In this document: piece by piece, positions 1-64,000 of the stretch
Layout of the letters: the number at the start of each line of letters is the position of its first letter
Position numbering within the stretch: the stretch's first letter is position 1
Virus record (IMG/VR): IMGVR_UViG_2744054962_000001
Strand: one strand, 5' to 3'
Origin: a virus
Lineage: Duplodnaviria > Heunggongvirae > Uroviricota > Caudoviricetes
Length of the DNA: 64,000 bases
Program-made: the position numbers and the translations under genes
The notes under the pieces: generated by a model
What the model was told of the DNA's origin: nothing
Database searches by the model: none
The model's input: only the letters and a program-made list of their open reading frames with translations

Positions 1-14
1 AGTACATCGTAGAC

Positions 15-3000
15 ATGGCGCAAAATGCGCCGTTCGCGATGCAGGCGTTAACAGATTCCTTCGTGAAGTTTCGTTCTGCTGGCTTAGATCCAACCGATGG
101 TTCTCTGAAGGCGCTGGTGGACTCCGTTGCTCGTTTTGGTGGTGATAGTGAGCTGTTGAAACGTGCGGCTGTGGCCGTTCAGCAGATGTCCGGTAAGGGC
201 GTTGTGTCAATGGAAGAGCTACGTCAGCAATTAGGTGAAGCCGTTCCTAACGCGATGCAGGCAATGGCAGACGCCGCAGGCATCACTATGGGGGAACTGA
301 CTAAAGCCGTTGCCAGCGGTACGGTTGAGGCAAAACAGGCGTTGTCTCTGATGTTTGTTGGTCTGCGTGCGGAGAATGAGAACGCAGCGAAAGACATGAT
401 GCAAACCTACACAGGTGCGCTGGCGCAACTTCAGACGTCATTCACGTTATTTGCTGATCGGGTTGGTCAGGCCGGATATCTGGATTCTCTATCGAAGGGG
501 ATGAAAGAACTGGCTTCAATCATGAATAGCGCCGAAGGGATTTCGTTTGCCAATTCTTTAGGCTCGGGGTTAACGACGGCAATCGATGGGTTGCGTCAGC
601 TTGCTCAATGGTTAGCAAAGAACCAAGAGCTGGTGATTAATCTCGGTAAGGTCGTGGCCGCGATGGTTGCGTTCAAACTGATGCGAGCAGGGATCATGGG
701 GGTAGTTGGCGCAGGCAGCCAGATGGTTAGCACCTTTGCCACGATGGCGACCGCCATACAGACTCCATTTAACCTCGGCGCTACAGCAGTAACCCGATTC
801 AATCGTGCGGCACGTATGGGGCTGGCTCCGATCCCCTCTCTTATTTTCGCCATCCGTGGGGCGATTACGGGGCTTAAAGGCGCTTTTGCTGGATTAACGG
901 CGTTCATTGCAGCAAACCCTATAGGGGCAGCATTTACAGTTGCCACTGTAGCTGTTGCTGGCCTAATCACGTACATGACCATGCTCCGCAGCGAAACTTC
1001 AAAGGTCGTTGACGAGATTAGGAAAATACCAGAGGCGATGACGGCGGCCAAACGTGCACAGATGGCGGAGTATAAAGCGCGTCTTGAGCAACAAATCACG
1101 CAAAAGGAACAAGAGTTAAAATCTGGCGAAAAGGTGGTTTATGGGCCGGGTATGGCCGGAACTACAGTAAAGATTAATCAGGATGAACGTAAGCGTATAG
1201 AAAATGAGCTAAATGACCTTCGTAAGAAACGCGATAAAACTACTGGGGCAATTGAACGCGGAGACATTGCTGTAGCCAAACGTCTTGCAAAAGATGCGGC
1301 AGAATCACAGATAGAGAAAATACGGGAAGAGAATAGAGACTTTGCGGCAACATTCGTGAAAGCCCGGCAGGAGGCTCTGGATAAGATCCAGAAAATCAAT
1401 GATGACGGTTCACTTTCAGATGACGAAAAGAACAAGCTATTGGCACCGTTACGTGAAACGGTAAACAAAAGCTATCTGGAGCCTGCGCAAAAACTGGTTG
1501 ATTCACTTTCTTCTCGTAAGAATGCTGTCGAGGGGCAAATAGCCACTCTTAATGATCAGCTTGAAAAAGCGAAAAAGGAAGGAAACACCGAGCAGATCAA
1601 GAAACTGCAAGGCAGTATTCGTGGTTATCAGGAGAATTTGGAAGTCGTCGCTCAGGAACTGACTCAGGCAGAGTTCGAGAGAGATAACGCTGCCAAAACT
1701 GGTAAGGGCGTAATGTCAAACCAGGGGACTGTTCTGGGGTTAGGTACAACTGATAAAGCTGCTCAGAAGGCGCTGGCGCAATATATGCGAAACCAGATGG
1801 ATTCTGCGACTTATCAACGTACTTTGCCTGACGGCACTCCGATGATGGACTTCGAAGGTAAGCCGATTATTGGGCCTAAACAACTCAAGACGCAGCTTAA
1901 TTTGCAGAAAGCATCCAGTGCCAGCTCTCTGGAGAAAATGAGCGATGAAGAGCGTGCCGCAGCCATTGCCGCACTTACTAAAGCTCGTGAACAGGATGCC
2001 GCAGCCGCCGAGAAAGCAGCCCAACGATCAGCTAATGCCTCGCAGCGTGCGGCCAAGAAAGAACAGGCAGCGCAACAGAAACTGGCGGCCGGATATCAGA
2101 AGGCTCTGGATAAAGCCGATCAGCTTATGGGGCAAATGGGTGAAAGCTCTAAGGCTACGGTATCGTTTGATCAGTCTCTTCGCGATACAACAAAATCGCT
2201 AACTGATTTGGCTAATGCGATTCCTAACGAGTTCATCACTCAAGAGATGATCGACAAGGCGAAAAAACGTCTTGAAGACCTCAAAAATGCGACACCTGAA
2301 TATCGCGAGATGTTTAATCGCCGCAATGTTGAGCAGATGATCTCCACTTGGGCACCGAAGGCGGATTCCATTATTAGTGCTGGCTATACGCCGTCTCGCG
2401 AAGATAAAGTTGCTGATTTCGAAGACACCTACAACCGCAATCTCAAAGCGTTGATAGAACTTCGTGATAAGGCGTCTGATCCTAAAGTTGTGGCGCTTTA
2501 TACAAAGAAAATCAATCAACTGATTGCTGCTGGCAATACCGCGCTTATTAAAGAGACGGGGACTGCGACGCAGAAGTTGGCACTGGAATACGAAAACCTG
2601 GCAGAGCAGATCGAAAGCACCTGGACTGATTTGTTTAGTGGCTTAACTGATGTCCTGACTGATTTCGTTATTAACGGGAAGATGAGCTTCTCCAGCCTGT
2701 CTCAGTCCATTTTGAAAGATATCACCAATATGGTCGTGAAGTCGCAAATCACGCTGCCTCTAATGAACATGTTGGGGATGGGAGCCACCGCAGCTGGTAG
2801 TTCACAGAGTGGTAATTTGCTCACCGGGGTTGCTTCCGCAGTTGCCAATCAAGGTGTGCGCATAAGCAACACTGTTAATGGCGACAAGTCGGTAGGAGAA
2901 GCCACGAAGGAGACGTCCAGTTCGGTAACTGGATTGGGGCAAACAACACAGCAGACCACCAGCGCAATTGGCACTGCAACAAATGCGATTGGTAGCTGGG

Positions 3001-3689
3001 TATCAGGGCTATTTGATAGCACTGAAGCCAAAGATGCCGAGACAAAAGCCGTGAAGGACTCCATCTTCTCGATGCAGAACCTCAGCTCTGTTACCGGCGC
3101 TCTGTCTGCCGCGTTTGCAATGCTTGGAGCTAATGCTTCCGGCTCTGGTAATAAGTGGTTGAATTTCGGCGCGACAGTTGCATCTGGTTTGGTTTCAGTA
3201 TGGGCTGGTGGTGGATTCGATGGATTGATGTCCGGTTCTTCTGGCTCAACTTCCGGGTTCAACAATCTGACCAGTTCTGCTGCCGATGGCACGAATGGTA
3301 TTCCTGCAATTCCGAAGTTTGCAAATGGTGGCATATTCGGAAAAGACGGCGTGATCCCGCTCCGGGCATACCAGAAAGGCGGTATCGCCAACTCACCTCA
3401 ATTGGCGTTGTTTGGGGAAGGCGATATGAATGAGGCGTATGTTCCATTGCCTGATGGTCGAACAATCCCTGTAACGCTCAGTACCGATGGTATGAGTGGA
3501 GGAGGAAATGTTCTTTCTCCGGTATCAATTGAGATCAACGTCCATAGTGACGGTAGCACAACTGAATCCGGCGATACAGAAAGCATATGGAACAATGCCG
3601 CTCAACGGATGAAAGCAATCGCGCTTGAGACTATCGCTCAAGAGAAACGCCCTGGCGGATCACTCAACCCAAACACTCAACGTAACTAA
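15..3689 (+). CDS. tail tape measure protein
   Basis: 1224 aa, long alpha-helical/coiled-coil body, hydrophobic segments, lambda gpH-like C-terminal region (GGIFGKDGVIPLRAYQKGGIANSPQLALFGEGDMNEAYVPLPDGRTIPV); sits immediately upstream of gpM/L/K/I/J-like genes. Confidence 0.85.
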   Translation: MAQNAPFAMQALTDSFVKFRSAGLDPTDGSLKALVDSVARFGGDSELLKRAAVAVQQMSGKGVVSMEELRQQLGEAVPNAMQAMADAAGITMGELTKAVASGTVEAKQALSLMFVGLRAENENAAKDMMQTYTGALAQLQTSFTLFADRVGQAGYLDSLSKGMKELASIMNSAEGISFANSLGSGLTTAIDGLRQLAQWLAKNQELVINLGKVVAAMVAFKLMRAGIMGVVGAGSQMVSTFATMATAIQTPFNLGATAVTRFNRAARMGLAPIPSLIFAIRGAITGLKGAFAGLTAFIAANPIGAAFTVATVAVAGLITYMTMLRSETSKVVDEIRKIPEAMTAAKRAQMAEYKARLEQQITQKEQELKSGEKVVYGPGMAGTTVKINQDERKRIENELNDLRKKRDKTTGAIERGDIAVAKRLAKDAAESQIEKIREENRDFAATFVKARQEALDKIQKINDDGSLSDDEKNKLLAPLRETVNKSYLEPAQKLVDSLSSRKNAVEGQIATLNDQLEKAKKEGNTEQIKKLQGSIRGYQENLEVVAQELTQAEFERDNAAKTGKGVMSNQGTVLGLGTTDKAAQKALAQYMRNQMDSATYQRTLPDGTPMMDFEGKPIIGPKQLKTQLNLQKASSASSLEKMSDEERAAAIAALTKAREQDAAAAEKAAQRSANASQRAAKKEQAAQQKLAAGYQKALDKADQLMGQMGESSKATVSFDQSLRDTTKSLTDLANAIPNEFITQEMIDKAKKRLEDLKNATPEYREMFNRRNVEQMISTWAPKADSIISAGYTPSREDKVADFEDTYNRNLKALIELRDKASDPKVVALYTKKINQLIAAGNTALIKETGTATQKLALEYENLAEQIESTWTDLFSGLTDVLTDFVINGKMSFSSLSQSILKDITNMVVKSQITLPLMNMLGMGATAAGSSQSGNLLTGVASAVANQGVRISNTVNGDKSVGEATKETSSSVTGLGQTTQQTTSAIGTATNAIGSWVSGLFDSTEAKDAETKAVKDSIFSMQNLSSVTGALSAAFAMLGANASGSGNKWLNFGATVASGLVSVWAGGGFDGLMSGSSGSTSGFNNLTSSAADGTNGIPAIPKFANGGIFGKDGVIPLRAYQKGGIANSPQLALFGEGDMNEAYVPLPDGRTIPVTLSTDGMSGGGNVLSPVSIEINVHSDGSTTESGDTESIWNNAAQRMKAIALETIAQEKRPGGSLNPNTQRN

Positions 3690-3694
3690 CTATC

Positions 3695-3716
3695 GACTGC
3701 CCCGACCGGGGCAGTC
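3695..3716 (+). terminator. stem-loop after tape measure gene (GACTGCCCC-gacc-GGGGCAGTC), no clear T-run
   Basis: 9-bp perfect inverted repeat read from sequence; could be attenuator or RNA processing site rather than terminator. Confidence 0.3.
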
Positions 3717-3731
3717 TCACAAGGATGTGAG

Positions 3732-4067
3732 ATGGAAAGACAAACGTTTAATTGGTATCCAGATTACGAATCTGAAAAAAGCGTAAAACCGAATGTAACG
3801 GTACTTAATTTTGGTGATGACTACGAGCAGCGACAGGCTCAAGGTCTTAATCGTATTAAAGAAGAATGGTCGTTAACCTTTACCAGATCATACAACGAAA
3901 TTAATGCAATCGATGACTTCCTGACTGAGCGAGCAGGCGTTGAGTCGTTCTATTGGGTTAATCCAAGAGGAAAACGGATTGTAGTTGTATGTGACAGTCA
4001 TACGGTCAAGCGATATCAGGGGTACTGTGTCTTAACTGCTACATTCAGACAAGTATTTGAGGCTTAA
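3732..4067 (+). CDS. minor tail protein (lambda gpM-like)
   Basis: 111 aa, position directly after tape measure and before gpL-like gene; size and synteny as in lambda. Confidence 0.55.
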   Translation: MERQTFNWYPDYESEKSVKPNVTVLNFGDDYEQRQAQGLNRIKEEWSLTFTRSYNEINAIDDFLTERAGVESFYWVNPRGKRIVVVCDSHTVKRYQGYCVLTATFRQVFEA

Positions 4068-4116
4068 GTATCTGGATAAGTAAGTACTAATTTACTATCA
4101 TTGTGGCGCTGACAGG

Positions 4117-4848
4117 ATGCTAGCGCCTACTTATTTCAAGGATGAAACAATGGGAATTAAAGCTGATATTCAGAGCTTATCTCCCTCTGCACTCATTGAG
4201 TTGTTCGTACTGGATATGTCGAACACAACTTCAGGGGGGAAGTTATTCTTCCACGCCGGAACAAACGAACTGATGCAACCGGTCGTCTGGCAAGGAGTGA
4301 CATACGAGCCGTGGCCAATCAAAGCATCAGGCTTTGACAAAACTGGCCAGGGAACGTTGCCACGTCCAAAAATTCAGGTATCGAACTTTGCCGGAACCGT
4401 CTCTGCGGAAGTTCAGGCGAACGACGATCTTGTTGGCTGCCGCATTATTCGCAAGATGACGCTGGCTCGCTTCCTCGATGCCGTTAATTTTAAAGACGGC
4501 AACCCAACAGCAGATCCAAACCAACATTTCCCGGATGAAATGTGGTTTATCGAACAGAAAACTCTCGAAACTCATCAGGTTGTCGAGTTTGAATTGTCCA
4601 GTGTGTTCGATTTGATGGGGGTGCAACTGCCGTATCGTCAGATCATTAAAAACACCTGCCCGTGGAAATACCGAGGGCCAGAATGCGGCTATACCGGTCC
4701 ATATTTCGACAAAAATAACCAGCAGACGTCTATGTCTGGTGCTGATTACTGCACAAAACGTTATGACGCCTGTAATGCGCGTCGGAATTATTTTGCCAAC
4801 GGAGTGATCCATTTTGGCGGGTTTATTGGAGCTACGCGATATGGGTAA
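4117..4848 (+). CDS. minor tail protein L-like
   Basis: 243 aa; C-terminal Cys cluster CPWKYRGPECGY...YCTKRYDAC as in lambda gpL; synteny. Confidence 0.65.
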   Translation: MLAPTYFKDETMGIKADIQSLSPSALIELFVLDMSNTTSGGKLFFHAGTNELMQPVVWQGVTYEPWPIKASGFDKTGQGTLPRPKIQVSNFAGTVSAEVQANDDLVGCRIIRKMTLARFLDAVNFKDGNPTADPNQHFPDEMWFIEQKTLETHQVVEFELSSVFDLMGVQLPYRQIIKNTCPWKYRGPECGYTGPYFDKNNQQTSMSGADYCTKRYDACNARRNYFANGVIHFGGFIGATRYG

Positions 4849-5638
4849 TAAAGCAATCCCTGAGCTTGGCTCTGATGTTATGCAGCAAATCTATCTCTGC
4901 GCCATAAATCGCTACCCTAATGAAGCGTGTGGCTTTCTGGTGAGAACTAATGGCGACAAATATCGCTTTATGGAAGCGCGAAATGTTTCGGAGAACCCGC
5001 AGAACACTTTTGTAATGCACGTTGACGACATTATGGCGGCAGAGGATGCGGGTGATGTTATCGCAATCTGGCATTCACATACTGATGAATCAGCAGAAGC
5101 ATCTGATGCCGATCGTGCAGGCTGCGAAGCGACGGAAGTTCCGTGGATGATTCTGGCTATTCGCAAGAATGTTGAGGGAGATGCCCCTTTCCATTTTAGC
5201 GAGATGAATGTGATCACTCCTGATGGTTTCGAAATGCCATACCTGGGTAGACCGTATGTATTTGGCGTATTCGATTGCTGGATGTTGTGTCGGGACTATT
5301 TGAAGCGTGAGTTTAACGTCGAGCTTAACCCGAACGCACACCTGCATATTCCATCGTGGTACACCGGCGATAACGACATTCTCGACCAGAACTACCGAAA
5401 CGAGGGATTGGTACGGCTTGCGCCTGGAACAAAGCCTCAACGTGGGGACGTCTTCTTTATTCAATACGGGAAAATGCCAGATCACTGCGCGGTTTATATC
5501 GGCGATGGAATGATTCTTCATCACCAGATCGACCGTCTTAGTTGTCGTGCTTATTACGGCGGAATGTATCAGAAACATACGACGCATCACTTGCGTCACA
5601 GAGACTTGCTCAAGGGAGATGAGACGTGTCTGAGTTAG
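4841..5638 (+). CDS. tail assembly protein K-like (MPN/JAMM plus NlpC/P60-like)
   Basis: EACGFLV and WHSHTDE (JAMM-type HxH) motifs, later Cys/His peptidase-like region; ORF track starts at 4814 but the ATG at 4841 overlapping the gpL stop is the likelier start. Confidence 0.6.
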   Translation: MGNKAIPELGSDVMQQIYLCAINRYPNEACGFLVRTNGDKYRFMEARNVSENPQNTFVMHVDDIMAAEDAGDVIAIWHSHTDESAEASDADRAGCEATEVPWMILAIRKNVEGDAPFHFSEMNVITPDGFEMPYLGRPYVFGVFDCWMLCRDYLKREFNVELNPNAHLHIPSWYTGDNDILDQNYRNEGLVRLAPGTKPQRGDVFFIQYGKMPDHCAVYIGDGMILHHQIDRLSCRAYYGGMYQKHTTHHLRHRDLLKGDETCLS

Positions 5639-6219
5639 TTCATGTGCAGCTTGGCGGCCCTATGGCCAAACATTTTGGCCGCCACTGGCATCTAAAGGTG
5701 CGCAATACAAAACAGGCTCTGGATTTAATTGAGGCCAACAAGCCTGGGTTTAAAGCATGGATGAAGCGCAATATCAAAACCTATGACCGTTACCACATCC
5801 AGATCACCAATAAACAGGGCCACAAGTGGTCTGTTGACGAAAGTGAATATCAGATGATGGGGCAGTCTGACAACATTGCCAAAATCCGCATTACACCTGT
5901 TCCGCGAGGAAGCGGTGGATCTGCTTTTGGGTGGTTTCAGACGGTAGTAGGGGCCGCTTTGTTGGTTGTATCGGCGGTAGTGATGCCTGCTTTAGCACCT
6001 CTCGGTTTGTCACTGATGATGGGCGGCATATCACAAATCATATCGCCGCAAGCCACTAACGAAAGTGTGAGACAGGCAGATAACTCGAACTCTTATTATT
6101 TCGACGGCCCTCAAAATACAGAAAACCAGGGCAACCCAGTACAACTTATCTATGGCGAGGAAATTCTGGTTGGCTCACAGGTTGTGAGTTCTTCAATCAC
6201 GATTGACCAGCTAATGTAA
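5626..6219 (+). CDS. tail assembly protein I-like
   Basis: 197 aa with hydrophobic central segment; position between K-like and J-like genes. Confidence 0.45.
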   Translation: MSELVHVQLGGPMAKHFGRHWHLKVRNTKQALDLIEANKPGFKAWMKRNIKTYDRYHIQITNKQGHKWSVDESEYQMMGQSDNIAKIRITPVPRGSGGSAFGWFQTVVGAALLVVSAVVMPALAPLGLSLMMGGISQIISPQATNESVRQADNSNSYYFDGPQNTENQGNPVQLIYGEEILVGSQVVSSSITIDQLM

Positions 6220-6230
6220 ACAAGGATTTT

Positions 6231-9200
6231 TTGAACATGGAACAGTTCAAGAAGAAAAAGCTACCGCTGTTTATTGCCGGTGCGGGTGGTAAAAAAAGCA
6301 GCAAAAGCTCCAGCCGTACACCGGTTGAAGCCGACGATACCGTAAATTCTCGTGCAATGGCCGCTATCCTCGATCTTCTTGGGGAAGGGGTAATTGGCGG
6401 CTTAGTAAATGGCGCAAGATCTATTTTTATCGACGATCTGCCGATTGTAAATGAAGACGGTTCCTCCAACTTCAGCGGAATCACATGGGATTTTCGCGAC
6501 GGTTCACAAGACCAGACTCCAATGTCTGGCTTTGATTTCGTTGAAACGCCTAAATCCGTCAATATCCAGTTAAAAAAAACACATTATGTAACGGTTTCAA
6601 TCGATAACGATGAAGCTGATCGGGTTCGTGTCATCATGAAGTTTCCTTCTTTGCGAAGCATAGATAAAAAAACTGGTGACACGAACGGTACGACTGTTGA
6701 GTACAAGTTCCAGATAGCAAATGGCGACTCAACATTTGTAGATGTGGTCGCTGAAGGTGAAAAAAGCGTTGGCATTAAGCTAACAGCAAAGAAGACCGGC
6801 GTTTATTACCGTAGCTATGAGCTGAAGCTGCCTAAGCCTGGACGAGCATACAAGGTTCGTGTGGTCCGTATTACCGATGATAACAGCAGCCAGTATCTCT
6901 ATAACGATACATGGGTGGACTCAATAGGTGAGATTGTAGATACACCGATGAACTACCCAAACTCTGTGCTGGTGGGTCTGAAGGTTAATTCTGAGCAGTT
7001 TGGTAGCACCATGCCATCTCGTTCGTATTTGGTACGTGGATTAAAAATTCGCGTGCCGTCAAACTACAACGAGGCCAGCAACACTTATGATGGTGTATGG
7101 GATGGCACTTTTAAGCTGTTGTCTTCTTCAAACCCCGCGTGGATTCTCTTTGATTTGCTGACCAATGCTCGATATGGCCTTGGTCAGTATGTGTCGGAAT
7201 CTATGATTGACCTTGGCCAGTTGTACCAGATTGGTCGATATTGTGACGAAGAGGTCGATGATGGCTTTGGTGGCAAAGAGAAACGCTTTGCAATCAATAC
7301 GCAGATCACCAGTCGACAGGACGCATACCGGCTAATTCAGGATATTGCCGGAGCATTCCGCGGCATGGTGTTTTGGGCTGGTGGGATGGTTAACATCATG
7401 CAGGATAGCCCATCAGATCCGGTAATGATGTTTACCAACTCTAACGTCAAAGATGGATTGTTTACCTATAAAGGTTCTGCGCGTAAAGATCGCCCATCCG
7501 TTGCGCTCGTAACCTACAACAACAAGGAGGACGGTTATAAGCAAAACATCGAGTACGTTGAAGATCAGGACGCAATGCGCCGTTATGGTGAGCGTAAGAC
7601 AGAAGTCGTAGCATTTGGCTGTACAAGCCGAGGCCAGGCCCACCGAGTTGGTTTATGGCTTTTGTATACAGCCAGAATGGAGTCGGATGTAATTACATTT
7701 ACTGCCGGCTTAGATGCGTCATTCCTGATGCCTGGTGAAACCGTTCTGATTCAGAACAAATATCGCGCAGGCAAACGTAACTCAGGTCGAATTGTGGCGT
7801 TTACCAAAAACAGCGTCACACTCGATGCGCCTGTGTCGTTAGCCAAAGGCGGCTGCTTTATTCGAATACTGAATCAGGAAGGCAAAATCGTTGAACGCGA
7901 TGTTCTTGAAACTGGCGAAAATATAACAAAAGTTACGTTTTCAAAAGCCCTGTCTTCTGCTGAAACGCCTGTTTTGAACGGCGTCTGGACTATTACAGAA
8001 CCAGATCTCGAACCTATGCGCGTTCGCATTGTTAACATAGCACAGGGGGAAACGCCGGGTAGCTTTGACATCACCGCTGTTGAGAACAATCCGTCTAAAT
8101 ATGAGGCGATCGATAATGGTGCAACGCTTATCCCGCAGAATACGACGGTATTGGACCCGACTTATTCCAAGCCGTCTAATTTGCAAATCACTGAAGGGAC
8201 TTATCTCTCAAGCCCGGGCAACCTGTCAGTAAAACTGACTGCAACATGGGAAGGGAAATCTCCAGAGTATTGGATCAGTTGGCGACGTTCTGATGCAAAC
8301 AATGTATCGAACTGGCAATCGGCGCGTGTAACCGAAGAGCAATACGAAATCGTTAATGTCGCGGAGAATGGACGCTACGACTTCCAGCTGTATGCGGTTT
8401 CATTCAACGGTAAAAAAACAGAGATTATCAGTACCGTTTATCAGGTGCTGGGCACAATGACACCGCCAGATGCCCCAACGTCATTAACGGCCGTTGGAGA
8501 CTATCGTAATGTGATACTGAATTGGGTTAATCCAGATTCGGTAGACCTTGATCACATTAATGTTTACGCATCCCAGACCAACAATCTGGATACAGCGAAA
8601 CTGATCGCAGAGTCTGCAAGCACCACCTTTACACATGCTGGTCTTGGGGATAGCGAAACGTGGTATTACTGGGTTCGTGCGTCAAACAAGCGCGGTATGT
8701 TGAGTCCTCCGAACTCAAACTTGGGTACAGAGGCGACGACTCGCGATGTGCTGTCGTTCCTGACAGGCAAAATTACGTCTTCTGAACTTGGCCAGACTTT
8801 ACTTGAGGAAATCGACTCAAAAGTATCTCAGGAGGCGGTGGATTCCATCTATCAACAGATGGAAGAAAGTCTGAAAATCCTCGATGACAAATTTACAGAT
8901 GCCGATCAGCGGCTTGAAGAAGCTCAAAACAATCTTAAAACGGAAGTTTCCGGTACTGTCAGCAAGGTGGAAGACGCACTTAAGGAGGTTGCAAACTCTA
9001 ACGCTGCCTTAATTCAGTTGCAGGAAACTGTATCAGAGCAGGGTAAAGCTGTAGCTGGAGCTGTTGAGGCGGCAAATGCAGCACTTGACAATTCATCGGC
9101 TTTAATTGCGGAGGAGCGTGAAGCACGAGTTGAGGGTGACTTGGCAAACGCGAAAGAAATCGAGGCGATGAAGTCAACTGTAGATAGCAGTTTAGCCACC

Positions 9201-10397
9201 ATTGAAGAAATGAAAAAAACCGTGGCTGAAGTTGAACGTTCTAGTGCCGAAGTTACGACAAACATTGAGGCATTGGCTAAAACAAACATCGATCTTGCTT
9301 TGCGTCAGGATGAAGATCAGCACAAGCAGATGGTGAGTAATGCGAAGATCACCACAACTCAGAAGGCTTTTGCAGACGATATATCTGCAATGGCTACGAA
9401 AATGGAGGAAATTCGCGCTGAAATAAATGAGGATATCAGAGCTTCAATCACTGAAGAAACAACGGCTCGTGTAGATGCTGATAATGCTATTGCAAGCAGA
9501 ATCACCAAACTTGAATCAAAGATTAACGATGATATTTCTGCCGCAATTGTGAGTGAACAAGAGGCACGAGCTAGTGCCGATGAAGCACTTTCAAAAGAAA
9601 TACTATCGTTACAAGCCAAAATTGAAGGCGATATTAGTGCAGCTATATCTGAAGAAAAAATTGCCCGAGCAACTGCTGATGAATCTTTAGCACAACAGAT
9701 AACCACATTGAAGAGCCAGACGGGTAAAGATATTAAGGCGGCTGTAGCAGAAGAGACGAAAGCCAGAACTGACGCTGATTCGGCTTTGGCTTCTAGCATC
9801 ACTAATCTACAGGCGCAAACGAGCAAAGATATTAATGCCGCGATTACGTCTGAGGCGACTGTGCGCACAAACGCCGACAATGCTCTAAGTGGACGAATTG
9901 ACACCTTAAAAGCATCAGTTGATGGAAATACAGCGACAATTCAAGAGCAGGCAACTGCTATTGCTGATACTAACAAAAAGGTTTCAACCGCGTGGACGTT
10001 GAAGATGGAAACGTCAACAAGTGGTGGGCAAAAATATGTCGCAGGTATTGCGCTTGGAATTGACACCACGGGGCTTTCCCAGTTTTTGGTGCAAGCAGAT
10101 CGATTTGGTCTAGTTAACTCAGTTAACGGAAAGATCACCACACCATTTGTTATCGAAAACAGCGTTGCATACATGAATGGTGCGTATATTAAGGATGGTA
10201 CTATCACAAATGCAAAGGTAGGTGACTTGCAATCAACAAACTTCGTAAGCGGACGAGCCGGATGGCGATTTGGTAAAAATGGAACGCTTGAGATCAACGG
10301 CAATAGTGGCGGCAATGGGAGATTGGTTATAAATGGTCAGAGGATTGACGTTTATGATGACAATAATGTCCTTCGAGTGAGGATTGGTCGGCTTTGA
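6231..10397 (+). CDS. host specificity protein J-like central tail fibre
   Basis: 1388 aa; long stretches recognisably similar to lambda J (e.g. NSVLVGLKVNSEQFGS, VPSNYN...GVWDGTFK, FGCTSRGQAHRVGLWLLYT, KYVAGIALGIDT); contains an inserted coiled-coil repeat block not present in lambda J. Confidence 0.8.
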   Translation: MNMEQFKKKKLPLFIAGAGGKKSSKSSSRTPVEADDTVNSRAMAAILDLLGEGVIGGLVNGARSIFIDDLPIVNEDGSSNFSGITWDFRDGSQDQTPMSGFDFVETPKSVNIQLKKTHYVTVSIDNDEADRVRVIMKFPSLRSIDKKTGDTNGTTVEYKFQIANGDSTFVDVVAEGEKSVGIKLTAKKTGVYYRSYELKLPKPGRAYKVRVVRITDDNSSQYLYNDTWVDSIGEIVDTPMNYPNSVLVGLKVNSEQFGSTMPSRSYLVRGLKIRVPSNYNEASNTYDGVWDGTFKLLSSSNPAWILFDLLTNARYGLGQYVSESMIDLGQLYQIGRYCDEEVDDGFGGKEKRFAINTQITSRQDAYRLIQDIAGAFRGMVFWAGGMVNIMQDSPSDPVMMFTNSNVKDGLFTYKGSARKDRPSVALVTYNNKEDGYKQNIEYVEDQDAMRRYGERKTEVVAFGCTSRGQAHRVGLWLLYTARMESDVITFTAGLDASFLMPGETVLIQNKYRAGKRNSGRIVAFTKNSVTLDAPVSLAKGGCFIRILNQEGKIVERDVLETGENITKVTFSKALSSAETPVLNGVWTITEPDLEPMRVRIVNIAQGETPGSFDITAVENNPSKYEAIDNGATLIPQNTTVLDPTYSKPSNLQITEGTYLSSPGNLSVKLTATWEGKSPEYWISWRRSDANNVSNWQSARVTEEQYEIVNVAENGRYDFQLYAVSFNGKKTEIISTVYQVLGTMTPPDAPTSLTAVGDYRNVILNWVNPDSVDLDHINVYASQTNNLDTAKLIAESASTTFTHAGLGDSETWYYWVRASNKRGMLSPPNSNLGTEATTRDVLSFLTGKITSSELGQTLLEEIDSKVSQEAVDSIYQQMEESLKILDDKFTDADQRLEEAQNNLKTEVSGTVSKVEDALKEVANSNAALIQLQETVSEQGKAVAGAVEAANAALDNSSALIAEEREARVEGDLANAKEIEAMKSTVDSSLATIEEMKKTVAEVERSSAEVTTNIEALAKTNIDLALRQDEDQHKQMVSNAKITTTQKAFADDISAMATKMEEIRAEINEDIRASITEETTARVDADNAIASRITKLESKINDDISAAIVSEQEARASADEALSKEILSLQAKIEGDISAAISEEKIARATADESLAQQITTLKSQTGKDIKAAVAEETKARTDADSALASSITNLQAQTSKDINAAITSEATVRTNADNALSGRIDTLKASVDGNTATIQEQATAIADTNKKVSTAWTLKMETSTSGGQKYVAGIALGIDTTGLSQFLVQADRFGLVNSVNGKITTPFVIENSVAYMNGAYIKDGTITNAKVGDLQSTNFVSGRAGWRFGKNGTLEINGNSGGNGRLVINGQRIDVYDDNNVLRVRIGRL

Positions 10398-10490
10398 TTG
10401 TGGAAAAAAATAATCATTTCTGTAAAAATAGGTAGGTACTAACTTAATGGTGGGCATGGAACGCCCACCATATCTAGGAGCAAAGGATAA

Positions 10491-12878
10491 ATGTGGTACA
10501 GAGAAGGTACAATAAATCTCACTAAAGGAAATAAAACTGTAGTGGGAACAGGCACAGCCTGGGGAGTGACGGCGAACGGCGTCCTTCCAGGTATGATATT
10601 GATTGGCCCCGATAATAAGTTATATGAAATAAAATCAATCGAGAGTGACACTTCGTTAACTCTTGTTGAAGCCTACGGTGGCAGCACCCAAACAAATGTT
10701 CCGTGCAGAATAATTACGACCTATGAAGGTGATTTGACCCAATTTAGTGCTCGTTTTACTGCGCTTATGTCTCGCATGTCAGCCGATTCAAAAATGATGC
10801 GTAGTTGGCTGACTGCTGTGGATGAAATAACAATTGAGCGTGAAGATGGCACGGAATTAACCGTAAAATCCCTTACGCAGATCGTTAATGAGCACAATGA
10901 GAACCTAGAATGGTATAAAGAAAATACTCCCATAATTAACACCGCTGCACAAAAAGCTAAAGAGGCGGCAGCGAGCGCAACAGCGGCCAAAAAATCAGAA
11001 ACTAACTCAAAAGCGAGTGAGACAGCTTCAAAGACTAGCGAAACTAATGCGAAAAATAGCGAGGTAGCTGCAAAATCGAGTCAGAGTGCTGCCGCAAACT
11101 CCGCTACCGCAGCAAAAAACAGCCAGGATGCAGCAGCCGAAAGCGAGAGTGCTGCAGCTGGTTCTGCGACTTCAGCAGCTGGATCAGCAACTGCTGCGGC
11201 TAACAGCCAGAAAGCCGCGAAGACGAGCGAAACTAACGCAAAGTCCAGCCAGACGGCAGCGAAGACCAGCGAAACAAATGCCAAAGCCAGCGAAACTGCG
11301 GCGAAAAACAGTCAGGATGCAGCAGCCCAAAGCGAGAGTGCCGCAGCTGGTTCTGCAAGTGCGGCGGCTTCTTCTGCCTCTGCATCAGCCAACAGTCAAA
11401 AAGCTGCAAAAACCAGTGAAACCAACGCAAAGGCGAGCGAGACTGCGGCGGCTAACTCAGCGAAAGCATCGGCAGCAAGCCAGACGGCTGCAAAAGCAAG
11501 TGAAGACGCAGCCAGAGAGTATGCAAGCCAGGCTGCGGAGCCGTATAAACAAGTTTTGCAGCCGCTTCCCGATGTGTGGATACCGTTTAACGATTCACTG
11601 GATATGATTACGGGCTTTTCGCCGTCATATAAAAAGATTGTTATTGGTGATGATGAAATAACGATGCCTGGCGATAAGGTTGTAAAGTTTAAACGCGCAT
11701 CAACTGCCACATATATCAATAAATCAGGCGTATTTAGTGTTGCTAAAATTGATGAGCCACGATTTGAAAAAGAAGGTTTATTGATTGAAGGACAGCGCAC
11801 TAACTATTTTGTTAAATCCAATATCCCCGCTGAATGGACGAGTACCAGCAATATCGATAAAACTAATAATGGTGTTGATGAATTTGGTTTTTCATATGCC
11901 AAAATGCGAACAAAAGATAATATGACAGGACAATCATCTGCACTTAGTCTGCATACATGCAGTGCATCCCGGGGGATTGATGTTAGTGGCGATAATAAGT
12001 ATTGCACTGTTTCATGCAGGGTTAAAGCTCCTGATGGTCTTCGTTGTCGTTTGCGTTTTGAAAAATACGATGGGTCGGTTTATACATTTTTAGGAGATGC
12101 TTATTTAACTTTCGGAACTCTGATAATAGAAAAAACTGGCGGAGCAGCCAATAGAATAGCAGCTACTGCAACTAAAGATCCGGTTACAGGGTGGATTTTC
12201 TATGAGGCAACTATAGAAGCTGTTGAAGGTGAAACCTTAATTGGCGCAATGATTCAGTATGCGCCGAAAAAAGGTGGTGTAACTGAAGCGGGAGATTATA
12301 TTTACCTTGCAACACCACAATTTGAAAACGGCGGATGTGCTTCATCTTTTGTTATTACGACAACTGTACCCGCAACCCGCTCCAGTGATATGGTGACGAT
12401 CCCAACTGAAAATAATATCTATAATAGACCGCTTACGTGCCTGGTCGAGGTTAATAGAAATTGGGGCGATATTCCTCCTAATGTAGCACCGCGTATTTTT
12501 GATTTTTCTGGTGTGCCACCTATTGAGTCAATTACATACGCTTTTAACACAACTGAGAAATATTACGGTCAGCTTTATATGCAAACTTATAAAGCGTCGA
12601 CAAGTACTTACGTTTCTAGTGTGTTTGCTGGTCGAACTGATGTTCGAAAATTCATTGGTGGTTTTAATATTTATTCTGATGGTACTAAACGAGTAGTTTC
12701 TAACGGTGAGGCTACTAAAACCATGAAAACGGAGTGGACGGGCGTAAAAACACGGACCTTTATTCGAATTGGAGGTCAAGCCACATCGGGAACTCGTCAT
12801 CTATTCGGCCATTTGAGAAATCTTCGTCTCTGGCATAAAGAATTAACTGATGCGCAAATGGGGGAGAGTATTAAATGA
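10491..12878 (+). CDS. side tail fibre protein (Stf-like)
   Basis: 795 aa; long degenerate tandem repeats AAKxSETNAKxSExAA resembling the lambda Stf repeat region; distinct C-terminal domain. Confidence 0.65.
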   Translation: MWYREGTINLTKGNKTVVGTGTAWGVTANGVLPGMILIGPDNKLYEIKSIESDTSLTLVEAYGGSTQTNVPCRIITTYEGDLTQFSARFTALMSRMSADSKMMRSWLTAVDEITIEREDGTELTVKSLTQIVNEHNENLEWYKENTPIINTAAQKAKEAAASATAAKKSETNSKASETASKTSETNAKNSEVAAKSSQSAAANSATAAKNSQDAAAESESAAAGSATSAAGSATAAANSQKAAKTSETNAKSSQTAAKTSETNAKASETAAKNSQDAAAQSESAAAGSASAAASSASASANSQKAAKTSETNAKASETAAANSAKASAASQTAAKASEDAAREYASQAAEPYKQVLQPLPDVWIPFNDSLDMITGFSPSYKKIVIGDDEITMPGDKVVKFKRASTATYINKSGVFSVAKIDEPRFEKEGLLIEGQRTNYFVKSNIPAEWTSTSNIDKTNNGVDEFGFSYAKMRTKDNMTGQSSALSLHTCSASRGIDVSGDNKYCTVSCRVKAPDGLRCRLRFEKYDGSVYTFLGDAYLTFGTLIIEKTGGAANRIAATATKDPVTGWIFYEATIEAVEGETLIGAMIQYAPKKGGVTEAGDYIYLATPQFENGGCASSFVITTTVPATRSSDMVTIPTENNIYNRPLTCLVEVNRNWGDIPPNVAPRIFDFSGVPPIESITYAFNTTEKYYGQLYMQTYKASTSTYVSSVFAGRTDVRKFIGGFNIYSDGTKRVVSNGEATKTMKTEWTGVKTRTFIRIGGQATSGTRHLFGHLRNLRLWHKELTDAQMGESIK

Positions 12879-13156
12879 AAGATTTAACGCTCAAATTTGC
12901 AGACAGGGCCGACTTTTCGGCCTTTATGGAGAGTATTGGCTATTATGATGACGAGTCGATGCAGGGTGATATTCTTATTGACGTGATAGGTAACGTGTAC
13001 AAAGAAACCGGAGAACTGACTGAAGATGGCGAACCGGTATGTGTTAAGGAGGACGGATATTTTGTAAACGTGCGCATCATTAATGATGCAAAAAAATCGT
13101 CAATATTCGATAAATACGCGATTGTTGTTGAGCATCAACTTCGTGGCTGGATGTGA
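12875..13156 (+). CDS. hypothetical protein (possible tail fibre assembly/accessory)
   Basis: 93 aa acidic ORF translationally coupled to Stf-like gene; no recognisable motif. Confidence 0.3.
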   Translation: MKDLTLKFADRADFSAFMESIGYYDDESMQGDILIDVIGNVYKETGELTEDGEPVCVKEDGYFVNVRIINDAKKSSIFDKYAIVVEHQLRGWM

Positions 13157-13165
13157 GGGAGACAA

Positions 13166-13870
13166 ATGGCTACATCGACAGTAATTCCAGGAGACATCAC
13201 CACGTTAAAGGGAGATGTCAGTAAAGCCAAGGAAGATATTTCCTCAATTAACGGAAAAGTATCAACGCTTCAGACTGATATGACCAGTGCAAAGCAGGAT
13301 ATCAGCACCAGATACACAAAAACTGAAGTTGATAATAAGCTGAAAAACAAAGTGGAAGTGAACGATCTGGAAAGTGGTCGTTATGGTGGAGATTTTTACC
13401 CGCTGACTGGTCGTGAAGCGTTTTATTTGTGGGGATTGGGCACGACTACAGCGGCGGCAAACCTTTATCTTAATCCTGACCCCGCAATTTCGTCTGTACT
13501 GCGGTCCACATCGTCTATCCGCTATAAACATTCAGTAGAGACGATAGATTCGGAGCACGCCGATCTCATTTTCAAGATGCGCCCTGTGTGGTACAGGTCG
13601 CAATGCGAAAATGACAGGCGCGATTGGGGATTCTATGGATTGATTGCCGAGGAAGTAGGAGAAATTGCCCCTCAGTTTGTTCACTGGCGACCAGCTAACG
13701 AGAATGATGCTCCTGAAGCTATTTCCAGCAATGGCCTTGTTGCCGAAGGTGTAATGTACGAACGTCTGGTTGTTCCACTGATTCACCATATCCAGAAACT
13801 GACTGAAAGAGTTGATGAACTTGAGTCAGAATTAAAGTTGTTATCAACTTCCCGAAGCGATATTGGATAA
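13166..13870 (+). CDS. tail fibre protein with C-terminal intramolecular chaperone (peptidase S74-like) domain
   Basis: C-terminal region (IRYKHSVETIDSEHADLIFKMRPVWYRSQ...GFYGLIAEEV...YERLVVPLIHHIQKLTERVDELESEL) matches the auto-processing chaperone domain pattern of endosialidase-type fibres. Confidence 0.5.
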   Translation: MATSTVIPGDITTLKGDVSKAKEDISSINGKVSTLQTDMTSAKQDISTRYTKTEVDNKLKNKVEVNDLESGRYGGDFYPLTGREAFYLWGLGTTTAAANLYLNPDPAISSVLRSTSSIRYKHSVETIDSEHADLIFKMRPVWYRSQCENDRRDWGFYGLIAEEVGEIAPQFVHWRPANENDAPEAISSNGLVAEGVMYERLVVPLIHHIQKLTERVDELESELKLLSTSRSDIG

Positions 13871-14165
13871 AGGAGGAGTAATGGATATAACACCTTTCCT
13901 TCATGCACTTTGTGCTGTGGCTGCGCAGGTACTGGTTGGTCTTTTTACCGGAAACTGGGCTTACGGGGCGATAGCCGGTTGTACGTTCTTCATTGCTCGT
14001 GAACATACCCAGGCAGAATATCGCTGGATTGAAATATTCGGGCATGGCAAGCGAATGAATATGCCGTGGTGGGGCGGTTTTGATCCGCGCGCGTGGGATG
14101 TAGCAAGTCTGATGGATTTTGCGATTCCACTTTTAGCGTGCACATTATTATATATTTTTATTTAA
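13863..14165 (+). CDS. hypothetical membrane protein (three predicted TM segments)
   Basis: 100 aa, hydrophobic segments FLHALCAVAAQVLVGLF / AYGAIAGCTFFIA / LMDFAIPLLACTLLYIFI; function unknown. Confidence 0.3.
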   Translation: MDKGGVMDITPFLHALCAVAAQVLVGLFTGNWAYGAIAGCTFFIAREHTQAEYRWIEIFGHGKRMNMPWWGGFDPRAWDVASLMDFAIPLLACTLLYIFI

Positions 14166-14264
14166 TATAAGATTAACTGAGATATAGCTTACGCAAAGAA
14201 GGTAATAAATATAAAGAGAGATGTTCTGAGGTAATTTATTGTTGGTGTTTAAGGTTATTTACAG

Positions 14265-14284
14265 ATAGGTAAGTGCATACCTAT
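14265..14284. promoter_or_regulatory. palindromic element ATAGGTAAGTGCATACCTAT upstream of lysis cassette (member of a recurrent family)
   Basis: 7-bp perfect inverted arms ATAGGTA/TACCTAT; the same architecture recurs upstream of many genes in this window. Confidence 0.5.
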
Positions 14285-14334
14285 ATAAAAAAGATAAAAT
14301 GTGATATAAATCCGCCATCCCGATTTGACTTTTC

Positions 14335-14670
14335 ATGGAGGAAAATATGTCGAACGAGATGGCGGGCGTAACAACAGAGCAAGTTGAGCGCATTGCCGCG
14401 ATCGTTGCTCGGGAGGTTGTCGGCAAATTAGGTAAAGAGCTACGTGAAGAAATTGGCCAGGAGGTCAACGATCAGCTGAAAACCTACTTTGGTGATATGA
14501 CCCCGGCGCAACATAGTATTCAACACTCCAACCTGGACAAACTCCTTAACCGGTTAGATTCCATCTCCAGTGGGTTCTTTGGCGGCATTGTTTCTAAAAT
14601 AACGTCGTTCATTATTACCGCACTGCTTTTGGGGTTAGCCGCGTATGGCGTGAAAAATGGACTGCAATAA
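14335..14670 (+). CDS. putative holin / lysis membrane protein
   Basis: 111 aa, single C-terminal TM (ITSFIITALLLGLAAYGV), first gene of lysis cassette; assignment is positional. Confidence 0.35.
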   Translation: MEENMSNEMAGVTTEQVERIAAIVAREVVGKLGKELREEIGQEVNDQLKTYFGDMTPAQHSIQHSNLDKLLNRLDSISSGFFGGIVSKITSFIITALLLGLAAYGVKNGLQ

Positions 14671-15376
14671 CAGGAGATCAAGGATGAAGACTCCGAGAGG
14701 CATTCGTAACAATAACCCCGGTAATCTTGATAAAGGATCGCCGTGGCAAGGTCTGGTTGCTAATCCAGACGAACCCCGCTTTTGCACGTTTAAAGACCCT
14801 GTTTGGGGGATTCGTGCGCTGGCGGTGACTCTAATTACCTACCACGACAAACGTCGCGCAAAAGACGGCTCAAGTATCGATACCATTCGTGAAGTTATTG
14901 AACGCTGGGCACCGCCGAACGAAAATAACACTGACGCCTATATTAATGAGGTGTCCAAAGCAGTTGGTGTAACCGCAGACATGATTATCGATCTGCATGA
15001 TTACGACATCCTTCGACCTTTAGTTGAGGCAATCATTCGCCACGAGAATGGCCGAGGCCCGCTAAAAACGCTGAACACCTGGTATGCGGCAGAAGTTATT
15101 GAGGAAGGTCTGCGTCGAGCTGGCGTCGTTAAGCCGGTGAAAACGGTGAAGGCTGTTCCTGTAACGAAAGAAACCGCAGGCGCAACTGTTACAGCAGGTA
15201 TTGGTCTGGCGCAGCTTGCCGATGTTATGCCGCAGATTTCCGCTGCTATGGATAAAGCACAAGGTCATATCTCTAGCGGGGATACAGTACGCATCATCTT
15301 CGGTATTGCCACTATTGTTGTGGCAGGATTCATTGCCTGGTCGCAGGTAAGAAAACACCAGAAAGGGATGGTCTAA
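14657..15376 (+). CDS. putative endolysin / peptidoglycan hydrolase with C-terminal membrane anchor
   Basis: 239 aa, N-terminal GIRNNNPGNL motif region, C-terminal TM (IIFGIATIVVAGFIAWSQ); directly followed by spanin genes. Confidence 0.4.
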   Translation: MDCNNRRSRMKTPRGIRNNNPGNLDKGSPWQGLVANPDEPRFCTFKDPVWGIRALAVTLITYHDKRRAKDGSSIDTIREVIERWAPPNENNTDAYINEVSKAVGVTADMIIDLHDYDILRPLVEAIIRHENGRGPLKTLNTWYAAEVIEEGLRRAGVVKPVKTVKAVPVTKETAGATVTAGIGLAQLADVMPQISAAMDKAQGHISSGDTVRIIFGIATIVVAGFIAWSQVRKHQKGMV

Positions 15377-15377
15377 T

Positions 15378-15629
15378 ATGCTAGGCAGCCTGATGACAAA
15401 GCTAAAAGTTGCTTTGATTACGCTGGCTGCCGTTCTTTTCGTTCTTGTCGGCGCTTACACGATGGGCGGGAATGCGGCGCGACGAGCAATGGAAGAGAAG
15501 GCAAAACAGGAAGACAGAAAACGACTTCAAAACACAGTGAAAGTGGTGAATGAGACGAGCAGTAAAATACGTCAGAAAGATGCTTCTGCCGTTCATCGTG
15601 AGTTGTATGATAAGTGGGTGCGTCATTAA
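15378..15629 (+). CDS. i-spanin (Rz-like)
   Basis: 83 aa, N-terminal TM followed by charged coiled-coil; overlapped by an out-of-frame lipoprotein ORF. Confidence 0.55.
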   Translation: MLGSLMTKLKVALITLAAVLFVLVGAYTMGGNAARRAMEEKAKQEDRKRLQNTVKVVNETSSKIRQKDASAVHRELYDKWVRH

Positions 15630-15765
15630 ACCACAAACAGCCAGCGTGTTGTTCTGCGATGGGGCTGAGCCTATCTATATCAGCAATAATGATGTAATGA
15701 CTGAAGAAACCGAACGCCAAATCCTTTTTCACAATACGATGGGAGAGAGGGTTTGTGGTTGGTGA
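15550..15765 (+). CDS. o-spanin (Rz1-like lipoprotein), overlapping Rz-like gene
   Basis: lipobox MLLPFIVSCMISGC; embedded/overlapping arrangement typical of Rz/Rz1; true start probably at internal Met. Confidence 0.5.
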   Translation: MRRAVKYVRKMLLPFIVSCMISGCVIKPQTASVLFCDGAEPIYISNNDVMTEETERQILFHNTMGERVCGW

Positions 15766-15772
15766 TGTCGAA

Positions 15773-15794
15773 GTTCCCCTCAAATGAGGGGAAC
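15773..15794. terminator. bidirectional hairpin between convergent spanin and toxin genes
   Basis: GTTCCCCTCA-aa-TGAGGGGAAC perfect 10-bp stem. Confidence 0.5.
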
Positions 15795-15797
15795 ACA

Positions 15798-16319
15798 TTA
15801 TTCTTCGAACAATTTTTCGATAGATTTTGTAGGATAGAACAAAGAACGCTCGTTGTTACCAACCAGCTGGATAAAGCCTAAACTTTTATAAAACGCCTTG
15901 GCTTTGTCATTTAACGCCTCAACGAAAAGTCCATGAATGCCTACAGCAAGAGATGCATTGTACACAACGCGCATTGCATGTGTTACAAGCATTGAGCCAA
16001 ATCCTTGACCTTGAAGGGACTTGTCCAAAGCCAGCCTACCCAAAGTAACACTTGGAACATTCCGATAAGGAACCTTCTTTTGTTTGCTTCTTGAAGGTAA
16101 GGACTCCTTTTCAAAACAACTACCTGACAAAGTGTAATATCCTAACACTTTTGGCCTTTCTTCTTGAGTGCAAAGCACATAAGCACGAAGAATTTTTCCC
16201 TCATGCTGCCTTTTTAAGTGGTTGGCTAAAAAGGCGTTTAGTGACTCTTCGCCGCAATCAAAACCGTTTAGATCATAATCTTTCTCTCCAGAGAAAATCT
16301 CTATCGTTGTATTGCTCAC
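15798..16319 (-). CDS. GNAT-family acetyltransferase toxin (TacT/KacT-like)
   Basis: 173 aa, GNAT motif A (QGQGFGSMLV) and paired with upstream DUF1778-like RHH antitoxin. Confidence 0.7.
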   Translation of the reverse strand: MSNTTIEIFSGEKDYDLNGFDCGEESLNAFLANHLKRQHEGKILRAYVLCTQEERPKVLGYYTLSGSCFEKESLPSRSKQKKVPYRNVPSVTLGRLALDKSLQGQGFGSMLVTHAMRVVYNASLAVGIHGLFVEALNDKAKAFYKSLGFIQLVGNNERSLFYPTKSIEKLFEE

Positions 16320-16326
16320 GAGTAAA

Positions 16327-16596
16327 CTACTCCATGCTTTTCAGACGATCAGCAGCTCGTTTCAGCTTGTCGTTCGGTGCCGGAGGATTGCTTATAGCGT
16401 CCATAACCAGATTCCAGGATTCTTCATTCAGAACTAGTCTACGGTGTTGCTCTATAACTTTCACGGCACGTTCAGATGCACTGCTAACCATAAACTGAGT
16501 AATGCTCTGGTTAGACATTGCGGCAGCTTCCTCGATGATGCTTTTATCGTCATCGGTTAATCTCAAATCGATGCGCTGCTTTTTTAGTGCTGACAT
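16327..16596 (-). CDS. RHH antitoxin (DUF1778/TacA-like)
   Basis: MSALKKQRIDLRLTDDDKSIIEEAAA... pattern; AGGAGG 7 nt upstream of this Met; ORF track extends to 16635 but internal start preferred. Confidence 0.7.
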   Translation of the reverse strand: MSALKKQRIDLRLTDDDKSIIEEAAAMSNQSITQFMVSSASERAVKVIEQHRRLVLNEESWNLVMDAISNPPAPNDKLKRAADRLKSME

Positions 16597-16914
16597 GTAT
16601 TCCTCCTGATGGCCGTGATGTAGGAAGGCCATCAATCTCCTCTGTTCAAACTGAGTTTTCGACTCAAAAATTACTTTAAAAGGCTATAGCCCATTACGTG
16701 TGCATTATCAAATTGTGTACGGCATATCACCGTACTTGTAATATAGAGGTCATTGTTACTTTTTTCAACAGACAAATACAAGCTATGATTGCCAATTGTT
16801 AATCACAACCTACCATTTAACCTTTACACCGCAGCCGTAGGCATTTAGGCTATATCACATATAAGAAAACAAGTTGTTTCAGACGATAATTATATACGCA
16901 AAGGGAACTCTCCA

Positions 16915-17583
16915 ATGACCAAGATCTTTGTGGTTGGCGGCACAAAGGGCGGGCCTGGCAAATCCACCGTTGCCCAGCAAATTGCCGTTTGCCTGAAAGT
17001 CAAAAAGAAGAAGAAGGTTTATATTACCGATATAGATATTCAGCGCACGACAACGAGCTGGTGTGAAGACCGTCGACAGAACGAAGACCTTGAGCTGATT
17101 CCTTTTGCATACGTTCAGGATGACATCATTAAGCACCTAAAATCGCTTCAGGGTAGAGCTGAGTTTGTAGTGGTAGATGCTGGTGGCTTCGACTCCGAAA
17201 TTCAGCGACAAGCGATGCTGATGGCTGACGTTATCATTATCCCGCTGCGTCCTAAGCGTCGTGATTTGAAATCTTTACGTGACATCGATCCTATTATCGA
17301 CAATGTTCGCAATGTAAACGATAAAGTGAAGGTCCGCGCGGTCATGAACCAGTGCCCGGCTTTGCCATCACAAGTGTCTCGCATTCTGGCGGCTAAAGAG
17401 ATTGTTGAGACGTTTGGAATCGAGTCTGCGCCAGTCAATCTATATAACCGCAACGTCTATGATGATGCGGAAGAGTCTGGTCGTTCTATCTTTGAAATGA
17501 CCGGTAGCGAGCGCGACAAAAAGGCGGAAGCCGAGTTTGAAGAATTTGTAGATTATCTGTTGAGTCTGGAGGAAGAAGAATAA
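16915..17583 (+). CDS. parA: ParA-type partition ATPase
   Basis: deviant Walker A GGTKGGPGKST; 222 aa; followed by small RHH protein. Confidence 0.8.
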   Translation: MTKIFVVGGTKGGPGKSTVAQQIAVCLKVKKKKKVYITDIDIQRTTTSWCEDRRQNEDLELIPFAYVQDDIIKHLKSLQGRAEFVVVDAGGFDSEIQRQAMLMADVIIIPLRPKRRDLKSLRDIDPIIDNVRNVNDKVKVRAVMNQCPALPSQVSRILAAKEIVETFGIESAPVNLYNRNVYDDAEESGRSIFEMTGSERDKKAEAEFEEFVDYLLSLEEEE

Positions 17584-17942
17584 TGTCCATGAAAATGGGT
17601 GACCTAGCAAAGCGCAAAGAGCCTGATGCACCGGCTAAGAACACAACTCCTTTGCGCCAACCAGTCAGACCACAAGGACGCCCGACTCGTGGCAAAGAGA
17701 AAATTAAAAGCCGCACTATGTCACTGGAAGACGAATACTTCGAGCTTCTGGAAATGATGAAGTTTATCCCTCGTTTCGAGAAGTTCACCCGCTCTGATGT
17801 GATTCGTGCTGCTATTTTCCATCTGGCAGAGAAGTCACCGCAGGAAATCGAGGACATCGTAAAGCTGAACGAGGCGATCACAGCTGCCGATGTCACGATG
17901 CGTACCGATGAAATTAAACGCGAGTTGATGAAGAAAGGTTAA
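17583..17942 (+). CDS. small RHH partition protein (ParG/omega-like)
   Basis: 119 aa, basic disordered N-terminus then predicted strand-helix-helix; translationally coupled to parA. Confidence 0.45.
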   Translation: MSMKMGDLAKRKEPDAPAKNTTPLRQPVRPQGRPTRGKEKIKSRTMSLEDEYFELLEMMKFIPRFEKFTRSDVIRAAIFHLAEKSPQEIEDIVKLNEAITAADVTMRTDEIKRELMKKG

Positions 17943-17945
17943 TAA

Positions 17946-17973
17946 TGTGGGCTGTCTAGCCCACATTATTTTA
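17946..17973 (+). terminator. rho-independent terminator after partition operon
   Basis: ATGTGGGCT-gtct-AGCCCACAT followed by TATTTT. Confidence 0.6.
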
Positions 17974-17984
17974 ATTAAAGTGGA

Positions 17985-18746
17985 GTGATAATTATGCATT
18001 CGTTAGTATTTGCATTTAAAAACATACTCAAGAATGTTATAAACATACTAGGGATGTTAAATATTTTTTTGTCTGTGAGGGTGAGGAGAAAAGATATAAA
18101 AGATAAATTAAAGGAACTTAACAAAGAAAAAGAACAATTAAAAAGCGAAGAAATTATTATTGATTTATACAAGAAAAAACTCGCATCTAGCAAGGGGAAA
18201 GCTAATGATAAAATCAAAGGAAAAATAATTCACTATATTATTGCTAGAGAGTTGGGGAATGATCCTGATAATGAAGATTTGCGACATAATCTTTTTACAA
18301 AGATAAAAGAATCAGAAGAACAGGTTGAAGTTCTGGTTCATCAAAGAGAAGTAAGTGAGCAGGCGAACAAAAAAGAAACGGTTGTCAATTTGTTTTTATT
18401 GTATGAAAAAAATAAATTGTTTAAAGCTAAGGGGTTGGCTGTGTTTCTTATAGTTATAAACTTAATTATAGTTGCGACTCTCGATCTTCCAGCTTGGTCA
18501 TTGATTATAAGTTTTTTTATTCTCTCTTTGATTATGTTGAAAGATCAGATACTTACTATTCGTGTCTCTAAAGGATATTTTGGCACAAGTGCGTATGAAG
18601 CGGTTCAATTGCTTAAATTCATCAGAGAAAATTCAGACAAATTTGACTCAGATGATAATGACGGTAGCCCACGACGGATATTGAATCCGAAGGGAACAAC
18701 AAAAAAATCAGACAACCTATTCGATAAAGGGTGGCAAAATGTTTGA
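17985..18746 (+). CDS. hypothetical membrane protein, AT-rich accessory gene
   Basis: 253 aa; N-terminal and central hydrophobic segments separated by Lys/Glu-rich coiled-coil; markedly lower GC than flanking genes. Confidence 0.4.
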   Translation: MIIMHSLVFAFKNILKNVINILGMLNIFLSVRVRRKDIKDKLKELNKEKEQLKSEEIIIDLYKKKLASSKGKANDKIKGKIIHYIIARELGNDPDNEDLRHNLFTKIKESEEQVEVLVHQREVSEQANKKETVVNLFLLYEKNKLFKAKGLAVFLIVINLIIVATLDLPAWSLIISFFILSLIMLKDQILTIRVSKGYFGTSAYEAVQLLKFIRENSDKFDSDDNDGSPRRILNPKGTTKKSDNLFDKGWQNV

Positions 18747-19161
18747 CCTTGACGCCATCACTAAGTTCTTAAATCAGTGTTTTGATCTACTTTTGCTCAA
18801 GCAGCCTTTAAGAACTGTTTTCGGAATACTGATTGGTTTCATTATTTTTGTTTTTGTTTACACGTTTAGGTTTGCGATAGCTCAAGATTTTTATGAAATA
18901 GATGGTGTGCATTACGCTGCATGTTTCGTCATCGGTGTTTTAGTTGTTCACACAAGAACATTTTTTGACGTTATCAAGGGCACCGCAGTTGATGAAGAAA
19001 TAGATAGTATGATCAGAGTTATTACGAAGCAGCCACACCTATCTAACCATCAAAAAAACATAATGATTGCTGAAATACTTCAAAAAGAAATTGCAGCCAT
19101 AAGTCAAAAGAGATTGGATAAAGTTGCACAAGAAATAACGGAGAAAAAGACAACTGATTAA
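18739..19161 (+). CDS. hypothetical membrane protein, AT-rich accessory gene
   Basis: 140 aa; two hydrophobic segments; start overlaps stop of upstream ORF (coupled). Confidence 0.4.
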   Translation: MFDLDAITKFLNQCFDLLLLKQPLRTVFGILIGFIIFVFVYTFRFAIAQDFYEIDGVHYAACFVIGVLVVHTRTFFDVIKGTAVDEEIDSMIRVITKQPHLSNHQKNIMIAEILQKEIAAISQKRLDKVAQEITEKKTTD

Positions 19162-19332
19162 TTTAATTACCTGTTTCTGTATATAAATAATAAGTAACTT
19201 ATTAAATATATATACGGAAGCAGGTCTTTTAAAAGACACCCACCAGAACAACTCCCTTCCGTTTCCACTTCCAAAAACTGCCACCAGTCGCTATCATCCG
19301 CTCATTGTGATAAGTAAGTAACTACCTACCAG

Positions 19333-20082
19333 GTGAGCCACATGAGCCAAATCTTTTTCGATACCATCGACAACAACCAGTACGACTTCATGACAGAGTG
19401 GAATACCGCTGTTATGGACAAGTGGGTTGCTGAAAACATTGGTTTGTCGCGCTGTAAAGACGAGGCTGAACTCTTCGAGACGAAGTGGTTTGATTATCGC
19501 GACATGCATCCTCTCATGGCCACCTGTCTTTTTACGGAGGCATACAAACGTCAGTACTCAAATATCATGCTGACGCACGGTCGCGAACACTTTGAAACAG
19601 CTCCGTTCACCACCGGGTTAAAACGTCTGCCTTATCAGGAGTTGTCGACTGCCAACAAAACGTCGCTATGGAAAGCACGCCAGTTTGCGGATCGCTATTG
19701 CTGCTCATACGACTACTTTATCTCCACCGTTCTTTCCGCAGCTGCACGACGGCTGTGGGACAAGCTGCCGCGCCCACAGCATTTGTGGCAGCCAGAACTG
19801 ATTGAGATATTTGAAGAGAAATTAGCCAGACGCGCAACAACCCGTCTGGATGACTCTCTGGTTAGCTTTAAGCATATGGGAGACATGCAGTTCAACCCGA
19901 TTCAGGAAAGCTATTTTGAGTGGATTCTGGAGCGTTTGCGCACCATCCCTCGCAGTAAGCGCATACGCGCAATTTTCTCCGCTATCTGGCTAATGGAAAT
20001 CGTTCCAGAGCGCCTTATTTCCGCCCACTTTCCAGAAGAACTGGAAGAAGCACGGCGGTTTATTGATCCCCTATCTAATTAA
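19333..20082 (+). CDS. hypothetical protein upstream of helicase (possible helicase loader/replication accessory)
   Basis: 249 aa, no recognisable motif; function guessed from position only. Confidence 0.3.
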   Translation: MSHMSQIFFDTIDNNQYDFMTEWNTAVMDKWVAENIGLSRCKDEAELFETKWFDYRDMHPLMATCLFTEAYKRQYSNIMLTHGREHFETAPFTTGLKRLPYQELSTANKTSLWKARQFADRYCCSYDYFISTVLSAAARRLWDKLPRPQHLWQPELIEIFEEKLARRATTRLDDSLVSFKHMGDMQFNPIQESYFEWILERLRTIPRSKRIRAIFSAIWLMEIVPERLISAHFPEELEEARRFIDPLSN

Positions 20083-20125
20083 CTAATACTAGAAAACAAT
20101 TTGTTTAAAAAACAAAGGAAAGCAC

Positions 20126-21466
20126 ATGACCGAACTTTGCCATACAGGACGCGGGCTGTCCGAAGAGTTTGATGAAGATTTCCAGAACAGACTGACGGCA
20201 TATTTTTGTCGTGATCACGAGTTTCTTACTCGTGCGGGAGATCTGGTTGTGCCTAGCCAATTTGCCAATGCGGCCAATGCCATATTGGTTAATATGGTTT
20301 CGGGCTATTACCGTATGTACAAGAGCGCGCCCTCTTCATCTGCAATTCTGGATATGCTTAAGCGTGCGAAACGCGATAAGACTATCCGTGAGGAACTATT
20401 CGCCGATGTTGTTGCTGCGTTTAAGCGCATCCTTGCAGAAAAATTGTCCGATACCTCGTACATGGTTGACCAGGTATCAACCTTCGCAAAAAGCGTAGCG
20501 TTTGATGATGCTCTGATTAAGGCTGCTGAACTGAAAGAGAAAGGCGACTTTCAGGGGGCGATGGCAATCATGGCCAAGGTTCAGCAGATTGGATCGAACG
20601 AAGCGACCGGAATCTATGACTACTACACCTCCGCAAGTGAGCGATTGAAAGCGCGTGAATATGAGGCTTCAGAGGAGTATGTACCAAACAGTATTACAAC
20701 TGGACTCCCTCTTCTCGATAGGTTGCTGTACCAAAAAGGCTGGGCAAAGCGCGAAATGGTGCTCTTCATGGGGTTCGCTAAATCCGGTAAATCGACCGCA
20801 ATGGGTGAGTTTTCCATAAACGCAACGCTTGCTGGCTACAATGTTCTGTATCTCTCGCTGGAGGTTCACACCACCATTTTATCCGACCGTTTTGATGCAA
20901 GATTGTCGGAGACGGAAATGTCCAAGCTGGTGGAACGGCGCGATGAGGTTCATCGTAAGTTGGCAGAGTTGGGAGCCACGAAGGGGATTGGTAGTTTGTG
21001 GGTTGTTGAGCGTCCGTCAGGAAGTATGTCACCGGCAGACCTGGATCGTATGCTTAACAGCATGAAAGCCAATGGCATGGTGCCTGACATGGTTGTTGTC
21101 GACTACGCAGATTTGATGCGTGCCAGTTATGACCTTCGTGATGATCGCGCCAACATTCGTAGTATCTACACCGATTTACGTGCTCTTTATGACAAGCATA
21201 ACGTTGCTGGTATCACGGCGTCGCAAACAAACCGTGAAGGTGGCGCGTCAGAAGTTGCCACAATGATGCACGCTGCCGACAACATCGAAAAAGTACGTAT
21301 TGCTGACCTGGTAATAACGATCAACAAAACCGAAGAAGAAGAAGCGAAAGGAGAGGCTCGTCTCTACTTTGCTGGTTCGCGTAACCAGCAGGGAGGGATC
21401 AGCATTCGCGTTAAACAAAACCTCGAACAAATGCGCTTCATTGAGCGAATCTTAGACGTTACCTAA
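20126..21466 (+). CDS. DnaB-like replicative helicase
   Basis: RecA-fold C-terminal domain with Walker A GFAKSGKSTAM and DnaB-like following motifs (VLYLSLEV, VVVDYADLM, ASQTNREG). Confidence 0.75.
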   Translation: MTELCHTGRGLSEEFDEDFQNRLTAYFCRDHEFLTRAGDLVVPSQFANAANAILVNMVSGYYRMYKSAPSSSAILDMLKRAKRDKTIREELFADVVAAFKRILAEKLSDTSYMVDQVSTFAKSVAFDDALIKAAELKEKGDFQGAMAIMAKVQQIGSNEATGIYDYYTSASERLKAREYEASEEYVPNSITTGLPLLDRLLYQKGWAKREMVLFMGFAKSGKSTAMGEFSINATLAGYNVLYLSLEVHTTILSDRFDARLSETEMSKLVERRDEVHRKLAELGATKGIGSLWVVERPSGSMSPADLDRMLNSMKANGMVPDMVVVDYADLMRASYDLRDDRANIRSIYTDLRALYDKHNVAGITASQTNREGGASEVATMMHAADNIEKVRIADLVITINKTEEEEAKGEARLYFAGSRNQQGGISIRVKQNLEQMRFIERILDVT

Positions 21467-21547
21467 AAAATAAGCGTGGAGAACACCTCCACGCTTGATT
21501 CATTGGTGAAACAACTTTTCTTTTGCCAAACCACAAAAGAAAAACAC

Positions 21548-22729
21548 ATGAGCCTTTATGTTATATCAACATTTAGGTTGGTCACAATATTGCCTGTTAA
21601 AAGTGGAATTATCGTGAGCGAGCTGAAAGAGCTAATTACCGAATTAGATTTTGAACAATGGTTGGATACTGAAGGTATCGTTTATCGACGTGGAGGCGTG
21701 AGTACTCGCGGTCGTGAAGTGAATATCAAGGAGTGTCCGGTATGCGGCAGCTCCAACTGGAAGGTATATTTCAATCTGACCAGTGGCGTCGGTAAATGCT
21801 TCGCTGGTGATCATCCCGAAGAGATTCAGTTCAATAAGCTGGTCTTCCTCAAGCACTACAGCGGTAAATCACGACGACAGTTCGAGGAATATGTGCAGAA
21901 CGCTCTTCTTTCCCAGGGGTGGGCACCAAAGAAAGAAGAGATAGTGCTTGCAAGCACAGTCGAGTTAGAGGGACCAGTTGCACTCCCTCGTCATTACGAT
22001 CTTCCTATAGATGGCCATCTTCCAGACTATCTGGTTGAACGAAATATATCGCCTGAAATGGCAAAGTATTTTGACCTACGATACTGCGTCGAAGGCAAGC
22101 ACGCTTATGTAGATCCGTATACAGATCAGGTTAAAGGACAGATTTTCGATATGCGAATACTGATACCGGTTTACGATCTGGATGGGGTAATGAAGACATT
22201 TCAAGGACGAGACATTACCGGTACAGCAGAACGCCGCTACCTCTTCCCTATGCAGCTGCCGGCGTCGGGTAAGTTTCTCTACAACGGCCACAACGCAGTC
22301 GGGAAACAAACAGTCGTTGTGTGTGAAGGGGCATTTGACGTAATGGGCGTGAAGCGAGCCATCTTCGACGAAAAGACGCTGAGGGATTATGTAGAGCCAA
22401 TTGGCACGTTCGGGATGCACTTGTCCGGAAATATGAATGAGGACGCTGAAGATCAGTTGGGCGCGTTCCTGACGCTCAAGGCGCGTGGATTACGCAACGT
22501 CATCATGATGTGGGATAGCGAGAAGCAAGCGATCCGCAACACCATGTCGGCGGCCAAACGCCTCACCAGCATCGGACTAAATGTCAAAGTGGCCTGTCTG
22601 GGCGAAGAAGGTCTCGACCCCGGCGACGCGACGCCAGAGCAGATCCTCAAAGCCTATTATCGTGCCAAGCCTTACTCCAAACAGCTGGAGTTAAAATGCA
22701 AAGTGCTCGGTATCAAGTCACTCGTGTAG
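21548..22729 (+). CDS. DNA primase (zinc-finger plus TOPRIM)
   Basis: CPVCGSSNW...CFAGDH zinc-binding motif, TOPRIM-like VVVCEGAFDVMG; start chosen at Met preceded by the conserved AAAGAAAAACACATG motif (track ORF starts 21476). Confidence 0.6.
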   Translation: MSLYVISTFRLVTILPVKSGIIVSELKELITELDFEQWLDTEGIVYRRGGVSTRGREVNIKECPVCGSSNWKVYFNLTSGVGKCFAGDHPEEIQFNKLVFLKHYSGKSRRQFEEYVQNALLSQGWAPKKEEIVLASTVELEGPVALPRHYDLPIDGHLPDYLVERNISPEMAKYFDLRYCVEGKHAYVDPYTDQVKGQIFDMRILIPVYDLDGVMKTFQGRDITGTAERRYLFPMQLPASGKFLYNGHNAVGKQTVVVCEGAFDVMGVKRAIFDEKTLRDYVEPIGTFGMHLSGNMNEDAEDQLGAFLTLKARGLRNVIMMWDSEKQAIRNTMSAAKRLTSIGLNVKVACLGEEGLDPGDATPEQILKAYYRAKPYSKQLELKCKVLGIKSLV

Positions 22730-22730
22730 T

Positions 22731-23828
22731 TTAAGTTGTGGGAGACAGACGGTTCAGGACAAACGCTGCGATATTATTTAGTGCTATATTTAGCAAACTT
22801 GCATCATATGTTTGGTCGTTATCCTTAGGTTTAAAATTGCTGATACTGACTGTCTCACTGTGCTCATTTTCATAGAAACGTTTACTGCTTGAATCTAGGC
22901 GTTTGAGGACGTAAATTTGCCCAAATTCAATCCACTCACCTTCACCATTGAGTCCGCTCCCTGTTTTGACTGAGATGAAGTACTTTGCCAGCTTGGTTGT
23001 AATGCAGTCTTCATTTTTTTCTATGCAAACCTTAATGCCGGCGGCTTTCAAACTACGATAAATGCTGTTTGGATATGCCCCACTATAGATTTCGCTGCTT
23101 TCAATGATAATGACGTCGTATTCTTCCTTTGGCTCAATAGATAAAGCTTCAGGCTCCAAATCATCCTTGTGAAAAATAAATCCTAAAAGACGCTCAAGTT
23201 CATCTGTTAATTTGAACATGGGGTTCGCTTGGATCTCGCCAGCCCTGTCTTCGTAGACGAGCCCCGAGGTTATGAGCTTATTTAGCGATCTCAGAGCCAT
23301 TCCACTTTTTTGTGATGTGAGGCTAACTTGGGCTAATACAGTTGATTTATAGCCTTTTATTGGCGAGCTTGTTGTGATGTAAAGTTTGCGCGCATATTCA
23401 ATATCAAAGCAGGTTAACCCACTCAGTATGTGGATAAAAAATAGTTTTTCATCGTCGTTAAGGCTGCTGCGGGCTAGGCTTACCGTCAAGCGAATGTAGT
23501 ATTCTGTTTTCTTGTCTTCATCATCAAGCACGAGCTTTTTGACTAACGCCGAAAAGTGTTCTCTTGAGATATCGACCTCATCGTCGCAAATTTCACCAAT
23601 GCCCATAATGTAACGGTTGAATCGATCACGACAAGTCGTCGCATTTATCTCTGAGAACAACGTGAACATTTTTTCCGCTGCCTCAATATGAGGTCCAACA
23701 AGCGGTATAGATTTGGCAAACGCCAAACCAGTTTCTTTCAATACCTTCCTGTGTTGCATCACGTTTTTGGACAACGTTGTCATAGACCTAAGCCTTGTGT
23801 GTTTAACGTATGAGTTAAGTGAAATCAT
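22731..23828 (-). CDS. hypothetical protein, reverse-strand AT-rich orphan
   Basis: 365 aa ORF convergent with primase gene; no recognisable catalytic motif by eye. Confidence 0.45.
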   Translation of the reverse strand: MISLNSYVKHTRLRSMTTLSKNVMQHRKVLKETGLAFAKSIPLVGPHIEAAEKMFTLFSEINATTCRDRFNRYIMGIGEICDDEVDISREHFSALVKKLVLDDEDKKTEYYIRLTVSLARSSLNDDEKLFFIHILSGLTCFDIEYARKLYITTSSPIKGYKSTVLAQVSLTSQKSGMALRSLNKLITSGLVYEDRAGEIQANPMFKLTDELERLLGFIFHKDDLEPEALSIEPKEEYDVIIIESSEIYSGAYPNSIYRSLKAAGIKVCIEKNEDCITTKLAKYFISVKTGSGLNGEGEWIEFGQIYVLKRLDSSSKRFYENEHSETVSISNFKPKDNDQTYDASLLNIALNNIAAFVLNRLSPTT

Positions 23829-23966
23829 ATAGAAGTGACCTGACAGCTACAACTGGACAAGATTAAGAGCATTTTTTATAAACGAAAATAAACGCCTACA
23901 TTGATAAGTAGATACATACTTATATTTCTGTAAGAATATGCTCGACGAAGGAATTGAGGAACCTTT

Positions 23967-24761
23967 ATGAAAGCAGATATTCAGAAGTCCGTTACCGAAA
24001 TCATCGACAAATCAGGCGTAGAAATTGATACAGAAGAGCGCCAGAAGATTATCGATGAGGCGATCCAGACTGCGCTGGAGCACATCGCCACGTCTGTGAG
24101 CACCGCACCTCTTTCGGAAGGCTCGAAATACATGCGGGTCTGGGTTCGTTTTGGGGAGTCCCCGGAGCTGCCTGGTGTTAAACAGAAACGCGCGGCACTC
24201 GTGGCGTTCACTCGCAAAATGAAGGACGCAACGGTCGAAGTACGCGCCGGTGCATGGTACGACGGTCGCGTTGTCTACACCAATCAGGCAGTGTGCGATG
24301 AAGGTGAACGGTTTGAGGAAATTGTCGACGCGACTCTTCGCGCGATCAAAGGCAGGGCTGGCGTAGAGGATGATCCTTCTATCGCGGCGTTCCTGAGCAT
24401 TGTCGAACTGCCTGAAGTTACCGAACGCGTTACAGATCTGACAACCCCACCTGGTTTGCTGGAGTTGGTGGTCAGTGGCGATACCAAAAAAGCCGTTGAG
24501 CGCATTCGTGAGGTGGAATACGGCATCATCTGCGATATGTGCCGCAGCGACTTAGACCTGGTGCGCATCATTGTCGACGCGGGTCAGACATGTGACGGTG
24601 TGCTCGCCAGTTTTGCAGGGCAGGTGGCACGCCTGGCCAACGAGCTGCCGATGATTAAACAGGAGGCAAAATCCTACGCCGTCCACCATGCCAACGATTT
24701 ACTGGAACCATACCGGTTCGAAGCCGCTCAGGACAAAATGACTGGCTGGGCTACCTGGTAA
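23967..24761 (+). CDS. hypothetical protein
   Basis: 264 aa acidic protein, good codon usage, followed by terminator. Confidence 0.4.
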   Translation: MKADIQKSVTEIIDKSGVEIDTEERQKIIDEAIQTALEHIATSVSTAPLSEGSKYMRVWVRFGESPELPGVKQKRAALVAFTRKMKDATVEVRAGAWYDGRVVYTNQAVCDEGERFEEIVDATLRAIKGRAGVEDDPSIAAFLSIVELPEVTERVTDLTTPPGLLELVVSGDTKKAVERIREVEYGIICDMCRSDLDLVRIIVDAGQTCDGVLASFAGQVARLANELPMIKQEAKSYAVHHANDLLEPYRFEAAQDKMTGWATW

Positions 24762-24764
24762 GCC

Positions 24765-25307
24765 TTGATAAACCATTTAGCCCCCTGGTGGGGCTTTTTT
24801 AAACTGCGCTCAATAAGTAAGTACACGACTACGGTTAGAAGCATGTCCACAAAAACAGATTTGTCGAAAATCCCGTCTATCTCCGGAAACAACGGTTATT
24901 CGCTGCGCTGTCAGGAAGTGAAGATCAACGGCCATGAGGCCCATTGCAGCTATACAGTCTGCCAGCACACCATCCTCGCCTACAAAGAGAAGCGTCTCCC
25001 AGCGACATCGTTCCAGTCCTGCGCTGCGGCCATTGCTGCTGGAAAATGCCAGGCGCTGAAGATGATGGTCGAAGAGATCCGCAAAGGCGAACAGCTCTAC
25101 TTCATCGATATGGCTACGCTTATCAAAGAAGTGGAAGAGCAAAACGACCACGCCAGAACGCTTACCCGGAAGCGCAACACCATGACGATTCAACGCACGA
25201 AGAAAACAGAACCAGCCAAACCCGAAACCACGTCCACCGATTCACTGGCGCCTGTCACTGACGTGTACGCGGCACTCATTGAAGAAGCAACCAAAGAAAA
25301 CACATGA
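24765..25307 (+). CDS. hypothetical protein (Cys/His-rich)
   Basis: 180 aa; overlaps the upstream terminator so the true start is probably the internal Met (MSTKTDL). Confidence 0.3.
   Translation: MINHLAPWWGFFKLRSISKYTTTVRSMSTKTDLSKIPSISGNNGYSLRCQEVKINGHEAHCSYTVCQHTILAYKEKRLPATSFQSCAAAIAAGKCQALKMMVEEIRKGEQLYFIDMATLIKEVEEQNDHARTLTRKRNTMTIQRTKKTEPAKPETTSTDSLAPVTDVYAALIEEATKENT
24779..24800 (+). terminator. rho-independent terminator
   Basis: AGCCCC-ctggt-GGGGCT followed by TTTTTT. Confidence 0.65.
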
Positions 25308-25341
25308 AAACTCCCGAGCGACCGATGGAGGTTAAACACTA

Positions 25342-26664
25342 ATGGAAAAACTGATCGCCCTAAAGCACAAGCTGGATGCCATAAAAACGATGGGAACCAA
25401 CGCCAAAAAAGAGGCGCTGGCCAACCTTGATAAATTTGAGCAGAGCATGGTCTCGCTAATGCTCAACCCATTCATTCGATTCGGTGTGAAGAAGTACAAA
25501 GTGGTCGAGCCACTCGATACTTCCGTACCCATCGACCAGAAGGTAGTCGAGCTGCTGGAGAAGCTGGCGGCGCGCGAACTGACCGGGAACGCGGCCATTA
25601 CTGCTGTTGAGTCTATCGTGGCGTCAATGTGCGCCGATGGGCAGGACGTGTTCCGTCGTTTCCTCTTAAAAGACCCAAAAGCGGGTGTTGGGATTAGCCT
25701 ATGCAACAAGGTTTTTGAAAATCCCATTCCGAAATTCGAGGTGCAGCTGGCGTCACCGTATAAAGAAAAAGGCGACAAATACCCCTTCAAGCCAAACCCT
25801 AAAGCAAAATGGCCTATGATTGGCAGCCTTAAGCTCGATGGTTTGCGAGTAATTTGCGAGGTTATTGTTGACGAAGAAGAGGTTAACTTCCTTTCTCGTA
25901 CTGGTAATCCAATCACGTCTCTCGATCACCTAAAGCCAGCCATGCTCGAATTAGGCAAACTTTCAGGCCACAAACACATCTTCTTCGATGGTGAAGGAAC
26001 TGCCGGTTCATTTAACCAGTCCGTATCTGCATTGCGCAAAAAGAACGTGCAGGCAATTGGCGCTATTTATCATGTTTTCGACTTCTTCCTACCGGAATGG
26101 CGGGCACAGGCTAAATCCAAAGAGTATGCAAAGACAGGTATGAAGCTGAAAGAGCGCCTGGCTATTCTCGTGGCGTTGTTCAAAAACGATCGCAGTGAAG
26201 GCTACGCACAAGACATTCACCTGCATCCGTTCTATATCATCCATAGCCACGAAGACTTCATCGAACGCTTCATGAAACGCCTGGACGATAACGAAGAAGG
26301 GGAGATGGGCAAAGATCCGAACTCTGTTTACGAGTTTAAACGTACCCGCAGCTGGTGGAAGTTAAAAGACGAAGATTCAGAAGATGGTGAAATTATCGAT
26401 TTTGAGCCGGGCGATCCGGACTCTGGTTTTGCCAACACGCTTGGAAAAATTGTTATTCGTCTTGAAAACGGCGTCATCGTTCGTGCGAGCGGTATTAAGC
26501 ATAAATATCTGGACGAGATCTGGAACAACAAAGAGAAGTACCGTGGTCGTATTGTTGAGGTTCATTGTCACGAGAAAACACTGGATGGCAGCTTACGCCA
26601 CCCCCGACTGAAATGGCCGCGTTGCTTACGCGATACAGAAGATCGAATCGGAGATAAAGAATGA
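25342..26664 (+). CDS. ATP-dependent DNA ligase
   Basis: adenylation motif I KLDGLR (GSLKLDGLRV), size 440 aa. Confidence 0.7.
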   Translation: MEKLIALKHKLDAIKTMGTNAKKEALANLDKFEQSMVSLMLNPFIRFGVKKYKVVEPLDTSVPIDQKVVELLEKLAARELTGNAAITAVESIVASMCADGQDVFRRFLLKDPKAGVGISLCNKVFENPIPKFEVQLASPYKEKGDKYPFKPNPKAKWPMIGSLKLDGLRVICEVIVDEEEVNFLSRTGNPITSLDHLKPAMLELGKLSGHKHIFFDGEGTAGSFNQSVSALRKKNVQAIGAIYHVFDFFLPEWRAQAKSKEYAKTGMKLKERLAILVALFKNDRSEGYAQDIHLHPFYIIHSHEDFIERFMKRLDDNEEGEMGKDPNSVYEFKRTRSWWKLKDEDSEDGEIIDFEPGDPDSGFANTLGKIVIRLENGVIVRASGIKHKYLDEIWNNKEKYRGRIVEVHCHEKTLDGSLRHPRLKWPRCLRDTEDRIGDKE

Positions 26665-26823
26665 TGCTCGGCTGGATGATTGCATTTTTAGCAGTTGGTT
26701 TTTTCATAGGTATTGTGGTGATGTCCAGTTGCATTAATGACTACATTAAAAACGGTGTTATAGAAAGACGCGGTCGCATTTATCGCATTGTAGAAATAAC
26801 CAACACCGTGAAGGAGATTAAGG

Positions 26824-27039
26824 ATGATCGTATTAAGTAAACGGGAGAAGGAAACGCTTCATGAAATCAGTAAGTGGCCGGAGTTCCCTGAGTACTGGAA
26901 GCCTAAAACGCGAGCTAAGTTAGAGCGGTTAGGGTTGGTTGCAAACGTTTCTGAAACGAAGTGTTCGGCCAACTACCAGTTAACTGATAAAGGGAAAGTA
27001 TTGCTACAGCAATTAGTAGAATCAGGAGTGTTAAAATGA
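26824..27039 (+). CDS. hypothetical protein
   Basis: 71 aa, AAGGAG RBS upstream. Confidence 0.3.
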   Translation: MIVLSKREKETLHEISKWPEFPEYWKPKTRAKLERLGLVANVSETKCSANYQLTDKGKVLLQQLVESGVLK

Positions 27040-27184
27040 TTCCATACATCTCATTAGCTTTTATGGGTGGCTTCCTTATCGGCTTCGGCATCTGTCGTGA
27101 TTTAATTAAGCAGGAACTTAAAACCAAAACACTGTGCATCGGAAAGCGTGTGTATCGGGTAGTTCATGAAACAAAGGTTAGAAA

Positions 27185-27475
27185 ATGAGCAATTTAACTT
27201 CTTGGGACTGGTGGTTGGCCACCTATTTCTTAGCGGCCGGAGTCGCATTCGCCTTTTACGTAGGTCAGTTAGTCGTAAAACTGTTGCTGATTAAATTTGC
27301 CAGTCATAAACGTATCGATGATGGTCTGTGGCGTCTTGGCACCCTGGTGGAAACTCGCTACGGGCAACTTAAGGAGAACGAAACCATTACTATCCAAGCG
27401 AAACGATTCACTGCCACCATCACAAGAACACCTAGTCGTAGAGTGGCCTTGATCAAAAAAGTCACAACCGAATAA
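27185..27475 (+). CDS. hypothetical membrane protein
   Basis: 96 aa, N-terminal TM. Confidence 0.3.
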   Translation: MSNLTSWDWWLATYFLAAGVAFAFYVGQLVVKLLLIKFASHKRIDDGLWRLGTLVETRYGQLKENETITIQAKRFTATITRTPSRRVALIKKVTTE

Positions 27476-28253
27476 AAACATATCGATAAGTATTTACTTA
27501 CTTATCCTTTGTGTATAAGATGACTTTGTTTTCGTTGAGACGCGACTGTTTGAACTTAAATACAAGTGCAAACGAAGAAGTCTATCTGGCAGTAGCCTAA
27601 TAAGCCAAACACCAGCGAGGTCAGTTTCCAGCCTCGTTACCGAAATGGGACACACTGAGCGAGTGTGATTGCAGAACGCAGGAGGGAACATTCATGTTCC
27701 CTCCGATGAAGTAACAGAATGGGCGGTTGGTATATTTTCAACTCCATATGACTCCCGGATTCTTAGCCACTGACCGCCCATCCTGTTACGTCATTTTGTT
27801 CAATTATGTCGTTTATACTGGGTTAAAAAGCGGCGACGTAGCCCGGCTGGTATGGTTAGCCAGCACACAACGTTGAGGCCATTACATTTTTATCAATTCT
27901 AAGGTTCTATTCACAGAGATACCGGCGAGCGTTGATATGTAACATGTTGGGCAAACATTCAATCGGAGTAGTGGCCTCAACGTTGTGAAGACGGGATTGT
28001 TGTGTAGGTTTAACCACTGTTGCCATTGGTGCCTGTTTTCACAACAAATGATTCCATACATCACATTGTATAAATTACAAAGTAGGTGCTGTCCTCAGAA
28101 ACATCATCTACTTAAAGATTTTGCCTTCTACTATTGAGCGAAGTCGAAAGCGTCTGGCACTAACGAAAAGTGCAAGTAGCGGTGCGTTTCATGGCAGAAA
28201 CTAAACCGTCGCGATTGGCACTGTTGAGTAATAAATACTGGCAGTGCTGAATT

Positions 28254-28328
28254 GATGGTGTAGCTCAGCGGTAGAGCAGTTGGCTGTTAACCAACTGGTC
28301 GGTGGTTCGAATCCACCCACCATCGCCA
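28254..28328 (+). tRNA. tRNA-Asn (anticodon GTT)
   Basis: cloverleaf read by hand: acceptor GATGGTG/CACCATC, D-arm GCTC-AGCGGTA-GAGC, anticodon loop CTGTTAA, T-arm GGTGG-TTCGAAT-CCACC, encoded CCA. Confidence 0.8.
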
Positions 28329-28330
28329 AT

Positions 28331-28406
28331 GCCGGTTTAGCTCAGTTGGTAGAGCACCTGCCTTGTAAGCAGGATGTCAGCGGTTCGAATCCGTTAACCG
28401 GCACCA
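28331..28406 (+). tRNA. tRNA-Thr (anticodon TGT)
   Basis: acceptor GCCGGTT/AACCGGC, anticodon stem CCTGC/GCAGG with loop CTTGTAA, T-loop TTCGAAT, encoded CCA. Confidence 0.8.
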
Positions 28407-28414
28407 ACACAATT

Positions 28415-28501
28415 GGAGAGTAGAGAGCATGGTGCTCAAGCGGTCTTGAAAGCCGTCCCATTGCGCAAGCGATGATGGTTCGATTCCATTACTCTCCGCC
28501 A
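28415..28501 (+). tRNA. tRNA-Ser (anticodon TGA), type II with long variable arm
   Basis: acceptor GGAGAGT/ACTCTCC, anticodon loop CTTGAAA, variable-arm hairpin CATTGC-gcaa-GCGATG, T-loop TTCGATT, encoded CCA. Confidence 0.7.
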
Positions 28502-28656
28502 GACACAGCGTTGAGCGGTTTGGCCTATTAATCAACTCGATTAAGACTCCGCTAACATAAACCAGACCGCTCAACGCTGTGATAGACAATTACGGCAGAC
28601 GTTCTTAACCATAGCTTGCTAACATCATAGCAACACTTTTTTTCAGCGCAAAATTC

Positions 28657-28680
28657 AAAGGGGCTTCGGCCCCTTTTTTG
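28657..28680 (+). terminator. rho-independent terminator downstream of tRNA cluster
   Basis: AGGGGC-ttcg-GCCCCT followed by TTTTTT. Confidence 0.7.
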
Positions 28681-28722
28681 CAACTGAAAGAGTCAAGTCT
28701 ACGAACTTTGTAGGAAGAAATA

Positions 28723-29073
28723 ATGACCAGCAAAGAGAACACACCACTAAAAGTCACCTCTGAACACATTGAACAACTCATTCAAAGTGAACATTATTTC
28801 ACTGCATATGATGCCAGCCACGGGGATAACTTCATCTCTGTTTACAATTCAAAAACAGATATCGACAAAGGTCATGAGTCGTTAAAACTCTTAACGTTCT
28901 GCGTTATGGTTCTCAAAAATGGATATACCGTAACGGGAAAATCTGCGTGCGTAAGACCAGAAATCTTCAACTTTGATGTTGGTCGCGAGTACGCTCGAAA
29001 AGATGCTATCGATCAAATCTGGCCCCTGGAAGGCTATCTCCTGAAGCAAAAGTGGCATGAGGCAAAGCAATGA
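28723..29073 (+). CDS. hypothetical protein
   Basis: 116 aa; translationally coupled to downstream glutaredoxin-like gene. Confidence 0.3.
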   Translation: MTSKENTPLKVTSEHIEQLIQSEHYFTAYDASHGDNFISVYNSKTDIDKGHESLKLLTFCVMVLKNGYTVTGKSACVRPEIFNFDVGREYARKDAIDQIWPLEGYLLKQKWHEAKQ

Positions 29074-29315
29074 CGATCACTATCTACGGACGAGATAACT
29101 GCTCATACTGCAAACGTGCGGTCGAGCTGGCGAAGCAACTAAAGGGACATGGCTACGGTGATTATGAGTACATCGACATCACCACTGCCGGTATCGATAA
29201 GGAAAAACTTAGCGAAATTGTTGGAAAACCGGTAGAGACTATCCCCCAGGTGCTGATCGATGGCCAGCCGATTGGCGGATACACAGAGATGGCATCTTTC
29301 GTAAGTTTCTTATAA
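29070..29315 (+). CDS. glutaredoxin/NrdH-like redoxin
   Basis: 81 aa, active-site CSYC near N-terminus, thioredoxin-fold size. Confidence 0.7.
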   Translation: MTITIYGRDNCSYCKRAVELAKQLKGHGYGDYEYIDITTAGIDKEKLSEIVGKPVETIPQVLIDGQPIGGYTEMASFVSFL

Positions 29316-29352
29316 GTAAAGGCCACATCTTTGTATATATAGTACATATAAC

Positions 29353-29377
29353 AAAAAAGGCCCATATGGGCCTTTTT
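29353..29377. terminator. bidirectional rho-independent terminator
   Basis: AAAAAA-GGCCCA-ta-TGGGCC-TTTTT. Confidence 0.7.
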
Positions 29378-29499
29378 CATAACTTCTAGCTAATCACTAC
29401 AGAGGCTTAAAGACCACTTCACCCTTGCGTTCAGCTTCAGCTTTAGCAGTCATGAATCGTTTGATCATTTCGACTTTGCTAGCATGGATAGTTTTAAAA

Positions 29500-30054
29500 T
29501 CAATCTTCCCTTTGTTTTGGGTAGTGTTGTGTTCGTATCGCATAGGAAGCTCCGTCATTTAAATAAGTTAGGCCACGCTCTTGTGTAAATCTCTTCACAT
29601 ATCTCTTGTATGTGGCCATCAGTTCTTCGCGTTCTGCCGCAAAGAATAAAATCTGTATGCCTTCATTGTCGGCAACTTTGAGCATTAAGTCAACTAAAGT
29701 ACCGTAAAGGTATTGAAGTTCACCTAAAGTAAGATTAAAAGACCCTTCGGGTTTGGCAAATACGTTAATTGGCTCTTCCGCTCCAAGAGCAGCATTCTGG
29801 AGCTGTTCTTGCTGCCTGTCAAGTTGAATCATGTCCACAAAACTAACGACAGATACACACAACCCATAAACATCAGCACCTAACATATTATGCATAGTTT
29901 CTGCGGCAACAGGATCTAAAGAAGGAGGGCAAAAGACTAAACGGTATCTAGCCTTACGAGCTTCATTGCCAGAGAAAACAAAGTCTATATCTAAATATGA
30001 CAGATCACCCGGCAATGAAGCCAAACCAGGTGTAACCAACTTATGCAAGTGCAT
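29500..30054 (-). CDS. hypothetical protein (reverse-strand orphan upstream of recombinase)
   Basis: 184 aa, no recognisable motif. Confidence 0.3.
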   Translation of the reverse strand: MHLHKLVTPGLASLPGDLSYLDIDFVFSGNEARKARYRLVFCPPSLDPVAAETMHNMLGADVYGLCVSVVSFVDMIQLDRQQEQLQNAALGAEEPINVFAKPEGSFNLTLGELQYLYGTLVDLMLKVADNEGIQILFFAAEREELMATYKRYVKRFTQERGLTYLNDGASYAIRTQHYPKQRED

Positions 30055-30193
30055 CTGTCTCGAATCCCTCTTTATTAGTATAAGTTGTCTTATTGTACCC
30101 TACCAAACGTTTATATGCATTGTTATGTATTATTTTGATTTTCAATATTACCTCCTAGAACGAAGGGTAGATTTCAAAAAACGCATCCTTAAT

Positions 30194-30220
30194 GATTCCA
30201 TACCTACTATGTATGGAATC
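30194..30220. promoter_or_regulatory. candidate tyrosine-recombinase core site (lox/dif-like)
   Basis: GATTCCATAC-ctactat-GTATGGAATC: perfect 10-bp inverted arms around 7-bp spacer, about 100 bp upstream of recombinase gene. Confidence 0.4.
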
Positions 30221-30321
30221 ATTGCCGAAAATGAGTTACTTTTACTCTTGATCCTATAAGAATCTATGCCTAATATACTGTTTACTTATACAGTACATCG
30301 GCGTAACTCGGTGATTGTCAT

Positions 30322-31425
30322 ATGAAAAATAGCTTTGACAGAGCACGCGCTGCGGAGAACACCTCAAAAGAGGCGATTGAGTATCTCGAAAGAGCATCTC
30401 AAATGCAGGCCGTTATGATCTCCCAGGTCAGCAATGACATGAGATTCTCGGACGCATTCATGTTATTCACTCGCTTATCTCTGCTGATAACCAGACGTCG
30501 GCCAGAGATCGCTGTTCATTGTATTTTGATACATGTTTTGCCGCACATTGCCGATGTAAAAGTAAGTGACATTAATAGGTTCATGGTGAACCAACTGGTC
30601 AACCCACTAATACTGGATGGCAAAATTGTTATGGGCCGCCGCGTTTTCTCTCTGATGAAGCAGTTCCTTAGCTGGTGCGCCTTCCAGGGGATGATAGACG
30701 TGTCACCGTTAAACGATATGTCACTTAACAAAGTTGCCGGTGGCGCAAAGCCCACACCTCGCGAGCGGAAGCTGACCGACGCAGAGGTATGGGTGTTCTG
30801 GAATATATGGGACTACTTCAATGTGTGTGCTGGTACAAAATGGGCGGCCAGGCTATGTCTTGTATCCGCAAGACGACCTGACGAAGTACTGCGGGCTAAA
30901 AAAAGTGAGTTCAATCTTAAGCGTGGGGTTTGGAATCAAGGCAAGAGGAACAAATCTGCCCGTGAGCATTCTCTGCCTTTAAGCTCATTAATGCGCACTT
31001 GTATTGAAGAGTTGTTCGAATATGGTAAAGACAGCCAGTGGCTCGTGCCTTCGAATAAAAAAATCGGGAAAGACCTTCCTATGTCTAAAGTGGCAATAGC
31101 CCAGGCATTACGTCGTATTCTGGAACGACCAGAACTGATGGAGCTTGAGCCATTTACACCCCGAGATTTGCGCCGTACTGCGCGTAGTTACTTCCCAGCA
31201 TTAGGCATAAGCCAGGAGGTATCACGTAAAATCATGAACCACAGTCTTGAGGGGATAGATCGGGTCTACGACCGGCACGATTATATGGACGAGATGCGAG
31301 ACGCCTTAGAAAGTTTCTCGACGTACATCGCATCAATCGTAGAGCAACCGGATTTAGACGAAATTGACCACAAATTCAAGGGAGATCGTCTATCAACAGA
31401 GCTTATTCGTGTAAATTTTTCATAG
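30322..31425 (+). CDS. tyrosine site-specific recombinase (Cre-like, no arm-binding domain evident)
   Basis: catalytic-domain pattern: ...SARRPDEVLRAKKSEF...HSLPLS...RDLRRTARSY...MNHSLEGIDRVYDRHDY (R, H-x-x-R, terminal Tyr region). Confidence 0.75.
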   Translation: MKNSFDRARAAENTSKEAIEYLERASQMQAVMISQVSNDMRFSDAFMLFTRLSLLITRRRPEIAVHCILIHVLPHIADVKVSDINRFMVNQLVNPLILDGKIVMGRRVFSLMKQFLSWCAFQGMIDVSPLNDMSLNKVAGGAKPTPRERKLTDAEVWVFWNIWDYFNVCAGTKWAARLCLVSARRPDEVLRAKKSEFNLKRGVWNQGKRNKSAREHSLPLSSLMRTCIEELFEYGKDSQWLVPSNKKIGKDLPMSKVAIAQALRRILERPELMELEPFTPRDLRRTARSYFPALGISQEVSRKIMNHSLEGIDRVYDRHDYMDEMRDALESFSTYIASIVEQPDLDEIDHKFKGDRLSTELIRVNFS

Positions 31426-31806
31426 AGACTTTATGGCCTCAACAACCTTTTGTGATGCGCCTTTCTCTTTACCGAATCGCTCGTTATATGCAGCAAGAAC
31501 CTGTTTTTCGTCCTCGTTAAGAGGAGCAGTGCCTTCTTTGTATAAAAATGCTGCGAGTTCGGGTTGGCGTTCTTCCAGCACCATCATCATAAGACGACTT
31601 GGCTCAATACCCAGTGCCAGCGCCAGCGGACGAACCTTATCGATAGGCAAAGGAATTTTGCCGCTTTTAATTAAAGAAAGGTTGTTGGCGTTTTTATACC
31701 CAATTGTTTTGGCTATCTGGGCCTGGCTCATAGGTGAGGATTCAATCAACCCTGCGATAAAAGCAGCGTAGCGACTTTCTATAAATTCAATCTTGTTATC
31801 AGACAT
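31420..31806 (-). CDS. HTH (XRE-like) transcriptional regulator, candidate repressor
   Basis: 128 aa, helix-turn-helix at MSQAQIAKTIGYKNANNLSLIKSGK; convergent with recombinase. Confidence 0.55.
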   Translation of the reverse strand: MSDNKIEFIESRYAAFIAGLIESSPMSQAQIAKTIGYKNANNLSLIKSGKIPLPIDKVRPLALALGIEPSRLMMMVLEERQPELAAFLYKEGTAPLNEDEKQVLAAYNERFGKEKGASQKVVEAIKSL

Positions 31807-32057
31807 GGTTACAACCTTTGCGCGTTCAATTCTCTCTGGTAAGTGCTTACCGATATTACATCAAAGGTTATGGTTGTAAAGCTATTATCATTTTTTTCGA
31901 TAGGCACTTAAAAGACCGGTTAAAGGCCATTGCACGGAGAAAAATTAGCCAAAAATAGGTAAGAAAATCAACTTGCATATGATATGAATGTATTCAGTAT
32001 TGATACAAATTTTAGTAGTATTCCTTACCATAGTATAAGTTAGAATGGATTGATTGA

Positions 32058-32270
32058 ATGAACACCACTATTTCCAGCCTAATCGCTCTTGAGATCGGAC
32101 ACGTACAGAAATTAGTTGATGAGTGTGTAGCTGACATCCTCACCGATCTACCGAATGAGCAGATTCAGGTTGGTGTGAATGACACAACTGGATTTATATT
32201 CGAACTTAACAACAAACGCTTCACGCTTCTCAATACCGGCTCCGGGTCTTTAGCCGTCAGAATCTGTTAA
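32058..32270 (+). CDS. hypothetical protein
   Basis: 70 aa ORF followed by stem-loop CTGCGCGAA...TTCGCGCAG. Confidence 0.25.
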   Translation: MNTTISSLIALEIGHVQKLVDECVADILTDLPNEQIQVGVNDTTGFIFELNNKRFTLLNTGSGSLAVRIC

Positions 32271-32368
32271 CCCCTCTTCTCCCTGCGCGAATGGCTTAGT
32301 TCCCTGTTCGCGCAGTGCTACATTAAACACACTAGTAAATAATTTGTTTTCATAACAAAGGATTAGCC

Positions 32369-34477
32369 ATGTCTAAAAAACGTTCCATCAAAGAGGTTCA
32401 GGACTTCCGTGACAGTGTAAAACGAGTAGTCGCTCTCCTTTCAGGTAAAAACATCCCTGTTGCAGAACGAGGGGACGACGCTTATGTACGCTATAACGAT
32501 GATGGAGAGCCAATTCTCGTAAACATCCCATCAATCCCGGATAACGCAACACCGGCATTGATGAATGCTGTGCGCGGATTTCTCGATCATGAGGTTGCTC
32601 ACATTTTGTTTACCGATATTCGTGTGTCCAACAAAATGAGAGAAAAAGGACGCGTTCCTTCCTGGTCGCTATGGAATGCCTTAGAAGACGTGTTCATCGA
32701 GCGAAAAATGGGTCAGGTCTTTAACGGAACAAGACGTAATCTGATGGCAACTCAGCGCCTTATAATCGAAAAAGTCTTTAAACCAAAGGCTTCAGAGGCT
32801 ATTGCTTATTGTGGCAAAGATCAGCGCGCGCTTTTTCTAAACTTCTTTCTCTGTCCGGTTGTAAGAGCCTGGGATGGCCAAGCACCGTTCGTAGATTTCA
32901 TGGATGAATATTGGCCTGTCATTGAGAAACCAATTTCATTATTAAAAGAACATGGTATCGATGTGGCCGTGCGTAACATGTCTTGCACCGAGGATTGTGT
33001 AAAGGTGGCTGCGACCATAGCTAAGATCCTCAAAGACACTGAAAGTGAAAGCAAAGGTAAGGAGTCAGCTCCGGGAAAAACTTCCGATCCTTCAGACGCT
33101 GACCAGACGGATGCCTCTGGAGAAAACAATGAAGATAACGAAGATCATGAGACACCCTCAGCGTTAGATAATCACAAATCTATCAAATCAGAATCACACA
33201 GTAAGCACAAACATGATAATAATGACAGTGATGATTTAGATAATTCTGAATCATCAGAAACAATATTCGATGATACAGAAAATGATAAAGAGGTATCAGA
33301 TTCTGATGCTTCTGATAACGCGGCGTCAGAATCATTAACCGCTGACCACGAAAAAAGAAAAACGACAGAAGACGGCTCTTCAGATATTCCAACTCCGTCA
33401 AAAATGAGTCTGGAAGAGGCTTTAGAGGAGCTGGATAGCATAGAAGATGAAGTCGGAGGCATGACAGAAGATGCTCTATCCGAAACGATTAAAAGCGAGT
33501 TAACAGAAAGCTCGAAAAGCGAATACAGGCCATACAATCGCTCATACGACTTCATCGGCTCGATTGATCAGGCAGAAGCCCATATCAAACGGCTTATTAA
33601 AACATTCTCCGATATTGATTTAGGAGGATGTCCAATCAGCCGCTATCGCATCGTTCCTGAAGGCAACCAGCTCTTCGACAAATATATTGAAAAGCATCTT
33701 TCGTCAGGTGTTTCGTCGACGCTGGCAAAAGACCTGGAGCGAGCAATAGCAAGCAGAAACAGAGTTCAGTTTATACCGGGCCAGCGTCGGGGGCGCATTC
33801 ATGGTTCTAGTATCTACAGATTAGCAATGAATGATGATCGCGTGTTTCGTAAAAAAGAAGAATCTAAAGCCGTTAACGCCTGTGTTCAACAAGTGATTGA
33901 TTTATCAGGTTCAATGAGGGGTATAACGATACAATTGGCTCTTGCAAGTGCATATACCATCGCCGATGCCCTTGATCGAATAAATGTTCCCAACATTATC
34001 ACCGGCTTCACTACATTTGGTAGTCATATGGCGGCAGGAGAACTTAAGGCTGTCAAGTATGAGTTCTCTCGCTTTGAATCTTTAATGCTACCTATCATCA
34101 AAAATTGGAATGAAAAGGTAAATTCTCGCGAAGTTCGCTCACGTATGGGGTGCGTAGGCTACACATTCCCACTTCTTAATAACGTGGATGGTGAAAGCAT
34201 AGCCAGCCTTGCATCGTTATTTTCCGGTCGCATGGAGGACAGGAAGATCATGCTTGTTCTGAGCGATGGCGAGCCGTGGGCTGTTGGGAGAGGTTTTGAC
34301 GCTCATTTGCGTTCGGTTGCGAAGCAAATTGAAACGCAGACTGACATTGATTTGATGGCAATTGGCATCATGACTGACGCACCGGAGAGATTTTACTCAA
34401 ATCATGCCCTGGTAACGAGCGTTGATAGTCTTGGTTCATCTGTAGTTACTGAACTATCTCGTATCATTTTAAAGTGA
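32369..34477 (+). CDS. CobT-like vWA-domain protein with hyper-acidic linker
   Basis: 702 aa; central Asp/Glu/Ser-rich low-complexity region; C-terminal vWA-like region (DLSGSM); paired with downstream MoxR/CobS-like ATPase. Confidence 0.55.
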   Translation: MSKKRSIKEVQDFRDSVKRVVALLSGKNIPVAERGDDAYVRYNDDGEPILVNIPSIPDNATPALMNAVRGFLDHEVAHILFTDIRVSNKMREKGRVPSWSLWNALEDVFIERKMGQVFNGTRRNLMATQRLIIEKVFKPKASEAIAYCGKDQRALFLNFFLCPVVRAWDGQAPFVDFMDEYWPVIEKPISLLKEHGIDVAVRNMSCTEDCVKVAATIAKILKDTESESKGKESAPGKTSDPSDADQTDASGENNEDNEDHETPSALDNHKSIKSESHSKHKHDNNDSDDLDNSESSETIFDDTENDKEVSDSDASDNAASESLTADHEKRKTTEDGSSDIPTPSKMSLEEALEELDSIEDEVGGMTEDALSETIKSELTESSKSEYRPYNRSYDFIGSIDQAEAHIKRLIKTFSDIDLGGCPISRYRIVPEGNQLFDKYIEKHLSSGVSSTLAKDLERAIASRNRVQFIPGQRRGRIHGSSIYRLAMNDDRVFRKKEESKAVNACVQQVIDLSGSMRGITIQLALASAYTIADALDRINVPNIITGFTTFGSHMAAGELKAVKYEFSRFESLMLPIIKNWNEKVNSREVRSRMGCVGYTFPLLNNVDGESIASLASLFSGRMEDRKIMLVLSDGEPWAVGRGFDAHLRSVAKQIETQTDIDLMAIGIMTDAPERFYSNHALVTSVDSLGSSVVTELSRIILK

Positions 34478-34572
34478 ACAAAACAGCCTTAACGATAAGT
34501 AACCACTTACGATAGATAATGATATATTTATATAAGAAGTTGAACGCTCATTAGAAAACAAAGGAAAAACGC

Positions 34573-35808
34573 ATGACTACTACTGCACTGCAAAATGAAA
34601 AAAATCCTTCTGATTACCTTGTTTGCAAATGGTGCGGAAAATCATTTCACTATTTTAAGTCCCATGTAGCCAATGGTAATTGCGAGGGCATTCCTGAGTC
34701 AGTAAAAGATGCCGATCCTGACACCGTACTGAAAATGTACACAACACAGTTTCCAGATGAGCCAACGCTATCGAAAAAGGCACTTGATGCAATTCAAGCT
34801 AAACGTGCCGAGCAAAAAAGCGAAATGACCAAATCATCTGGCGTGACCAGTAGCCCAGGCTACACAGGCACAGTTGAGTACAAGACAGATCTGGTCGCAG
34901 CTCACGAACTGCTAAATGTAACGGTGAAAGAACTCGGAACAAAACGTGGGACGCCGCTCATGGTTAGCGTCAACGTCAATACGCCGTTTCCAGAGTTCGT
35001 TCCAGAAGTGAAGAAGGGCTACGTATATGGCGACTTCGAACTGATCAAAGACATTTTCATGATGCTTGAACTTGGCATACCTGGCTATTTGTGGGGTCAT
35101 GCAGGAACAGGCAAATCTTCATTGCCTACACAACTATGTGCTTTGCTCAATCGTCCGTTAATCCGTGCCCAACATACAGCATCAATGGAAGAGGCTCATG
35201 TTACGGGACAAATTCTGGCGCGTGATGGCTCTACGTATTTCGAGCCTGGCTTGCTTGCGCTCGCAATGAAGCATGGCTGGGTTTACCTCGCGGATGAATA
35301 CGACTTTGCGTTTCCACAAATTCTTGGCGTGTATCAGCCAGTGCTGGAAGGTGAAGCGTTAGTCATCAAAGAGGCAACTCCAGAATGGCGTCGCATTACT
35401 CCGCATGAACGGTTTGCTTTCATTGGCACTGGCAACACGAACGGATCTGGTGATGAAACCGGCTTGTACCAGGGTACAAACATCCAGAACGCCGCGAACT
35501 TTTCGCGTTTTGGCATCGTTTCGAATGTGAAATACATGAGCAAAGAGGCAGAGATCAACATGTTGATAAATGCCGGTATCGTGGATGAATACGCAGAAAA
35601 GATGGTTAAGTTTGCCGGTATCGTTCGCGATGGATACGAAGAACACCTTATCAGTCAGCCAATTGGCCCTCGTGAACTTTTGTTGTCGGCCAAGATTGGA
35701 ATGATGCGAGGCGACTTTGTGACAGGTATTGAGCGTTCTTTCATTAACAAACTCCCTTCAGCTTCTGCACAAGCGGCTCGTGAAGTTGTTCAAAAAATAT
35801 TTGGTTGA
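34573..35808 (+). CDS. CobS/MoxR-like AAA+ ATPase
   Basis: Walker A GHAGTGKSS, Walker B VYLADEYD; N-terminal Cys/His cluster. Confidence 0.65.
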   Translation: MTTTALQNEKNPSDYLVCKWCGKSFHYFKSHVANGNCEGIPESVKDADPDTVLKMYTTQFPDEPTLSKKALDAIQAKRAEQKSEMTKSSGVTSSPGYTGTVEYKTDLVAAHELLNVTVKELGTKRGTPLMVSVNVNTPFPEFVPEVKKGYVYGDFELIKDIFMMLELGIPGYLWGHAGTGKSSLPTQLCALLNRPLIRAQHTASMEEAHVTGQILARDGSTYFEPGLLALAMKHGWVYLADEYDFAFPQILGVYQPVLEGEALVIKEATPEWRRITPHERFAFIGTGNTNGSGDETGLYQGTNIQNAANFSRFGIVSNVKYMSKEAEINMLINAGIVDEYAEKMVKFAGIVRDGYEEHLISQPIGPRELLLSAKIGMMRGDFVTGIERSFINKLPSASAQAAREVVQKIFG

Positions 35809-35988
35809 TCGTGCGTAAAGGATGTTTCGGCTCTCTTATCGCTGCTTCTGAAACTGGTAAGGCTTGTCTGGTATGTCCAGACAAGCCCGATTGTCACCAA
35901 TCAGCAAAAGAAGTTGCGATTTCGATGTATGGGAAGTTCGTAGGCTTCCCCAATGACAAAATCAAAAAAACCATAAAGGTAAAAACAC

Positions 35989-38900
35989 ATGAAAGCACTG
36001 ATGGTTCGAACTGACTTCTCACTTGGGGAGTCGGCTCTAAAAGCAGAAAACGCGGTGAAGATTGCCAGAGAAGCTGGCTACACCGCTGTAATTTCAGCAG
36101 ATAGCATGAATATTGCGAGTGTTATTCCACTACAACGTGCCGCTGGTGACGACATGGCGGTTATTTGTGGTGTGAAACTAAATATCGTTGATGATCCTAC
36201 ATACGAGCACCGGGCTAAACTTGCTAAAGAATCTATGAGATGTATGGAATCATTAGAGCGGGGACGTAACTACTCGTTTACCGCTCTAATTAAAAATGAG
36301 CAAGGATATCGCGACATCTGCGAACTAATGACGGTGGCCAACACACGAGAACAGTTCTACTTTGTACCGCGTCTCTCGCTCGAACAGTTGGTTTCTACAT
36401 ATGCCAAAGGCAACATCATCCTGCTCACTTCCGACATCGGTAGCGTGTTCCAACGCAACGATTTTGCAAAAATCATAAGCTCACTGATTACAGCGGGCGG
36501 GAAAGACAACTTCTATAGCGTGGTTTATCCGCACCCTACCCCATTCTACGACCAGATTAACGTCCGAGCGATGAAAGTAGCCAGCGCACTGAAAATAGAG
36601 CCAGTAGCGTTCTATCCCGCTTATTACGAATCGATCGACGATGCAGACATTAAAGACATTGCGCACATGGTTACGAACAACATAAAAATCGACCAGCCGC
36701 ATCGTCTGCGTATCCCCCACCAGCGAGATAACGCCATCAATGGTCGTCGCCATCTCCTTGAGGCGCTTAAAGCCTTCTCCGTTCGCATGGATGTGCCGGT
36801 AACAGCTGCAATGGCCTCAACAACGCAGGACTCCATTATCGATGCCTGCACATGGCGCTGGCATGAATTGCCACCAGCACTGCCCAAGATGGCAGACGAC
36901 GAACCTGCAACGCTGATGAAACTGGCTGTTGCAGGGCTGCGTAAACGTCTTACCACAAAAGAGTTTGGATACACACCACCTGCTTCTGAGAACAGGGTTT
37001 ATGTTGAGCGGCTAAAGTACGAAATGAACACGCTGACTCGCCTGGGATTTTGTGGTTACTTCCTGATGGTACGCGATCTGATGAATCACAGCCGTGAAAC
37101 TGGCATTCCTGTCGGGCCTGGTCGTGGTTCCTCTGCCGGTTCTCTGGTGGCGTGGTGCATAGGCATAACCAACGTCGACCCAATCCGTCACGGTCTTCTG
37201 TTTGAGCGTTTCATCAACCCTGAGCGTCTCGACTTGCCGGATGCGGACTTGGACTTCAGCCAGGCACGTCGCCATGAGGTGATCGAGTATCTGAATGAAC
37301 GCTACGGCGAAGATTACGTTGCAGGCATTCCGAACTTCACCTACCTGGGCGCAGCCTCTGCACTACGTGACACCGCTCGTATTTATGGTGTGGAGTCCGC
37401 AGATATGGCGGTATCAAAAGAACTGAAGAACGTCGAGGATGATAGCCTTCCATTGGAAGAGCTGCGCGAACAACTGGCAAGTCTCGACAAATACGCAACA
37501 AAATATCCTGATGCATTCAATGCAGCCTGCAAGTTACAAAGCCTTATGCGTGGCTTTGGTAGACATGCGGCAGGGATGATTGTAGCAGGTGTTCCTCTGA
37601 CAGAACGTACACCGGTTGAGCGCCGTGGTGACGCGCGTTGTATCGCATTTGACAAGCGTTACTGCGAGGCTATGGGCCTAATTAAGCTGGACGTGCTTGG
37701 CCTGGCAACTCTCGATTTGCTCGATAGTGCAAAACGCTACATAAAAGAGAACACAGGTGAAGATATCAATCTTGATGCCATTTCTCTTGAAGATCGCAAG
37801 GTGCTGGATGGTTTTGCTGCAGGGTATACACAGGGCGTATTCCAGCTGGAGTCCGGCCCCATGCGCAAGCTGCTTAAAGATCTAGGCGGTGGCATTGAGC
37901 CAATGAGCTTTAAAACCGTTGTCGCCACGACCGCACTCTTCCGACCTGGCCCGATCCAATCCGGCATGTTGGACGACTATGTCTCCGTGGCCAAAGGCTT
38001 CATGGCTCCACATTCAATTCATCCGCGTCTTGAGGAAGTCACCCGGGAGACTAATGGTGTTTTGCTCTATCAGGAACAAATCATGCAAAGTTCCCGAGTA
38101 CTTGCCGGGTTCTCTATGGCCGAAGCAGACGCTCTGCGTTCCGCTATCGGTAAAAAGAACATGGATAAGATGAAAGCGATCGGCAGCGATTTTGTAGAAC
38201 GAGCACAAGCAGGCTGGGTGACACTGTCACTCAAAAATGGAGGCACTGTAGAGGTTCACAAACACGCAAAACTGGATTGCTCAGACGGTAAGCGTAGAAG
38301 CTACAGCGAGGCTATTAGTGACGGCATAGACTACGTGGAGATCGTCTCTGAACAAGAAGGTCTCAGTAAGGAAAAAGCCCAAGAAATATGGGACGCCTTT
38401 GAGAAGTTCGGTGGATATGCCTTCAATAAATCACACTCCGTTGCTTATTCTTTAATCAGTTATCAGTCTATGTGGTTAAAGACACATTACCCTGCTGAGT
38501 TCTTCGCTGCTGCGCTCACCATTCTGGGCGAGGATAAGCACCAGGGGCTGGTTAAGGATGCGCTGACCTATGGCATTCGCGTATTGCCACCAGACGTTAA
38601 CGTGTCATCTAACCGAATCGAGATCCGCACGCTTGAAGATGGCAGCCAGGTGCTGTATGCGCCATTCTCTGCTGTGAAAGGCTGTTCTGAAAATGGTTGT
38701 CAGGCAATTATGCGTGCGCGTGAGAAAGTTGGTGGCAAATTCGAGTCAGTGGCACAATTCGATGAAGCGGTCGAGAAGCGTGCATGTAACAGTCGTGTAC
38801 GCGAGTCGCTTCATAAAGTAGGGGCTTTTGCGTCAATTGAGCCAGGCAGTCTGCCAGCAACTGATCCTGAACGACTGCGCGACCAGGCTGAGCTGATGGG

Positions 38901-39495
38901 CAATCTCATCATTGACGCTGTTAAAGCATCACGTCCGTTCGAAATGAATCCTAAGCGTTCTGCCGAAATCAACGTACTCATGACACGTATGGCGGCTGAA
39001 ATGGGCTTGGGTGAGGAGTTGATACGCCCGACTATTGGTATTAAACCCAAAATCATGATCATTCTGGACAATGCGAACGGCAATGACGCTCGTACCGGCT
39101 ACTTCATGGAGAACGGATACGACGACTTTAAGGCAAAACTACTGACAGTTGGAGATCTGCGCATGGGCGATCTTTATGTCACGGGTGTTTGTAAGAAGGT
39201 TAAGGACAAAGAGAAAGACTATACCAAAGACGAGATAGGCCAGTTCACAGACTTTATGCGGGAAGAAATTAATCTTGTACGACCAACCTACATTTTGACG
39301 TGTGGTAGTCGTTCAACCGCACTATTTAACAATAAGAGTAAACCATCAGATCTGATTGGTCGTAAGGAGTACTTCCCAGAGCTTGATGCAACCGTCTTCT
39401 ACGGATTTAACCCGAATATCCTGTACTTCCGACCGGAAGAAGGAGAGCGACTGGAGGCCATTCTGGCTGATATCGCGGAGACAATAAATAAGTAA
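35989..39495 (+). CDS. DNA polymerase III alpha-type (DnaE-like) replicative polymerase with N-terminal PHP domain
   Basis: 1168 aa; N-terminal PHP-like region, polymerase core motifs (GPGRGSSAGSLVAWCIGITNVDP; LGLIKLDVLGL; LFRPGP). Confidence 0.85.
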   Translation: MKALMVRTDFSLGESALKAENAVKIAREAGYTAVISADSMNIASVIPLQRAAGDDMAVICGVKLNIVDDPTYEHRAKLAKESMRCMESLERGRNYSFTALIKNEQGYRDICELMTVANTREQFYFVPRLSLEQLVSTYAKGNIILLTSDIGSVFQRNDFAKIISSLITAGGKDNFYSVVYPHPTPFYDQINVRAMKVASALKIEPVAFYPAYYESIDDADIKDIAHMVTNNIKIDQPHRLRIPHQRDNAINGRRHLLEALKAFSVRMDVPVTAAMASTTQDSIIDACTWRWHELPPALPKMADDEPATLMKLAVAGLRKRLTTKEFGYTPPASENRVYVERLKYEMNTLTRLGFCGYFLMVRDLMNHSRETGIPVGPGRGSSAGSLVAWCIGITNVDPIRHGLLFERFINPERLDLPDADLDFSQARRHEVIEYLNERYGEDYVAGIPNFTYLGAASALRDTARIYGVESADMAVSKELKNVEDDSLPLEELREQLASLDKYATKYPDAFNAACKLQSLMRGFGRHAAGMIVAGVPLTERTPVERRGDARCIAFDKRYCEAMGLIKLDVLGLATLDLLDSAKRYIKENTGEDINLDAISLEDRKVLDGFAAGYTQGVFQLESGPMRKLLKDLGGGIEPMSFKTVVATTALFRPGPIQSGMLDDYVSVAKGFMAPHSIHPRLEEVTRETNGVLLYQEQIMQSSRVLAGFSMAEADALRSAIGKKNMDKMKAIGSDFVERAQAGWVTLSLKNGGTVEVHKHAKLDCSDGKRRSYSEAISDGIDYVEIVSEQEGLSKEKAQEIWDAFEKFGGYAFNKSHSVAYSLISYQSMWLKTHYPAEFFAAALTILGEDKHQGLVKDALTYGIRVLPPDVNVSSNRIEIRTLEDGSQVLYAPFSAVKGCSENGCQAIMRAREKVGGKFESVAQFDEAVEKRACNSRVRESLHKVGAFASIEPGSLPATDPERLRDQAELMGNLIIDAVKASRPFEMNPKRSAEINVLMTRMAAEMGLGEELIRPTIGIKPKIMIILDNANGNDARTGYFMENGYDDFKAKLLTVGDLRMGDLYVTGVCKKVKDKEKDYTKDEIGQFTDFMREEINLVRPTYILTCGSRSTALFNNKSKPSDLIGRKEYFPELDATVFYGFNPNILYFRPEEGERLEAILADIAETINK

Positions 39496-39500
39496 TAAAG

Positions 39501-39525
39501 AAAACCCGCCTGTTGGCGGGTTTAT
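39501..39525 (+). terminator. rho-independent terminator after polymerase gene
   Basis: CCCGCC-tgtt-GGCGGG then TTTAT. Confidence 0.6.
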
Positions 39526-39798
39526 AAAGAATTATGGCGCTTGTTGAGGAAGTCACTCCTCTTACGCACTTTGTTTTGCCATGCCGGCAGTTAGCTTCTG
39601 CCTTTGACTATTCATGCGGCAACCCCGCATTTCGCCACAATGGGCAATTCACTTTTATGGAATAAACTGGCCGTTGTGTCGATTTAATTAGCATGGCCTT
39701 ACCATGCTAATTTATTCAACTTGTACAATCCTACAAATCTATCCACTCAGGCTTACACCGTCTTCGTTATTGTAGAAATGAGGATCATCAGCGTTGAA

Positions 39799-40014
39799 TC
39801 AGCTTAGAGCAACGACATTTGCTGCTGCTGGGCCTTTAGCACCATTCTCGATAGAGAATTCGACCTGCTGGCCTTCTTCCAAAGTGCGGAAATTATTACT
39901 CTGAATTGCCGAAAAATGTACAAAAACATCTTTACTGCCATCAGCAGGAGAAATAAAGCCAAAGCCTTTATCAGAGTTAAACCATTTTACTAAACCAGTC
40001 ATTTTATTAGACAT
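39799..40014 (-). CDS. cold-shock protein (CspA family)
   Basis: [23 protein letters not shown]...[12 protein letters not shown]1/RNP2-type cold-shock domain; start at internal Met of the track ORF. Confidence 0.8.
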
Positions 40015-40343
40015 AGATATTACCTTCTTAATTTTGTGAGCCACATAGTGCGGCGAGAATTTGATCTGTATAGATTGGGACTTACTTAGGCACTTAAGGA
40101 GGAGGCTCACGAAGAAGGGAAATCAGAAGATAACACTGAACTGAGACTGCTTTACTAAAACTGCTTACATAAGGTCTGTCTTGCAAACCAACGATGCTAT
40201 TAACGCATACCCCTTCTTTTCATGCAACCTTTATTTTTCAAAGATAACTAATTTTTGTCACCATTGGTTTAGTAAACGTTAACGAACCAGACGATGCCAG
40301 ACACCTTTACAGAGAACAGATGCCCGCCAATTGGCGGGCATCA

Positions 40344-40943
40344 TTATGCGCATTTCGCAATATCTTTGCGGCGTTTAATCAGTTTCTCCGCAATTTGCTC
40401 TATTTCGTTGAAATCTTTCGAGACGCTGTTTCGAAGCGCCAGATTCCATTTACTCAAAGTTCGGGCATTTTGGACAATTTGATCGCCCTCTTTAAGTCGT
40501 CCGTTATTCATGAGCCATTCAGCCACATCAGCCCAATCCCAGAGAGGAGACTGGCCTTTTATGCGTTGTACAGGGCTAGGGAAGTCGCCGCTTCCGCGCT
40601 TACCGTCTTTGAGCAACGCCACTGCCTGGCGAGACAGGTCTGTCAGTTCCGCGATATCGCTTAAGCCCACAAGAGCCGAGTCGACGGATTCAACAATTGC
40701 ACCGATACCGGCTGATTCAATATTGTCGACCGCAGATGCGATAGCTGCATCAAGTGATTGTGCTTCGCGGTCAAATTCTACATAGACGGAGTTTCCATAT
40801 GCGCAAATTAGCGCATCGTCACAGCCGTTTTGGTACAGCGCGTCTTCCAGTCCTTCCGTCTCATACGATACGCCTGAGAGCGTCAGAGTGAAGTTATAAA
40901 GCGCCATAGTTTTCCTTTGAAGATAGTTGGACAGTTTCTGCAA
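40344..40943 (-). CDS. HTH-containing protein, second gene of reverse-strand two-gene operon (candidate antitoxin/regulator)
   Basis: probable start at MALYNF (about 40907) preceded by AAAGGAAAAC; predicted HTH around GLSDIAELTDLSRQAVALL. Confidence 0.4.
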   Translation of the reverse strand: MQKLSNYLQRKTMALYNFTLTLSGVSYETEGLEDALYQNGCDDALICAYGNSVYVEFDREAQSLDAAIASAVDNIESAGIGAIVESVDSALVGLSDIAELTDLSRQAVALLKDGKRGSGDFPSPVQRIKGQSPLWDWADVAEWLMNNGRLKEGDQIVQNARTLSKWNLALRNSVSKDFNEIEQIAEKLIKRRKDIAKCA

Positions 40944-40967
40944 AAGGCGGCTAATGCCGCCTTGAAA

Positions 40968-41192
40968 TCATTTACAACGATCAACCATTCGTTTGATCTG
41001 TTTGGCATGGTTTTCGGGATTACCCGGAGTCGACCATACGCTCATTTGGTGAGTTTTGTGTTCACCTTCTGGATTACCGCATCGCAGTCTGCAAAAACAA
41101 TGTGCAGCACCACCAGCAGCTACCCAGATCCAGCCTTTACTTAATGCATAGTCAATGGCTGCTTGAATATGCTTATTCGGATGTTGCTTCAT
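40968..41192 (-). CDS. small Cys/His-rich protein, first gene of reverse-strand operon (weakly HicA-like)
   Basis: 74 aa; GW...GAAHCF...STPGNPEN...IKRMV spacing loosely resembles HicA/YcfA pattern; not verified. Confidence 0.3.
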   Translation of the reverse strand: MKQHPNKHIQAAIDYALSKGWIWVAAGGAAHCFCRLRCGNPEGEHKTHQMSVWSTPGNPENHAKQIKRMVDRCK

Positions 41193-41223
41193 TCGCCTCC
41201 GATAATAGTATTCTATTCACAGT

Positions 41224-41239
41224 GTTGACATCTGTCAAC
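41224..41239. promoter_or_regulatory. perfect palindromic operator GTTGACAtcTGTCAAC upstream of reverse-strand operon
   Basis: 7-bp perfect inverted arms, each arm contains a TTGACA -35-like hexamer; located about 30 bp upstream of ORF 40968-41192. Confidence 0.5.
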
Positions 41240-41446
41240 GGCGACTGAATTTCATCCGTTCATGCCACACCCCCATCCATCTCATGTATGTGACCTAAAG
41301 ATGGTCAGCACAGCTTACCAAAATAAGACAACTAATTATCTTCGGTGATCTCAATATCTTCCCCTGAACAAAGTTGACATGACGCCATAAACCCGTTCTC
41401 TGTTTGATATAATTGATACAGATTTTATAAGTAGGAACCTATTAGA

Positions 41447-41878
41447 GTGAACACTGATATTTTTTCTAAAATCATGGCCGATCTGGAGTTCGACCGCGAC
41501 AACCTTGAGGAAGTATGGCGTAAACAGCCACGGCTTTTAATGGAGTATGGGTCAAAACTAGCGCAGGCAGATCGAGATGTCGCAGAGGCAAAACTTAACC
41601 TTGAAGCTGTTGAAGCAAAGCTATACGACACAGAGCGTAAGAACTTGAGTATGAACGGCATTAAGTTCAACGAGTCTGTACTGGACGCTAAGGTTAAAAC
41701 AAACCCACAGTATCTGTCTAAACGGCAGAAGTTGGATGAAGCACGGCACATCGCAGACATATACAAACATGCTGTCGCCGCCTTTTCGCATCGCCGAGAC
41801 ATGATCGTTCAGGCGTCGAAGATGGCTATCGTTGAATTAGAGCGATTAGGCTCTGAACGCTTTATTACTCCCCGTTGA
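41447..41878 (+). CDS. hypothetical coiled-coil protein
   Basis: 143 aa, no recognisable motif. Confidence 0.3.
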   Translation: MNTDIFSKIMADLEFDRDNLEEVWRKQPRLLMEYGSKLAQADRDVAEAKLNLEAVEAKLYDTERKNLSMNGIKFNESVLDAKVKTNPQYLSKRQKLDEARHIADIYKHAVAAFSHRRDMIVQASKMAIVELERLGSERFITPR

Positions 41879-41995
41879 TTTTTGATAGATAATAAGTAAG
41901 TACTGATCTATCATTTAACAGCTCGAAAGAGCCACGAATGAACGAAAGCCCAACGCGCATAGCGCCATCGGCCAAATCACAACAAGGAGAAACAC

Positions 41996-43024
41996 ATGTC
42001 TAAGACATTACTTGATTTGCTTAACAAAACTCGTGAAGACATTGCCGCCAAACGTGGTAACAACGTTGATCTGACTCGCTTAAAAGACGGCGTCAACTAT
42101 ATCCGCATCTTCCCGAATAAAGACGACCCAAACGGTAAGTTCTTCCAGACTTTCGGTATGCACTACGTTAAGTATCAGAACGAGGAAGGTAAAGAAGCAA
42201 CCAACGCTTATATTTGTGAGCAACATACTCACGGTCGCGCTTGTCAGCTATGCGAAATGGTGATGGAAGGTCGCGCTCGTCACAAGGGTAACAAAGCAAT
42301 GGAAGAACGCATCGGTCAAATGCGTGCCACTCCTCGCTACCTGGTCAACGGCATTCTTTCTGCTCGTGAGGATTTCGCAGATGCTGAGAAATGCCAGTTA
42401 ATCGAGCTGCCGTCTACTGTATTCGATGATATCTGCAAAGCAATCACCGAAGACATCGCTGATGATATCGGCAATCCACTGAGCAAAGAGGAAGGCTACG
42501 CATTCCTGATTAAACGTACTGGCTCTGGTCGCGATACCAAATATGACGTCTCGCCTAAGCGTAAAGTCTACAAAGGCGATATCGAAGATAAATTCTGGAA
42601 CACCCAGCATGATCTGATCGCATACGCAAATCAGGCTGATGAAACTCGTCTTCTGTCGACAGTTCGCACTATGGGTCGTCTGATTGGCATCGCTGCACCA
42701 ACTGCCGCAGCATCTGCACCAGCAATTTCCTCAACCGCGAAAACATCGGCTGCGGCACTACCTGGATTTGGCTCTGTCACTGGTCATACAGAAGGAGCGA
42801 CGGCTGTAGCAACCGCGCACACACCGGCTTCTGAACCAACCAGTCTGGTTGATGAAGAAATCCTCCGTGCCGTTGAAACTGAATTTAAACCAGAGGCAAG
42901 TTCCGCTGCCGTTGCCGTATCAGTCAAAGAGTCTGAAGCAGTCGCAGCGACATCTGTAGCAACCGCATCTGCGACGGAAGATGAAGGTCTGGATGACCTA
43001 CTGAGAGAGCTGGACTCTCTGTAA
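41996..43024 (+). CDS. ssDNA-binding protein (T4 gp32-like)
   Basis: NYIRIFPNKDDPNGKFFQTFGMHYV and CEQHTHGRACQLC resemble gp32 core and zinc-site pattern; acidic Ala/Ser-rich C-terminal tail. Confidence 0.5.
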   Translation: MSKTLLDLLNKTREDIAAKRGNNVDLTRLKDGVNYIRIFPNKDDPNGKFFQTFGMHYVKYQNEEGKEATNAYICEQHTHGRACQLCEMVMEGRARHKGNKAMEERIGQMRATPRYLVNGILSAREDFADAEKCQLIELPSTVFDDICKAITEDIADDIGNPLSKEEGYAFLIKRTGSGRDTKYDVSPKRKVYKGDIEDKFWNTQHDLIAYANQADETRLLSTVRTMGRLIGIAAPTAAASAPAISSTAKTSAAALPGFGSVTGHTEGATAVATAHTPASEPTSLVDEEILRAVETEFKPEASSAAVAVSVKESEAVAATSVATASATEDEGLDDLLRELDSL

Positions 43025-43033
43025 TCCCATTAC

Positions 43034-44029
43034 GTGACCAGTAAGGCGTCTACGGACGCCTTACTTTTTGGAAGGAATGTACCGGTGAATTATCTCTTCG
43101 TAGATGGCAATAGCCTGGGTTATTACCACCAACAATCTGACAAATTGCACAACGGCGAAATGGAAGTACAGGCTGCTTTCGGCTTTGTTAAGAACGTCCG
43201 TCGTTATGCCTCCATCCTCCATGCCCGACCTATGATTCTTTGGGATGGATTTAGTGACAAGCGTCGCGACTTTTACCCGGACTACAAAGCAAATCGCGAC
43301 GACGATCCTGATATGAAAAAGATGAAGGAAGGCTTTGCTATCCAGAAGCCATACATCCTCAAAATGATGACCGCGCTTGGAGTTACCCAACTCATTGCAA
43401 AAGATGCAGAAGCGGATGATCTGGCCGGGCTGCTGGTATCCCGCATGGCACCGCAGCCAACCGTTGAACACATCTATCTGTTAACAGGCGATAGCGACTG
43501 GCTTCAGTTAGTTCGTGAAAACGTAAGCTGGGTAAGCCTGCGTGAAGACGCCAAAAACAAGCAGGTTAATTTTGAGCAATTTGCGGAGCTGACAGGATTC
43601 GCCACGCCTCGCGCATTTTTGGAAGCAAAAGCATTACAAGGCGATAACTCGGACAACATTAGCGGTGTTGGTGGCATTGGTGCTGGCGGTGCGAAAGAGC
43701 TGCTGCATGAATGGGGAAGTGTCGCAACGATGGTACGCGGCATCAACGACGGCTCAATCGTGGTTAATAAAGGGCGTCATAAGACCGCCTTCAACAAACT
43801 AGCGAAGAATGCCTTCAACGAGAAAACAGGCTGTCGAATGCTCGAAGCGTTCAAGAGAAACATCACGCTAATGAACCTGATTGAGACGAAGTTTCCGCCT
43901 ACCGAAATCGAAACAATCAAAGGCAATCGTGACGTGAAAGCATTCGAGCAACTGTGCTACGAGCTGAATTTCCGTTCGTTCCTTGAAGACCTTGAAGTGT
44001 TTGTTCTTCCATTCGAAAGGTATTGCTAA
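43034..44029 (+). CDS. 5'-3' exonuclease / flap endonuclease (PIN-like)
   Basis: YLFVDGNSLGYY, AKDAEADDLAG, helix-hairpin-helix region; track ATG at 43034 lies inside the upstream terminator, true start likely GTG near 43085. Confidence 0.7.
   Translation: MTSKASTDALLFGRNVPVNYLFVDGNSLGYYHQQSDKLHNGEMEVQAAFGFVKNVRRYASILHARPMILWDGFSDKRRDFYPDYKANRDDDPDMKKMKEGFAIQKPYILKMMTALGVTQLIAKDAEADDLAGLLVSRMAPQPTVEHIYLLTGDSDWLQLVRENVSWVSLREDAKNKQVNFEQFAELTGFATPRAFLEAKALQGDNSDNISGVGGIGAGGAKELLHEWGSVATMVRGINDGSIVVNKGRHKTAFNKLAKNAFNEKTGCRMLEAFKRNITLMNLIETKFPPTEIETIKGNRDVKAFEQLCYELNFRSFLEDLEVFVLPFERYC
43041..43069 (+). terminator. rho-independent terminator (AGGCGTC hairpin family)
   Basis: GTAAGGCGTC-tacg-GACGCCTTAC then TTTTT. 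Confidence 0.7.
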
Positions 44030-44295
44030 TGCTTAAATCGATTATTAATGGCGCTACAACCACCCCTACCCAACTGGCAAAAGAGATTGTCTTTTATCAC
44101 GGTGAGTACGCTGTCATCGCACTGCCGTCAATTCTGGGCGCTGCCGGAATGAAAGCGACAGATCGCGAGTTTGGATTAGTCAGCGAGCAGGTCGTAAAAA
44201 TCCTCGCTCGTGTATCCAGACTCCTTAACCACGATGCGATTGTATTCGACGAATCCGCCGCTTTAAAACGAATCAACGAAACAAAAGGAGCCTGA
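44023..44295 (+). CDS. hypothetical protein
   Basis: 90 aa, coupled between exonuclease and recombinase genes. Confidence 0.3.
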   Translation: MLMLKSIINGATTTPTQLAKEIVFYHGEYAVIALPSILGAAGMKATDREFGLVSEQVVKILARVSRLLNHDAIVFDESAALKRINETKGA

Positions 44296-44297
44296 TC

Positions 44298-46637
44298 ATG
44301 GCAAAAGGAAAATCCGCACTGGCACTTGCTCTGAAAAAGAAAATCGGTAGCAACGACGAAATTCAGAAAGTAACTCATTGGATTGATACAGGCTTTCCAC
44401 CGTTAAACAAAGCTATTTCTGGTCGTTACGATGGCGGCTTCCCATGTGGTCGTATCGTCGAAGTATTCGGTCCTCCAAGCGCGGGGAAATGTGTTACCGC
44501 AGACACCATGCTGCTGACGGAGCGTGGAATGGTAACAGTGAAAGAGTTGTTTGAGATTGAAGGGTACAAAGCGACATGCACTACTCGCGATGTAGAGCAT
44601 AACGTTGGACTCATCAATGAAAATGGCGTGATAGAGAAGACCTCACACCTGACATGGAACAACCGTCGCAAATTCAAGCGTATTAAGCTGGCATCAGGCG
44701 GTTATATCGAGGCTACGTTCCGTCACCCAATCCGTGTGGTTGACGACTTAGGTAATGTCGTCTGGCGACATGCTGAAAAAATCAGTGTAGGCGACACGAT
44801 TCCTTCAATGGTTGGCACACATCAATTCGGCGATCAGCACCTGGATGCCAATATCGCAAAACTGATGGGCTATTTAATTGCTGACGGATACGTGGCCTCT
44901 GAAAATTCAGTGAATTTTTCTAACACAGATCCTTTCATCAAGGATGAGTACTACCGCCTCATTTCGCTGGTATCAGACAAGATGCCAGTTACGAGAAAAC
45001 ATAACGGCTCGGAAGACCATGTGCTGTTTAGCAAAGAGGTGCGTTCGCTGCTTTTTAAAGAATATGGTCTGGAGTATGAGAAAGCTGCTGGCAAGCAGGT
45101 TCCGTTGAGTGTGCGTCGCGCCAATAGCGAGGCTCAAATTGCATTCCTTCGCGGCTACTTTGAGCTGGAATGCCACGTCAATGATGGTCGCTGCATTGAG
45201 GTTGTGAGCGCGAGTGGGCTGCTGCTACAGCAAATTCGCCTCATGCTCCTGAATCTGGGGATTACGTCAACTATCTCTGAAAAACACGTCGCGGGTTATG
45301 AAAATACATATTACCGGCTGTCATTCAGTGGCTCTAATTACGACCTTTTTCTGTCAACGATTGGTTTCGAATCTCCGGCACGTTTATCAGTGGCAACCAA
45401 ACGGGACATTGGTTTTGACCGCACTTACTCAGGCTATGTTCCGCACATCAGCGGCTTAGTGAAATCACTCTACGAGTCGCTCACCAAGACCACCCGTGAA
45501 GACTACGCTCTGGTAGACCACGTTATTGGCCGCGGCGATCGTGTCGGAATAGACAAACTGCGAGAAATCTATGTCTCCTTCATTGGCAGAAAGAATCGTT
45601 TTAACGAGCATCTGTTTGCACAACTGGCAGCGGTAATTGGCTCTAACTTGTTCTACGACGAAGTCGTGGCTATTGAGGAAGGTGAAGCACCAACGTTCGA
45701 CGTAGCGATGCCGGAAACACACTCTTTCTGGTCTAACGGGATTATCAGCCACAACACATTCCTTGCAACAGCAGCGATGATCTCCGCTCAAAAACAAGAT
45801 GGTCTGGCGGTATTCCTCGATCATGAAAACAGTTTTGACGTTGGCCTGGCTGTAGCCAATGGCCTGAACGCAGATGAGGATGACGGTCAGTGGGTATACA
45901 AGCAGCCTGATACCTTCGAAGACTCTGTAGAGTTGATCGGCACAATACTTAAATTGGTACGTGATGAAGAGCTTATCCCCGAATCAGCACCTATCTGTAT
46001 CGTGGCTGACTCTCTTGCGTCTATGGTTCCGAACTCCAAAGCCGAGAAGTTCGAAAAGATGGCTGAAGGCACTGCCAAAGACAAAGATCAGCTAAACATG
46101 AACGACAATACGGCACTGGCTCGTGCGACGAGTGCGAACTTCCCTACTCTGGCTTTGTGGGCACGCAAATACAACGCCTGCATCATCTTCTTGAATCAGG
46201 TTCGCACAAAAATCGGTGTAATGTTTGGCGACCCTACTACGTCGCCAGGTGGAGATTCACCGAAGTTCTACGCATCTGTACGTATCCGTCTTGGTGCATC
46301 GGTGATGAAGGATGGTAAAGAGAAGATCGGTCAGGACGTAGGCGCAGAATGCATCAAAAACAAAGTTGCACCACCGTATGGCAAATGCACCTGGAAATTC
46401 TACTTCGATCCTACTCGTGGCCTCGACGTTATCGAGTCGCTCGTCGAGTACATGCTGGAAGAAGGATACCTGCCAAAGAACGCCAGCGGTCGAGTAGAAA
46501 TTGGTGACAAGAAATACACCAAATCACAGATCGTCGAGATGTATCGGGAGAAGCCACTGGCTGAAATCATTGCGGCTTTGCAGGCAATCGACGACCGAAG
46601 AGCAAAAGACAACCCCACCGAGTCAGTAGAAGAGTAA
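44298..46637 (+). CDS. RecA-family recombinase interrupted by an intein
   Basis: exteins join as GPPSAGK|TFLATAAM (P-loop) with RecA-like L2 region GGDSPKFYASVRIRLG; combined exteins about 357 aa. Confidence 0.8.
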   Translation: MAKGKSALALALKKKIGSNDEIQKVTHWIDTGFPPLNKAISGRYDGGFPCGRIVEVFGPPSAGKCVTADTMLLTERGMVTVKELFEIEGYKATCTTRDVEHNVGLINENGVIEKTSHLTWNNRRKFKRIKLASGGYIEATFRHPIRVVDDLGNVVWRHAEKISVGDTIPSMVGTHQFGDQHLDANIAKLMGYLIADGYVASENSVNFSNTDPFIKDEYYRLISLVSDKMPVTRKHNGSEDHVLFSKEVRSLLFKEYGLEYEKAAGKQVPLSVRRANSEAQIAFLRGYFELECHVNDGRCIEVVSASGLLLQQIRLMLLNLGITSTISEKHVAGYENTYYRLSFSGSNYDLFLSTIGFESPARLSVATKRDIGFDRTYSGYVPHISGLVKSLYESLTKTTREDYALVDHVIGRGDRVGIDKLREIYVSFIGRKNRFNEHLFAQLAAVIGSNLFYDEVVAIEEGEAPTFDVAMPETHSFWSNGIISHNTFLATAAMISAQKQDGLAVFLDHENSFDVGLAVANGLNADEDDGQWVYKQPDTFEDSVELIGTILKLVRDEELIPESAPICIVADSLASMVPNSKAEKFEKMAEGTAKDKDQLNMNDNTALARATSANFPTLALWARKYNACIIFLNQVRTKIGVMFGDPTTSPGGDSPKFYASVRIRLGASVMKDGKEKIGQDVGAECIKNKVAPPYGKCTWKFYFDPTRGLDVIESLVEYMLEEGYLPKNASGRVEIGDKKYTKSQIVEMYREKPLAEIIAALQAIDDRRAKDNPTESVEE
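44490..45755 (+). mobile_element. intein with LAGLIDADG-type homing endonuclease domain inside recA-like gene
   Basis: begins with Cys directly after SAGK, ends ...IISHN followed by Thr; internal LAGLIDADG-like motifs (LMGYLIADGYV, FLRGYFELECHV); 422 aa. Confidence 0.75.
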
Positions 46638-46642
46638 ACACA

Positions 46643-46666
46643 AGGCGTCCACAGGACGCCTTTTTT
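46643..46666 (+). terminator. rho-independent terminator (AGGCGTCC hairpin family)
   Basis: AGGCGTCC-aca-GGACGCCT then TTTTTT. Confidence 0.7.
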
Positions 46667-46729
46667 ATCTCTTGAAAATATATAAGTGCTTACTTATTAT
46701 TTTCACATAACAACCACATAGGAAAACAC

Positions 46730-46930
46730 ATGATCAAAATCTATCTATTGGCAGTAGCCACAGGCCTTTCAGTGGCTCTCATCTACGGTTTACTGGTTCC
46801 GTCGCTGATTTCTACCAAGAGTGATTTAGCCGTCATGTTTGGAGTTATCGTTGGTTTTGGTGCTCCTGTAATCGGTCTTATTGCTGGTCGTAAGTTTATC
46901 AACTCATTAATCAAAGCAAAGGGGAAATAA
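46730..46930 (+). CDS. small membrane protein (two TM), possible partner of SPFH protein
   Basis: 66 aa, two hydrophobic helices; immediately precedes band-7 lipoprotein gene. Confidence 0.3.
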   Translation: MIKIYLLAVATGLSVALIYGLLVPSLISTKSDLAVMFGVIVGFGAPVIGLIAGRKFINSLIKAKGK

Positions 46931-46933
46931 GTA

Positions 46934-47764
46934 ATGAAGAAAGGTTTACTTGCAGTTGCTCTGGCGGCTATTTGCACAATGGGTCTTACTGGCTGCGATC
47001 GCGTGGAGCCTGGATACGTTGGCATCAAAGTAAACAAATTAGGTGAAGACAAAGGGATTGGTGAAGTGGTTGGCGTTGGTCGCCAATGGACAGGTCTTAA
47101 CACCGAACTTTACGTATTCCCGACCTTCAAACAAATGAAGACCTACGACGAGCCGTTCACATTCCAGATGAGTGACGGTACTGCTATTGGTCACAAAATT
47201 GGCGTTGCGTATCTGGTTAATCGTGACAAGGTAACGACGGTGTTCCAGACCTATCGCAAAGGCGTAGACGATATCACCGAATCAGATCTGCGTCAGAAAA
47301 TTGCCGACTCTCTAAACCGTTTGGCCAGCCGTATGACCACTGACTCATTTATCGACGGTGGTAAGGCACAATTGCTGGACAACGCACTGAAAGATATTCA
47401 GAAAGAGATGTCTCCGGTTGGTATTGAGGTACTGAGCCTGTCATGGGTTGGAAAGCCTGATTACCCAAAAACTGTCATTGAATCTATTAACGCCAAAGTA
47501 ACGGCTAACCAGCGTACTCTGCAACGTCAGCAGGAAGTTGAACAACGTAAAGCTGAGGCGAATATGCTACGTGAACAGGCTAATGGTGAAGCTGATGCTA
47601 TCCGTGCTCGTGCGCAAGCAGAAGCAGACGCCATTCGTCTGCGCGGTGAAGCTCTGCGTCAAAACCCGAACGTTATGGAACTGGAAGCCATCAATAAATG
47701 GAATGGCCAGTTACCGCAGTACATGACTCAAGGGGCTAACACTCCTTTCATTACAGTGAAATAA
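46934..47764 (+). CDS. SPFH/band-7 (prohibitin-like) lipoprotein
   Basis: lipobox LTGC after signal peptide; SPFH-like core and C-terminal Ala/Glu/Arg coiled-coil. Confidence 0.55.
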   Translation: MKKGLLAVALAAICTMGLTGCDRVEPGYVGIKVNKLGEDKGIGEVVGVGRQWTGLNTELYVFPTFKQMKTYDEPFTFQMSDGTAIGHKIGVAYLVNRDKVTTVFQTYRKGVDDITESDLRQKIADSLNRLASRMTTDSFIDGGKAQLLDNALKDIQKEMSPVGIEVLSLSWVGKPDYPKTVIESINAKVTANQRTLQRQQEVEQRKAEANMLREQANGEADAIRARAQAEADAIRLRGEALRQNPNVMELEAINKWNGQLPQYMTQGANTPFITVK

Positions 47765-47780
47765 CTCCCCTAAAAAGTTC

Positions 47781-47805
47781 AGGCGTCCAGTTGGACGCCT
47801 TTTTT
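47781..47805 (+). terminator. rho-independent terminator (AGGCGTCC hairpin family)
   Basis: AGGCGTCCA-gt-TGGACGCCT then TTTTT. Confidence 0.7.
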
Positions 47806-47855
47806 ATCGCAATTATCTTATTAAGAAAACAATTTGTTTAAAAGGATAAGAAAAC

Positions 47856-48281
47856 ATGACAGCTATTAAGAAACTCTACGATGCCGCAAACGTGGCTCTG
47901 GATGTTATTGATGATGAAGTAGCAAAAGGCTTTCCTGAACCTGATTGGGCGCATCAGCTACGAAACGCTATCGCAGAAATGACCCCACCAGATCCAACCC
48001 CCGACGAGACAGACTGGCAGCGATTCATCCGTATGTACGCTCAGGAAATAGGTCCAACGCCAACGGCAGAGCAGGCAATGCTGCTGAAATACTTCAAAGA
48101 GGCGGGAGAGGATTTACCAATTGATGACTCAGCATATTGGTTCCACTGCGCATGGCGTAAGTATGACGTGATATTCACACAAGGCATGGGAAGCAAAGAT
48201 ATGGTTGTGTGGCATCTACTCCATATAGACACAGCCGTTGACAGAGTTATTGAACAGTTTTTCCCTAAACAAGAAGATTGA
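47856..48281 (+). CDS. hypothetical protein
   Basis: 141 aa, conserved AAAAGGATAAGAAAACATG-type start context. Confidence 0.3.
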   Translation: MTAIKKLYDAANVALDVIDDEVAKGFPEPDWAHQLRNAIAEMTPPDPTPDETDWQRFIRMYAQEIGPTPTAEQAMLLKYFKEAGEDLPIDDSAYWFHCAWRKYDVIFTQGMGSKDMVVWHLLHIDTAVDRVIEQFFPKQED

Positions 48282-48336
48282 TCGCCTATTCATAACTAAC
48301 AAAATAAGTAAACACTAACCACAAAAGGAAAAACAC

Positions 48337-48612
48337 ATGAGAGTTTTAGTTCGAATCGTTACCAGCACTGTCTATGACGTGTTTCCACTTTTTATGATCA
48401 AAGTCGATGGCCTTAACGACGAAGAAACTGACGCGCTGATCCAGCGTACTCTTGTTGAATATACAGGTCATGACGCTGATTCAGTGATGGTTGATGATGA
48501 TGGTGTTTGTTGGCATAACGGCAACTGTTGGTACGTAGAAGAGACTCAACAAATCAGTGATGAAGATGCCGAACATCTTGAGCGTATTTTAAGCATCAGC
48601 ACTTTTGAGTGA
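48337..48612 (+). CDS. hypothetical protein
   Basis: 91 aa, conserved AAAGGAAAAACACATG start context. Confidence 0.3.
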   Translation: MRVLVRIVTSTVYDVFPLFMIKVDGLNDEETDALIQRTLVEYTGHDADSVMVDDDGVCWHNGNCWYVEETQQISDEDAEHLERILSISTFE

Positions 48613-48827
48613 GTTTACAGTAAAATTTATATAAGTTGGTATCTACCTATCATGAAGATTTTTATTGAATACTTGTTACTCATCGTTTCAATAGCTTTTG
48701 TCATCGACTGCATTTTCACTGGTGTCATTCGTAAAGTCTTTTCCCCGGTGCACGACGTAGTCATAAACGCTTTGGCTATCGTGCTCGTATTTAATTCAGC
48801 ATTTGATGTAATCAAAGAGGTGGCAGC

Positions 48828-49163
48828 ATGAAGGCCATCCCATTCGCGCTGTTGTTCCTTTCTTCGATCGTTGTGGCCGACACCACTGTTTATCAGTGTG
48901 AAATGTCTGTAGCCGACGTTAAGAATGGCGCTCTTACCGACGTCATAAAAGCACCATATGGAGCGATGGTCGTAGACAGCGGCGACCAGTTCTATGTTGT
49001 GCGTGACGATCGAGTGTTGTCATCCCCATATCTCACAAATCGTAATGGCAAATTAACCGGCGTCGGAGAAGACCACTTCGTATACAACAAATACAAGGGC
49101 TTCTATGGCGTTCACGCTTCTCAGCAAAGCTACCTTTTCGATGACTGCAAGGAGGTTGGATAA
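48828..49163 (+). CDS. hypothetical secreted protein
   Basis: 111 aa with N-terminal signal peptide MKAIPFALLFLSSIVVA. Confidence 0.3.
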   Translation: MKAIPFALLFLSSIVVADTTVYQCEMSVADVKNGALTDVIKAPYGAMVVDSGDQFYVVRDDRVLSSPYLTNRNGKLTGVGEDHFVYNKYKGFYGVHASQQSYLFDDCKEVG

Positions 49164-49375
49164 TGGCATTAACACTGGCAGGTCTGGAAATCGAGAAAAC
49201 AAGCGGCTACTGGCGTGCTAAGGGTTTCAAGCAGCCTGGCATTCTTGAGCGTCTGGAACGTGAAGATGGGTATATCGTCCACCAGCGGCGTGAATGGCGT
49301 ATGTACAATCCAGAAACAGGAAAACTGACTACAAAAGCCGGAACACTTTGGGGCCTGTTGAAGAAAATACACTAA
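49163..49375 (+). CDS. hypothetical protein
   Basis: 70 aa coupled ORF. Confidence 0.25.
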   Translation: MALTLAGLEIEKTSGYWRAKGFKQPGILERLEREDGYIVHQRREWRMYNPETGKLTTKAGTLWGLLKKIH

Positions 49376-49379
49376 TAGC

Positions 49380-49860
49380 ACCAACCACTGCGGTGAGTAG
49401 CCAGCTCACCGCATTCGTATCAGCTCATTATCCACCGTGGTCTGCAGTCCTCTCTTCCTACATATCTGCTAACCACTGTAGCGAGTAGACAGCCTTTCAT
49501 TCGCATCAAACAACCACTATGGTGAGTATTGGAGTGAGATGTCCAGCTGGTATCCACTATGGTGAGTAAGCCTTTGCTGTTTTCAGTGGATATCCACTCG
49601 CCACAGTGGATACGCTCAAAGATGAGGGCGACAACAACCACTATAGACAGTGAATTTTCCAAGATACCCAGTGACCACTAACCTCGCAGCCCTTGTTTCA
49701 TCAGTGTTAGTGATCACTAACATTTAATTCAGTATTTGCATTCTACTGCCTACAGTGGTTATCAACAGATAACGATACTCACTATAGTGGATAGCGAATT
49801 ACAGATATAAGTAAGGCTCACTACAGTGGATAGTGAGCCTTACTACTAACTACAGTGGTT
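49380..49860. repeat. iteron array downstream of repA (candidate copy-control/incompatibility locus)
   Basis: at least 10 copies in both orientations of a CCACTATAG / CTATAGTGG(AT) core, e.g. CCACTGCGGTGAG, CCACTATGGTGAG, CACTATAGTGGATAG, CTACAGTGGATAG. Confidence 0.6.
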
Positions 49861-49863
49861 GGG

Positions 49864-50919
49864 CTATTTGCGAGTCTTTGCCTTGCGCAACTCTTCGAGA
49901 AGCGCCAGTTCTTCTTTACTCAACATGACCATTTTGCCTTCTTTTTCGTCAGGCACAACGTCGATAATGTCATCTTGATTCTCATCTGGGAGGCTATATT
50001 CCGTCTCATCATTATCGATTTTTGTTGATATTTGTGCCTGGCGTAACTTTGGCCGCCTATAGTGGATGATGAAGTAGACCGAGTTTCCGCGCTTAACTTC
50101 CGTGTAATCGAGATATCCTATCTCTCGCAGCTGTTCCATAGCCTTTCTTACCGTCGCATTCTGAGTAATAGTGCGACTTGTCAGATTAAGTCTGGCGCGT
50201 AAACGAGCTAGTGATATTGGTGCCGGATCAGGCGGCAAACTTTCAATAAAAGTATAAAGCGCCTGAGCGGATTCTTTTCTTGAGAGTTCGTTTATAGCCC
50301 GGAGTTGCAGAAGAACCTTTTTGTCGAACTGGTAGAGTTCGAAAATCTTGGGATCTGCTTTCAGTTCGACCGTATCGTGCTTGACACTATATTTTGCCGT
50401 TTGCACAAGATGCGTTACGTAAAACTCATCAGAGCCTTTGCTACGGAACGAGATGGTATTTGTGGCAATACGGCTTAGCGAACTGTCCAGGCGTTTGCGT
50501 AACTTCGCTGATGACCTGGCGGTCGGAATGCCACACAGCCTTACAAACTCAACGAACGGCAACGTGACAGTATCGCCAACGACCTTGTGTTTGGCAAACG
50601 CGTGGATTATTCCCACCCACGTTTTAAAGTCGTTATCCATATCAAGCCGAAGGCCAGAGATCCTTATGTCTTCGTACCCTTCGGCTTTTGCCAGAGACAG
50701 CTGTTTGAGTTCAGCAGAGGCATCCATAGAGACCATTTGCCCCTTTCTTCCTCTGGATGTCGATTTCAGCGTCGGAACGAAGAGGCCCAGACGCATCAAA
50801 GCAACAGGCTGAACAGTGTTATTAGTGTTAGGAACCAACGTAACAACTTCGCCTGTCTTTTTATCTGTTTCTGAAAATGCTTCAACGATCGCTATGTTTT
50901 TATTGCCGTTTTCGCTCAT
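49864..50919 (-). CDS. repA: plasmid-type replication initiator RepA
   Basis: 351 aa; gene flanked on both sides by iteron arrays and upstream DnaA box, the classic iteron-replicon layout; protein identity not searched. Confidence 0.55.
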
Positions 50920-50939
50920 TCCAAATGTCTCTTGTTATT

Positions 50940-51600
50940 CGACGGCTTTGGTGGCCTTTGCTGATTACAGTGGATAGTAGCACTCATCACAGCGGTTATC
51001 CTACCGTCTATAGTGGTTTTTCTCCTCTCTATAGTGGTTGCTTTGCTCCCTATAGTGGATTATTCGCTCTCTATAGTGGATATCGATCATGTCTGAAGGC
51101 AGATGGCGCAACGGTTTGAGGTGGGCGGGGATCTTATTGGGTCTTTATGGGTCTCTTTGGTTCTCTTTGTGATCTGAATTACTGGATCGGGCCTGTGGAT
51201 AAAATCAGAGGATTTCAAGAACAGGTAACTCTACTCTTCTGTGGATATTTAAGGACATAAGAATCATGACTAAGAGTAGAGTTTAAAATATATCTATGTA
51301 TATCAGTATGTTAATGAAGAATTAAGTCATTAAGTTATCCATAAAAGACAATGTGCTCTACTCTCTACAGTGGATATATACAGCTCTCCAGAGTGGTTGT
51401 TTTACTCTTCATAGCGGTTATTCAGCTCTCTACAGAGGTTTCTTTGCTCTCCATAGTGGATGGCAACACCCTTTCAGACCAGTAACCGCAACGGCTAGAG
51501 GCGATCGGGGATCTCTTTGGATCTTCTATTTGATCTTACTTGGGATCTCTTATTTGGATCTATCCAGTGGATAACTGGGATAAGTAAAACAGGCAAATGC
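50940..51600. other. candidate plasmid origin: iterons at about 21-22 bp spacing, DnaA box, AT-rich segment, GATC cluster
   Basis: repeats CTCTATAGTGGWT at roughly 51006, 51027, 51049, 51069 and 51362-51455; TGTGGATAA (DnaA box) near 51193; GATC-rich stretch 51500-51560; AT-rich 51240-51350. Confidence 0.55.
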
Positions 51601-51661
51601 AGATTAAGGTATGCCTAATGAGTTATCGTAGCATCGGCCAATAACTACTGAAAAAACGATT

Positions 51662-52306
51662 ATGGATCTAAAACGCACGCGCTGGGTTCGTCGTCTTGAG
51701 GACGGCTCCTACACTATCGAATCAAATTCCAACCTGAATAAGCAGAAGTTGCTTTGTGACATCTGCGGTATAGCGGCGAAGTGCCCGATCTACGAAACCA
51801 GAATTAAACTTGATAAGGCTGGTGTGAATTTTCATTTAAACAGTTGCATCAGGTACGTTCCATTGCTCGCATTTCGTAAACCGATCATCGGATTGGATGC
51901 ACCCTACTTCAACACACTCCGTTCAGGTGTGACGTGGCAAGATCGTTTATCACCAGACAAGCTGATTTGCCTTGTATCCGCAGACACAGGGAAAATCATC
52001 CGTTTTGGGAAAGTAGACAAGGTTTACTCAGGCCCAGTAGACGAAATGTTGCGGAAACACAGCCGGTTTAATCATCTCTGTATGGGTGGTGAGAAAATCG
52101 AGAAGGTAGAAGAAGTGATCCGCAAATCCTACGGACACTTCCTGACCAAAGATAGCCTGCTCACCGCAATCTACATCAGACATGTAAAACGTGAGTTCGA
52201 CCTCGAATACCACAGTGAAGAAGAGCTTAACCTTGTTGACCCACGTCCAAAAGCTGGCGTCATAAGCATAAACGCAGCGCGTAAAAAGCCCACTGAGACG
52301 TTTTAA
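51662..52306 (+). CDS. hypothetical protein
   Basis: 214 aa, several Cys, no recognised motif. Confidence 0.3.
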   Translation: MDLKRTRWVRRLEDGSYTIESNSNLNKQKLLCDICGIAAKCPIYETRIKLDKAGVNFHLNSCIRYVPLLAFRKPIIGLDAPYFNTLRSGVTWQDRLSPDKLICLVSADTGKIIRFGKVDKVYSGPVDEMLRKHSRFNHLCMGGEKIEKVEEVIRKSYGHFLTKDSLLTAIYIRHVKREFDLEYHSEEELNLVDPRPKAGVISINAARKKPTETF

Positions 52307-52381
52307 ACGTAATCTCAGGGTTTAACCGAGGCATAAAATATGGTGCATTAGAAAGACACTGAGGGCTTTTAGGATTAATAC

Positions 52382-52822
52382 ATGAGTGAATTTTATTCAA
52401 GGGCAGCAACTGTGACAGACATGCCTTTTATCATGGCTGAGTTCGAGGACGGCGCACGCAAAGGTCACTTCTACGAAGAGATCCTCACATCAAAGGGGGG
52501 GTAAAACCTTTGAGCAGCAGACCAGACTGGCAATCAAGACGAACGAGCGGGGCCAATACTCCGGGCATTTTATCTACATCCTGCTGCATCGTTCTGATGA
52601 CAAAAAGTAGGACTAATCTGGTTCTGTGCCGCACTCGATCCGACTGGCGCACCTTGACTTGAACTCCGTGCCGTCAGTATTGTCAAAGAGCTTCGCGGAA
52701 AAGGCTATGGGTCAATGCTGGTGTCCGACATGATCGCATCAAACCCTAGTCAGCCGATGATGGCAAAGTGCTACGTCAAATCCTCGCAAATGGCCGACAT
52801 GCTGTTTCGCGACCCAAAATAA
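52382..52822 (+). pseudogene. disrupted GNAT acetyltransferase gene (frameshifts, includes poly-G tract)
   Basis: reading across three frames gives MSEFYSRAATVTDMPFIMAEFEDGARKGHFYEEILTSKGG*, ...FIYILLHRSDDKK*, ...VKELRGKGYGSMLVSDMIASNPSQ... (GNAT motif A); no ORF of 60 aa or more on the track; G-run near 52493. Confidence 0.4.
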
Positions 52823-52853
52823 AAAGCACCCCATACGAGGTGCTCCTGAAGAA

Positions 52854-53357
52854 TTAATCACAAGTCGTTTTGCCCGTGCCGTCTGGGTACACGATTGATT
52901 CGCACGACTTGCCATTCAAGAAGCTGTAGCTGCGAATAGTACCGTCCGGATCGCGTTCTGTGTAAGACTCCAGCTTCTTCGGATCAGCGTTCTTACGGCG
53001 CACTTCTTTCAGCTCATATTGGGCCTTGTACATCTCCTTGTAGGCTTCCTCTATGCGTTTCATTTTGATCTCCTTTGCCTCTTTGCTGCCCAGATAAGCG
53101 GCCATTTCAAGATCACAGTTGAACCTGATTTTTGGGAATGAAGGCGCGTATCTACCCATGACTTTGGTTAAATCATTGTCGTTAGAGACATAATAGGCAT
53201 GGCTTCCACACAATTTGTCGGCTCTGTCTTGGGCAATTGCTACGCTTGAAGTGGAGTAAATATCAACGTACCCGCCAGCTGACTTTTCATCTTGAGGTGG
53301 TTTTGGTACGCATCCGATCAGAGCAATGGCCATCGTCCCTATAATTACGCGTTTCAC
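52854..53357 (-). CDS. hypothetical lipoprotein
   Basis: signal peptide with lipobox LIGC; 167 aa. Confidence 0.4.
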   Translation of the reverse strand: MKRVIIGTMAIALIGCVPKPPQDEKSAGGYVDIYSTSSVAIAQDRADKLCGSHAYYVSNDNDLTKVMGRYAPSFPKIRFNCDLEMAAYLGSKEAKEIKMKRIEEAYKEMYKAQYELKEVRRKNADPKKLESYTERDPDGTIRSYSFLNGKSCESIVYPDGTGKTTCD

Positions 53358-53583
53358 CGTCAGTTCTCCTTTTTCGTTTGGTTGTCATCATTAAGTGACT
53401 GCGATTATAGAGTGGCTTGTAACATCTAGAAGTCTTTGCTGTCCATAAAAATAGGTATTCACTTACCTATTAATTTGCCATAATCATGTGTCTGTGAACA
53501 TTCTTAATGGCCGTGTTATCTGGATTGTTCGCCTCTCAAACACACTTAATATCTGTATCAAAATAACCACAAAGGAAAAACAC

Positions 53584-54669
53584 ATGACTTTGCCATACGG
53601 CGTCATTTCTGACTGCCACTACCACAAATGGGATGCGTTCTCCACGACGAACGCTGAGGGGCTTAACTCCAGACTTGAAATACAGTTGGAAGCAACGAAA
53701 GAAGCAGCCATCGCCATGAAGAAGGCCGGTTGTAAGTACATGTTGGTTGCCGGTGATACATTTCACGTCCGAGGAACTGTGTCCCCTTCTGTTTTGCATT
53801 ACGTAACTGAAACGTACAAGTGGATTATCAACGAGCTTGATCTGACAGTAGTAATGCTGGCCGGTAATCACGATCTTGAAACCAACGATTCAGTATATAG
53901 CGCCAACGCAGCAGCATCGCTGAGTTCTATCGGCGTGGTAATCGTATGTGGCAAGCGCCCACACTCAATAAAAATTGGTGATGTGACTGTCCACCTGATT
54001 AGCTGGCGTAACAATCATGCGGAGCTTATCAGCGATCTGAAAGCATTACGTAAGAGCGTAGAAGGTGATAATCATGACGTTGTTATCCATACATCCATTA
54101 ACAAAGCCATTCCAACAATGCCTGACGTCGGTATCGATGCGCAGGAGTTAAAGGATATCGGCTTTCGTCTCGTGCTTAGTGGGCATTACCACAACCACAA
54201 AGAGGTCATTCCTGGAGTTATCAGTGTCGGTGCGCTGACCCATCAAAATTGGGGAGATGTTGGATCTCTGGCTGGTTACATGATCGTAAACCCGGACGGC
54301 TGTTTCAGTCACTACGAAACCAGTGCGCCTAAATTCATTAACCTGGAAGATTATGTTGCCGATGACCAAATTCGCGGCAACTACGTGCGTTTCCGCGCCG
54401 TAATTGAGAACGATGAAGAAGGCATTAAGTACCAGAACATCCTCAAAACAATGGGTGCAAAAGGTGTCGTATGCAACTTCATCCGTAAGTCATCAATGAT
54501 GGAAGGGACAGCAAGCACAACGGAAACCAGCAAAATCGATAGCCTGGGAGAGTCGGTATCTGCTTATTGCAAGATTGTCCACGATACTGACGGCGGATTT
54601 GATCTGAGCAAGTTGGATATTTTGTGTCAGGAAATCCTCACCGAAGCGGAGAGTTCGGAGGCTGTGTGA
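53584..54669 (+). CDS. sbcD: SbcD/Mre11-like metallophosphoesterase nuclease
   Basis: calcineurin-like motifs DCHYH, GDTFH, AGNHD, GHYH; start at internal Met preceded by AAAGGAAAAACACATG (track ORF starts 53488). Confidence 0.7.
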   Translation: MTLPYGVISDCHYHKWDAFSTTNAEGLNSRLEIQLEATKEAAIAMKKAGCKYMLVAGDTFHVRGTVSPSVLHYVTETYKWIINELDLTVVMLAGNHDLETNDSVYSANAAASLSSIGVVIVCGKRPHSIKIGDVTVHLISWRNNHAELISDLKALRKSVEGDNHDVVIHTSINKAIPTMPDVGIDAQELKDIGFRLVLSGHYHNHKEVIPGVISVGALTHQNWGDVGSLAGYMIVNPDGCFSHYETSAPKFINLEDYVADDQIRGNYVRFRAVIENDEEGIKYQNILKTMGAKGVVCNFIRKSSMMEGTASTTETSKIDSLGESVSAYCKIVHDTDGGFDLSKLDILCQEILTEAESSEAV

Positions 54670-54898
54670 GGCAAAGTCGTTATGGGAGCTTTCGAGACTT
54701 TGCCATCACGATGAAAAGACTTGAACGAGGCCAGACGGTGATGTTTCACAAGCCCTACCCGCCACAAGGAAATCCCGTAGCGTTTTATCTTGGAAGGTTA
54801 ACCAGAAAAGGCGTATTGAGACGCAGATCCTTCCCGGCGCATACGGAGTTCAGATTGAAAGAAGGTCAAAAGCTAACACACGGTATCAAAGGTGTTAT

Positions 54899-56815
54899 AT
54901 GAAGTTTTTAAAGCTCCAGGTTGAGAATTTTATGGCTATCGCCAGCGCGGAGGTCGAGTTAGATCAGCGTGGTTTAGTGCTCATTCAGGGTGTTAATAGT
55001 GATGATAGTTCCGCATCAAGTAATGGCTCTGGAAAGTCAACGCTAATGAATAGCCTGATGTGGTGTCTTTATGGCGAAACAGCTCATGGTGTGAAGGGTG
55101 ACGATGTGTTGTCTACCGACCATGAAAAGAACTGTCGTGTTGCAGTAACCATCGAGGATGAAGGCAAGAGATATGCGATCATTCGTCACCGTAAACACAA
55201 AGAGTTCAAAAATCGGCTTATCGTTCGTGGTGAAGACGGCGATATGACGAAAGGCAAAGATGCGCTGACGCAAGAGTTCGTCGAGCGTCTGATCGGTGCA
55301 TCTAAAGAGGTTTTCATGGCTTCCATCTATGCGAGCCAAGAAGCTATGCCAGATTTACCTGGAATGTCCGACAAAAACCTCAAAACCATCGTAGAAGAAG
55401 CCGCTGGCGTTGACAGACTGACACGCGCCTACGCTATTGCTCGTGAGCGAGCTAATGCAGCTGCCGCACGTATGGATGTGGTTAAAACCAAATTGGAGTC
55501 GACAATCTCGACCATTGAGGCAACACAGTCAGAAATTGAGTCAGCGAAAGCCTCCTCTGAATCATGGGAGCAAGAGCGTTCTAAACGTTATGACGATGCC
55601 CTGGCTGGGCTGGCCAGTGCCGAAGTTGAGTTAACGGAAGTTGAACTTGAGATCCGCACTCTTCCCGAACAGATCCGTGATACCGAGAAGGCAATCGAAA
55701 GTGAGCGCAAAAAGTTAGCCTCAAAAGAAGAACATGACGCCAAGTTGCTCAAAGTTCGTGGTGCGATAACTGATATTCGGGCAAGCATCAAAGCTACAGA
55801 AAATAGTCAGGCTGATGCAATGAACCGCGCGCGTAATTTTAAGACCAAAGCAGAAGAGGTTGGTACTAAAGTGGGATCACCATGCCCTACTTGTGGCAAA
55901 GCCTACTGCGAAGAAGATCTATCAACGGTGAAGGAGAATTTCATTGAACAAGCACGTCAGGAAATTGGTCAGGCGAAGACACTTGCAGAGGCAATGGCTA
56001 AACACAAAACGAATCTTGAGAAAGCGTTAAGCATTGAGTCTGCCCTTGTTAAAACGACACCTGATGTAACGGCTATCATTGCCCGGATTGAAGAGCTTAC
56101 GAAACAACTCTCATCTTTGCGTCATCGTGAGAAGGAGGTTGTTGCTATTGAGTCTCTTGTGACTCGTGCTCGTACTGAGGTCGATCGTATATCAAAAGAG
56201 ATTAATCCGTTTATTGCTCTTATCGCCAGACACGAAGATAACCTGGTATCCAGTAAGTCTACCTTCAAGTCCTTAAAAGATGAGTTGAAGGCTATTCAGG
56301 AACAAACGTTGCTATTGGAAAAAGCTCGTCAGGTCTACTCTCCTGCCGGGGTGCGTTCTCATATTTTGACGTCTGTTACGCCTTTCCTGAATACACGCAC
56401 TGCCGAGTATCTCAATACGTTGTCTGACGGGAATATTACTGCTGAGTGGTCGACGATGGATGTCACTAAAAAAGGTGAGTATCGCGACAAATTCAACATT
56501 AGTGTGCAGAAGAAAGGTTCAAGTAAGTCGTTCCAGACCCTCTCTGGTGGTGAGAAGCGGAAGGTTCGCATTGCGTGTTCTTTGGCATTGCAGGATCTGG
56601 TTAGTAACCGGGCGAGTAAAAACATCGATTTGTTTATCGGCGACGAAATTGACGATGCACTCGATACAGCCGGTCTTGAACGCCTCATGGGTATTCTGGA
56701 GTCCAAAGCTCGCGAGCGAGGTACTGTGCTGATTATCTCCCATAAAGAGATGAAGTCATGGTTCCGGGAAACTATTACGCTGGAAGTTAAAGAGGGGCGC
56801 AGCTATGTCGTTTAA
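54899..56815 (+). CDS. sbcC: SbcC/Rad50-like ATPase
   Basis: N-terminal Walker A NGSGKST, long coiled-coil with CPTCGK zinc-hook-like motif, C-terminal signature LSGGEKR and Walker B DEIDD. Confidence 0.75.
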   Translation: MKFLKLQVENFMAIASAEVELDQRGLVLIQGVNSDDSSASSNGSGKSTLMNSLMWCLYGETAHGVKGDDVLSTDHEKNCRVAVTIEDEGKRYAIIRHRKHKEFKNRLIVRGEDGDMTKGKDALTQEFVERLIGASKEVFMASIYASQEAMPDLPGMSDKNLKTIVEEAAGVDRLTRAYAIARERANAAAARMDVVKTKLESTISTIEATQSEIESAKASSESWEQERSKRYDDALAGLASAEVELTEVELEIRTLPEQIRDTEKAIESERKKLASKEEHDAKLLKVRGAITDIRASIKATENSQADAMNRARNFKTKAEEVGTKVGSPCPTCGKAYCEEDLSTVKENFIEQARQEIGQAKTLAEAMAKHKTNLEKALSIESALVKTTPDVTAIIARIEELTKQLSSLRHREKEVVAIESLVTRARTEVDRISKEINPFIALIARHEDNLVSSKSTFKSLKDELKAIQEQTLLLEKARQVYSPAGVRSHILTSVTPFLNTRTAEYLNTLSDGNITAEWSTMDVTKKGEYRDKFNISVQKKGSSKSFQTLSGGEKRKVRIACSLALQDLVSNRASKNIDLFIGDEIDDALDTAGLERLMGILESKARERGTVLIISHKEMKSWFRETITLEVKEGRSYVV

Positions 56816-57548
56816 ATTAAGCCGCTCGCAGTTTTTGCAGGTATTTGCAGTGATGCAGTCGATAAAACTGATCAATGGGCATACTTCCAATGGTGCGGCT
56901 CCACGTATTCTGTGGGGCAGCAACAATATTGACGGAGTACAATTCGCCGCGTTGCTTGGTCTAATATCCGAGACGCCATTGATGCAAAGTTTGAAATCAC
57001 TACCACCTGGATGTATTGCGCCGATCCTGATTAATCCTTTTGTTGAGGGGGGATATCTTCCCAACGTCGGGCCTGGGTTTATTGCATCCCATGAAACTGA
57101 AGATCTTAACATTAATAGCGAAGGGTTCTTTGGGGGAATGGGTGCGCATCACTGTATGGCTTTCACGAACCTTATTCGACTTGCCAATAAGCGGGTGGAT
57201 AGTTTGGCATCGCAAGGTGATGCTTTTACTGGTTTCCTTATCCAAAGGAGGGATAAAAAGTACAGTGCGGACAAACTACAGTTTGTTGGTAAGTATGGAG
57301 AAATGGTAGAAATCGAACTTCAGCTCCCTCATGTTTTAGCAAACGATAGTGCAGACAGTCGGAGGCTATTGGGCATCATGCGTCATTTCATAGCAAGTGG
57401 TGTTAAACATGCCGCAGATAAACGTGTCACGCAGGAAAATGAGTATTCAGACTTTGCAAACTATCCCCAACCAACGTTGCAAACGGCAATAGTAGCCAAT
57501 TCGTTGGAGGCGAGATTATTGGAAAACCCTATATGGGGAACATGGTAA
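56805..57548 (+). CDS. hypothetical protein
   Basis: 247 aa, coupled to sbcC-like gene. Confidence 0.3.
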   Translation: MSFKLSRSQFLQVFAVMQSIKLINGHTSNGAAPRILWGSNNIDGVQFAALLGLISETPLMQSLKSLPPGCIAPILINPFVEGGYLPNVGPGFIASHETEDLNINSEGFFGGMGAHHCMAFTNLIRLANKRVDSLASQGDAFTGFLIQRRDKKYSADKLQFVGKYGEMVEIELQLPHVLANDSADSRRLLGIMRHFIASGVKHAADKRVTQENEYSDFANYPQPTLQTAIVANSLEARLLENPIWGTW

Positions 57549-57557
57549 GGAGACTAT

Positions 57558-58127
57558 ATGAGTAAAAAAATCAGCGTAGTTGGTGTTGATCCCTCAATGA
57601 GCAACTTTGGGCTTGCTGTGGGCACTTTAGACCTTGAGACGGACGAACTTGAGATTCACGGCCTTACTCTTGTTGAGACTAAAGCGGGGAGTAACAAAAA
57701 GACCGTTCGTGTGAACAGTGACGATCTGCGCCGCGCCAGTGAAATATGGCGTGTTGCGAAGCCAATCATTGATAAGGCAAATATGGTTTTTTGTGAGCTA
57801 CCGGTTGGGAGCCAAAACTCTCGTTCGCAGACGTCTTACGGTATTTGTATCGGTGTACTTGCGTGTGTGGATAAGCCATTGATCCAGGTTACTCCAAACG
57901 AAATCAAGCATTTTGTCGGCAATAAACTTACTACATCGAAAGAAGAGATTATCCAGTGGGCTACGAAAAAACACCCTAAAGCACCGTGGCTGCGTCGTAA
58001 GCAATCTGGACAGGATGTTCTCGTGAACAAAAACGAACATTTGGCTGATGCGGTGGCTGCCATCCATACCGGTATGCAAACAGATCAGTTCCGCCAGGTG
58101 CGCGATGTTCTTAAGTCTCTCATTTGA
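57558..58127 (+). CDS. RuvC-like Holliday junction resolvase
   Basis: N-terminal VVGVDPSMSNFGLAVG and later acidic residues consistent with RNase H-fold resolvase. Confidence 0.5.
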   Translation: MSKKISVVGVDPSMSNFGLAVGTLDLETDELEIHGLTLVETKAGSNKKTVRVNSDDLRRASEIWRVAKPIIDKANMVFCELPVGSQNSRSQTSYGICIGVLACVDKPLIQVTPNEIKHFVGNKLTTSKEEIIQWATKKHPKAPWLRRKQSGQDVLVNKNEHLADAVAAIHTGMQTDQFRQVRDVLKSLI

Positions 58128-58200
58128 TTTCATTGATAGGTAAGTGCTTATCTATTAACATGGGCCACTATATTTAGTGGCCCTCTTTATTTGGTGATAC

Positions 58201-60516
58201 ATGATAAGCATCGTAAAACGTAACGGCCAAACAGAGCCGTTATCCGAAGAAAAATACAACCGCGTCGTAATGTATGGCGTAGAAGGCATTCGTGGTGTAA
58301 GCGCATCCGCTGTAGCAATGGGAGCTGCGGCCAGCATTTTTGATGGGATTACCACCAGCCAGTTGCATGAGGCTTTGGTTAAATCTGCCGCTGATTTGAT
58401 CTCACCAGAAGCACCAAATTACTCACAGGTGGCTGCCCGCCTGAACATTTTTAAAATCCGCAAAGATGCCTTCGGTCGTTACGACTATCCGAACTTCTAC
58501 CAACACATTGTCAAGAACGTTAACAAGGGCGTTTATGACAAGGATTTGCTGACACATTATTCGTTTGAAGAGATCGAAGAACTCGGCAATTACATTAAGC
58601 CGAAACGTGACGATCTTTTTGGCTATGCAGCTACGGTGCAGTTGCAAAGCAAATACCTCGTTCAAAACCGTGTTACTGGTGAGATTCATGAGGGGCCGCA
58701 ACATATCTATATGCTGGTAGGCATGTGTCTGTTCCAGAATTGGGAAGACGACTGCGCTGGCAAAACACGTATGGAGATGGTCAAAGGTTTCTATGACGTT
58801 ACAAGTACGTTCAAACTGTCTCTGCCCACACCAATCATGGCCGGCGTCCGTACTCCAACCCGTCAGTTCTCCAGTTGTGTGCTGATTGAGTCTGGCGATA
58901 GTCTGAAAGGGATTAGTGCAGCTTCAGCCGCAATTATCGACTACGTTTCACGTCGTGCTGGAATTGGTATTGGTTTTGGCCGTATCCGTGCGCTGGGCAG
59001 CGAGATCCGCAATGGTGAAGCCACCCATACCGGAGTTATTCCATTCCTGAAGCATTTCCAGACGGCTGTTAAATCTTGTTCGCAAGGTGGTGTTCGTGGT
59101 GGCGCAGCAACAGCGTTTTACCCGATCTGGCATCTTGAAGTTGAAAGTCTGCTGGTGGTGAAAAATAACCGTGGTATTGATGAAAACCGCGTTCGCCATC
59201 TTGATTACGGCGTCATGAGTAACCGTCTAATGTACCGTCGACTCGTCAGAAGCGAGAACATCACTCTGTTCAGCCCGCATGATGTGCCTGATATGTACGA
59301 AGCCTTCTTCACAGACCAGGAGCTGTTTGAAAAGCTGTACCATAAATACGAAGCCGATGATTCAATTCGCAAGAAGTCAGTACCTGCCATTGAGCTGTTC
59401 TCATCTCTGATGCAGGAACGAGCGTCCACGGGCCGAATTTATATTGCGAACGTCGATCATATTAACGAGCATGGCGCTTTCATTCCTGCTCTTGCACCTG
59501 TTCGCCAGTCAAACCTGTGCATGGAGATCACTCTACCCACTCGTCCACTGGCATTTACCGACGACCCGAACGGTGAGATCGCGCTATGCACTTTATCCGC
59601 TTTTAACCTCGGAGCCATCCGTTCACTGGAGTCTCTTAAAGAGGTGGCGTTCTATGCCGTTGCTGCACTGGATTCGTTACTGGATTATCAAGACTATCCG
59701 ATGGAGGCAGCCGAAGTGCCTGCCAAAGCTCGTCGTAGCTTGGGAATTGGTGTAACCAACTTTGCTTATTACCTGGCAAAGAATGGCGTTCGTTATTCTG
59801 ATACCGCTGGCAATAAACTGGTGCATGAAACGTTCGAAGCTATCCAGTATTACCTTCTTGATGCCAGCTGCCGACTTGCTGAAGCAAAAGGTGAGTGTGA
59901 CTGGTTTGAGCAGACCAAGTACGCAATTGGTCAGTTGCCGATCGACCATTACCGTTCTTCATTAGACGAAAGTGGCGAAACCAACTTTGAGTTAAAGATG
60001 CCGTGGGAAGAACTGCGTGAACGTATTGCAAAATACGGCCTTCGCAACTCCACACTGACGGCACAAATGCCATGCGAGACTTCCAGCCAGATCACTAATT
60101 CCACCAACGGCATCGAACCGCCTCGTGGACCGGTGTCGGTGAAATCTTCTAAGGACGGCATCGTTAAGATGGTCGTGCCTGAGTTTGAAAAACTGAAGGA
60201 ACAGTATGAATACCTGTGGGATATGCCGGACAACCGCGGCTATCTGACAAAGGTGGCGATCATCCAGAAGTTCTTTGACCAGGCTATTTCAGCCAATACC
60301 AACTATGACCCTTCTCGCTTTGAAGGCGATAAAGTCCCAATGATGACGCTACTGTCAGATTTGCTTCTCGCCTACAAGATGGGAGTTAAAACGCTTTACT
60401 ACCACAACACCAGAGATGGGGCAGGAAAGCGTGATGACGACGAACCGCAGAATCCACTGACGCAAGCTGTAGCCGTCGAGCCAGAAGATGAGTGCGACGG
60501 AGCCTGCAAAATCTGA
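58201..60516 (+). CDS. nrdA: ribonucleoside-diphosphate reductase alpha subunit (class Ia)
   Basis: 771 aa; N-terminal ATP-cone, conserved active-site region (SNLCMEI) and radical-transfer Tyr pair near C-terminus. Confidence 0.9.
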   Translation: MISIVKRNGQTEPLSEEKYNRVVMYGVEGIRGVSASAVAMGAAASIFDGITTSQLHEALVKSAADLISPEAPNYSQVAARLNIFKIRKDAFGRYDYPNFYQHIVKNVNKGVYDKDLLTHYSFEEIEELGNYIKPKRDDLFGYAATVQLQSKYLVQNRVTGEIHEGPQHIYMLVGMCLFQNWEDDCAGKTRMEMVKGFYDVTSTFKLSLPTPIMAGVRTPTRQFSSCVLIESGDSLKGISAASAAIIDYVSRRAGIGIGFGRIRALGSEIRNGEATHTGVIPFLKHFQTAVKSCSQGGVRGGAATAFYPIWHLEVESLLVVKNNRGIDENRVRHLDYGVMSNRLMYRRLVRSENITLFSPHDVPDMYEAFFTDQELFEKLYHKYEADDSIRKKSVPAIELFSSLMQERASTGRIYIANVDHINEHGAFIPALAPVRQSNLCMEITLPTRPLAFTDDPNGEIALCTLSAFNLGAIRSLESLKEVAFYAVAALDSLLDYQDYPMEAAEVPAKARRSLGIGVTNFAYYLAKNGVRYSDTAGNKLVHETFEAIQYYLLDASCRLAEAKGECDWFEQTKYAIGQLPIDHYRSSLDESGETNFELKMPWEELRERIAKYGLRNSTLTAQMPCETSSQITNSTNGIEPPRGPVSVKSSKDGIVKMVVPEFEKLKEQYEYLWDMPDNRGYLTKVAIIQKFFDQAISANTNYDPSRFEGDKVPMMTLLSDLLLAYKMGVKTLYYHNTRDGAGKRDDDEPQNPLTQAVAVEPEDECDGACKI

Positions 60517-60622
60517 CATATGGTGGGGGATATCCCCACCTTCTCTTTGATTTGTAAGCCTTGTTTAAACACATAAGATAACAACTTGTTTAAACGCACC
60601 AAAAAAGAAAAAGGAAAAACAC

Positions 60623-61765
60623 ATGTCATATTCAACGTTCCGTTTGGGTGCTAATGATGCAACCAAAGAGCCTATGTTCCTCGGACAATCTGTCAACGTG
60701 GCTCGTTACGATCAACAAAAATACCGTGATTTTGAAAAGTTGATTGAACGTCAATTGTCTTTCTTCTGGCGGCCGGAAGAAGTTGATATTTCGAGCGATC
60801 GCATCGACTTCAATACGAAGCTGCGGGACCACGAACGCCACATTTTCCTGAGTAATCTCCGTTATCAAACGTTGCTCGATTCAGTTCAGGGACGTAGCCC
60901 AAACGCAACTCTGCTGCCGCTTATCTCTATTCCTGAACTGGAAACGTGGGTTGAAACGTGGTCTTTCTCTGAGACTATCCATAGCCGCAGCTACACCCAC
61001 ATTATTCGTGGCATGGTGGACGATCCGAGTATTGTTTTTGACGGTATTGTTACGGATGAAGAAATCATCAACCGAGCCATCAGTATCTCTGCTGAATATG
61101 ACAGGCTTTATGGGATGACCTGCGATCGCCAGTCGTTAGGCGAGAAGGAATTTGAGCGTCTGTACGTAAATGAATATGGCTGGGAGCCATATCCTTTGCA
61201 CCGTCAGCTTTTCCGCACGTTAGTGTCCATTAATGCGCTTGAGGCGATCCGTTTCTATGTAAGTTTTGCATGTACGTTTGCCTTTGGCGAACGGAAGTTG
61301 CTTGAGGGTAACACCAAAATTATGCGCTTTATTGCCCGTGATGAAGCTCTGCATTGCGAAGGAACTGAACGCATGATCCGCTTCATGCGTACCGGTCGCG
61401 AAGGTTTATTGTGGAAAGAGATTGCTGCTGATGAAGAAAACGTCATTTACGACACCATGAAATCAGTCGCCGAACAAGAAATGAACTGGGCAGACTATCT
61501 CTTCAAAGACGGTTCGATGATTGGTTTAAACGCGGATATTCTGAAGACCTATGTAAAATACCGAACCAATCTGGCTATGAATCGTCTTGGCCTGAAGGCT
61601 TTATTTCCAGAAGTTACCACTGATCCGCTGGTCTGGATGAACAAGTGGTTGTTAACCGACACACTGCAAATTGCACCACAAGAGGCAGAGCAAAGCACAT
61701 ATCTGGTAGGTCAGATCGATTCTACCGTGGACAAGGCTTCTCTAAGCCAGTTTGCAGACCTGTAA
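60623..61765 (+). CDS. nrdB: ribonucleoside-diphosphate reductase beta subunit
   Basis: 380 aa, di-iron/tyrosyl radical ferritin-like fold motifs ([20 protein letters not shown]). Confidence 0.9.
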
Positions 61766-61842
61766 ACCGATACAAAGCATTATGTGGCCTGGCAACGCTG
61801 GGCCACAATGGATCACAAGAATTAAGAAGGAACAAAACTAGC

Positions 61843-62712
61843 ATGAACTTTACCAAACTGACTGACCACCTGAAACTTGCCACCGATCGACTCATTGGAT
61901 TTAAGCCAGAACCATATGAGTTGCATGAAGGCCATGGTGTAGCCACTGAAAGTATTTACAAGATGGTCGATCAGTTTCATGAACTCTTCCAGCATCCGAG
62001 ACGCGTTATGCCGACACCAGAGCTGCTTCGTCTCCGTGCAAGCCTGATTCATGAAGAAGCTGTAGTGGAAGGTATTCCAGCCGCAATGAATGGGGATATT
62101 GAGCAACTGCTGGATGCAATGGCCGACTTTTTATACGTTGGTGTTGGTACGATGGTCGCCATCAAAGGTGGTATTTCTACCGGCATGACCTATTACACGC
62201 AGGAACAGAGCATTGATCGCTTTATGCAGACAATTTTTGTGCCCGGTAACACTGTTTTCGATGATATGGCAATGCCATTTCAGGAAGCTCGTGAGGCGTC
62301 ATGTATGCTCGAAGAGCTGGCAGATAAACTTGAGAAGAAGACTGTTAAGGATTCTGAGCTGATTCAGGAACTGCGCCGTGTAATGAACAAAATCTATGTG
62401 GCGTGCATGATGACTTATCGACTGGCTGATTTCCTCGGTATCAATGTCGTCGAGCTGGTTGGCGAAATTCATCGGTCTAACATGACAAAATTATGGCCTG
62501 CTGATGTTGAGGAACGTCGCCAGGCTGTGGCCAACTGCAAATACGACTCTTCAGATCTGGGATTCCGCCATGCTGATGGCACCGATAAGATGATCGGTTT
62601 TCGAATTTCCGATGGAAAGATTCTGAAGTCTCCAACCTATAGTGATGTCGATTTATCCTCCTTTGTTGAGCAAGCTAAAGCCTCAGCAATGTACGGAATG
62701 ATCAAAAAATAA
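61843..62712 (+). CDS. MazG-like NTP pyrophosphohydrolase domain protein
   Basis: EEAVVEG...DIEQLLDAMADFLYV pattern (EExxE / D-rich helices); start at internal Met MNFTK with AGGAACAAAACTAGCATG context (track ORF starts 61645 overlapping nrdB). Confidence 0.4.
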   Translation: MNFTKLTDHLKLATDRLIGFKPEPYELHEGHGVATESIYKMVDQFHELFQHPRRVMPTPELLRLRASLIHEEAVVEGIPAAMNGDIEQLLDAMADFLYVGVGTMVAIKGGISTGMTYYTQEQSIDRFMQTIFVPGNTVFDDMAMPFQEAREASCMLEELADKLEKKTVKDSELIQELRRVMNKIYVACMMTYRLADFLGINVVELVGEIHRSNMTKLWPADVEERRQAVANCKYDSSDLGFRHADGTDKMIGFRISDGKILKSPTYSDVDLSSFVEQAKASAMYGMIKK

Positions 62713-62779
62713 TTGTAGGTAGTTATCTATCTGTGTATATTTAACATGCGTAATAAAACTCTGGAATGACTATTCGTTT

Positions 62780-62806
62780 TGGTGGCCTATGGCCACCATT
62801 TTTTTA
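62780..62806 (+). terminator. rho-independent terminator
   Basis: TGGTGGCC-tat-GGCCACCA then TTTTTTT. Confidence 0.7.
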
Positions 62807-62851
62807 TCTGTCTGGTCTTGTTCTCTCAATGAATGTAAACTCACACGATGA

Positions 62852-62867
62852 ATAAGTAATTACTTAT
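62852..62867. promoter_or_regulatory. perfect 16-bp palindrome ATAAGTAATTACTTAT upstream of thyA-like gene (recurrent element family)
   Basis: self-complementary; same arm sequence family as other intergenic palindromes in the window. Confidence 0.5.
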
Positions 62868-62882
62868 CTTTGTGAGGTTTTT

Positions 62883-63986
62883 GTGTCACTCCTTTTGAAT
62901 CGAGAGCATACGAACGGTCAGGTAACAAACGCATCGTATGCAAAAGTTATTGAGACGGTGCTTAAAAGCGGCGTGCAGGCTGATGATCGCACAGGCACTG
63001 GTACTTTAAGCACCTGCTACGTTCCCTCTTACTACATGCTTACTGGTGGGACTGTGCCGCTTATTTCTGGAAAGGCGGTAAATCTTAAGCCACTACTTGT
63101 CGAACTTGAGTGGTATCTGAAAGGCACGGGCAACATCCAATTTCTCAAGGATAACGGCGTTAAGATTTGGGATGCATGGGCCGATGAGAATGGCGATTTG
63201 GGGCCGGTTTACGGTAAGCAGTGGCGTCGATGGGAAGATACCCGCATCGTGAGCCATAGTGAATATCTGAGCAAGATCGCTACTTTCCGTGAACGCGGGT
63301 ACAAAGTCGAGGGATACCTGGGTATCAGTGAAGATCGCGTAGTGCTGTCCCGTGAAATCGATCAGCTACAGCGTATTGTCGATACACTGCGCACGAACCC
63401 TACCGATCGTCGCATCATGCTTAACGCATGGAACGTAGGCGAGCTTGAGGATATGAAACTGCCACCTTGCCACTTTGTCTTCTCTTTGTGGAGTCGTGAG
63501 CTGGATTTTGAAACCCGTTTAACGATGGCAACTGACATTGGTCTTCAACACAGTCGCCTCGGTTACGAGTCTATCTACACCAAGATGCTATACGATCTGG
63601 ATATGGACGGCAGTGTTACTGAAGCTGAACTGGATGAACTTGGAATCCCCAAACGCATCCTCAACTCCTGCCTCGTACAGCGTAGCGTAGACACTTTTGT
63701 TGGTATGCCATTCAATATTGCTGGCTATGGCATTCTCACTCATTTTCTCGCGAAGATTACGGGTCACATGGCCGGTGCATTTGTGCATTTTGGCTTTGAC
63801 GTGCATTTGTACAACAACCACATGGAAGGTGTGTGTGAGCTAATGAAACGACAGGCTCCAGAGCATTCAGATCCGGTCGTTATTTTCCCTCATGAATGGT
63901 CAGAGTTGGATGATTTCAAATGGGACGAGGTTTTAATTCTTGGCTATGACCCTCTACCGTGGATCAAGGTTCCAGTGGCGGTGTGA
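62883..63986 (+). CDS. thyA: thymidylate synthase (ThyA family) with two insertions
   Basis: DRTGTGT, GDLGPVYGKQWR, RRIMLNAWNVGELEDMKLPPCH (catalytic Cys), PFNIAGY, HLYNNH conserved; extra segments after WRRWED and after the catalytic Cys relative to E. coli ThyA; GTG start. Confidence 0.8.
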   Translation: MSLLLNREHTNGQVTNASYAKVIETVLKSGVQADDRTGTGTLSTCYVPSYYMLTGGTVPLISGKAVNLKPLLVELEWYLKGTGNIQFLKDNGVKIWDAWADENGDLGPVYGKQWRRWEDTRIVSHSEYLSKIATFRERGYKVEGYLGISEDRVVLSREIDQLQRIVDTLRTNPTDRRIMLNAWNVGELEDMKLPPCHFVFSLWSRELDFETRLTMATDIGLQHSRLGYESIYTKMLYDLDMDGSVTEAELDELGIPKRILNSCLVQRSVDTFVGMPFNIAGYGILTHFLAKITGHMAGAFVHFGFDVHLYNNHMEGVCELMKRQAPEHSDPVVIFPHEWSELDDFKWDEVLILGYDPLPWIKVPVAV

Positions 63987-64000
63987 TATGGCAAGAGGTA

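What the first reader, a model, noticed from the sequence alone, without database searches (positions are those of the whole stretch)
17985..19161. AT-rich two-gene membrane-protein cassette inserted between the partition locus and the replication genes
Two translationally coupled ORFs (253 aa and 140 aa) with multiple hydrophobic segments and Lys/Glu-rich coiled-coil linkers sit directly after the parA/RHH terminator. Their base composition is visibly more AT-rich than the surrounding genes, which suggests horizontal acquisition. They carry none of the motifs seen in the neighbouring maintenance or replication genes. Small membrane-protein pairs in this kind of position are typical of superinfection-exclusion or abortive-infection modules, but nothing here matches a family I can name.
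Basis: partly seen in the sequence, partly recalled or inferred. Interest (0 to 1): 0.7.

Follow-up and report, generated by a model that had tools for sequence, protein, structure and literature searches.

The report
Uncharacterised membrane gene pair in defence hotspot
Two small, tightly coupled membrane-protein genes of unknown function sit in a swappable slot of an E. coli phage-plasmid; sister plasmids carry known or candidate anti-phage genes in that slot, so the pair is a good but untested candidate for a new phage-defence or exclusion system.

Summary
Gene A (17994-18746, 250 aa from the ATG) and gene B (18739-19161, 140 aa) overlap by 8 nt. Each has a two-helix membrane hairpin. GC is 0.32/0.35 against 0.47-0.49 in the flanks.

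The window is an SSU5-type phage-plasmid. The cassette (17945-19165) fills a slot between the parB stop codon and a conserved palindrome. Among 263 complete E. coli genomes with this backbone, 7 match A-B. Other cargoes match in more genomes:
- a PD-T4-3-like GIY-YIG nuclease: 107
- a 225-aa unknown: 41
- a 352-aa unknown: 37
- a DUF2971/PDC-S31 gene: 21

A-B is a real, mobile, always-paired module. B followed A in all of about 52 loci, including SSU5 itself, P2-like and lambdoid prophages, islands beside Tiamat or AbiU, and a Chloroflexota genome. It evolves about 5-10 times faster than the backbone (dN/dS 0.2-0.3 against 0.02-0.06). One homologue of A is fused to EAD1, an adaptor domain of bacterial conflict-system effectors.

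Neither protein matches Pfam, NCBIfam or PDB. PADLOC gave only marginal hits and PHROGs only unknown-function families. Structure models were poor.

Best reading (about 0.5): a prophage-expressed abortive-infection or exclusion module with A as membrane effector. No function was tested.

The parts
17945..19165 (+). The exchangeable cassette, delimited by loss of homology to sister phage-plasmids that carry other cargo
   Evidence: In blastn against Cyrano (L002) and pU_B2_3 (L003), homology ends at 17944/17945 and resumes at 19166-19170.
17941..17970 (+). Cassette-specific hairpin overlapping the parB stop codon and followed by a U-rich stretch. Probably a leaky terminator or attenuator between parAB and gene A.
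   Evidence: 13-bp stem, 4-nt loop, -18.5 kcal/mol, z = -3.8. The consensus scan flagged it only on the minus strand. Each alternative allele has a different hairpin at this position, and SSU5 has none.
17981..17984 (+). GGAG ribosome-binding site of gene A
   Evidence: Read directly from the sequence, 9 nt before the ATG at 17994.
17994..18746 (+). Gene A, 250 aa: amphipathic N-terminal helix, K/E-rich helical linker, conserved juxtamembrane helix, 2-TM hairpin, conserved cytoplasmic motif and tail
   Evidence: ORF; start supported by homologues and GenBank annotation; phrog_22270, unknown function; no Pfam, NCBIfam or PDB match and only marginal PADLOC hits; 362 representative homologues at E<=1e-3; dN/dS 0.22-0.33.
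18369..18656 (+). Conserved core module of the A family (residues about 126-221): KKETVVNLFLL..K..KAK, a TM hairpin (147-184, periplasmic loop LPAW), then RVSKGYFGTSAYEAVQLLKFIRENSDKFDSDD
   Evidence: This is the only part shared by distant homologues (profile positions about 115-240). R190, G194, G197 and E202 are invariant in 51 sequences. Hydropathy and flanking positive charges suggest N-in/C-in topology. It is the best-modelled part of the AF2 model (pLDDT 73-79).
18739..19161 (+). Gene B, 140 aa: N-terminal helix, 2-TM hairpin (about 26-76), conserved GTAxDEE motif and a C-terminal helix. It is the obligate partner of A.
   Evidence: ORF with 8-nt overlap; phrog_17322, unknown function; P23, R25, G29, G66, G81, E86 and K106 are invariant; it follows A in every locus examined.
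19169..19225 (.). Backbone AT-rich palindrome (CCTGyTTCTGTATATA...TATATACrGAAGCAGG) that forms the right border of the slot. It may be a bidirectional terminator or a regulatory site of the replication module.
   Evidence: Inverted repeats. It is conserved in all alleles and lineages, including SSU5 and Klebsiella types, with a paired change in both arms in pMS-37c.
16915..17942 (+). parA (16915-17583) and the 119-aa parB/ParG-like gene (17583-17942). This is the backbone operon at the left border and the probable source of read-through transcription.
   Evidence: ParA matches Pfam MipZ, AAA_31 and CbiA. The 119-aa protein matches phrog_5111 only. Both are 82-100% identical across relatives.

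Best explanation
The two genes are an accessory, horizontally exchanged module that I call A-B. It is one of at least six alternative cargoes of a variable slot between the parAB partition operon and the replication genes of SSU5-type phage-plasmids. Because sister plasmids carry known or candidate anti-phage genes in that slot, I read it as a defence hotspot.

Proposed working, with each step marked:
1. The pair is transcribed in the plasmid-prophage state, probably by read-through from parAB past a leaky hairpin (inferred).
2. The two proteins are made in fixed proportion through the 8-nt overlap (the overlap is shown; coupling is inferred).
3. Both insert in the inner membrane as N-in/C-in helical hairpins (inferred from hydropathy and flanking charges).
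4. The conserved C-terminal module of A is the effector. When another phage or mobile element infects, it compromises the membrane or blocks DNA entry (inferred from the EAD1 fusion and genomic context).
5. B is its obligate partner, acting as inhibitor, sensor or co-subunit (the pairing is shown; the role is inferred).

The outcome would be abortive infection or superinfection exclusion that protects the phage-plasmid's host population.
For: Slot and alleles:
- Breakpoints are exact.
- Matches among 5426 complete E. coli genomes, all on plasmids: backbone 263 genomes, A-B 7, PD-T4-3-like GIY-YIG gene 107 (PADLOC E 1.6e-23), 225-aa unknown 41, 352-aa unknown 37, DUF2971/PDC-S31 gene 21 (PADLOC E 3e-41). 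Slot position was confirmed only in the example records.
- SSU5 itself carries A-B plus PDC-S31 in the slot.
- PD-T4-3 is experimentally active against T-even phages (PMC12409345) and has been reported in SSU5-group phage-plasmids (bioRxiv 10.1101/2025.09.12.675607).

The module is self-contained and mobile:
- B follows A in all of about 52 loci, including a Herpetosiphonaceae genome (B profile 41.5 bits, E 6e-15).
- It occurs in a P2-like prophage between gpS and the baseplate genes, after gpD in another P2-like element, and next to a lambdoid integrase.
- It occurs beside AbiU, Psu and Delta in a P4-like remnant near smpB, about 4 kb from a Tiamat TmtA gene, and alone among Pantoea metabolic genes.

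Evolution:
- GC is 0.30-0.39 in every host, whatever the host GC.
- dN/dS is 0.22-0.33 against 0.02-0.06 for the backbone.
- A is 28-76% identical where ParB is 63-97% and DnaB 80-93%. SSU5 and pMS-37c backbones are about equally distant from the window, yet their A proteins are 32% and 73% identical. This points to swapping of diverged types.

Effector hint:
- P0069 is EAD1 (34.2 bits, cut-off 24.2) fused to the A module. EAD1 'primarily recruit[s] other effectors' in NTPase conflict systems (PMC7159879).

Base rate and phenotype:
- 6 of 8 unknown-function loci in P4 defence hotspots protected against phages (PMC13586616).
- Curing an SSU5-like plasmid from K. pneumoniae raised phage burst and plasmid uptake, by an unknown mechanism (PMC8969562).
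Against: - No experiment bears on A-B itself.
- There is no homology to any known defence, exclusion, holin or toxin family.
- The structure models are poor (pLDDT 56 and 61) and Foldseek found nothing, so nothing supports pore formation directly.
- The EAD1 link rests on one sequence among 51 scanned.
- The genomic-association evidence is a handful of loci, not an enrichment statistic. One stand-alone copy sits among ordinary metabolic genes.
- No convincing own promoter was found between the hairpin and the ATG.
- Position next to parAB and a KacAT toxin-antitoxin pair fits a plasmid-stability role equally well.
- It is not known whether the cured Klebsiella plasmid carries A-B.
Confidence: 0.5

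Rival explanations
1. Addiction or toxin-antitoxin-like stability module. A is a membrane toxin and B its neutralising partner. Loss of the plasmid kills or arrests segregants, adding to parAB and KacAT in plasmid maintenance.
For: - The pair sits directly after parAB and 1.3 kb from a KacT/KacA pair.
- It has a two-gene overlapping architecture in strict 1:1 pairing.
- It is AT-rich and mobile among plasmids, prophages and islands, as toxin-antitoxin pairs are.
- Small membrane toxins are well known (own knowledge: Hok, TisB, GhoT).
Against: - Both partners are stable-looking integral membrane proteins of similar type, and neither is a labile DNA-binding antitoxin or an RNA. Rfam found nothing.
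- The slot's other alleles are single nuclease-type or DUF2971 defence candidates, not stability genes.
- The pair also occurs on chromosomes where addiction has no obvious target.
- This reading overlaps the main one, because many toxin-antitoxin pairs act as abortive-infection systems.
Confidence: 0.2
2. A membrane function unrelated to conflict between genetic elements. Examples are lysogenic conversion of envelope properties, stress or transport modulation, or fine-tuning of lysis timing for the phage's own cycle.
For: - The proteins are small helical membrane proteins without enzymatic motifs.
- In a P2-like phage the pair lies just downstream of the late morphogenesis gene S.
- One copy is embedded among transport and metabolic genes in Pantoea.
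Against: - No match to PHROG or Pfam holin, antiholin or spanin families.
- The plasmid has its own lysis cassette at about 14335-15629 that is conserved in relatives lacking A-B.
- The patchy distribution, fast evolution, EAD1 fusion and defence-gene neighbours are not expected for a housekeeping envelope role.
Confidence: 0.15
3. An integral part of the plasmid's partition or replication machinery, for example a membrane tether for the partition complex or replisome.
For: It sits between parAB and the replication genes. In SSU5 gene A starts 2 nt after the parB stop, so it is co-transcribed there.
Against: - About 90% of plasmids with the same ParB lack any detectable A homologue (74 of 770).
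- In E. coli, unrelated genes on either strand occupy the slot.
- The pair also occurs in integrated prophages and chromosomes without parAB.
Confidence: 0.03
4. Spurious ORFs in an AT-rich spacer, not real genes.
For: There is no database annotation beyond 'hypothetical protein'.
Against: - Both frames are conserved down to 22-28% identity, with invariant residues.
- dN/dS is 0.22-0.33.
- The family has 362 representatives at 50% clustering.
- A ribosome-binding site and a coupled start are present.
Confidence: 0.01

Closest known systems
Small 2-TM/4-TM membrane effectors of bacterial conflict systems (SLATT domains; CBASS, Pycsar and retron TM effectors; EAD1-linked effectors of Kaur et al. 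2020)
   Same: The A family pairs a conserved 2-TM hairpin with a short conserved cytoplasmic segment. It has variable N-terminal parts (extra TM helices, coiled coil, or an EAD1 adaptor in P0069). It sits in mobile and defence contexts.
   Different: - No match to any Pfam SLATT model or PADLOC effector model.
- No cyclase, NTPase or other signal-generating gene accompanies it here.
- The constant partner is a second 2-TM protein.
Prophage-encoded membrane exclusion or abortive-infection pairs (lambda RexA/RexB, T4 Imm/Sp, P22 SieA/SieB; own knowledge)
   Same: - Small membrane proteins.
- Encoded by temperate elements at accessory positions.
- Plausibly expressed in the lysogen.
- Two-gene organisation.
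   Different: No sequence similarity: only unknown-function PHROGs match. In RexAB only RexB is membrane-embedded, whereas here both proteins are hairpin membrane proteins.
PD-T4-3 (GIY-YIG) and PDC-S31 (DUF2971), the other occupants of the same slot
   Same: They occupy the identical position between the parB stop codon and the palindrome in sister phage-plasmids. Each brings its own hairpin, and the PDC-S31 allele is also AT-rich (GC 0.36).
   Different: They are unrelated single soluble proteins (nuclease, DUF2971). A-B is a two-gene membrane module with no enzymatic domain.
Morons of temperate phages (Juhala/Hendrix concept; own knowledge), for example the P2 orf30 position between S and V
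   Same: Deviant base composition, presence/absence between close relatives, flanking hairpin or palindrome, and occurrence in a P2-like phage between gpS and the baseplate genes.
   Different: An independent promoter was not demonstrated. In SSU5 the pair abuts parB and looks operon-embedded.
Membrane-toxin toxin-antitoxin pairs (GhoT/GhoS, Hok/Sok; own knowledge)
   Same: A small hydrophobic protein encoded on plasmids or prophages next to stability genes, in a strictly paired arrangement.
   Different: The partner is another membrane protein, not an RNA or a soluble antitoxin. No homology was found.

Membership tests
SLATT / known TM effector families of defence systems | Significant match to the Pfam SLATT models or to PADLOC 2TM/4TM effector models | tested here: not met
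   Pfam gave no family for A and only sub-threshold hits for B. None of 51 family members matched a SLATT model. PADLOC gave only marginal hits (E 1e-3 to 1e-2), some to coiled-coil regions, and single-member hits to '2TM/4TM Effector' models at E 1e-3 to 5e-3.
EAD1-linked effector (Kaur et al. 2020) | The domain occurs fused to EAD1, with a cognate EAD1-bearing core component encoded nearby | tested here: inconclusive
   One homologue (P0069) has EAD1 at residues 7-84 (34.2 bits against a cut-off of 24.2), N-terminal to the A module. Its genomic neighbourhood could not be recovered. The nearest genome hit (L035) is cut at the contig start. The window protein itself has no EAD1.
Known anti-phage defence systems (PADLOC-DB v2.0.0) | Significant match of either protein to a PADLOC model | tested here: not met
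   The best hits were PDC-M02B at E 0.0012 and JetC at E 0.01, both short helical stretches.
Occupant of a defence hotspot (guilt by position) | Alternative alleles at the same, precisely bounded position in related elements include validated or candidate defence genes | tested here: met
   Common breakpoints. The PhiR41_1 allele matches PD-T4-3 at E 1.6e-23. The Cyrano allele and SSU5_037 match PDC-S31 at E 3e-41 and 2e-33.
Moron (independent accessory transcription unit in a temperate phage) | Deviant composition and presence/absence between close relatives | tested here: met
   GC3 is 0.30/0.32 against 0.50-0.57. The cassette matches in 7 of 263 E. coli genomes with the backbone.
Moron (independent accessory transcription unit in a temperate phage) | Own promoter upstream and own terminator downstream | tested here: inconclusive
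   No sigma-70-like site lies between the hairpin and the ATG. Only 23 nt separate them. The downstream palindrome is backbone, not cassette.
Holin/antiholin or spanin lysis proteins | Match to Pfam or PHROG lysis families, and location in the lysis cassette | tested here: not met
   Only the unknown-function families phrog_22270 and phrog_17322 match. The lysis cassette is a separate block upstream at about 14335-15629.
Type II-like toxin-antitoxin pair | Toxicity of one partner neutralised by the other, with an autoregulated operon | not testable with these tools
   Only the overlapping two-gene architecture is visible. There is no match to Pfam or NCBIfam toxin or antitoxin families.
A-B family itself (phrog_22270 + phrog_17322) | An A-type protein with the R-x3-G-x2-G-x4-E-A post-hairpin motif, immediately followed by a B-type 2-TM protein with P-x-R...G...G-T-x3-E | tested here: met
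   PHROG E-values are 2.9e-115 and 7.8e-69. Invariant residues are listed. Pairing held in all loci.

The most novel reading that the evidence does not exclude
A-B defines a previously unnamed family of two-component membrane systems that spans phyla. The C-terminal module of A would be a new kind of membrane-acting effector. That same module is recruited through EAD1 by NTPase-based conflict systems in multicellular bacteria. Temperate phages, phage-plasmids and satellites of enterobacteria would carry it, with its dedicated 2-TM partner B, as a stand-alone anti-phage or exclusion system with several diverged specificity types.
Probability: 0.3. Interest if true: 0.7.

Novelty: new variant of a known kind. 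Interest (0 to 1): 0.55.

Why it matters
SSU5-type phage-plasmids are common in clinical E. coli, Shigella, Salmonella and Klebsiella. If the slot between their partition and replication genes is a defence hotspot, they are carriers of exchangeable immunity. The slot also gives a ready list of candidates: A-B and the 225-aa and 352-aa unknowns.

A-B is the most tractable of these. It is 1.2 kb long, self-contained, strictly paired, conserved from enterobacteria to Chloroflexota, and has no annotated domain. Showing what it does would name two families that are currently 'hypothetical' (362 representative clusters for A). It could also add a new membrane effector type to the known defence repertoire. 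If it turns out to be a stability module instead, that still explains a recurrent gene pair on clinically relevant plasmids.

Tried and rejected
- **Family scans:** Pfam, NCBIfam and PADLOC on both proteins, and Pfam, PADLOC and PDB on a 51-member alignment, gave nothing significant. PHROGs gave only unknown-function families.
- **Structure:** AlphaFold2 models were all-helical but low-confidence (pLDDT 56 with a 6-sequence alignment for A; 61 for B as a single sequence). Foldseek against PDB gave a best E of 1.2. I ran no further search on such models.
- **Are A and B paralogues?** They are collinear: helix, TM, TM, then 'KG..GTxxxE'. hhalign gave P = 0.04-0.085 and probability about 1%, so this is not established.
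- **RNA elements:** the Rfam scan of 17500-19500 gave only a sub-threshold chance hit.
- **Own promoter:** none was convincing.
- **Genome searches:** the scan of GTDB species genomes with the 14-sequence alignment confirmed no locus. Two alignments (51 and 9 sequences) were too diverse for pattern searches.
- **Wasted search:** one Pfam search went on the wrong candidates for the EAD1 fusion before P0069 was verified.
- **Literature:** searches for the PHROG ids and the SSU5 locus tags and accessions found no paper. None of the newly named P4-hotspot systems in PMC13586616 resembles a two-membrane-protein module.
- **Rejected:** a partition or replication role, because of the presence/absence pattern, and chance ORFs, because of conservation.
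Full report
**1. What is in the sequence**

The two ORFs exist.
- Gene A can start at GTG 17985 (253 aa). The ATG at 17994 is the likelier start (250 aa). GGAG lies 9 nt upstream, GenBank annotates the identical gene in CP090273 from that ATG, and all homologues begin there.
- Gene B (18739-19161, 140 aa) begins inside the last codons of A (ATGTTTGA, 8-nt overlap).
- A has an amphipathic N-terminal helix and a Lys/Glu-rich helical stretch at residues 30-125 (22 K+R, 20 D+E). It has a strongly hydrophobic hairpin at about 147-184, flanked by basic residues on both sides.
- B has two hydrophobic helices (about 26-47 and 59-76) with an acidic loop between them. This suggests N-in/C-in hairpins for both proteins.
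- GC is 0.315 (A) and 0.348 (B) against 0.47-0.49 for the five flanking backbone genes. GC3 is 0.30/0.32 against 0.50-0.57.
- A 13-bp hairpin (17941-17970, -18.5 kcal/mol, z = -3.8) overlaps the stop codon of the 119-aa parB-like gene.

**2. The element and the slot**

The window is an SSU5/pHCM2-type phage-plasmid of E. coli. Positions 17500-19500 are 100% identical to CP090273, AP023200 and AP023193. The gene order is holin, endolysin, Rz, KacAT, ParA, ParB-like, A, B, a 249-aa gene, DnaB, primase.

Homology to sister plasmids with other cargo stops at 17944/17945, right after the parB stop codon. It resumes at 19166-19170. The right border is a conserved AT-rich palindrome, CCTGyTTCTGTATATA...TATATACrGAAGCAGG. 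It is present in every allele and lineage, including SSU5 and the Klebsiella types, and pMS-37c has a paired change in both arms. Each cargo brings a different hairpin directly after the parB stop, and SSU5 has none.

**3. What else sits in the slot**

Matches among 5426 complete E. coli genomes, every one on a plasmid:

| Query | Genomes |
|---|---|
| parAB backbone | 263 |
| A-B | 7 |
| 255-aa minus-strand gene: PADLOC PD-T4-3 (E 1.6e-23), Pfam LEM-3_GIY-YIG | 107 |
| 225-aa unknown | 41 |
| 352-aa unknown | 37 |
| DUF2971 gene: PADLOC PDC-S31 (E 3e-41) | 21 |

I confirmed the slot position only in the example records, not in every match. SSU5 itself carries a diverged A-B pair plus a PDC-S31-like gene in the slot.

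PD-T4-3 is an experimentally active defence gene against T-even phages (PMC12409345). It has been noted in SSU5-group phage-plasmids (bioRxiv 10.1101/2025.09.12.675607). I found no paper that describes this slot as a hotspot or mentions A or B.

**4. The A-B module elsewhere**

The word-indexed search found only a handful of close relatives, all on SSU5-like contigs of about 100 kb. tblastn found A-like genes in 74 PLSDB plasmids: Klebsiella 51, Escherichia 7, Enterobacter 6, Cronobacter 4, Citrobacter 4, Salmonella 2. By comparison, 770 plasmids encode the ParB-like protein. So roughly one in ten relatives carries the pair, spread patchily across genera.

The exhaustive profile search found 362 representatives at E<=1e-3 and 40 at E<=1e-10. 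They share only the C-terminal module:
- a juxtamembrane helix ([NK]ETVVNLFLL..K..KAK);
- the TM hairpin;
- the motif YRVxKGYFGxNxxEAxQLIKFIxxNxDxxD....GG..RKILNP, in which R190, G194, G197 and E202 are invariant.

N-termini vary: two extra TM helices, a coiled coil, or soluble domains.

In every locus I could read (about 52; a few are the same contig from two collections), A is followed at once by a B homologue. The spacing runs from an 11-nt overlap to a 3-nt gap in the loci checked. This includes a Herpetosiphonaceae (Chloroflexota) genome bin, where the downstream ORF scores 41.5 bits (E 6e-15) against the B profile.

Outside SSU5-type elements the pair occurs in these settings:
- a P2-like prophage, between gpS and the baseplate genes;
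- after gpD in another P2-like element;
- next to the integrase of a lambdoid prophage;
- a Pectobacterium P4-like remnant beside smpB, with AbiU (E 4e-152), Psu and Delta;
- a Kluyvera island, about 4 kb from a Tiamat TmtA gene (E = 0), with IS1 and CbeA nearby;
- alone among metabolic genes in Pantoea.

It is AT-rich (GC 0.30-0.39) everywhere, even in hosts of GC 0.54-0.55.

**5. Evolutionary behaviour**

dN/dS is 0.22-0.33 for A and 0.27-0.32 for B, against 0.02-0.06 for ParA, ParB and the 249-aa gene in the same genome pairs. The genes are therefore under purifying selection, but their protein sequences change about 5-10 times faster than the backbone.

A is 28-76% identical and B 23-77% identical where ParB is 63-97% and DnaB 80-93%. 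SSU5 and pMS-37c backbones are about equally distant from the window, yet their A proteins are 32% and 73% identical. At least four diverged A-B types therefore circulate in the same slot independently of the backbone.

One oddity remains. Synonymous divergence of A-B (0.47-0.67) is lower than that of the backbone (1.1-1.5) for the same pairs. The cause is either more recent exchange or constraint from the extreme AT bias. I could not tell which.

**6. Functional clues**

Neither protein matches Pfam, NCBIfam or PDB sequences, and PADLOC gave only marginal hits. The PHROG matches are to unknown-function families.

AlphaFold2 models are all-helical and low-confidence. The A core is the best part, at pLDDT 73-79. 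Foldseek found nothing.

One homologue, P0069, has an N-terminal EAD1 domain (34.2 bits, cut-off 24.2) fused to the A module. In Kaur et al. 2020, EAD1 is an adaptor that couples effector domains to NTPase-based conflict systems (PMC7159879). This is a single fusion, but it marks the A module as an effector-type domain.

A and B are collinear and share a 'KG..GTxxxE' segment after the hairpin. Profile comparison does not establish homology (P 0.04-0.085).

**7. Interpretation**

Shown:
- a real, strictly paired, mobile two-gene membrane module;
- one of several alternative cargoes of a precisely bounded slot, whose other occupants include a member of a validated defence family and a candidate one;
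- fast protein-sequence evolution with type swapping;
- AT-rich composition everywhere.

Inferred:
- expression in the lysogen by read-through from parAB;
- inner-membrane hairpin topology;
- A as a membrane-acting effector, with B as its regulator or co-subunit;
- abortive infection or superinfection exclusion as the outcome.

Background that supports the inference: 6 of 8 unknown loci in P4 defence hotspots were protective (PMC13586616). Curing an SSU5-like plasmid made K. pneumoniae more permissive to phage and plasmids (PMC8969562). It is not known whether that plasmid carries A-B.

I put the defence/exclusion reading at about 0.5. The rivals are:

| Reading | Confidence |
|---|---|
| Toxin-antitoxin-like stability role (overlaps the main reading) | 0.2 |
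| Some other membrane function | 0.15 |
| Role in partition or replication | 0.03 |
| Chance ORFs | 0.01 |

**8. Novelty and verdict**

The module is not a member of any named family. By position and behaviour it resembles phage-borne defence or exclusion morons and small TM effectors, so I file it as a new variant of a known kind.

Its interpretation is partly supported: horizontal, accessory status is shown, and a defence or exclusion function is plausible but untested. The cassette is an allele of an old variable slot rather than a unique insertion.

Interest is moderate to good. It is a compact, cross-phylum, unannotated gene pair with a clear experimental test, in a hotspot that also offers two further unknown candidates.

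Noticed in passing
window 19169-19225 (and the conserved leader to about 19330): An AT-rich palindrome, CCTGyTTCTGTATATA...TATATACrGAAGCAGG, is conserved in all SSU5-type relatives whatever the slot cargo. pMS-37c has a paired change in both arms. It is followed by a highly conserved untranslated leader before the 249-aa gene. It could be a bidirectional terminator, an operator, or part of the replication origin.
   Followed up: partly
window 15798-16635 (minus strand), compared with L001:2119-3239, L008:1508-2664, L006:2318-3517, L009:1970-2491: There is a second variable slot between the Rz gene and parA. This window has a KacT/KacA (GNAT toxin/DUF1778) pair. CP090273, pMS-37c and SSU5 instead have a two-gene plus-strand pair (phrog_2594 + phrog_3307 in CP090273). 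Another relative has a 399-aa minus-strand gene, and pKPHS1 has an HHH_2 protein. CP090273 is 100% identical to the window across A-B but differs at this slot, so the two slots assort independently.
   Followed up: partly
window 22731-23828 (minus strand): A 365-aa ORF of unknown function (phrog_22938, GC 0.41) sits directly after the primase gene. Relatives have minus-strand ORFs of different lengths there (388 and 417 aa), or a plus-strand gene (CP090273). This may be a third variable slot.
   Followed up: no
L003:3504-4562 (minus strand) and L034:1982-2659 (minus strand), at the same slot as window 17945-19165: Two further slot alleles of unknown function (352 aa, phrog_22329; 225 aa) match in 37 and 41 complete E. 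coli genomes. The 352-aa allele has no Pfam, NCBIfam or PADLOC match, and the 225-aa allele has no Pfam or PADLOC match. By position they are defence candidates too.
   Followed up: partly
L035:3-955 (Herpetosiphonaceae MAG DASWTQ010000104.1): An A-module gene (cut by the contig end) and a B-like gene 3 nt downstream occur in a filamentous Chloroflexota genome. The pairing therefore predates, or has crossed, phylum boundaries. The closest protein to this A is the EAD1-fused P0069.
   Followed up: partly
window 17994-19161 compared with L004 and L006: Synonymous divergence of A and B (dS 0.47-0.67) is about half that of the adjacent backbone genes (1.1-1.5) in the same genome pairs, although amino-acid divergence is higher. 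The cause is either recent cassette exchange or strong compositional constraint on synonymous sites.
   Followed up: no
L009:3831-4597 (pKPHS1, K. pneumoniae HS11286): The A homologue is split into two ORFs (3831-4016 and 4163-4597) in this record, while B is intact. This is a possible frameshift, pseudogene or sequencing error in an old assembly.
   Followed up: no
window 21476-22729: The mechanical primase ORF starts at a GTG and gives 417 aa. Related records annotate about 371-372 aa from a later start, so the upstream 45 codons are probably not translated.
   Followed up: no

Follow-up and report, generated by a model that had tools for sequence, protein, structure and literature searches.

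What is the role of a sequence of 13–16 bases that stands, nearly unchanged, before the start codons of about ten replication and nucleotide-metabolism genes of one virus? The question is raised by a stretch of 64,000 nucleotides (hereafter, the window) that belongs to an SSU5-like phage-plasmid and is 98% identical to Escherichia phage Cyrano. Clinical Enterobacteriaceae often harbour phage-plasmids of this type; the group has about 800 plasmids in PLSDB and includes the pHCM2-type elements of Salmonella Typhi and the pMT1-type elements of Yersinia pestis. Their large T4-like replication module is kept silent in the plasmid state and turned on upon induction, and a conserved, selected start-codon element on these replication genes provides a testable handle on post-transcriptional control. 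Our tentative answer is that the leaders of the replication genes form a start-codon-anchored RNA element of SSU5-like phage-plasmids, and that the carrier genes may be under one translational control.

A sequence flush against start codons

The motif is composed of a Shine–Dalgarno (SD) box, AAGGA, and a U-free A/C spacer that ends in ACAC and lies flush against the ATG. With AAGGA at an aligned spacing of approximately 5, the last six spacer bases, AAACAC, abut the AUG; AAGCAC, AAATAC and AAACGC occur as variants of this hexamer. Every site has an SD box (AAGGA or its variants AAGGT, AAGGAG, TAGGA and AAAGA) with a spacer of 6–8 nt, and transitions are tolerated at −1, −2, −3 and −5. The motif is asymmetric, confined to one strand and in exact register with the ATG at every site. 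Each genome bears it on 13–14 genes, about ten of them in the window; these carriers are non-structural genes of the lytic cycle and often come first in their operon.

Three exact copies of the 16-mer AAAGGAAAAACACATG are found on the + strand, before a 91-amino-acid (aa) protein with no assigned function (48324–48339; exact AAAGGAAAAACAC-ATG, with CTAACCACA directly 5′), the SbcD-like nuclease (53571–53586, with ATAACCACA directly 5′) and NrdB (60610–60625). Four more sites on this strand differ from it by one or two mismatches: the start of the primase leader (21535–21550, AAAAGAAAAACAC-ATG), the cobS-like MoxR ATPase (34560–34575, AAAGGAAAAACGC-ATG), DNA polymerase III alpha (35976–35991, AAGGTAAAAACAC-ATG) and the gp32-like single-stranded DNA-binding protein (SSB; 41983–41998, CAAGGAGAAACAC-ATG). 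Register or variant forms, likewise on the + strand, precede the DnaB-like helicase (20113–20128; AAAGGAAAGCAC-ATG, also written CAAAGGAAAGCAC-ATG), where a 12-mer is identical in the SSU5, Citrobacter and K. oxytoca relatives, and a small membrane protein (46717–46732; ATAGGAAAACAC-ATG, also written CATAGGAAAACAC-ATG). All of the start regions listed in the original prediction exist; it missed a site at 25291–25306 (+, CCAAAGAAAACAC-ATG), which opens a mini-ORF before the ligase gene. Two of its entries proved weak and were excluded from the members: the start of the DUF7238 gene (47843–47858, +, AGGATAAGAAAAC-ATG), with a likeness of 7/13, and the start of the HicB antitoxin gene on the − strand (40905–40920; AAAGGAAAACT-ATG, also written TCAAAGGAAAACT-ATG), a gene expressed in lysogens, which has the SD and A run of the motif but not the ACAC.

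In the window, AAACACATG occurs 8 times against 0.92 expected, always on the + strand and always at a start codon. Seven of these copies open ORFs of 66–1168 aa that have orthologues, and the eighth opens a conserved 12-codon mini-ORF. At up to three mismatches, AAAGGAAAAACACATG is present 7 times against 1.12 expected, a count reached in none of 100 shuffles. ACAC occupies positions −4 to −1 in 10 of 123 Cyrano genes, compared with 0.7–1.6 expected from position-independent frequencies. By comparison, AAACACATG is found once in 100 kb of E. coli chromosome. Among the IMG/VR matches listed for the exact 16-mer, contigs that are not SSU5-like have scattered single copies, a listing that carries no weight either way.

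Primase and polymerase have the motif, whereas the genes for capsid, tail and portal do not. It is on 0 of 25 structural and lysis genes, compared with 13 of the 98 others, a modest contrast (Fisher p = 0.044).

Leaders and selection on the spacer

The leaders of carriers are predicted to be less structured, with a minimum free energy of −5.3 versus −8.5 kcal/mol (p = 0.001) and an unpaired probability of 0.62 versus 0.47 (p = 0.0006). Some of these leaders consist of little else than the motif. A sigma-70-like promoter, TTGAAA-17-TATTAT (46672–46700, +), whose spacer holds the inverted repeat TAAGTGCTTACTTA, comes after a terminator at 46642–46662 and is predicted to give a leader of about 23 nt, essentially the motif. 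Upstream of SbcD, a promoter-like TTGTTC-16-TAATAT (53525–53552, +), whose second hexamer reads TAGAAT, TAAAAT, TAACAT, TAATAT or TATAAT in the orthologues, predicts a 5′ UTR of about 26 nt that equals the extended motif. The motif pairs with three different promoter/operator types and is independent of promoter type.

Other copies are located within upstream coding sequence. The polymerase III alpha copy sits in the 3′ end of a conserved 69-aa ORF (35805–36014). The ligase mini-ORF (25304–25342, 12 codons) has an ATG that overlaps with the stop codon of the preceding gene and a 3′ end that overlaps the ligase ATG at 25342. Behind the primase copy, the ATG at 21548 opens a conserved leader ORF of 22–23 codons; in the window this ORF continues in frame into primase, whereas SSU5 and K. 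pneumoniae have it as a short ORF of its own. The primase and ligase starts at which these leader mini-ORFs end have a weak SD.

The motif very probably serves translation initiation by offering ribosomes an unstructured loading site. It works at the RNA level, and does so in very short leaders, within upstream ORFs and by way of the mini-ORFs of the primase and ligase leaders. A/C-rich, structure-free leaders are good ribosome-binding sites by themselves, and the lacZ leader, CACACAGGAAACAGCUAUG, looks similar to the motif, which counts against the recognition site proposed below. A search of Rfam returned no known cis-regulatory RNA at the motif sites. A CsrA/RsmA site, with GGA in a hairpin loop and usually at least two per leader, was rejected: each leader has a single GGA and no predicted hairpin. 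MazF-type cleavage at the ACA beside the AUG and HicA cleavage were considered and set aside.

Spacer divergence (positions −7 to −1) was measured relative to 4-fold synonymous sites in orthologue sets of roughly 80 loci. The resulting ratios are 0.25 for cobS, 0.28 for SSB, 0.32 for SbcD, 0.52 for NrdB and 0.06 for polymerase III among the carriers, and 0.48 for RecA, 0.50 for the exonuclease, 0.80 for MazG, 0.65 for NrdA, approximately 1 for hyp46 and 0.74 for ThyX among the non-carriers. Carrier spacers are under stronger purifying selection than those of neighbouring genes. The extra selection falls on the part outside the SD, in agreement with the original claim that the motif is longer than an SD needs to be. 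AAACAC is still kept at a synonymous divergence of about 0.5, and GG(A/G)AAACAC-ATG is retained at NrdB in lineages with unalignable upstream flanks. At the 46717 site, a 21-nt block with the motif matches Cyrano exactly, and identity in the rest of the surrounding patch is about 80%. The idea that the motif marks a mosaic recombination junction was rejected here; the junctions of this patch (around 46560–46930) fall at other positions, and what the motif shows is plain conservation.

The motif is found in the SSU5, K. pneumoniae, Citrobacter and K. oxytoca relatives and not in the Acinetobacter relative, and is specific to the enterobacterial branch of the element family. Its set of carriers changes within that branch: the RecA/UvsX and RuvC orthologues newly gained it in the K. 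oxytoca lineage, and cobT gained it in the K. pneumoniae type. The spacer is 1 nt shorter in K. oxytoca than in the window in all five carriers with the A-run form in the two genomes, and the SSU5 lineage has heterogeneous spacing. The motif has thus moved onto new genes and become uniform within genomes, so that spread of some kind, or convergent recruitment, did take place.

A candidate reader and competing explanations

Beyond ribosome loading, the motif may also be a shared recognition site for one trans-acting RNA-binding factor, a proposal that we hold tentatively, at somewhat less than even confidence. Such a factor would read the motif and co-regulate translation of the carrier mRNAs. 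Recognition is proposed because the sequence of the spacer, and not its composition alone, is conserved, because the motif was re-acquired on new genes and homogenised within genomes, and because the most highly expressed host genes and the most abundant phage proteins do without it.

The original prediction had likened the motif to the targets of T4 RegA, a translational operator. A RegA-family protein was not found by Pfam in 58 proteins (20 from the window and 38 from Cyrano), a set drawn from proteins without other clear annotations. In the same set, the search for other RNA-binding domains returned a single match, to the FljA family, and a PHROGs scan of ten window proteins, which mostly overlapped with the Pfam set, returned only families of no known function. 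Nor was an antisense or small-RNA partner found: the wobble-tolerant complement, searched for in the whole Cyrano genome, matched nothing but the motif sites themselves, read on their other strand. Every SSU5-like relative does encode a different candidate reader of the putative operator, an FljA-family translational repressor.

This protein, CYRAN_114 in Cyrano, is a full-length match to PF03614 (E = 2.5e-79). Its gene lies outside the 64-kb window, and its presence in this element is deduced from the 98%-identical Cyrano. All 12 SSU5-like phage records encode a member of the family, as do 831 plasmids, 341 of them from Klebsiella and none from Acinetobacter. The proposed link of the gene with the motif comes from a single phylogenetic contrast, between enterobacterial and Acinetobacter elements. 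Close relatives of two distant NrdB-bearing contigs (L360 and L364) were not found in the plasmid collection. The protein shares 35–40% identity with true FljA and is modelled as a tandem Hfq/Sm-like fold, compatible with RNA binding. In the LF82 lysogen, CYRAN_114 is at a log2 of about 7–8 and the motif genes at about 3–5. The K. oxytoca and Cyrano versions are only 39% identical, yet the AAACAC core is the same.

We name this FljA-family protein as a candidate reader, because the family binds mRNA and blocks translation and because the protein has a modelled tandem Hfq/Sm-like fold and its gene is transcribed in the plasmid-prophage state; the assignment is nevertheless doubtful. An equally speculative extension has the motif serve as operator for a regulon that spans the element, in which the tandem-Sm protein of the prophage state binds AAACAC-AUG leaders and Salmonella FljA is a domesticated offshoot. 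In SSU5, pHCM2 and pMT1-type phage-plasmids, binding would then lock the lytic replication genes a second time, at the post-transcriptional level. If the protein is the reader, a regulator known only from flagellar phase variation would acquire a fold and an ancestral role.

Among the other explanations, a purely cis-acting one is a real possibility, although we do not favour it: early and middle lytic mRNAs compete for host ribosomes through an optimised initiation module with no dedicated reader, and the identity of the motif follows from a narrow fitness peak and common descent. The SD at optimal geometry, the low structure and the use of the motif as a portable loading pad before mini-ORFs that end at the weak-SD primase and ligase starts are all consistent with this, as is the failure to find either a RegA homologue (Pfam, 58 proteins) or an antisense partner (Cyrano genome). 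The tolerated variants are mostly transitions and the spacer floats between 6 and 8 nt, which is looser than many protein operators. However, the motif is not used by the host genes on which pressure for expression is greatest: ACAC is at the starts of none of 32 E. coli ribosomal-protein and elongation-factor genes. The most abundant phage proteins also lack it, whereas the low-copy primase and polymerase III alpha have it. Because neither the E. coli set nor the phage structural genes have the motif, it is not a general signature of strong ribosome-binding sites. Furthermore, many A-rich spacers should do equally well, yet AAACAC persists at a synonymous divergence of about 0.5, and spacer length shifts in a coordinated manner per genome despite an identical host anti-SD; enterobacterial 16S 3′ ends are identical.

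It is improbable that concerted evolution or recombination spread a short start cassette that is kept only for its SD, with the extra bases hitch-hiking by gene conversion. An identical 16-mer on three unrelated genes, the 5′ extension AACCACA common to four sites, the lineage-specific gains (cobT in the K. pneumoniae type; RecA/UvsX and RuvC in K. oxytoca) and the homogeneous spacer length within a genome would all fit. However, the likeness between sites stops within about 22 nt, which leaves no flanking homology to drive conversion, and mosaic boundaries do not coincide with the motif. Orthologous spacers are, moreover, kept across lineages at 0.06–0.5 of the synonymous rate, which argues for selection on them rather than drift. 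For the recombinational start module that the original prediction had offered as an alternative, the gains on new genes and the homogenisation within genomes speak in favour, and the end of the likeness within about 22 nt and the lack of mosaic junctions at the motif speak against.

Still less credible is a DNA-level signal, a promoter-proximal or initially transcribed element or the site of a DNA-binding regulator, that merely adjoins gene starts. Several carriers come first after a promoter, where the motif fills most of a short leader, and the palindrome AAACAAnTTGTTT and inverted repeat TAAGTnnnnACTTA are abundant in the same regions; but the exact ATG register at every site on one strand only, the copies within upstream coding sequence (polymerase III and the ligase mini-ORF), the three promoter/operator types and the asymmetry of the motif all speak against it. 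Chance or composition, an ordinary SD with the A-rich spacer that is common in this genome (AAGGA stands at a suitable distance in 23 of 123 Cyrano genes), is refuted by the shuffle controls, the approximately tenfold ACAC excess, the selection on the spacer and the conservation across lineages, and the make-up of the carrier leaders (61% A, 19% C and T down to 7%) also defeats the AT-rich spacer that the original prediction had named as an alternative.

Relation to known systems

RegA of T4 and RB69 resembles the proposed reader in acting on many early and middle replication and nucleotide-metabolism mRNAs through a common site that overlaps the initiation region, and this phage encodes T4-type replication proteins (gp32-, UvsX/Y/W- and gp46/47-like). 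The differences are that a RegA-family protein was not detected (Pfam, 58 proteins) and that the motif is U-free and nearly identical between genes, whereas RegA sites are AU-rich and only loosely alike.

For the Salmonella FljA–fliC pair, the likeness is the full-length PF03614 protein encoded by all SSU5-like elements. FljA-type proteins block translation of fliC mRNA, according to PMC2652032, which cites Bonifield & Hughes (2003) and Yamamoto & Kutsukake (2006). The SSU5-like gene differs in having no linked flagellin gene, none being found in the Cyrano annotation, and the fliC leader is unlike the motif: AAACAC does not occur in that of E. coli (caatataggataacgaatcATG). The SSU5-like protein is, in addition, conserved in plasmids of Klebsiella, a classically non-flagellate genus.

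The A-rich single-stranded stretch over the ribosome-binding site, with the ARN triplets AGG-AAA-AAC, is reminiscent of the (ARN)n sites of the Hfq distal face and of the A-rich ‘CA’ sites of Hfq/Crc, and the candidate reader has a predicted Hfq/Sm-like fold. In contrast to Hfq sites, there are only about three ARN triplets, and the AUG-adjacent CAC is outside the ARN rule.

By analogy, the closest precedent is the set of start-associated sequences (SAS/ESAS) of Cluster K mycobacteriophages, described in 2011 (PMC3203893) and, according to a 2025 paper (PMC12699233), still of no known function. They comprise a 13-nt asymmetric, SD-containing motif that is conserved beyond its pairing to 16S rRNA, present 11–19 times per genome in a single orientation, nearly always beside a starting ATG, and kept across sub-lineages while on different gene families. 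They are restricted to the non-structural half of the genome, for which the contrast here has p = 0.044. The Cluster K consensus, GGGATAGGAGCCC, bears no relation to AAAGGAAAAACAC, and the phage lineages and host phyla are likewise unrelated, making the two analogues and not homologues; the consensus lies 3–7 bp from the ATG, whereas the motif here abuts it. Beyond the Cluster K work, selection on the spacer is quantified and a candidate RNA-binding reader is named here, and the SSU5-like elements would offer a tractable E. coli model for sequences that have gone unexplained since 2011. In Cluster K, an inverted repeat precedes a subset of the sites; here, the palindrome AAACAAnTTGTTT is located 11–31 nt 5′ of the helicase, NrdB, 47856 gene and cobT starts, and also before many genes without the motif. 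This palindrome and the inverted repeat TAAGTnnnnACTTA are dispersed DNA motifs that abound in the carrier regions.

A start-associated sequence in SSU5-like phage-plasmids

A Shine–Dalgarno (SD) box AAGGA, followed by a U-free A/C spacer that ends in ACAC directly against the ATG, is very probably a real, selected and family-specific start-associated sequence acting in translation initiation. In the window, AAAGGAAAAACACATG has seven matches with at most three mismatches, all on the plus strand (1.12 expected), and its core AAACACATG occurs eight times on the plus strand and never on the minus strand (0.92 expected). Every core copy sits at an ATG start; seven of the eight open ORFs of 66–1168 amino acids, and the other opens a 12-codon mini-ORF terminating at the ligase ATG. 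The motif coordinates of the original prediction all hold, but at two of them, 47840 and minus-strand 40907, the sequence found is only a weak look-alike.

The window polymerase gene shares 98.2% DNA identity with that of Escherichia phage Cyrano (OV696614), an SSU5-like phage-plasmid of E. coli LF82, and 81–94% with those of SSU5 and of Klebsiella and E. coli relatives. Fifty-seven Cyrano proteins could be placed on the window, mostly at 95–100% identity, and the complete Cyrano genome, reassembled from its annotated record, served as the genome-wide reference. The two are offset by approximately 1.2 kb owing to a minus-strand ORF of 365 amino acids (22731–23828) that Cyrano lacks at the same position. 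Relatives have other minus-strand genes in this place between primase and the following operon, which makes it a site of variable cargo. Three tRNA genes (28254–28498; Asn, Thr and Ser in the Cyrano annotation) lie between replication operons.

Sequence constraint, anatomy and distribution

The proposal that the motif exceeds an SD box with an A-rich spacer is borne out on five counts. First, ACAC occupies positions −4 to −1 in 10 of 123 Cyrano genes, against a position-independent expectation of 0.7–1.6; the second commonest tetramer there occurs four times. Second, the leaders (−22 to −1) of the carriers, the genes starting behind the motif, are 61% A, 19% C, 12% G and 7% T, compared with 26% T in other genes' leaders, making the spacer A/C-rich and U-free rather than AT-rich. 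Third, using orthologue sets of approximately 80 loci around each of SbcD, cobS, NrdB and SSB, we measured selection as spacer (−7 to −1) divergence over 4-fold synonymous divergence; the ratio was 0.06 for PolIII, 0.25 for cobS, 0.28 for SSB, 0.32 for SbcD and 0.52 for NrdB among carriers, and 0.48 for RecA, 0.50 for exonuclease, 0.65 for NrdA, 0.74 for ThyX, 0.80 for MazG and approximately 1 for hyp46 among non-carriers. Fourth, GG(A/G)AAACAC-ATG of NrdB is retained in lineages whose upstream flanks are past alignment. Fifth, the window and Cyrano share an unchanged 21-nt block that spans the motif, inside a patch otherwise approximately 80% identical.

The AAGGA box base-pairs with the very 3′ terminus of 16S rRNA, and the 7-nt spacer gives an aligned SD spacing of approximately 5 nt, the E. 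coli optimum. Start regions of carriers are less structured than those of other genes (minimum free energy −5.3 versus −8.5 kcal/mol; unpaired probability 0.62 versus 0.47). Upstream of SbcD, TTGTTC-16-TAnnAT is conserved among orthologues (second hexamer TAGAAT, TAAAAT, TAACAT, TAATAT or TATAAT), and the predicted leader of approximately 26 nt is the extended motif ATAACCACAAAGGAAAAACAC. The gene at 46730 follows a terminator, TTGAAA-17-TATTAT and a leader of approximately 23 nt. The remaining carriers have longer leaders or start within upstream coding sequence (PolIII, ligase mini-ORF), behind three different promoter/operator types. Exact ATG register, restriction to one strand and independence of promoter type place the function of the motif at the RNA level, in translation initiation.

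At the primase site, the motif opens a conserved leader ORF of 22–23 codons (21548–21613), which in SSU5 and K. pneumoniae is separate and terminates at the true, weak-SD primase start, and in the window is fused in frame to primase; the annotated primase start of Cyrano may lie too far downstream. The 12-codon ligase mini-ORF (25304–25342) is arranged in the same way. Because both leader ORFs open with the motif and end at real starts, the motif doubles as a portable ribosome-loading pad, an arrangement that suggests translational coupling.

Orthologous and further genes carry the motif in SSU5, in K. pneumoniae and Citrobacter, and in a K. oxytoca plasmid with just 66% polymerase identity; an Acinetobacter relative of the same gene order lacks it. 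In K. oxytoca the motif has been acquired on RecA/UvsX and RuvC, and in all five carriers with the A-run form in both genomes its spacer has one base fewer than the window spacer. It is present in 0 of 25 structural and lysis genes versus 13 of 98 others (p = 0.044). AAACACATG occurs once in 100 kb of E. coli chromosome, ribosomal-protein operons included, and ACAC precedes the start in none of 32 E. coli ribosomal-protein and EF genes. Carriers are at background expression in the LF82 lysogen (log2 approximately 3–5) and thus belong to the lytic programme.

Precedent and a candidate reader

The literature that we searched yielded no description of the motif in SSU5-like elements. Its closest precedent is the set of start-associated sequences (SAS/ESAS) in Cluster K mycobacteriophages (PMC3203893; PMC12699233), which share nearly all of its formal properties and whose function was still unverified in 2025 (PMC12699233).

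We favour, tentatively, a motif that is also a putative shared recognition site of a trans-acting factor, given its sequence-specific conservation, recruitment onto new genes and within-genome homogenization, and because the most highly expressed genes of host and phage do not use it. A purely cis-acting motif comes next, as a somewhat less probable reading. An antisense partner was looked for and not found, and among 58 proteins no RegA-like or other RNA-binding domain was found, with the sole exception of CYRAN_114, a Cyrano protein encoded outside the window with a full-length FljA-family match (PF03614, E = 2.5e-79). Characterized FljA-family members, as far as PMC2652032 and papers cited there describe them, block fliC mRNA translation.

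The FljA-like protein is a circumstantial lead and a rather improbable candidate reader of the motif. All SSU5-like phage records (12 of 12) contain its gene, as do 831 plasmids, among them 341 from Klebsiella, 229 from Escherichia, 92 from Enterobacter, 62 from Yersinia and 60 from Salmonella but none from Acinetobacter; the K. oxytoca plasmid protein is 39% identical. In lysogens its transcript reaches log2 approximately 7–8, versus 3–5 for carriers. Host fliC is unlikely to be its sole target, because Klebsiella is classically non-flagellate, and LF82 and S. Typhi CT18 are still flagellate despite carrying such elements. The fliC leader of E. coli is unlike the motif. A second nucleic-acid-binding protein of the element is a CspA-family cold-shock protein (39774–40192, minus strand; CDS 39799–40011), whose gene has a full-length cspA thermoregulator 5′ UTR (Rfam RF01766, 187 bits) and lacks annotation in Cyrano.

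Other dispersed repeats and gene peculiarities

The palindrome AAACAAnTTGTTT (16867–16879, 18410–18422, 20094–20106, 32337–32349, 47827–47839 and 60579–60591) has 15 intergenic copies in Cyrano, typically with a GATAAT-like −10 hexamer approximately 13 nt upstream and a start codon 11–31 nt downstream, and seems to be the operator of a single promoter class. A subset of copies lies ahead of carriers of the start motif, recalling ESAS of Cluster K phages. The inverted repeat TAAGTnnnnACTTA, approximately 14 nt per copy (4077, 10433, 14270, 19315, 23905, 27487, 34496, 41428, 41893, 46683, 48305, 53452 and 62853), lies in or adjoins promoter-like sequences of late (tail, fibre, holin) and replication genes; its copies probably serve the prophage master repressor as dispersed operators, much as C1 operators are scattered in P1.

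The RecA/UvsX-like gene (44298–46637) encodes 779 amino acids in the window and Cyrano, and approximately 358 in SSU5, K. pneumoniae and Citrobacter; the difference may reflect an intein or fused domain. Some Klebsiella relatives have an HNH endonuclease gene inserted within PolIII alpha. At 58162–58203, the NrdA start immediately follows a terminator-like hairpin. Its sequence, GGTGATAC-ATG, is complementary to AUCACC in the 16S 3′ end instead of CCUCC, and is replaced in some lineages by GGAGGACAC-ATG.

What the first reader, a model, noticed from the sequence alone, without database searches (positions are those of the whole stretch)
22731..23828. Reverse-strand AT-rich orphan gene wedged between primase and downstream replication genes
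A 365-aa ORF on the minus strand is convergent with the primase gene, with stop codons 1 nt apart, and divergent from the next + strand gene. It has its own upstream region containing an ATAAGTAGATACATACTTAT palindrome. It is the only sizeable minus-strand gene in a long + strand replication block and looks lower in GC than its neighbours. That is the typical signature of a moron, often an anti-phage or abortive-infection gene. I could not assign a family from the sequence.
Basis: partly seen in the sequence, partly recalled or inferred. Interest (0 to 1): 0.65.

Follow-up and report, generated by a model that had tools for sequence, protein, structure and literature searches.

The report
AbiAlpha-like cargo gene in phage-plasmid
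A self-contained, optional gene with its own promoter sits backwards between the replication genes of a pHCM2/SSU5-type phage-plasmid; it is a distant, rearranged relative of the AbiAlpha phage-defence protein, and current defence-finding tools miss it.

Summary
A minus-strand ORF (22731-23828) ends 1 nt from the primase stop, diverges from the next + gene, and has lower GC (41.5% vs 48-55%). Two corrections apply. The real start is M16 (350 aa, 22731-23783). The palindrome is not the gene's own: it is a backbone operator kept when the slot is empty, with 10 copies in the window.

The window is a pHCM2/SSU5-type phage-plasmid. The slot between primase and the next gene is a cargo hotspot. It is empty in Cyrano and PhiR41_1, holds this family in pHCM2 and SSU5, a TPR gene in pG6809-1, and an unrelated gene in pJN2-26.

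The cassette has its own conserved sigma-70 promoter and also occurs outside this slot. The protein (phrog_22938, about 130 clusters) has a conserved helical plus winged-helix core and a fast-diverging, recombining C-terminal alpha/beta domain. The core is distantly but reproducibly related to Abi_alpha (PF14337), below Pfam's threshold. Bona fide AbiAlpha genes occupy the same backwards position beside phage replication genes.

Best reading: a divergent AbiAlpha-like defence moron. The function is inferred, not shown. It is not a replication protein.

The parts
22731..23783 (-). Coding sequence of the cargo protein: 350 aa from M16 of the listed ORF, with the stop codon at 22731-22733. It belongs to phrog_22938.
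   Evidence: ORF list. The homologue alignment starts at MTTLSK. RefSeq annotates 350 aa in pHCM2. phrog_22938 matches at E=6.6e-218.
23784..23828 (-). The first 15 codons of the 365-aa ORF. They are probably untranslated 5' leader, and the first ATG overlaps the -10 box.
   Evidence: Alignment of four diverged carriers. Homologue N-termini.
23793..23796 (-). Shine-Dalgarno sequence AAGG, 9 nt before the M16 ATG.
   Evidence: Read from the sequence. Invariant in four carriers.
23824..23829 (-). -10 hexamer TATGAT of the cargo gene's own promoter.
   Evidence: The invariant block ATATGATTTC is present in window, SSU5, Lelliottia and Cedecea copies. Function is inferred.
23847..23852 (-). -35 hexamer TTGTAG, 17 nt upstream of the -10.
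   Evidence: The invariant block GTTGTAGC (TTGTCG in SSU5) is present in four carriers. Function is inferred.
22730..23900 (.). The inserted cargo segment (about 1.17 kb). It is absent from empty-slot relatives, where only about 14 nt separate the primase stop from the palindrome.
   Evidence: Comparison of slot boundaries in six elements. Both flanks align with a 1244-bp total span in empty-slot plasmids.
23412..23783 (-). N-terminal helical region (residues 1-124). It includes the most conserved block of the family.
   Evidence: AlphaFold2 model with pLDDT 89. Entropy profile and 92% identity to the SSU5 type over residues 46-140.
23496..23525 (-). Acidic loop and helix start, DDEDKKTEYY (residues 87-96). 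It carries the family's invariant K92 and Y96 and the near-invariant D87 and E89.
   Evidence: 62-sequence alignment.
23208..23411 (-). Winged helix-turn-helix of MarR type (residues 125-192). This part aligns to Abi_alpha.
22734..23141 (-). Variable C-terminal alpha/beta domain (residues 215-350). Its fold resembles the anticodon-binding domain, the CadC sensor subdomain and HpaA.
23904..23923 (.). Backbone palindrome ATAAGTA-N6-TACTTAT. It is an operator-like site of the downstream + strand operon and is not part of the cargo.
   Evidence: Kept at a fixed distance before the downstream ATG in empty and otherwise occupied slots. There are 10 matches in the window against 0.12 expected.
23925..23938 (+). 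Conserved TTTCTGTAAGAATA, which contains an extended -10-like TGTAAGAAT. It is the likely promoter of the downstream + strand gene at 23967.
   Evidence: Conserved in all slot states. The promoter role is inferred.

Best explanation
The gene is a moron: an optional cassette made of its own promoter plus a single gene. It is inserted between the primase stop codon and the operator/promoter of the next replication-region operon of a pHCM2/SSU5-type phage-plasmid.

The protein has two parts:
- A conserved N-terminal helical plus winged-helix core that is a distant homologue of Abi_alpha (DUF4393), the single-protein abortive-infection family founded by Enterococcus Abi-alpha.
- A rapidly diverging, recombinationally swappable C-terminal alpha/beta domain.

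Proposed mechanism:
- Shown or strongly supported: optional presence, own conserved promoter, mobility between contexts, three-part architecture, mosaic evolution, and a distant Abi_alpha relationship.
- Inferred: the protein is made constitutively from its sigma-70 promoter while the element is carried as a plasmid prophage. The variable C-terminal domain recognises a component of a superinfecting phage. The conserved core then aborts or excludes that infection, as Abi-alpha does by provoking premature lysis. This protects the lysogen population and the phage-plasmid.

The biochemical activity of the core is unknown, as it is for Abi-alpha itself.
For: - Hotspot and optional presence.
- Own promoter, Shine-Dalgarno and start conserved across carriers whose proteins are 54-58% identical.
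- The cassette also occurs in a Lelliottia chromosome, next to a DNA-methylase/ATPase cluster, and on a Cedecea Rep_3 plasmid.
- Other family members are lone cargo in a phage late region, a prophage, an integrase island with ArdC/CcdA, and next to AbiU-like and NACHT genes on a Klebsiella plasmid.
- Abi_alpha link:
  - 10 of 62 members hit PF14337, best E=8.1e-6.
  - The family consensus aligns to model positions 5-167 of 196 at E=2.3e-4.
  - hhalign against 10 bona fide Abi_alpha proteins gives probability 64% and P=6.6e-5 over 87 columns.
  - An independent Abi_alpha HMM ranks family members as its top 7 and 23 of its top 30 among 901 sequences.
  - One member hits PADLOC PDC-S47, which is the Abi_alpha model.
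- Bona fide Abi_alpha genes sit in the same way: a lone opposite-strand gene beside replication genes in phiNM1, StauST398-5 and IPP23.
- Mosaic conservation and a recombinant allele.
- Abi-alpha is an experimentally shown Abi protein (PMC6356687).
- AbiAlpha is the second most common defence system carried by sequenced phages (bioRxiv 10.64898/2026.05.06.722914).
Against: - The window protein itself has no Pfam, PADLOC or NCBIfam hit.
- All Abi_alpha matches are below Pfam's 29-bit gathering threshold.
- The tighter alignment A2 gives no hhalign signal (probability 1%).
- The shared region is largely a winged helix, a very common fold.
- The Abi_alpha N-terminal W..G motif and C-terminal KG..T..G...C motif are not matched.
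- No recognisable toxic or enzymatic effector domain is present.
- Several contexts are plasmid-maintenance regions rather than defence islands.
- No phenotype data exist.
Confidence: 0.5

Rival explanations
1. The protein is a one-component transcriptional regulator. The MarR-type winged helix binds DNA and the C-terminal alpha/beta domain senses a ligand. It would modulate host or phage-plasmid gene expression, for example lysogeny maintenance or host takeover, rather than killing or excluding phages.
For: - The family profile matches MarR/SlyA regulators (E=7.5e-5).
- The C-terminal domain resembles sensor or ligand-binding-type alpha/beta folds such as the CadC periplasmic subdomain.
- No effector domain is recognisable.
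Against: - The gene is solitary cargo in many unrelated contexts, with no conserved neighbouring target or partner.
- It is dispensable in close relatives.
- No Pfam MarR or HTH family is hit.
- The most conserved part is the helical bundle with its acidic loop, not the recognition helix.
- The extreme divergence and swapping of the C-terminal domain is unusual for a metabolite sensor.
Confidence: 0.2
2. The protein is a plasmid or phage-plasmid maintenance accessory factor, acting in partition, stability or replication control through its DNA-binding winged helix. It would be comparable in role to TubR, KfrA-associated proteins or kleisin-like adaptors.
For: - It lies within the replication gene block here.
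- In a Klebsiella plasmid it overlaps the stop of a KfrA_N gene by 4 nt.
- In IncFII and Rep_3 plasmids it lies between toxin-antitoxin or ParAB genes and other maintenance genes.
Against: - There is no homology to KfrB or KfrC (hhalign probability 0.1% or less).
- The real initiator is the Rep_3 gene at 49864-50919.
- There are no iterons or repeats nearby.
- The slot is empty in functional phage-plasmids that are 95% identical in the flanks.
- The family also occurs in non-plasmid phages and in chromosomes.
Confidence: 0.12
3. The protein is an anti-defence or host-takeover factor that helps the phage-plasmid establish itself in new hosts.
For: - One homologue lies next to ArdC and CcdA.
- Another lies on a plasmid with anti-restriction and leading-region genes a few kb away.
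- Accessory hotspots often mix defence and counter-defence genes (established knowledge).
Against: - It matches no known anti-defence family.
- A size of 350 aa with a winged helix is atypical for such factors.
- The constitutive-looking sigma-70 promoter and the opposite orientation to the early operons fit lysogenic expression rather than early-infection expression (inference).
- The Abi_alpha relationship points the other way.
Confidence: 0.08

Closest known systems
Abi-alpha / Pfam Abi_alpha (PF14337, DUF4393; DefenseFinder AbiAlpha; PADLOC PDC-S47). Examples: Enterococcus faecalis V583 prophage-6 EF2833 and Staphylococcus phage phiNM1 / 80alpha gp17.
   Same: - Both are single-gene, prophage-borne cargo.
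- Both are placed as a lone opposite-strand gene beside replication genes.
- The helical plus winged-helix core is collinear, with three shared motif blocks.
- Sub-threshold sequence similarity is reproducible.
- In both, the biochemical mechanism is unknown (for Abi-alpha).
   Different: - The matches are below Pfam's gathering score, and the window protein is not detected at all.
- It is longer (350 aa against about 270-300 aa).
- It lacks the Abi_alpha N-terminal W..VFG motif and C-terminal KG.I.LT.FG...C motif.
- It carries instead a distinct, variable alpha/beta C-terminal domain.
- It is found in Enterobacterales, whereas the classical members sampled here were mostly from Gram-positive hosts.
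- No phenotype has been shown.
Phage morons in lysogeny or early regions (generic class, for example lambda rexAB or P2 old/tin-type cargo).
   Same: - Optional presence.
- Own promoter.
- Lower GC than the flanks.
- Opposite orientation.
- Occupies a hotspot that carries alternative cargo in relatives.
   Different: - No terminator is detectable. The gene abuts the primase stop, so its transcript must run antisense into primase.
- It has no sequence relationship to those proteins.
MarR-family winged-helix regulators.
   Same: The fold of residues ~125-192 matches, and there is profile-level similarity to SlyA-like proteins.
   Different: - No Pfam MarR match.
- More than twice the size.
- The winged helix is embedded between a large helical bundle and an extra alpha/beta domain.
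- No adjacent target genes.

Membership tests
Abi_alpha (PF14337 / DUF4393) | Pfam model match at or above the gathering score (29 bits). | tested here: not met
   The window protein has no hit at E<=0.1. The family consensus scores 21.7 bits. Ten of 62 members hit, all below 29 bits in the members listed. The positive control phiNM1 gp17 scores 153.6 bits.
Abi_alpha (PF14337 / DUF4393) | Profile-profile homology to bona fide members over the domain core. | tested here: inconclusive
   hhalign of A3 against A4 gives probability 64%, P=6.6e-5, 87 columns, but A2 against A4 gives only 1%. An independent HMM ranks family members in the top 7 and 23 of the top 30 among 901 sequences.
Abi_alpha (PF14337 / DUF4393) | Conserved N-terminal W..(V)FG motif and C-terminal KG.I.LT.FG...C motif seen in bona fide members. 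| tested here: not met
   The motifs are invariant in A4. The hhalign alignment covers only the central region. The target's C-terminus is a separate alpha/beta domain.
Abi_alpha (PF14337 / DUF4393) | Single-gene cargo of temperate phages, typically a lone opposite-strand gene in the early/replication region. | tested here: met
   The target, compared with phiNM1 gp17, StauST398-5, IPP23, StB20-like, Javan149 and Jekyll.
Abi_alpha (PF14337 / DUF4393) | Abortive-infection phenotype: reduced efficiency of centre of infection, premature lysis, death of infected cells. | not testable with these tools
   Shown only for EF2833 in the literature (PMC6356687).
Moron (autonomous cargo cassette in a phage genome) | Presence or absence polymorphism among otherwise syntenic relatives. 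| tested here: met
   The slot is empty in Cyrano and PhiR41_1 (75 bp) and in many plasmids. Other cargo is present in pJN2-26 and pG6809-1.
Moron (autonomous cargo cassette in a phage genome) | Own promoter. | tested here: met
   -35 TTGTAG, a 17-nt spacer, -10 TATGAT and the Shine-Dalgarno sequence are conserved in four diverged carriers, two of them outside the primase slot. Activity has not been measured.
Moron (autonomous cargo cassette in a phage genome) | Own terminator. | tested here: not met
   There is 1 nt between the convergent stops, and no terminator-like site lies downstream on the minus strand.
Moron (autonomous cargo cassette in a phage genome) | Composition differing from the flanks. 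| tested here: met
   GC is 0.415 against 0.484 and 0.547. GC3 is 0.44 against 0.53 and 0.60.
Plasmid replication initiator (Rep_3 / IncFIB RepA type) | Rep_3 WH1/WH2 domains with nearby iterons. | tested here: not met
   No Rep Pfam hit and no direct-repeat family near the gene. The true Rep3_N plus Rep3_C gene is at 49864-50919(-).
KfrB / KfrC plasmid survival proteins | Sequence homology to R751 KfrB or KfrC. | tested here: not met
   hhalign probability is 0.1% or less for both.
MarR-family regulators | Winged-helix fold together with a Pfam MarR-type match and a dimeric protein of about 150 aa. | tested here: inconclusive
   The fold and profile similarity are met. The Pfam match and the size are not.

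The most novel reading that the evidence does not exclude
phrog_22938 would be a previously unrecognised, modular branch of the AbiAlpha superfamily in Enterobacterales. In it, a conserved AbiAlpha-like core is fused to an interchangeable C-terminal domain with an anticodon-binding-domain-like fold, which sets which invading phage (or which phage RNA or protein) is sensed. That would give the first candidate defence gene of the 'cryptic' S. Typhi plasmid pHCM2. It would also give a genetically tractable E. coli/Salmonella model for working out the still unknown AbiAlpha mechanism.
Probability: 0.3. Interest if true: 0.65.

Novelty: new variant of a known kind. Interest (0 to 1): 0.45.

Why it matters
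- pHCM2-like phage-plasmids are common in S. Typhi and related pathogens, and a recent survey reports them as carrying no detectable defence systems. A hidden AbiAlpha-like gene would give these 'cryptic' elements a selectable function, namely protection of the lysogen. It could also affect the choice of phages for therapy.
- AbiAlpha is one of the most frequent defence systems carried by phages, yet its mechanism is unknown. A Gram-negative relative with a clearly separable conserved core and swappable C-terminal domain offers natural chimeras for mapping sensing against effector functions.
- The work also defines a cargo hotspot in SSU5-type elements, between the primase stop and the operator, which is useful for mining further accessory genes.

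Tried and rejected
- Replication initiator or origin: rejected. There is no Rep domain and no iterons, and the real Rep_3 gene is elsewhere.
- KfrB/KfrC-like maintenance protein, prompted by a KfrA_N gene upstream of the Klebsiella homologue: no homology.
- Conserved partner gene: the small upstream genes in three loci are unrelated to one another.
- pJN2-26 slot gene as a distant homologue: not related.
- phiNM1 gp03 as an Abi_alpha reference: no Pfam hit, a dead end. gp17 is the real one.
- PD-(D/E)xK or HEPN reading of the DDEDKK loop: rejected by inspection. The region is helix-loop-helix without the required strands or an Rx4-6H motif.
- The search for related loci with the broad alignment failed, and the tight alignment returned only two loci.
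- The third large-database search was limited by its candidate cap and added little.
- PADLOC on all members gave only scattered weak hits.

Full report
**1. Observation**

The ORF list shows a 365-aa ORF at 22731..23828 on the minus strand. The primase ORF (21476..22729) matches DNAG_N and Toprim_2 weakly in Pfam, just below their cut-offs, and phrog_47 'DNA primase' strongly. It ends at 22729, and the minus-strand stop codon occupies 22731-22733, so one nucleotide separates the convergent stops. The next + strand gene (phrog_4248, unknown function) starts at 23967. The sequence ATAAGTAGATACATACTTAT is at 23904-23923.

The gene's GC content is 0.415. Primase is 0.484, the downstream gene is 0.547, and the window mean is 0.459. 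The gene falls at the 6th percentile of same-size windows. Between about 16.4 and 29.5 kb it is the only sizeable real minus-strand gene. The factual core of the finding is therefore confirmed.

**2. Two corrections**

*The start codon.* All close homologues begin at MTTLSK, which is M16 of the ORF, and RefSeq annotates 350 aa in pHCM2. I aligned the upstream regions of four carriers whose proteins are only 54-58% identical. Three blocks are invariant:
- GTTGTAGC (-35 TTGTAG, 23852-23847);
- after a 17-nt spacer, ATATGATTTC (-10 TATGAT, 23829-23824);
- AAGGC..CTATG (Shine-Dalgarno AAGG at 23796-23793, ATG at 23783).

The first ATG of the 365-aa ORF lies inside the -10 box. The gene is therefore 22731-23783 (350 aa), and it has its own conserved sigma-70-type promoter. 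The simple consensus scan did not flag this promoter; the evidence for it is the phylogenetic footprint.

*The palindrome.* In Cyrano and PhiR41_1 the slot is empty: 75 bp lie between the primase stop and the next ATG. The palindrome and the following TTTCTGTAAGAATA are still there, about 63 bp before the downstream ATG. The same holds for SSU5 and for pG6809-1, which carries different cargo. With up to 2 mismatches the motif occurs 10 times in the window, against 0.12 expected. Several copies lie 20-65 bp upstream of + strand gene starts. It is a backbone operator/promoter element, not a feature of the cargo.

**3. What the element is**

The 8-kb surroundings match Salmonella phage SSU5 (84.5% identity) and Escherichia phages Cyrano, CMS-2020a and PhiR41_1 (about 95% identity), except at this slot. 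The protein is 99.7% identical to a hypothetical protein of S. Typhi CT18 plasmid pHCM2 and 100% identical to proteins on E. coli plasmids. The window is thus a pHCM2/SSU5-type phage-plasmid.

Its plasmid initiator is the Rep_3 gene at 49864-50919(-), which fits the IncFIB typing of pHCM2.

**4. The slot is a cargo hotspot**

| Element | Slot content |
|---|---|
| Cyrano, PhiR41_1 | empty |
| SSU5 | family member, 57% identical |
| Klebsiella pJN2-26 | unrelated 388-aa minus-strand gene |
| E. cloacae pG6809-1 | 417-aa minus-strand TPR protein |

Of 797 plasmid records that share at least one flank, only 55 align across the whole 2.4 kb. Many align to both flanks with a total span of 1244 bp, which means an empty slot. 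The gene is present in 10 of 5426 complete E. coli genomes, always on plasmids. Truncated or frameshifted alleles exist. This rules out a core replication role.

**5. The cassette is mobile**

Copies with the same promoter lie outside the primase slot:
- in a Lelliottia chromosome, next to a DNA-methylase / HATPase_c_3-HEF_HK / Response_reg_2 cluster;
- on a Cedecea Rep_3 plasmid, between parB and umuDC.

More distant members lie in these contexts:
- the only opposite-strand gene in a phage late region;
- a Providencia prophage near a Bro-N gene;
- an integrase island with ArdC and CcdA;
- an IncFII plasmid between RelB/ParE and ParM;
- a Klebsiella NDM-1 plasmid, downstream of a KfrA_N gene and upstream of an AbiU-like AIPR gene and a NACHT gene.

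No partner gene is conserved.

**6. The protein family**

There is no Pfam, NCBIfam or PADLOC hit for the window protein. It matches phrog_22938, of unknown function. The word-indexed search found only 29 clusters, all named ones from Enterobacterales. The exhaustive HMM search found 132 representatives at 50% identity, mostly 340-390 aa. K92 and Y96 are invariant, and D87, E89, L123, L170 and G174 are nearly so.

**7. Structure**

- The whole protein models at pLDDT 77.
- The N-terminal 200 residues, modelled with the deeper alignment, reach pLDDT 89.
- Architecture: a long helical hairpin; a helical bundle with the acidic loop DDEDKK; a winged helix (residues ~125-192); a linker; and an alpha/beta domain (215-350).
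- The family profile matches SlyA/MarR sequences at E=7.5e-5.
- No catalytic or toxin-like fold is evident.

**8. Mosaic evolution**

Compared with the SSU5-type protein, residues 46-140 are 92% identical, residues 141-200 are 57% identical, and residues 201-350 are 32% identical. Allele P0006 is 100% identical to the window protein through about residue 125, and then carries a different C-terminal type. A conserved core joined to a swappable, fast-evolving C-terminal domain is what one expects of a specificity or sensor module. This is an inference.

**9. Link to Abi_alpha**

- Ten of 62 diverse members individually hit Pfam Abi_alpha (PF14337), best E=8.1e-6. The hits fall on the conserved core.
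- The family consensus aligns to model positions 5-167 of 196 at E=2.3e-4 and 21.7 bits, below the 29-bit gathering score.
- I built an independent reference from bona fide Abi_alpha proteins of ten phages. It is anchored on phiNM1 gp17, which scores 153.6 bits against PF14337.
- hhalign of the family against this reference gives probability 64% and P=6.6e-5 over 87 columns, with three collinear motif blocks that end in the winged-helix recognition region. The shallower alignment A2 gives no signal.
- An HMM built from the ten reference proteins ranks family members as its top 7 hits and 23 of its top 30 in a database of 159 family and 742 decoy sequences.
- PADLOC's equivalent of Abi_alpha is PDC-S47, which one family member also hit weakly.

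I conclude that the core is probably (about 0.7-0.8) a distant homologue of Abi_alpha. The family fails formal membership. It is below the gathering threshold, it lacks the N- and C-terminal Abi_alpha motifs, and it carries a different C-terminal domain.

**10. Genomic habit matches**

In phiNM1 and 80alpha-type phages, StauST398-5 and IPP23, the Abi_alpha gene is a lone opposite-strand gene directly beside the replication-initiator gene. It is likewise a lone opposite-strand gene in StB20-like, Javan149 and Jekyll. This is the same layout as the finding.

From the literature:
- Abi-alpha (EF2833) of E. faecalis prophage 6 causes abortive infection with premature lysis, by an unknown mechanism (PMC6356687).
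- The phiNM1 DUF4393 protein is the most abundant prophage protein in lysogens (bioRxiv 10.1101/2025.10.23.684294).
- AbiAlpha is the second most common defence system in sequenced phages (bioRxiv 10.64898/2026.05.06.722914).
- A 2025 survey found no defence systems in pHCM2-like phage-plasmids (bioRxiv 10.1101/2025.09.12.675607).

**11. Mechanism: best reading**

*Shown:*
- optional cassette in a hotspot;
- own conserved promoter;
- occurrence in unrelated contexts;
- three-part architecture;
- mosaic evolution;
- a sub-threshold but reproducible Abi_alpha relationship.

*Inferred:*
- expression in the plasmid-prophage state;
- the C-terminal domain senses a component of a superinfecting phage;
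- the conserved core triggers abortive infection or exclusion.

Because no terminator fits between the convergent stops, the cargo transcript must run antisense into the 3' end of primase. Whether this matters is unknown.

**12. Rivals**

- One-component regulator (0.2).
- Maintenance accessory factor (0.12).
- Anti-defence factor (0.08).

None is excluded without experiments. Replication initiator and KfrB/KfrC homology are rejected.

**13. Verdict**

I classify the gene as a new variant of a known kind: an AbiAlpha-like single-gene defence candidate with a distinct variable C-terminal domain, invisible to current annotation. Interest is moderate. It is not a new principle, but it provides:
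- a candidate function for a 'cryptic' pathogen plasmid;
- a defined cargo hotspot;
- a tractable model for an unexplained, widespread defence family.

Noticed in passing
window 14265, 19183, 19190, 19310, 23904, 27486, 46678, 48631, 53451, 62848: The palindromic motif ATAAGTA-N6-TACTTAT occurs 10 times (up to 2 mismatches), against 0.12 expected by chance. Several copies lie 20-65 bp upstream of + strand gene starts (19333, 23967, 53488, 62883), often followed by TTTCTGTAAGAATA. It looks like the operator/promoter signature of a backbone regulon of SSU5-type phage-plasmids. The regulator is unidentified.
   Followed up: partly
window 17985-19161 (+): Two overlapping ORFs (253 and 140 aa) have very low GC (0.31-0.35) and no Pfam hit. 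They lie between the partition genes and the phrog_2500 gene. The same position holds different genes in pHCM2 (a DUF2971 gene plus an opposite-strand 351-aa gene), PhiR41_1 (a minus-strand 255-aa gene) and SSU5. It is probably a second cargo hotspot.
   Followed up: partly
window 49864-50919 (-): A Rep_3-family replication initiator (Rep3_N plus Rep3_C). This is the plasmid's IncFIB-type rep gene, far from the helicase/primase/ligase block.
   Followed up: partly
window 15798-16319 (-) and 29500-30054 (-): Two further opposite-strand, lower-GC genes: a GNAT acetyltransferase (GC 0.40) and a 184-aa protein with no family hit (GC 0.42). They may be additional morons.
   Followed up: no
L021 829-1686 (phiNM1 gp17); L023; L028; L022; L029; L030: Bona fide Abi_alpha (DUF4393) genes of Gram-positive temperate phages are consistently lone opposite-strand genes among early genes. 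In phiNM1, StauST398-5 and IPP23 they lie directly next to the replication protein gene. I did not find this positional habit described in the papers I read.
   Followed up: partly
L006 6297-10425 (K. pneumoniae NDM-1 plasmid p1, NZ_CP009116): A family member (40% identical) overlaps the end of a KfrA_N DNA-binding gene by 4 nt. It is followed by an AbiU-like AIPR gene and a NACHT gene, forming a small defence island on an IncFIA/IncR resistance plasmid.
   Followed up: partly
P0006, P0015; plasmids NZ_CP114804 and LT904853: Natural variants of the gene: a recombinant with the window-type N-terminus and a different C-terminal domain (P0006); truncated alleles of 191 and about 231 aa; and one S. 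enterica copy split into two pieces. These indicate domain shuffling and occasional decay.
   Followed up: partly
L032 9284-15090 (Lelliottia sp. WAP21 chromosome): Next to the Lelliottia copy lies a three-gene cluster: Response_reg_2 (PF19192), HATPase_c_3 / HEF_HK (PF13589, PF19191) and a C5 DNA methylase (PF00145). It looks like a restriction-modification-like defence module. It was not analysed.
   Followed up: no
window 21476-22729 (+): The mechanical primase ORF (417 aa from GTG 21476) is longer than the 371-aa primases annotated in SSU5, Cyrano and pHCM2. The true start is probably downstream.
   Followed up: no
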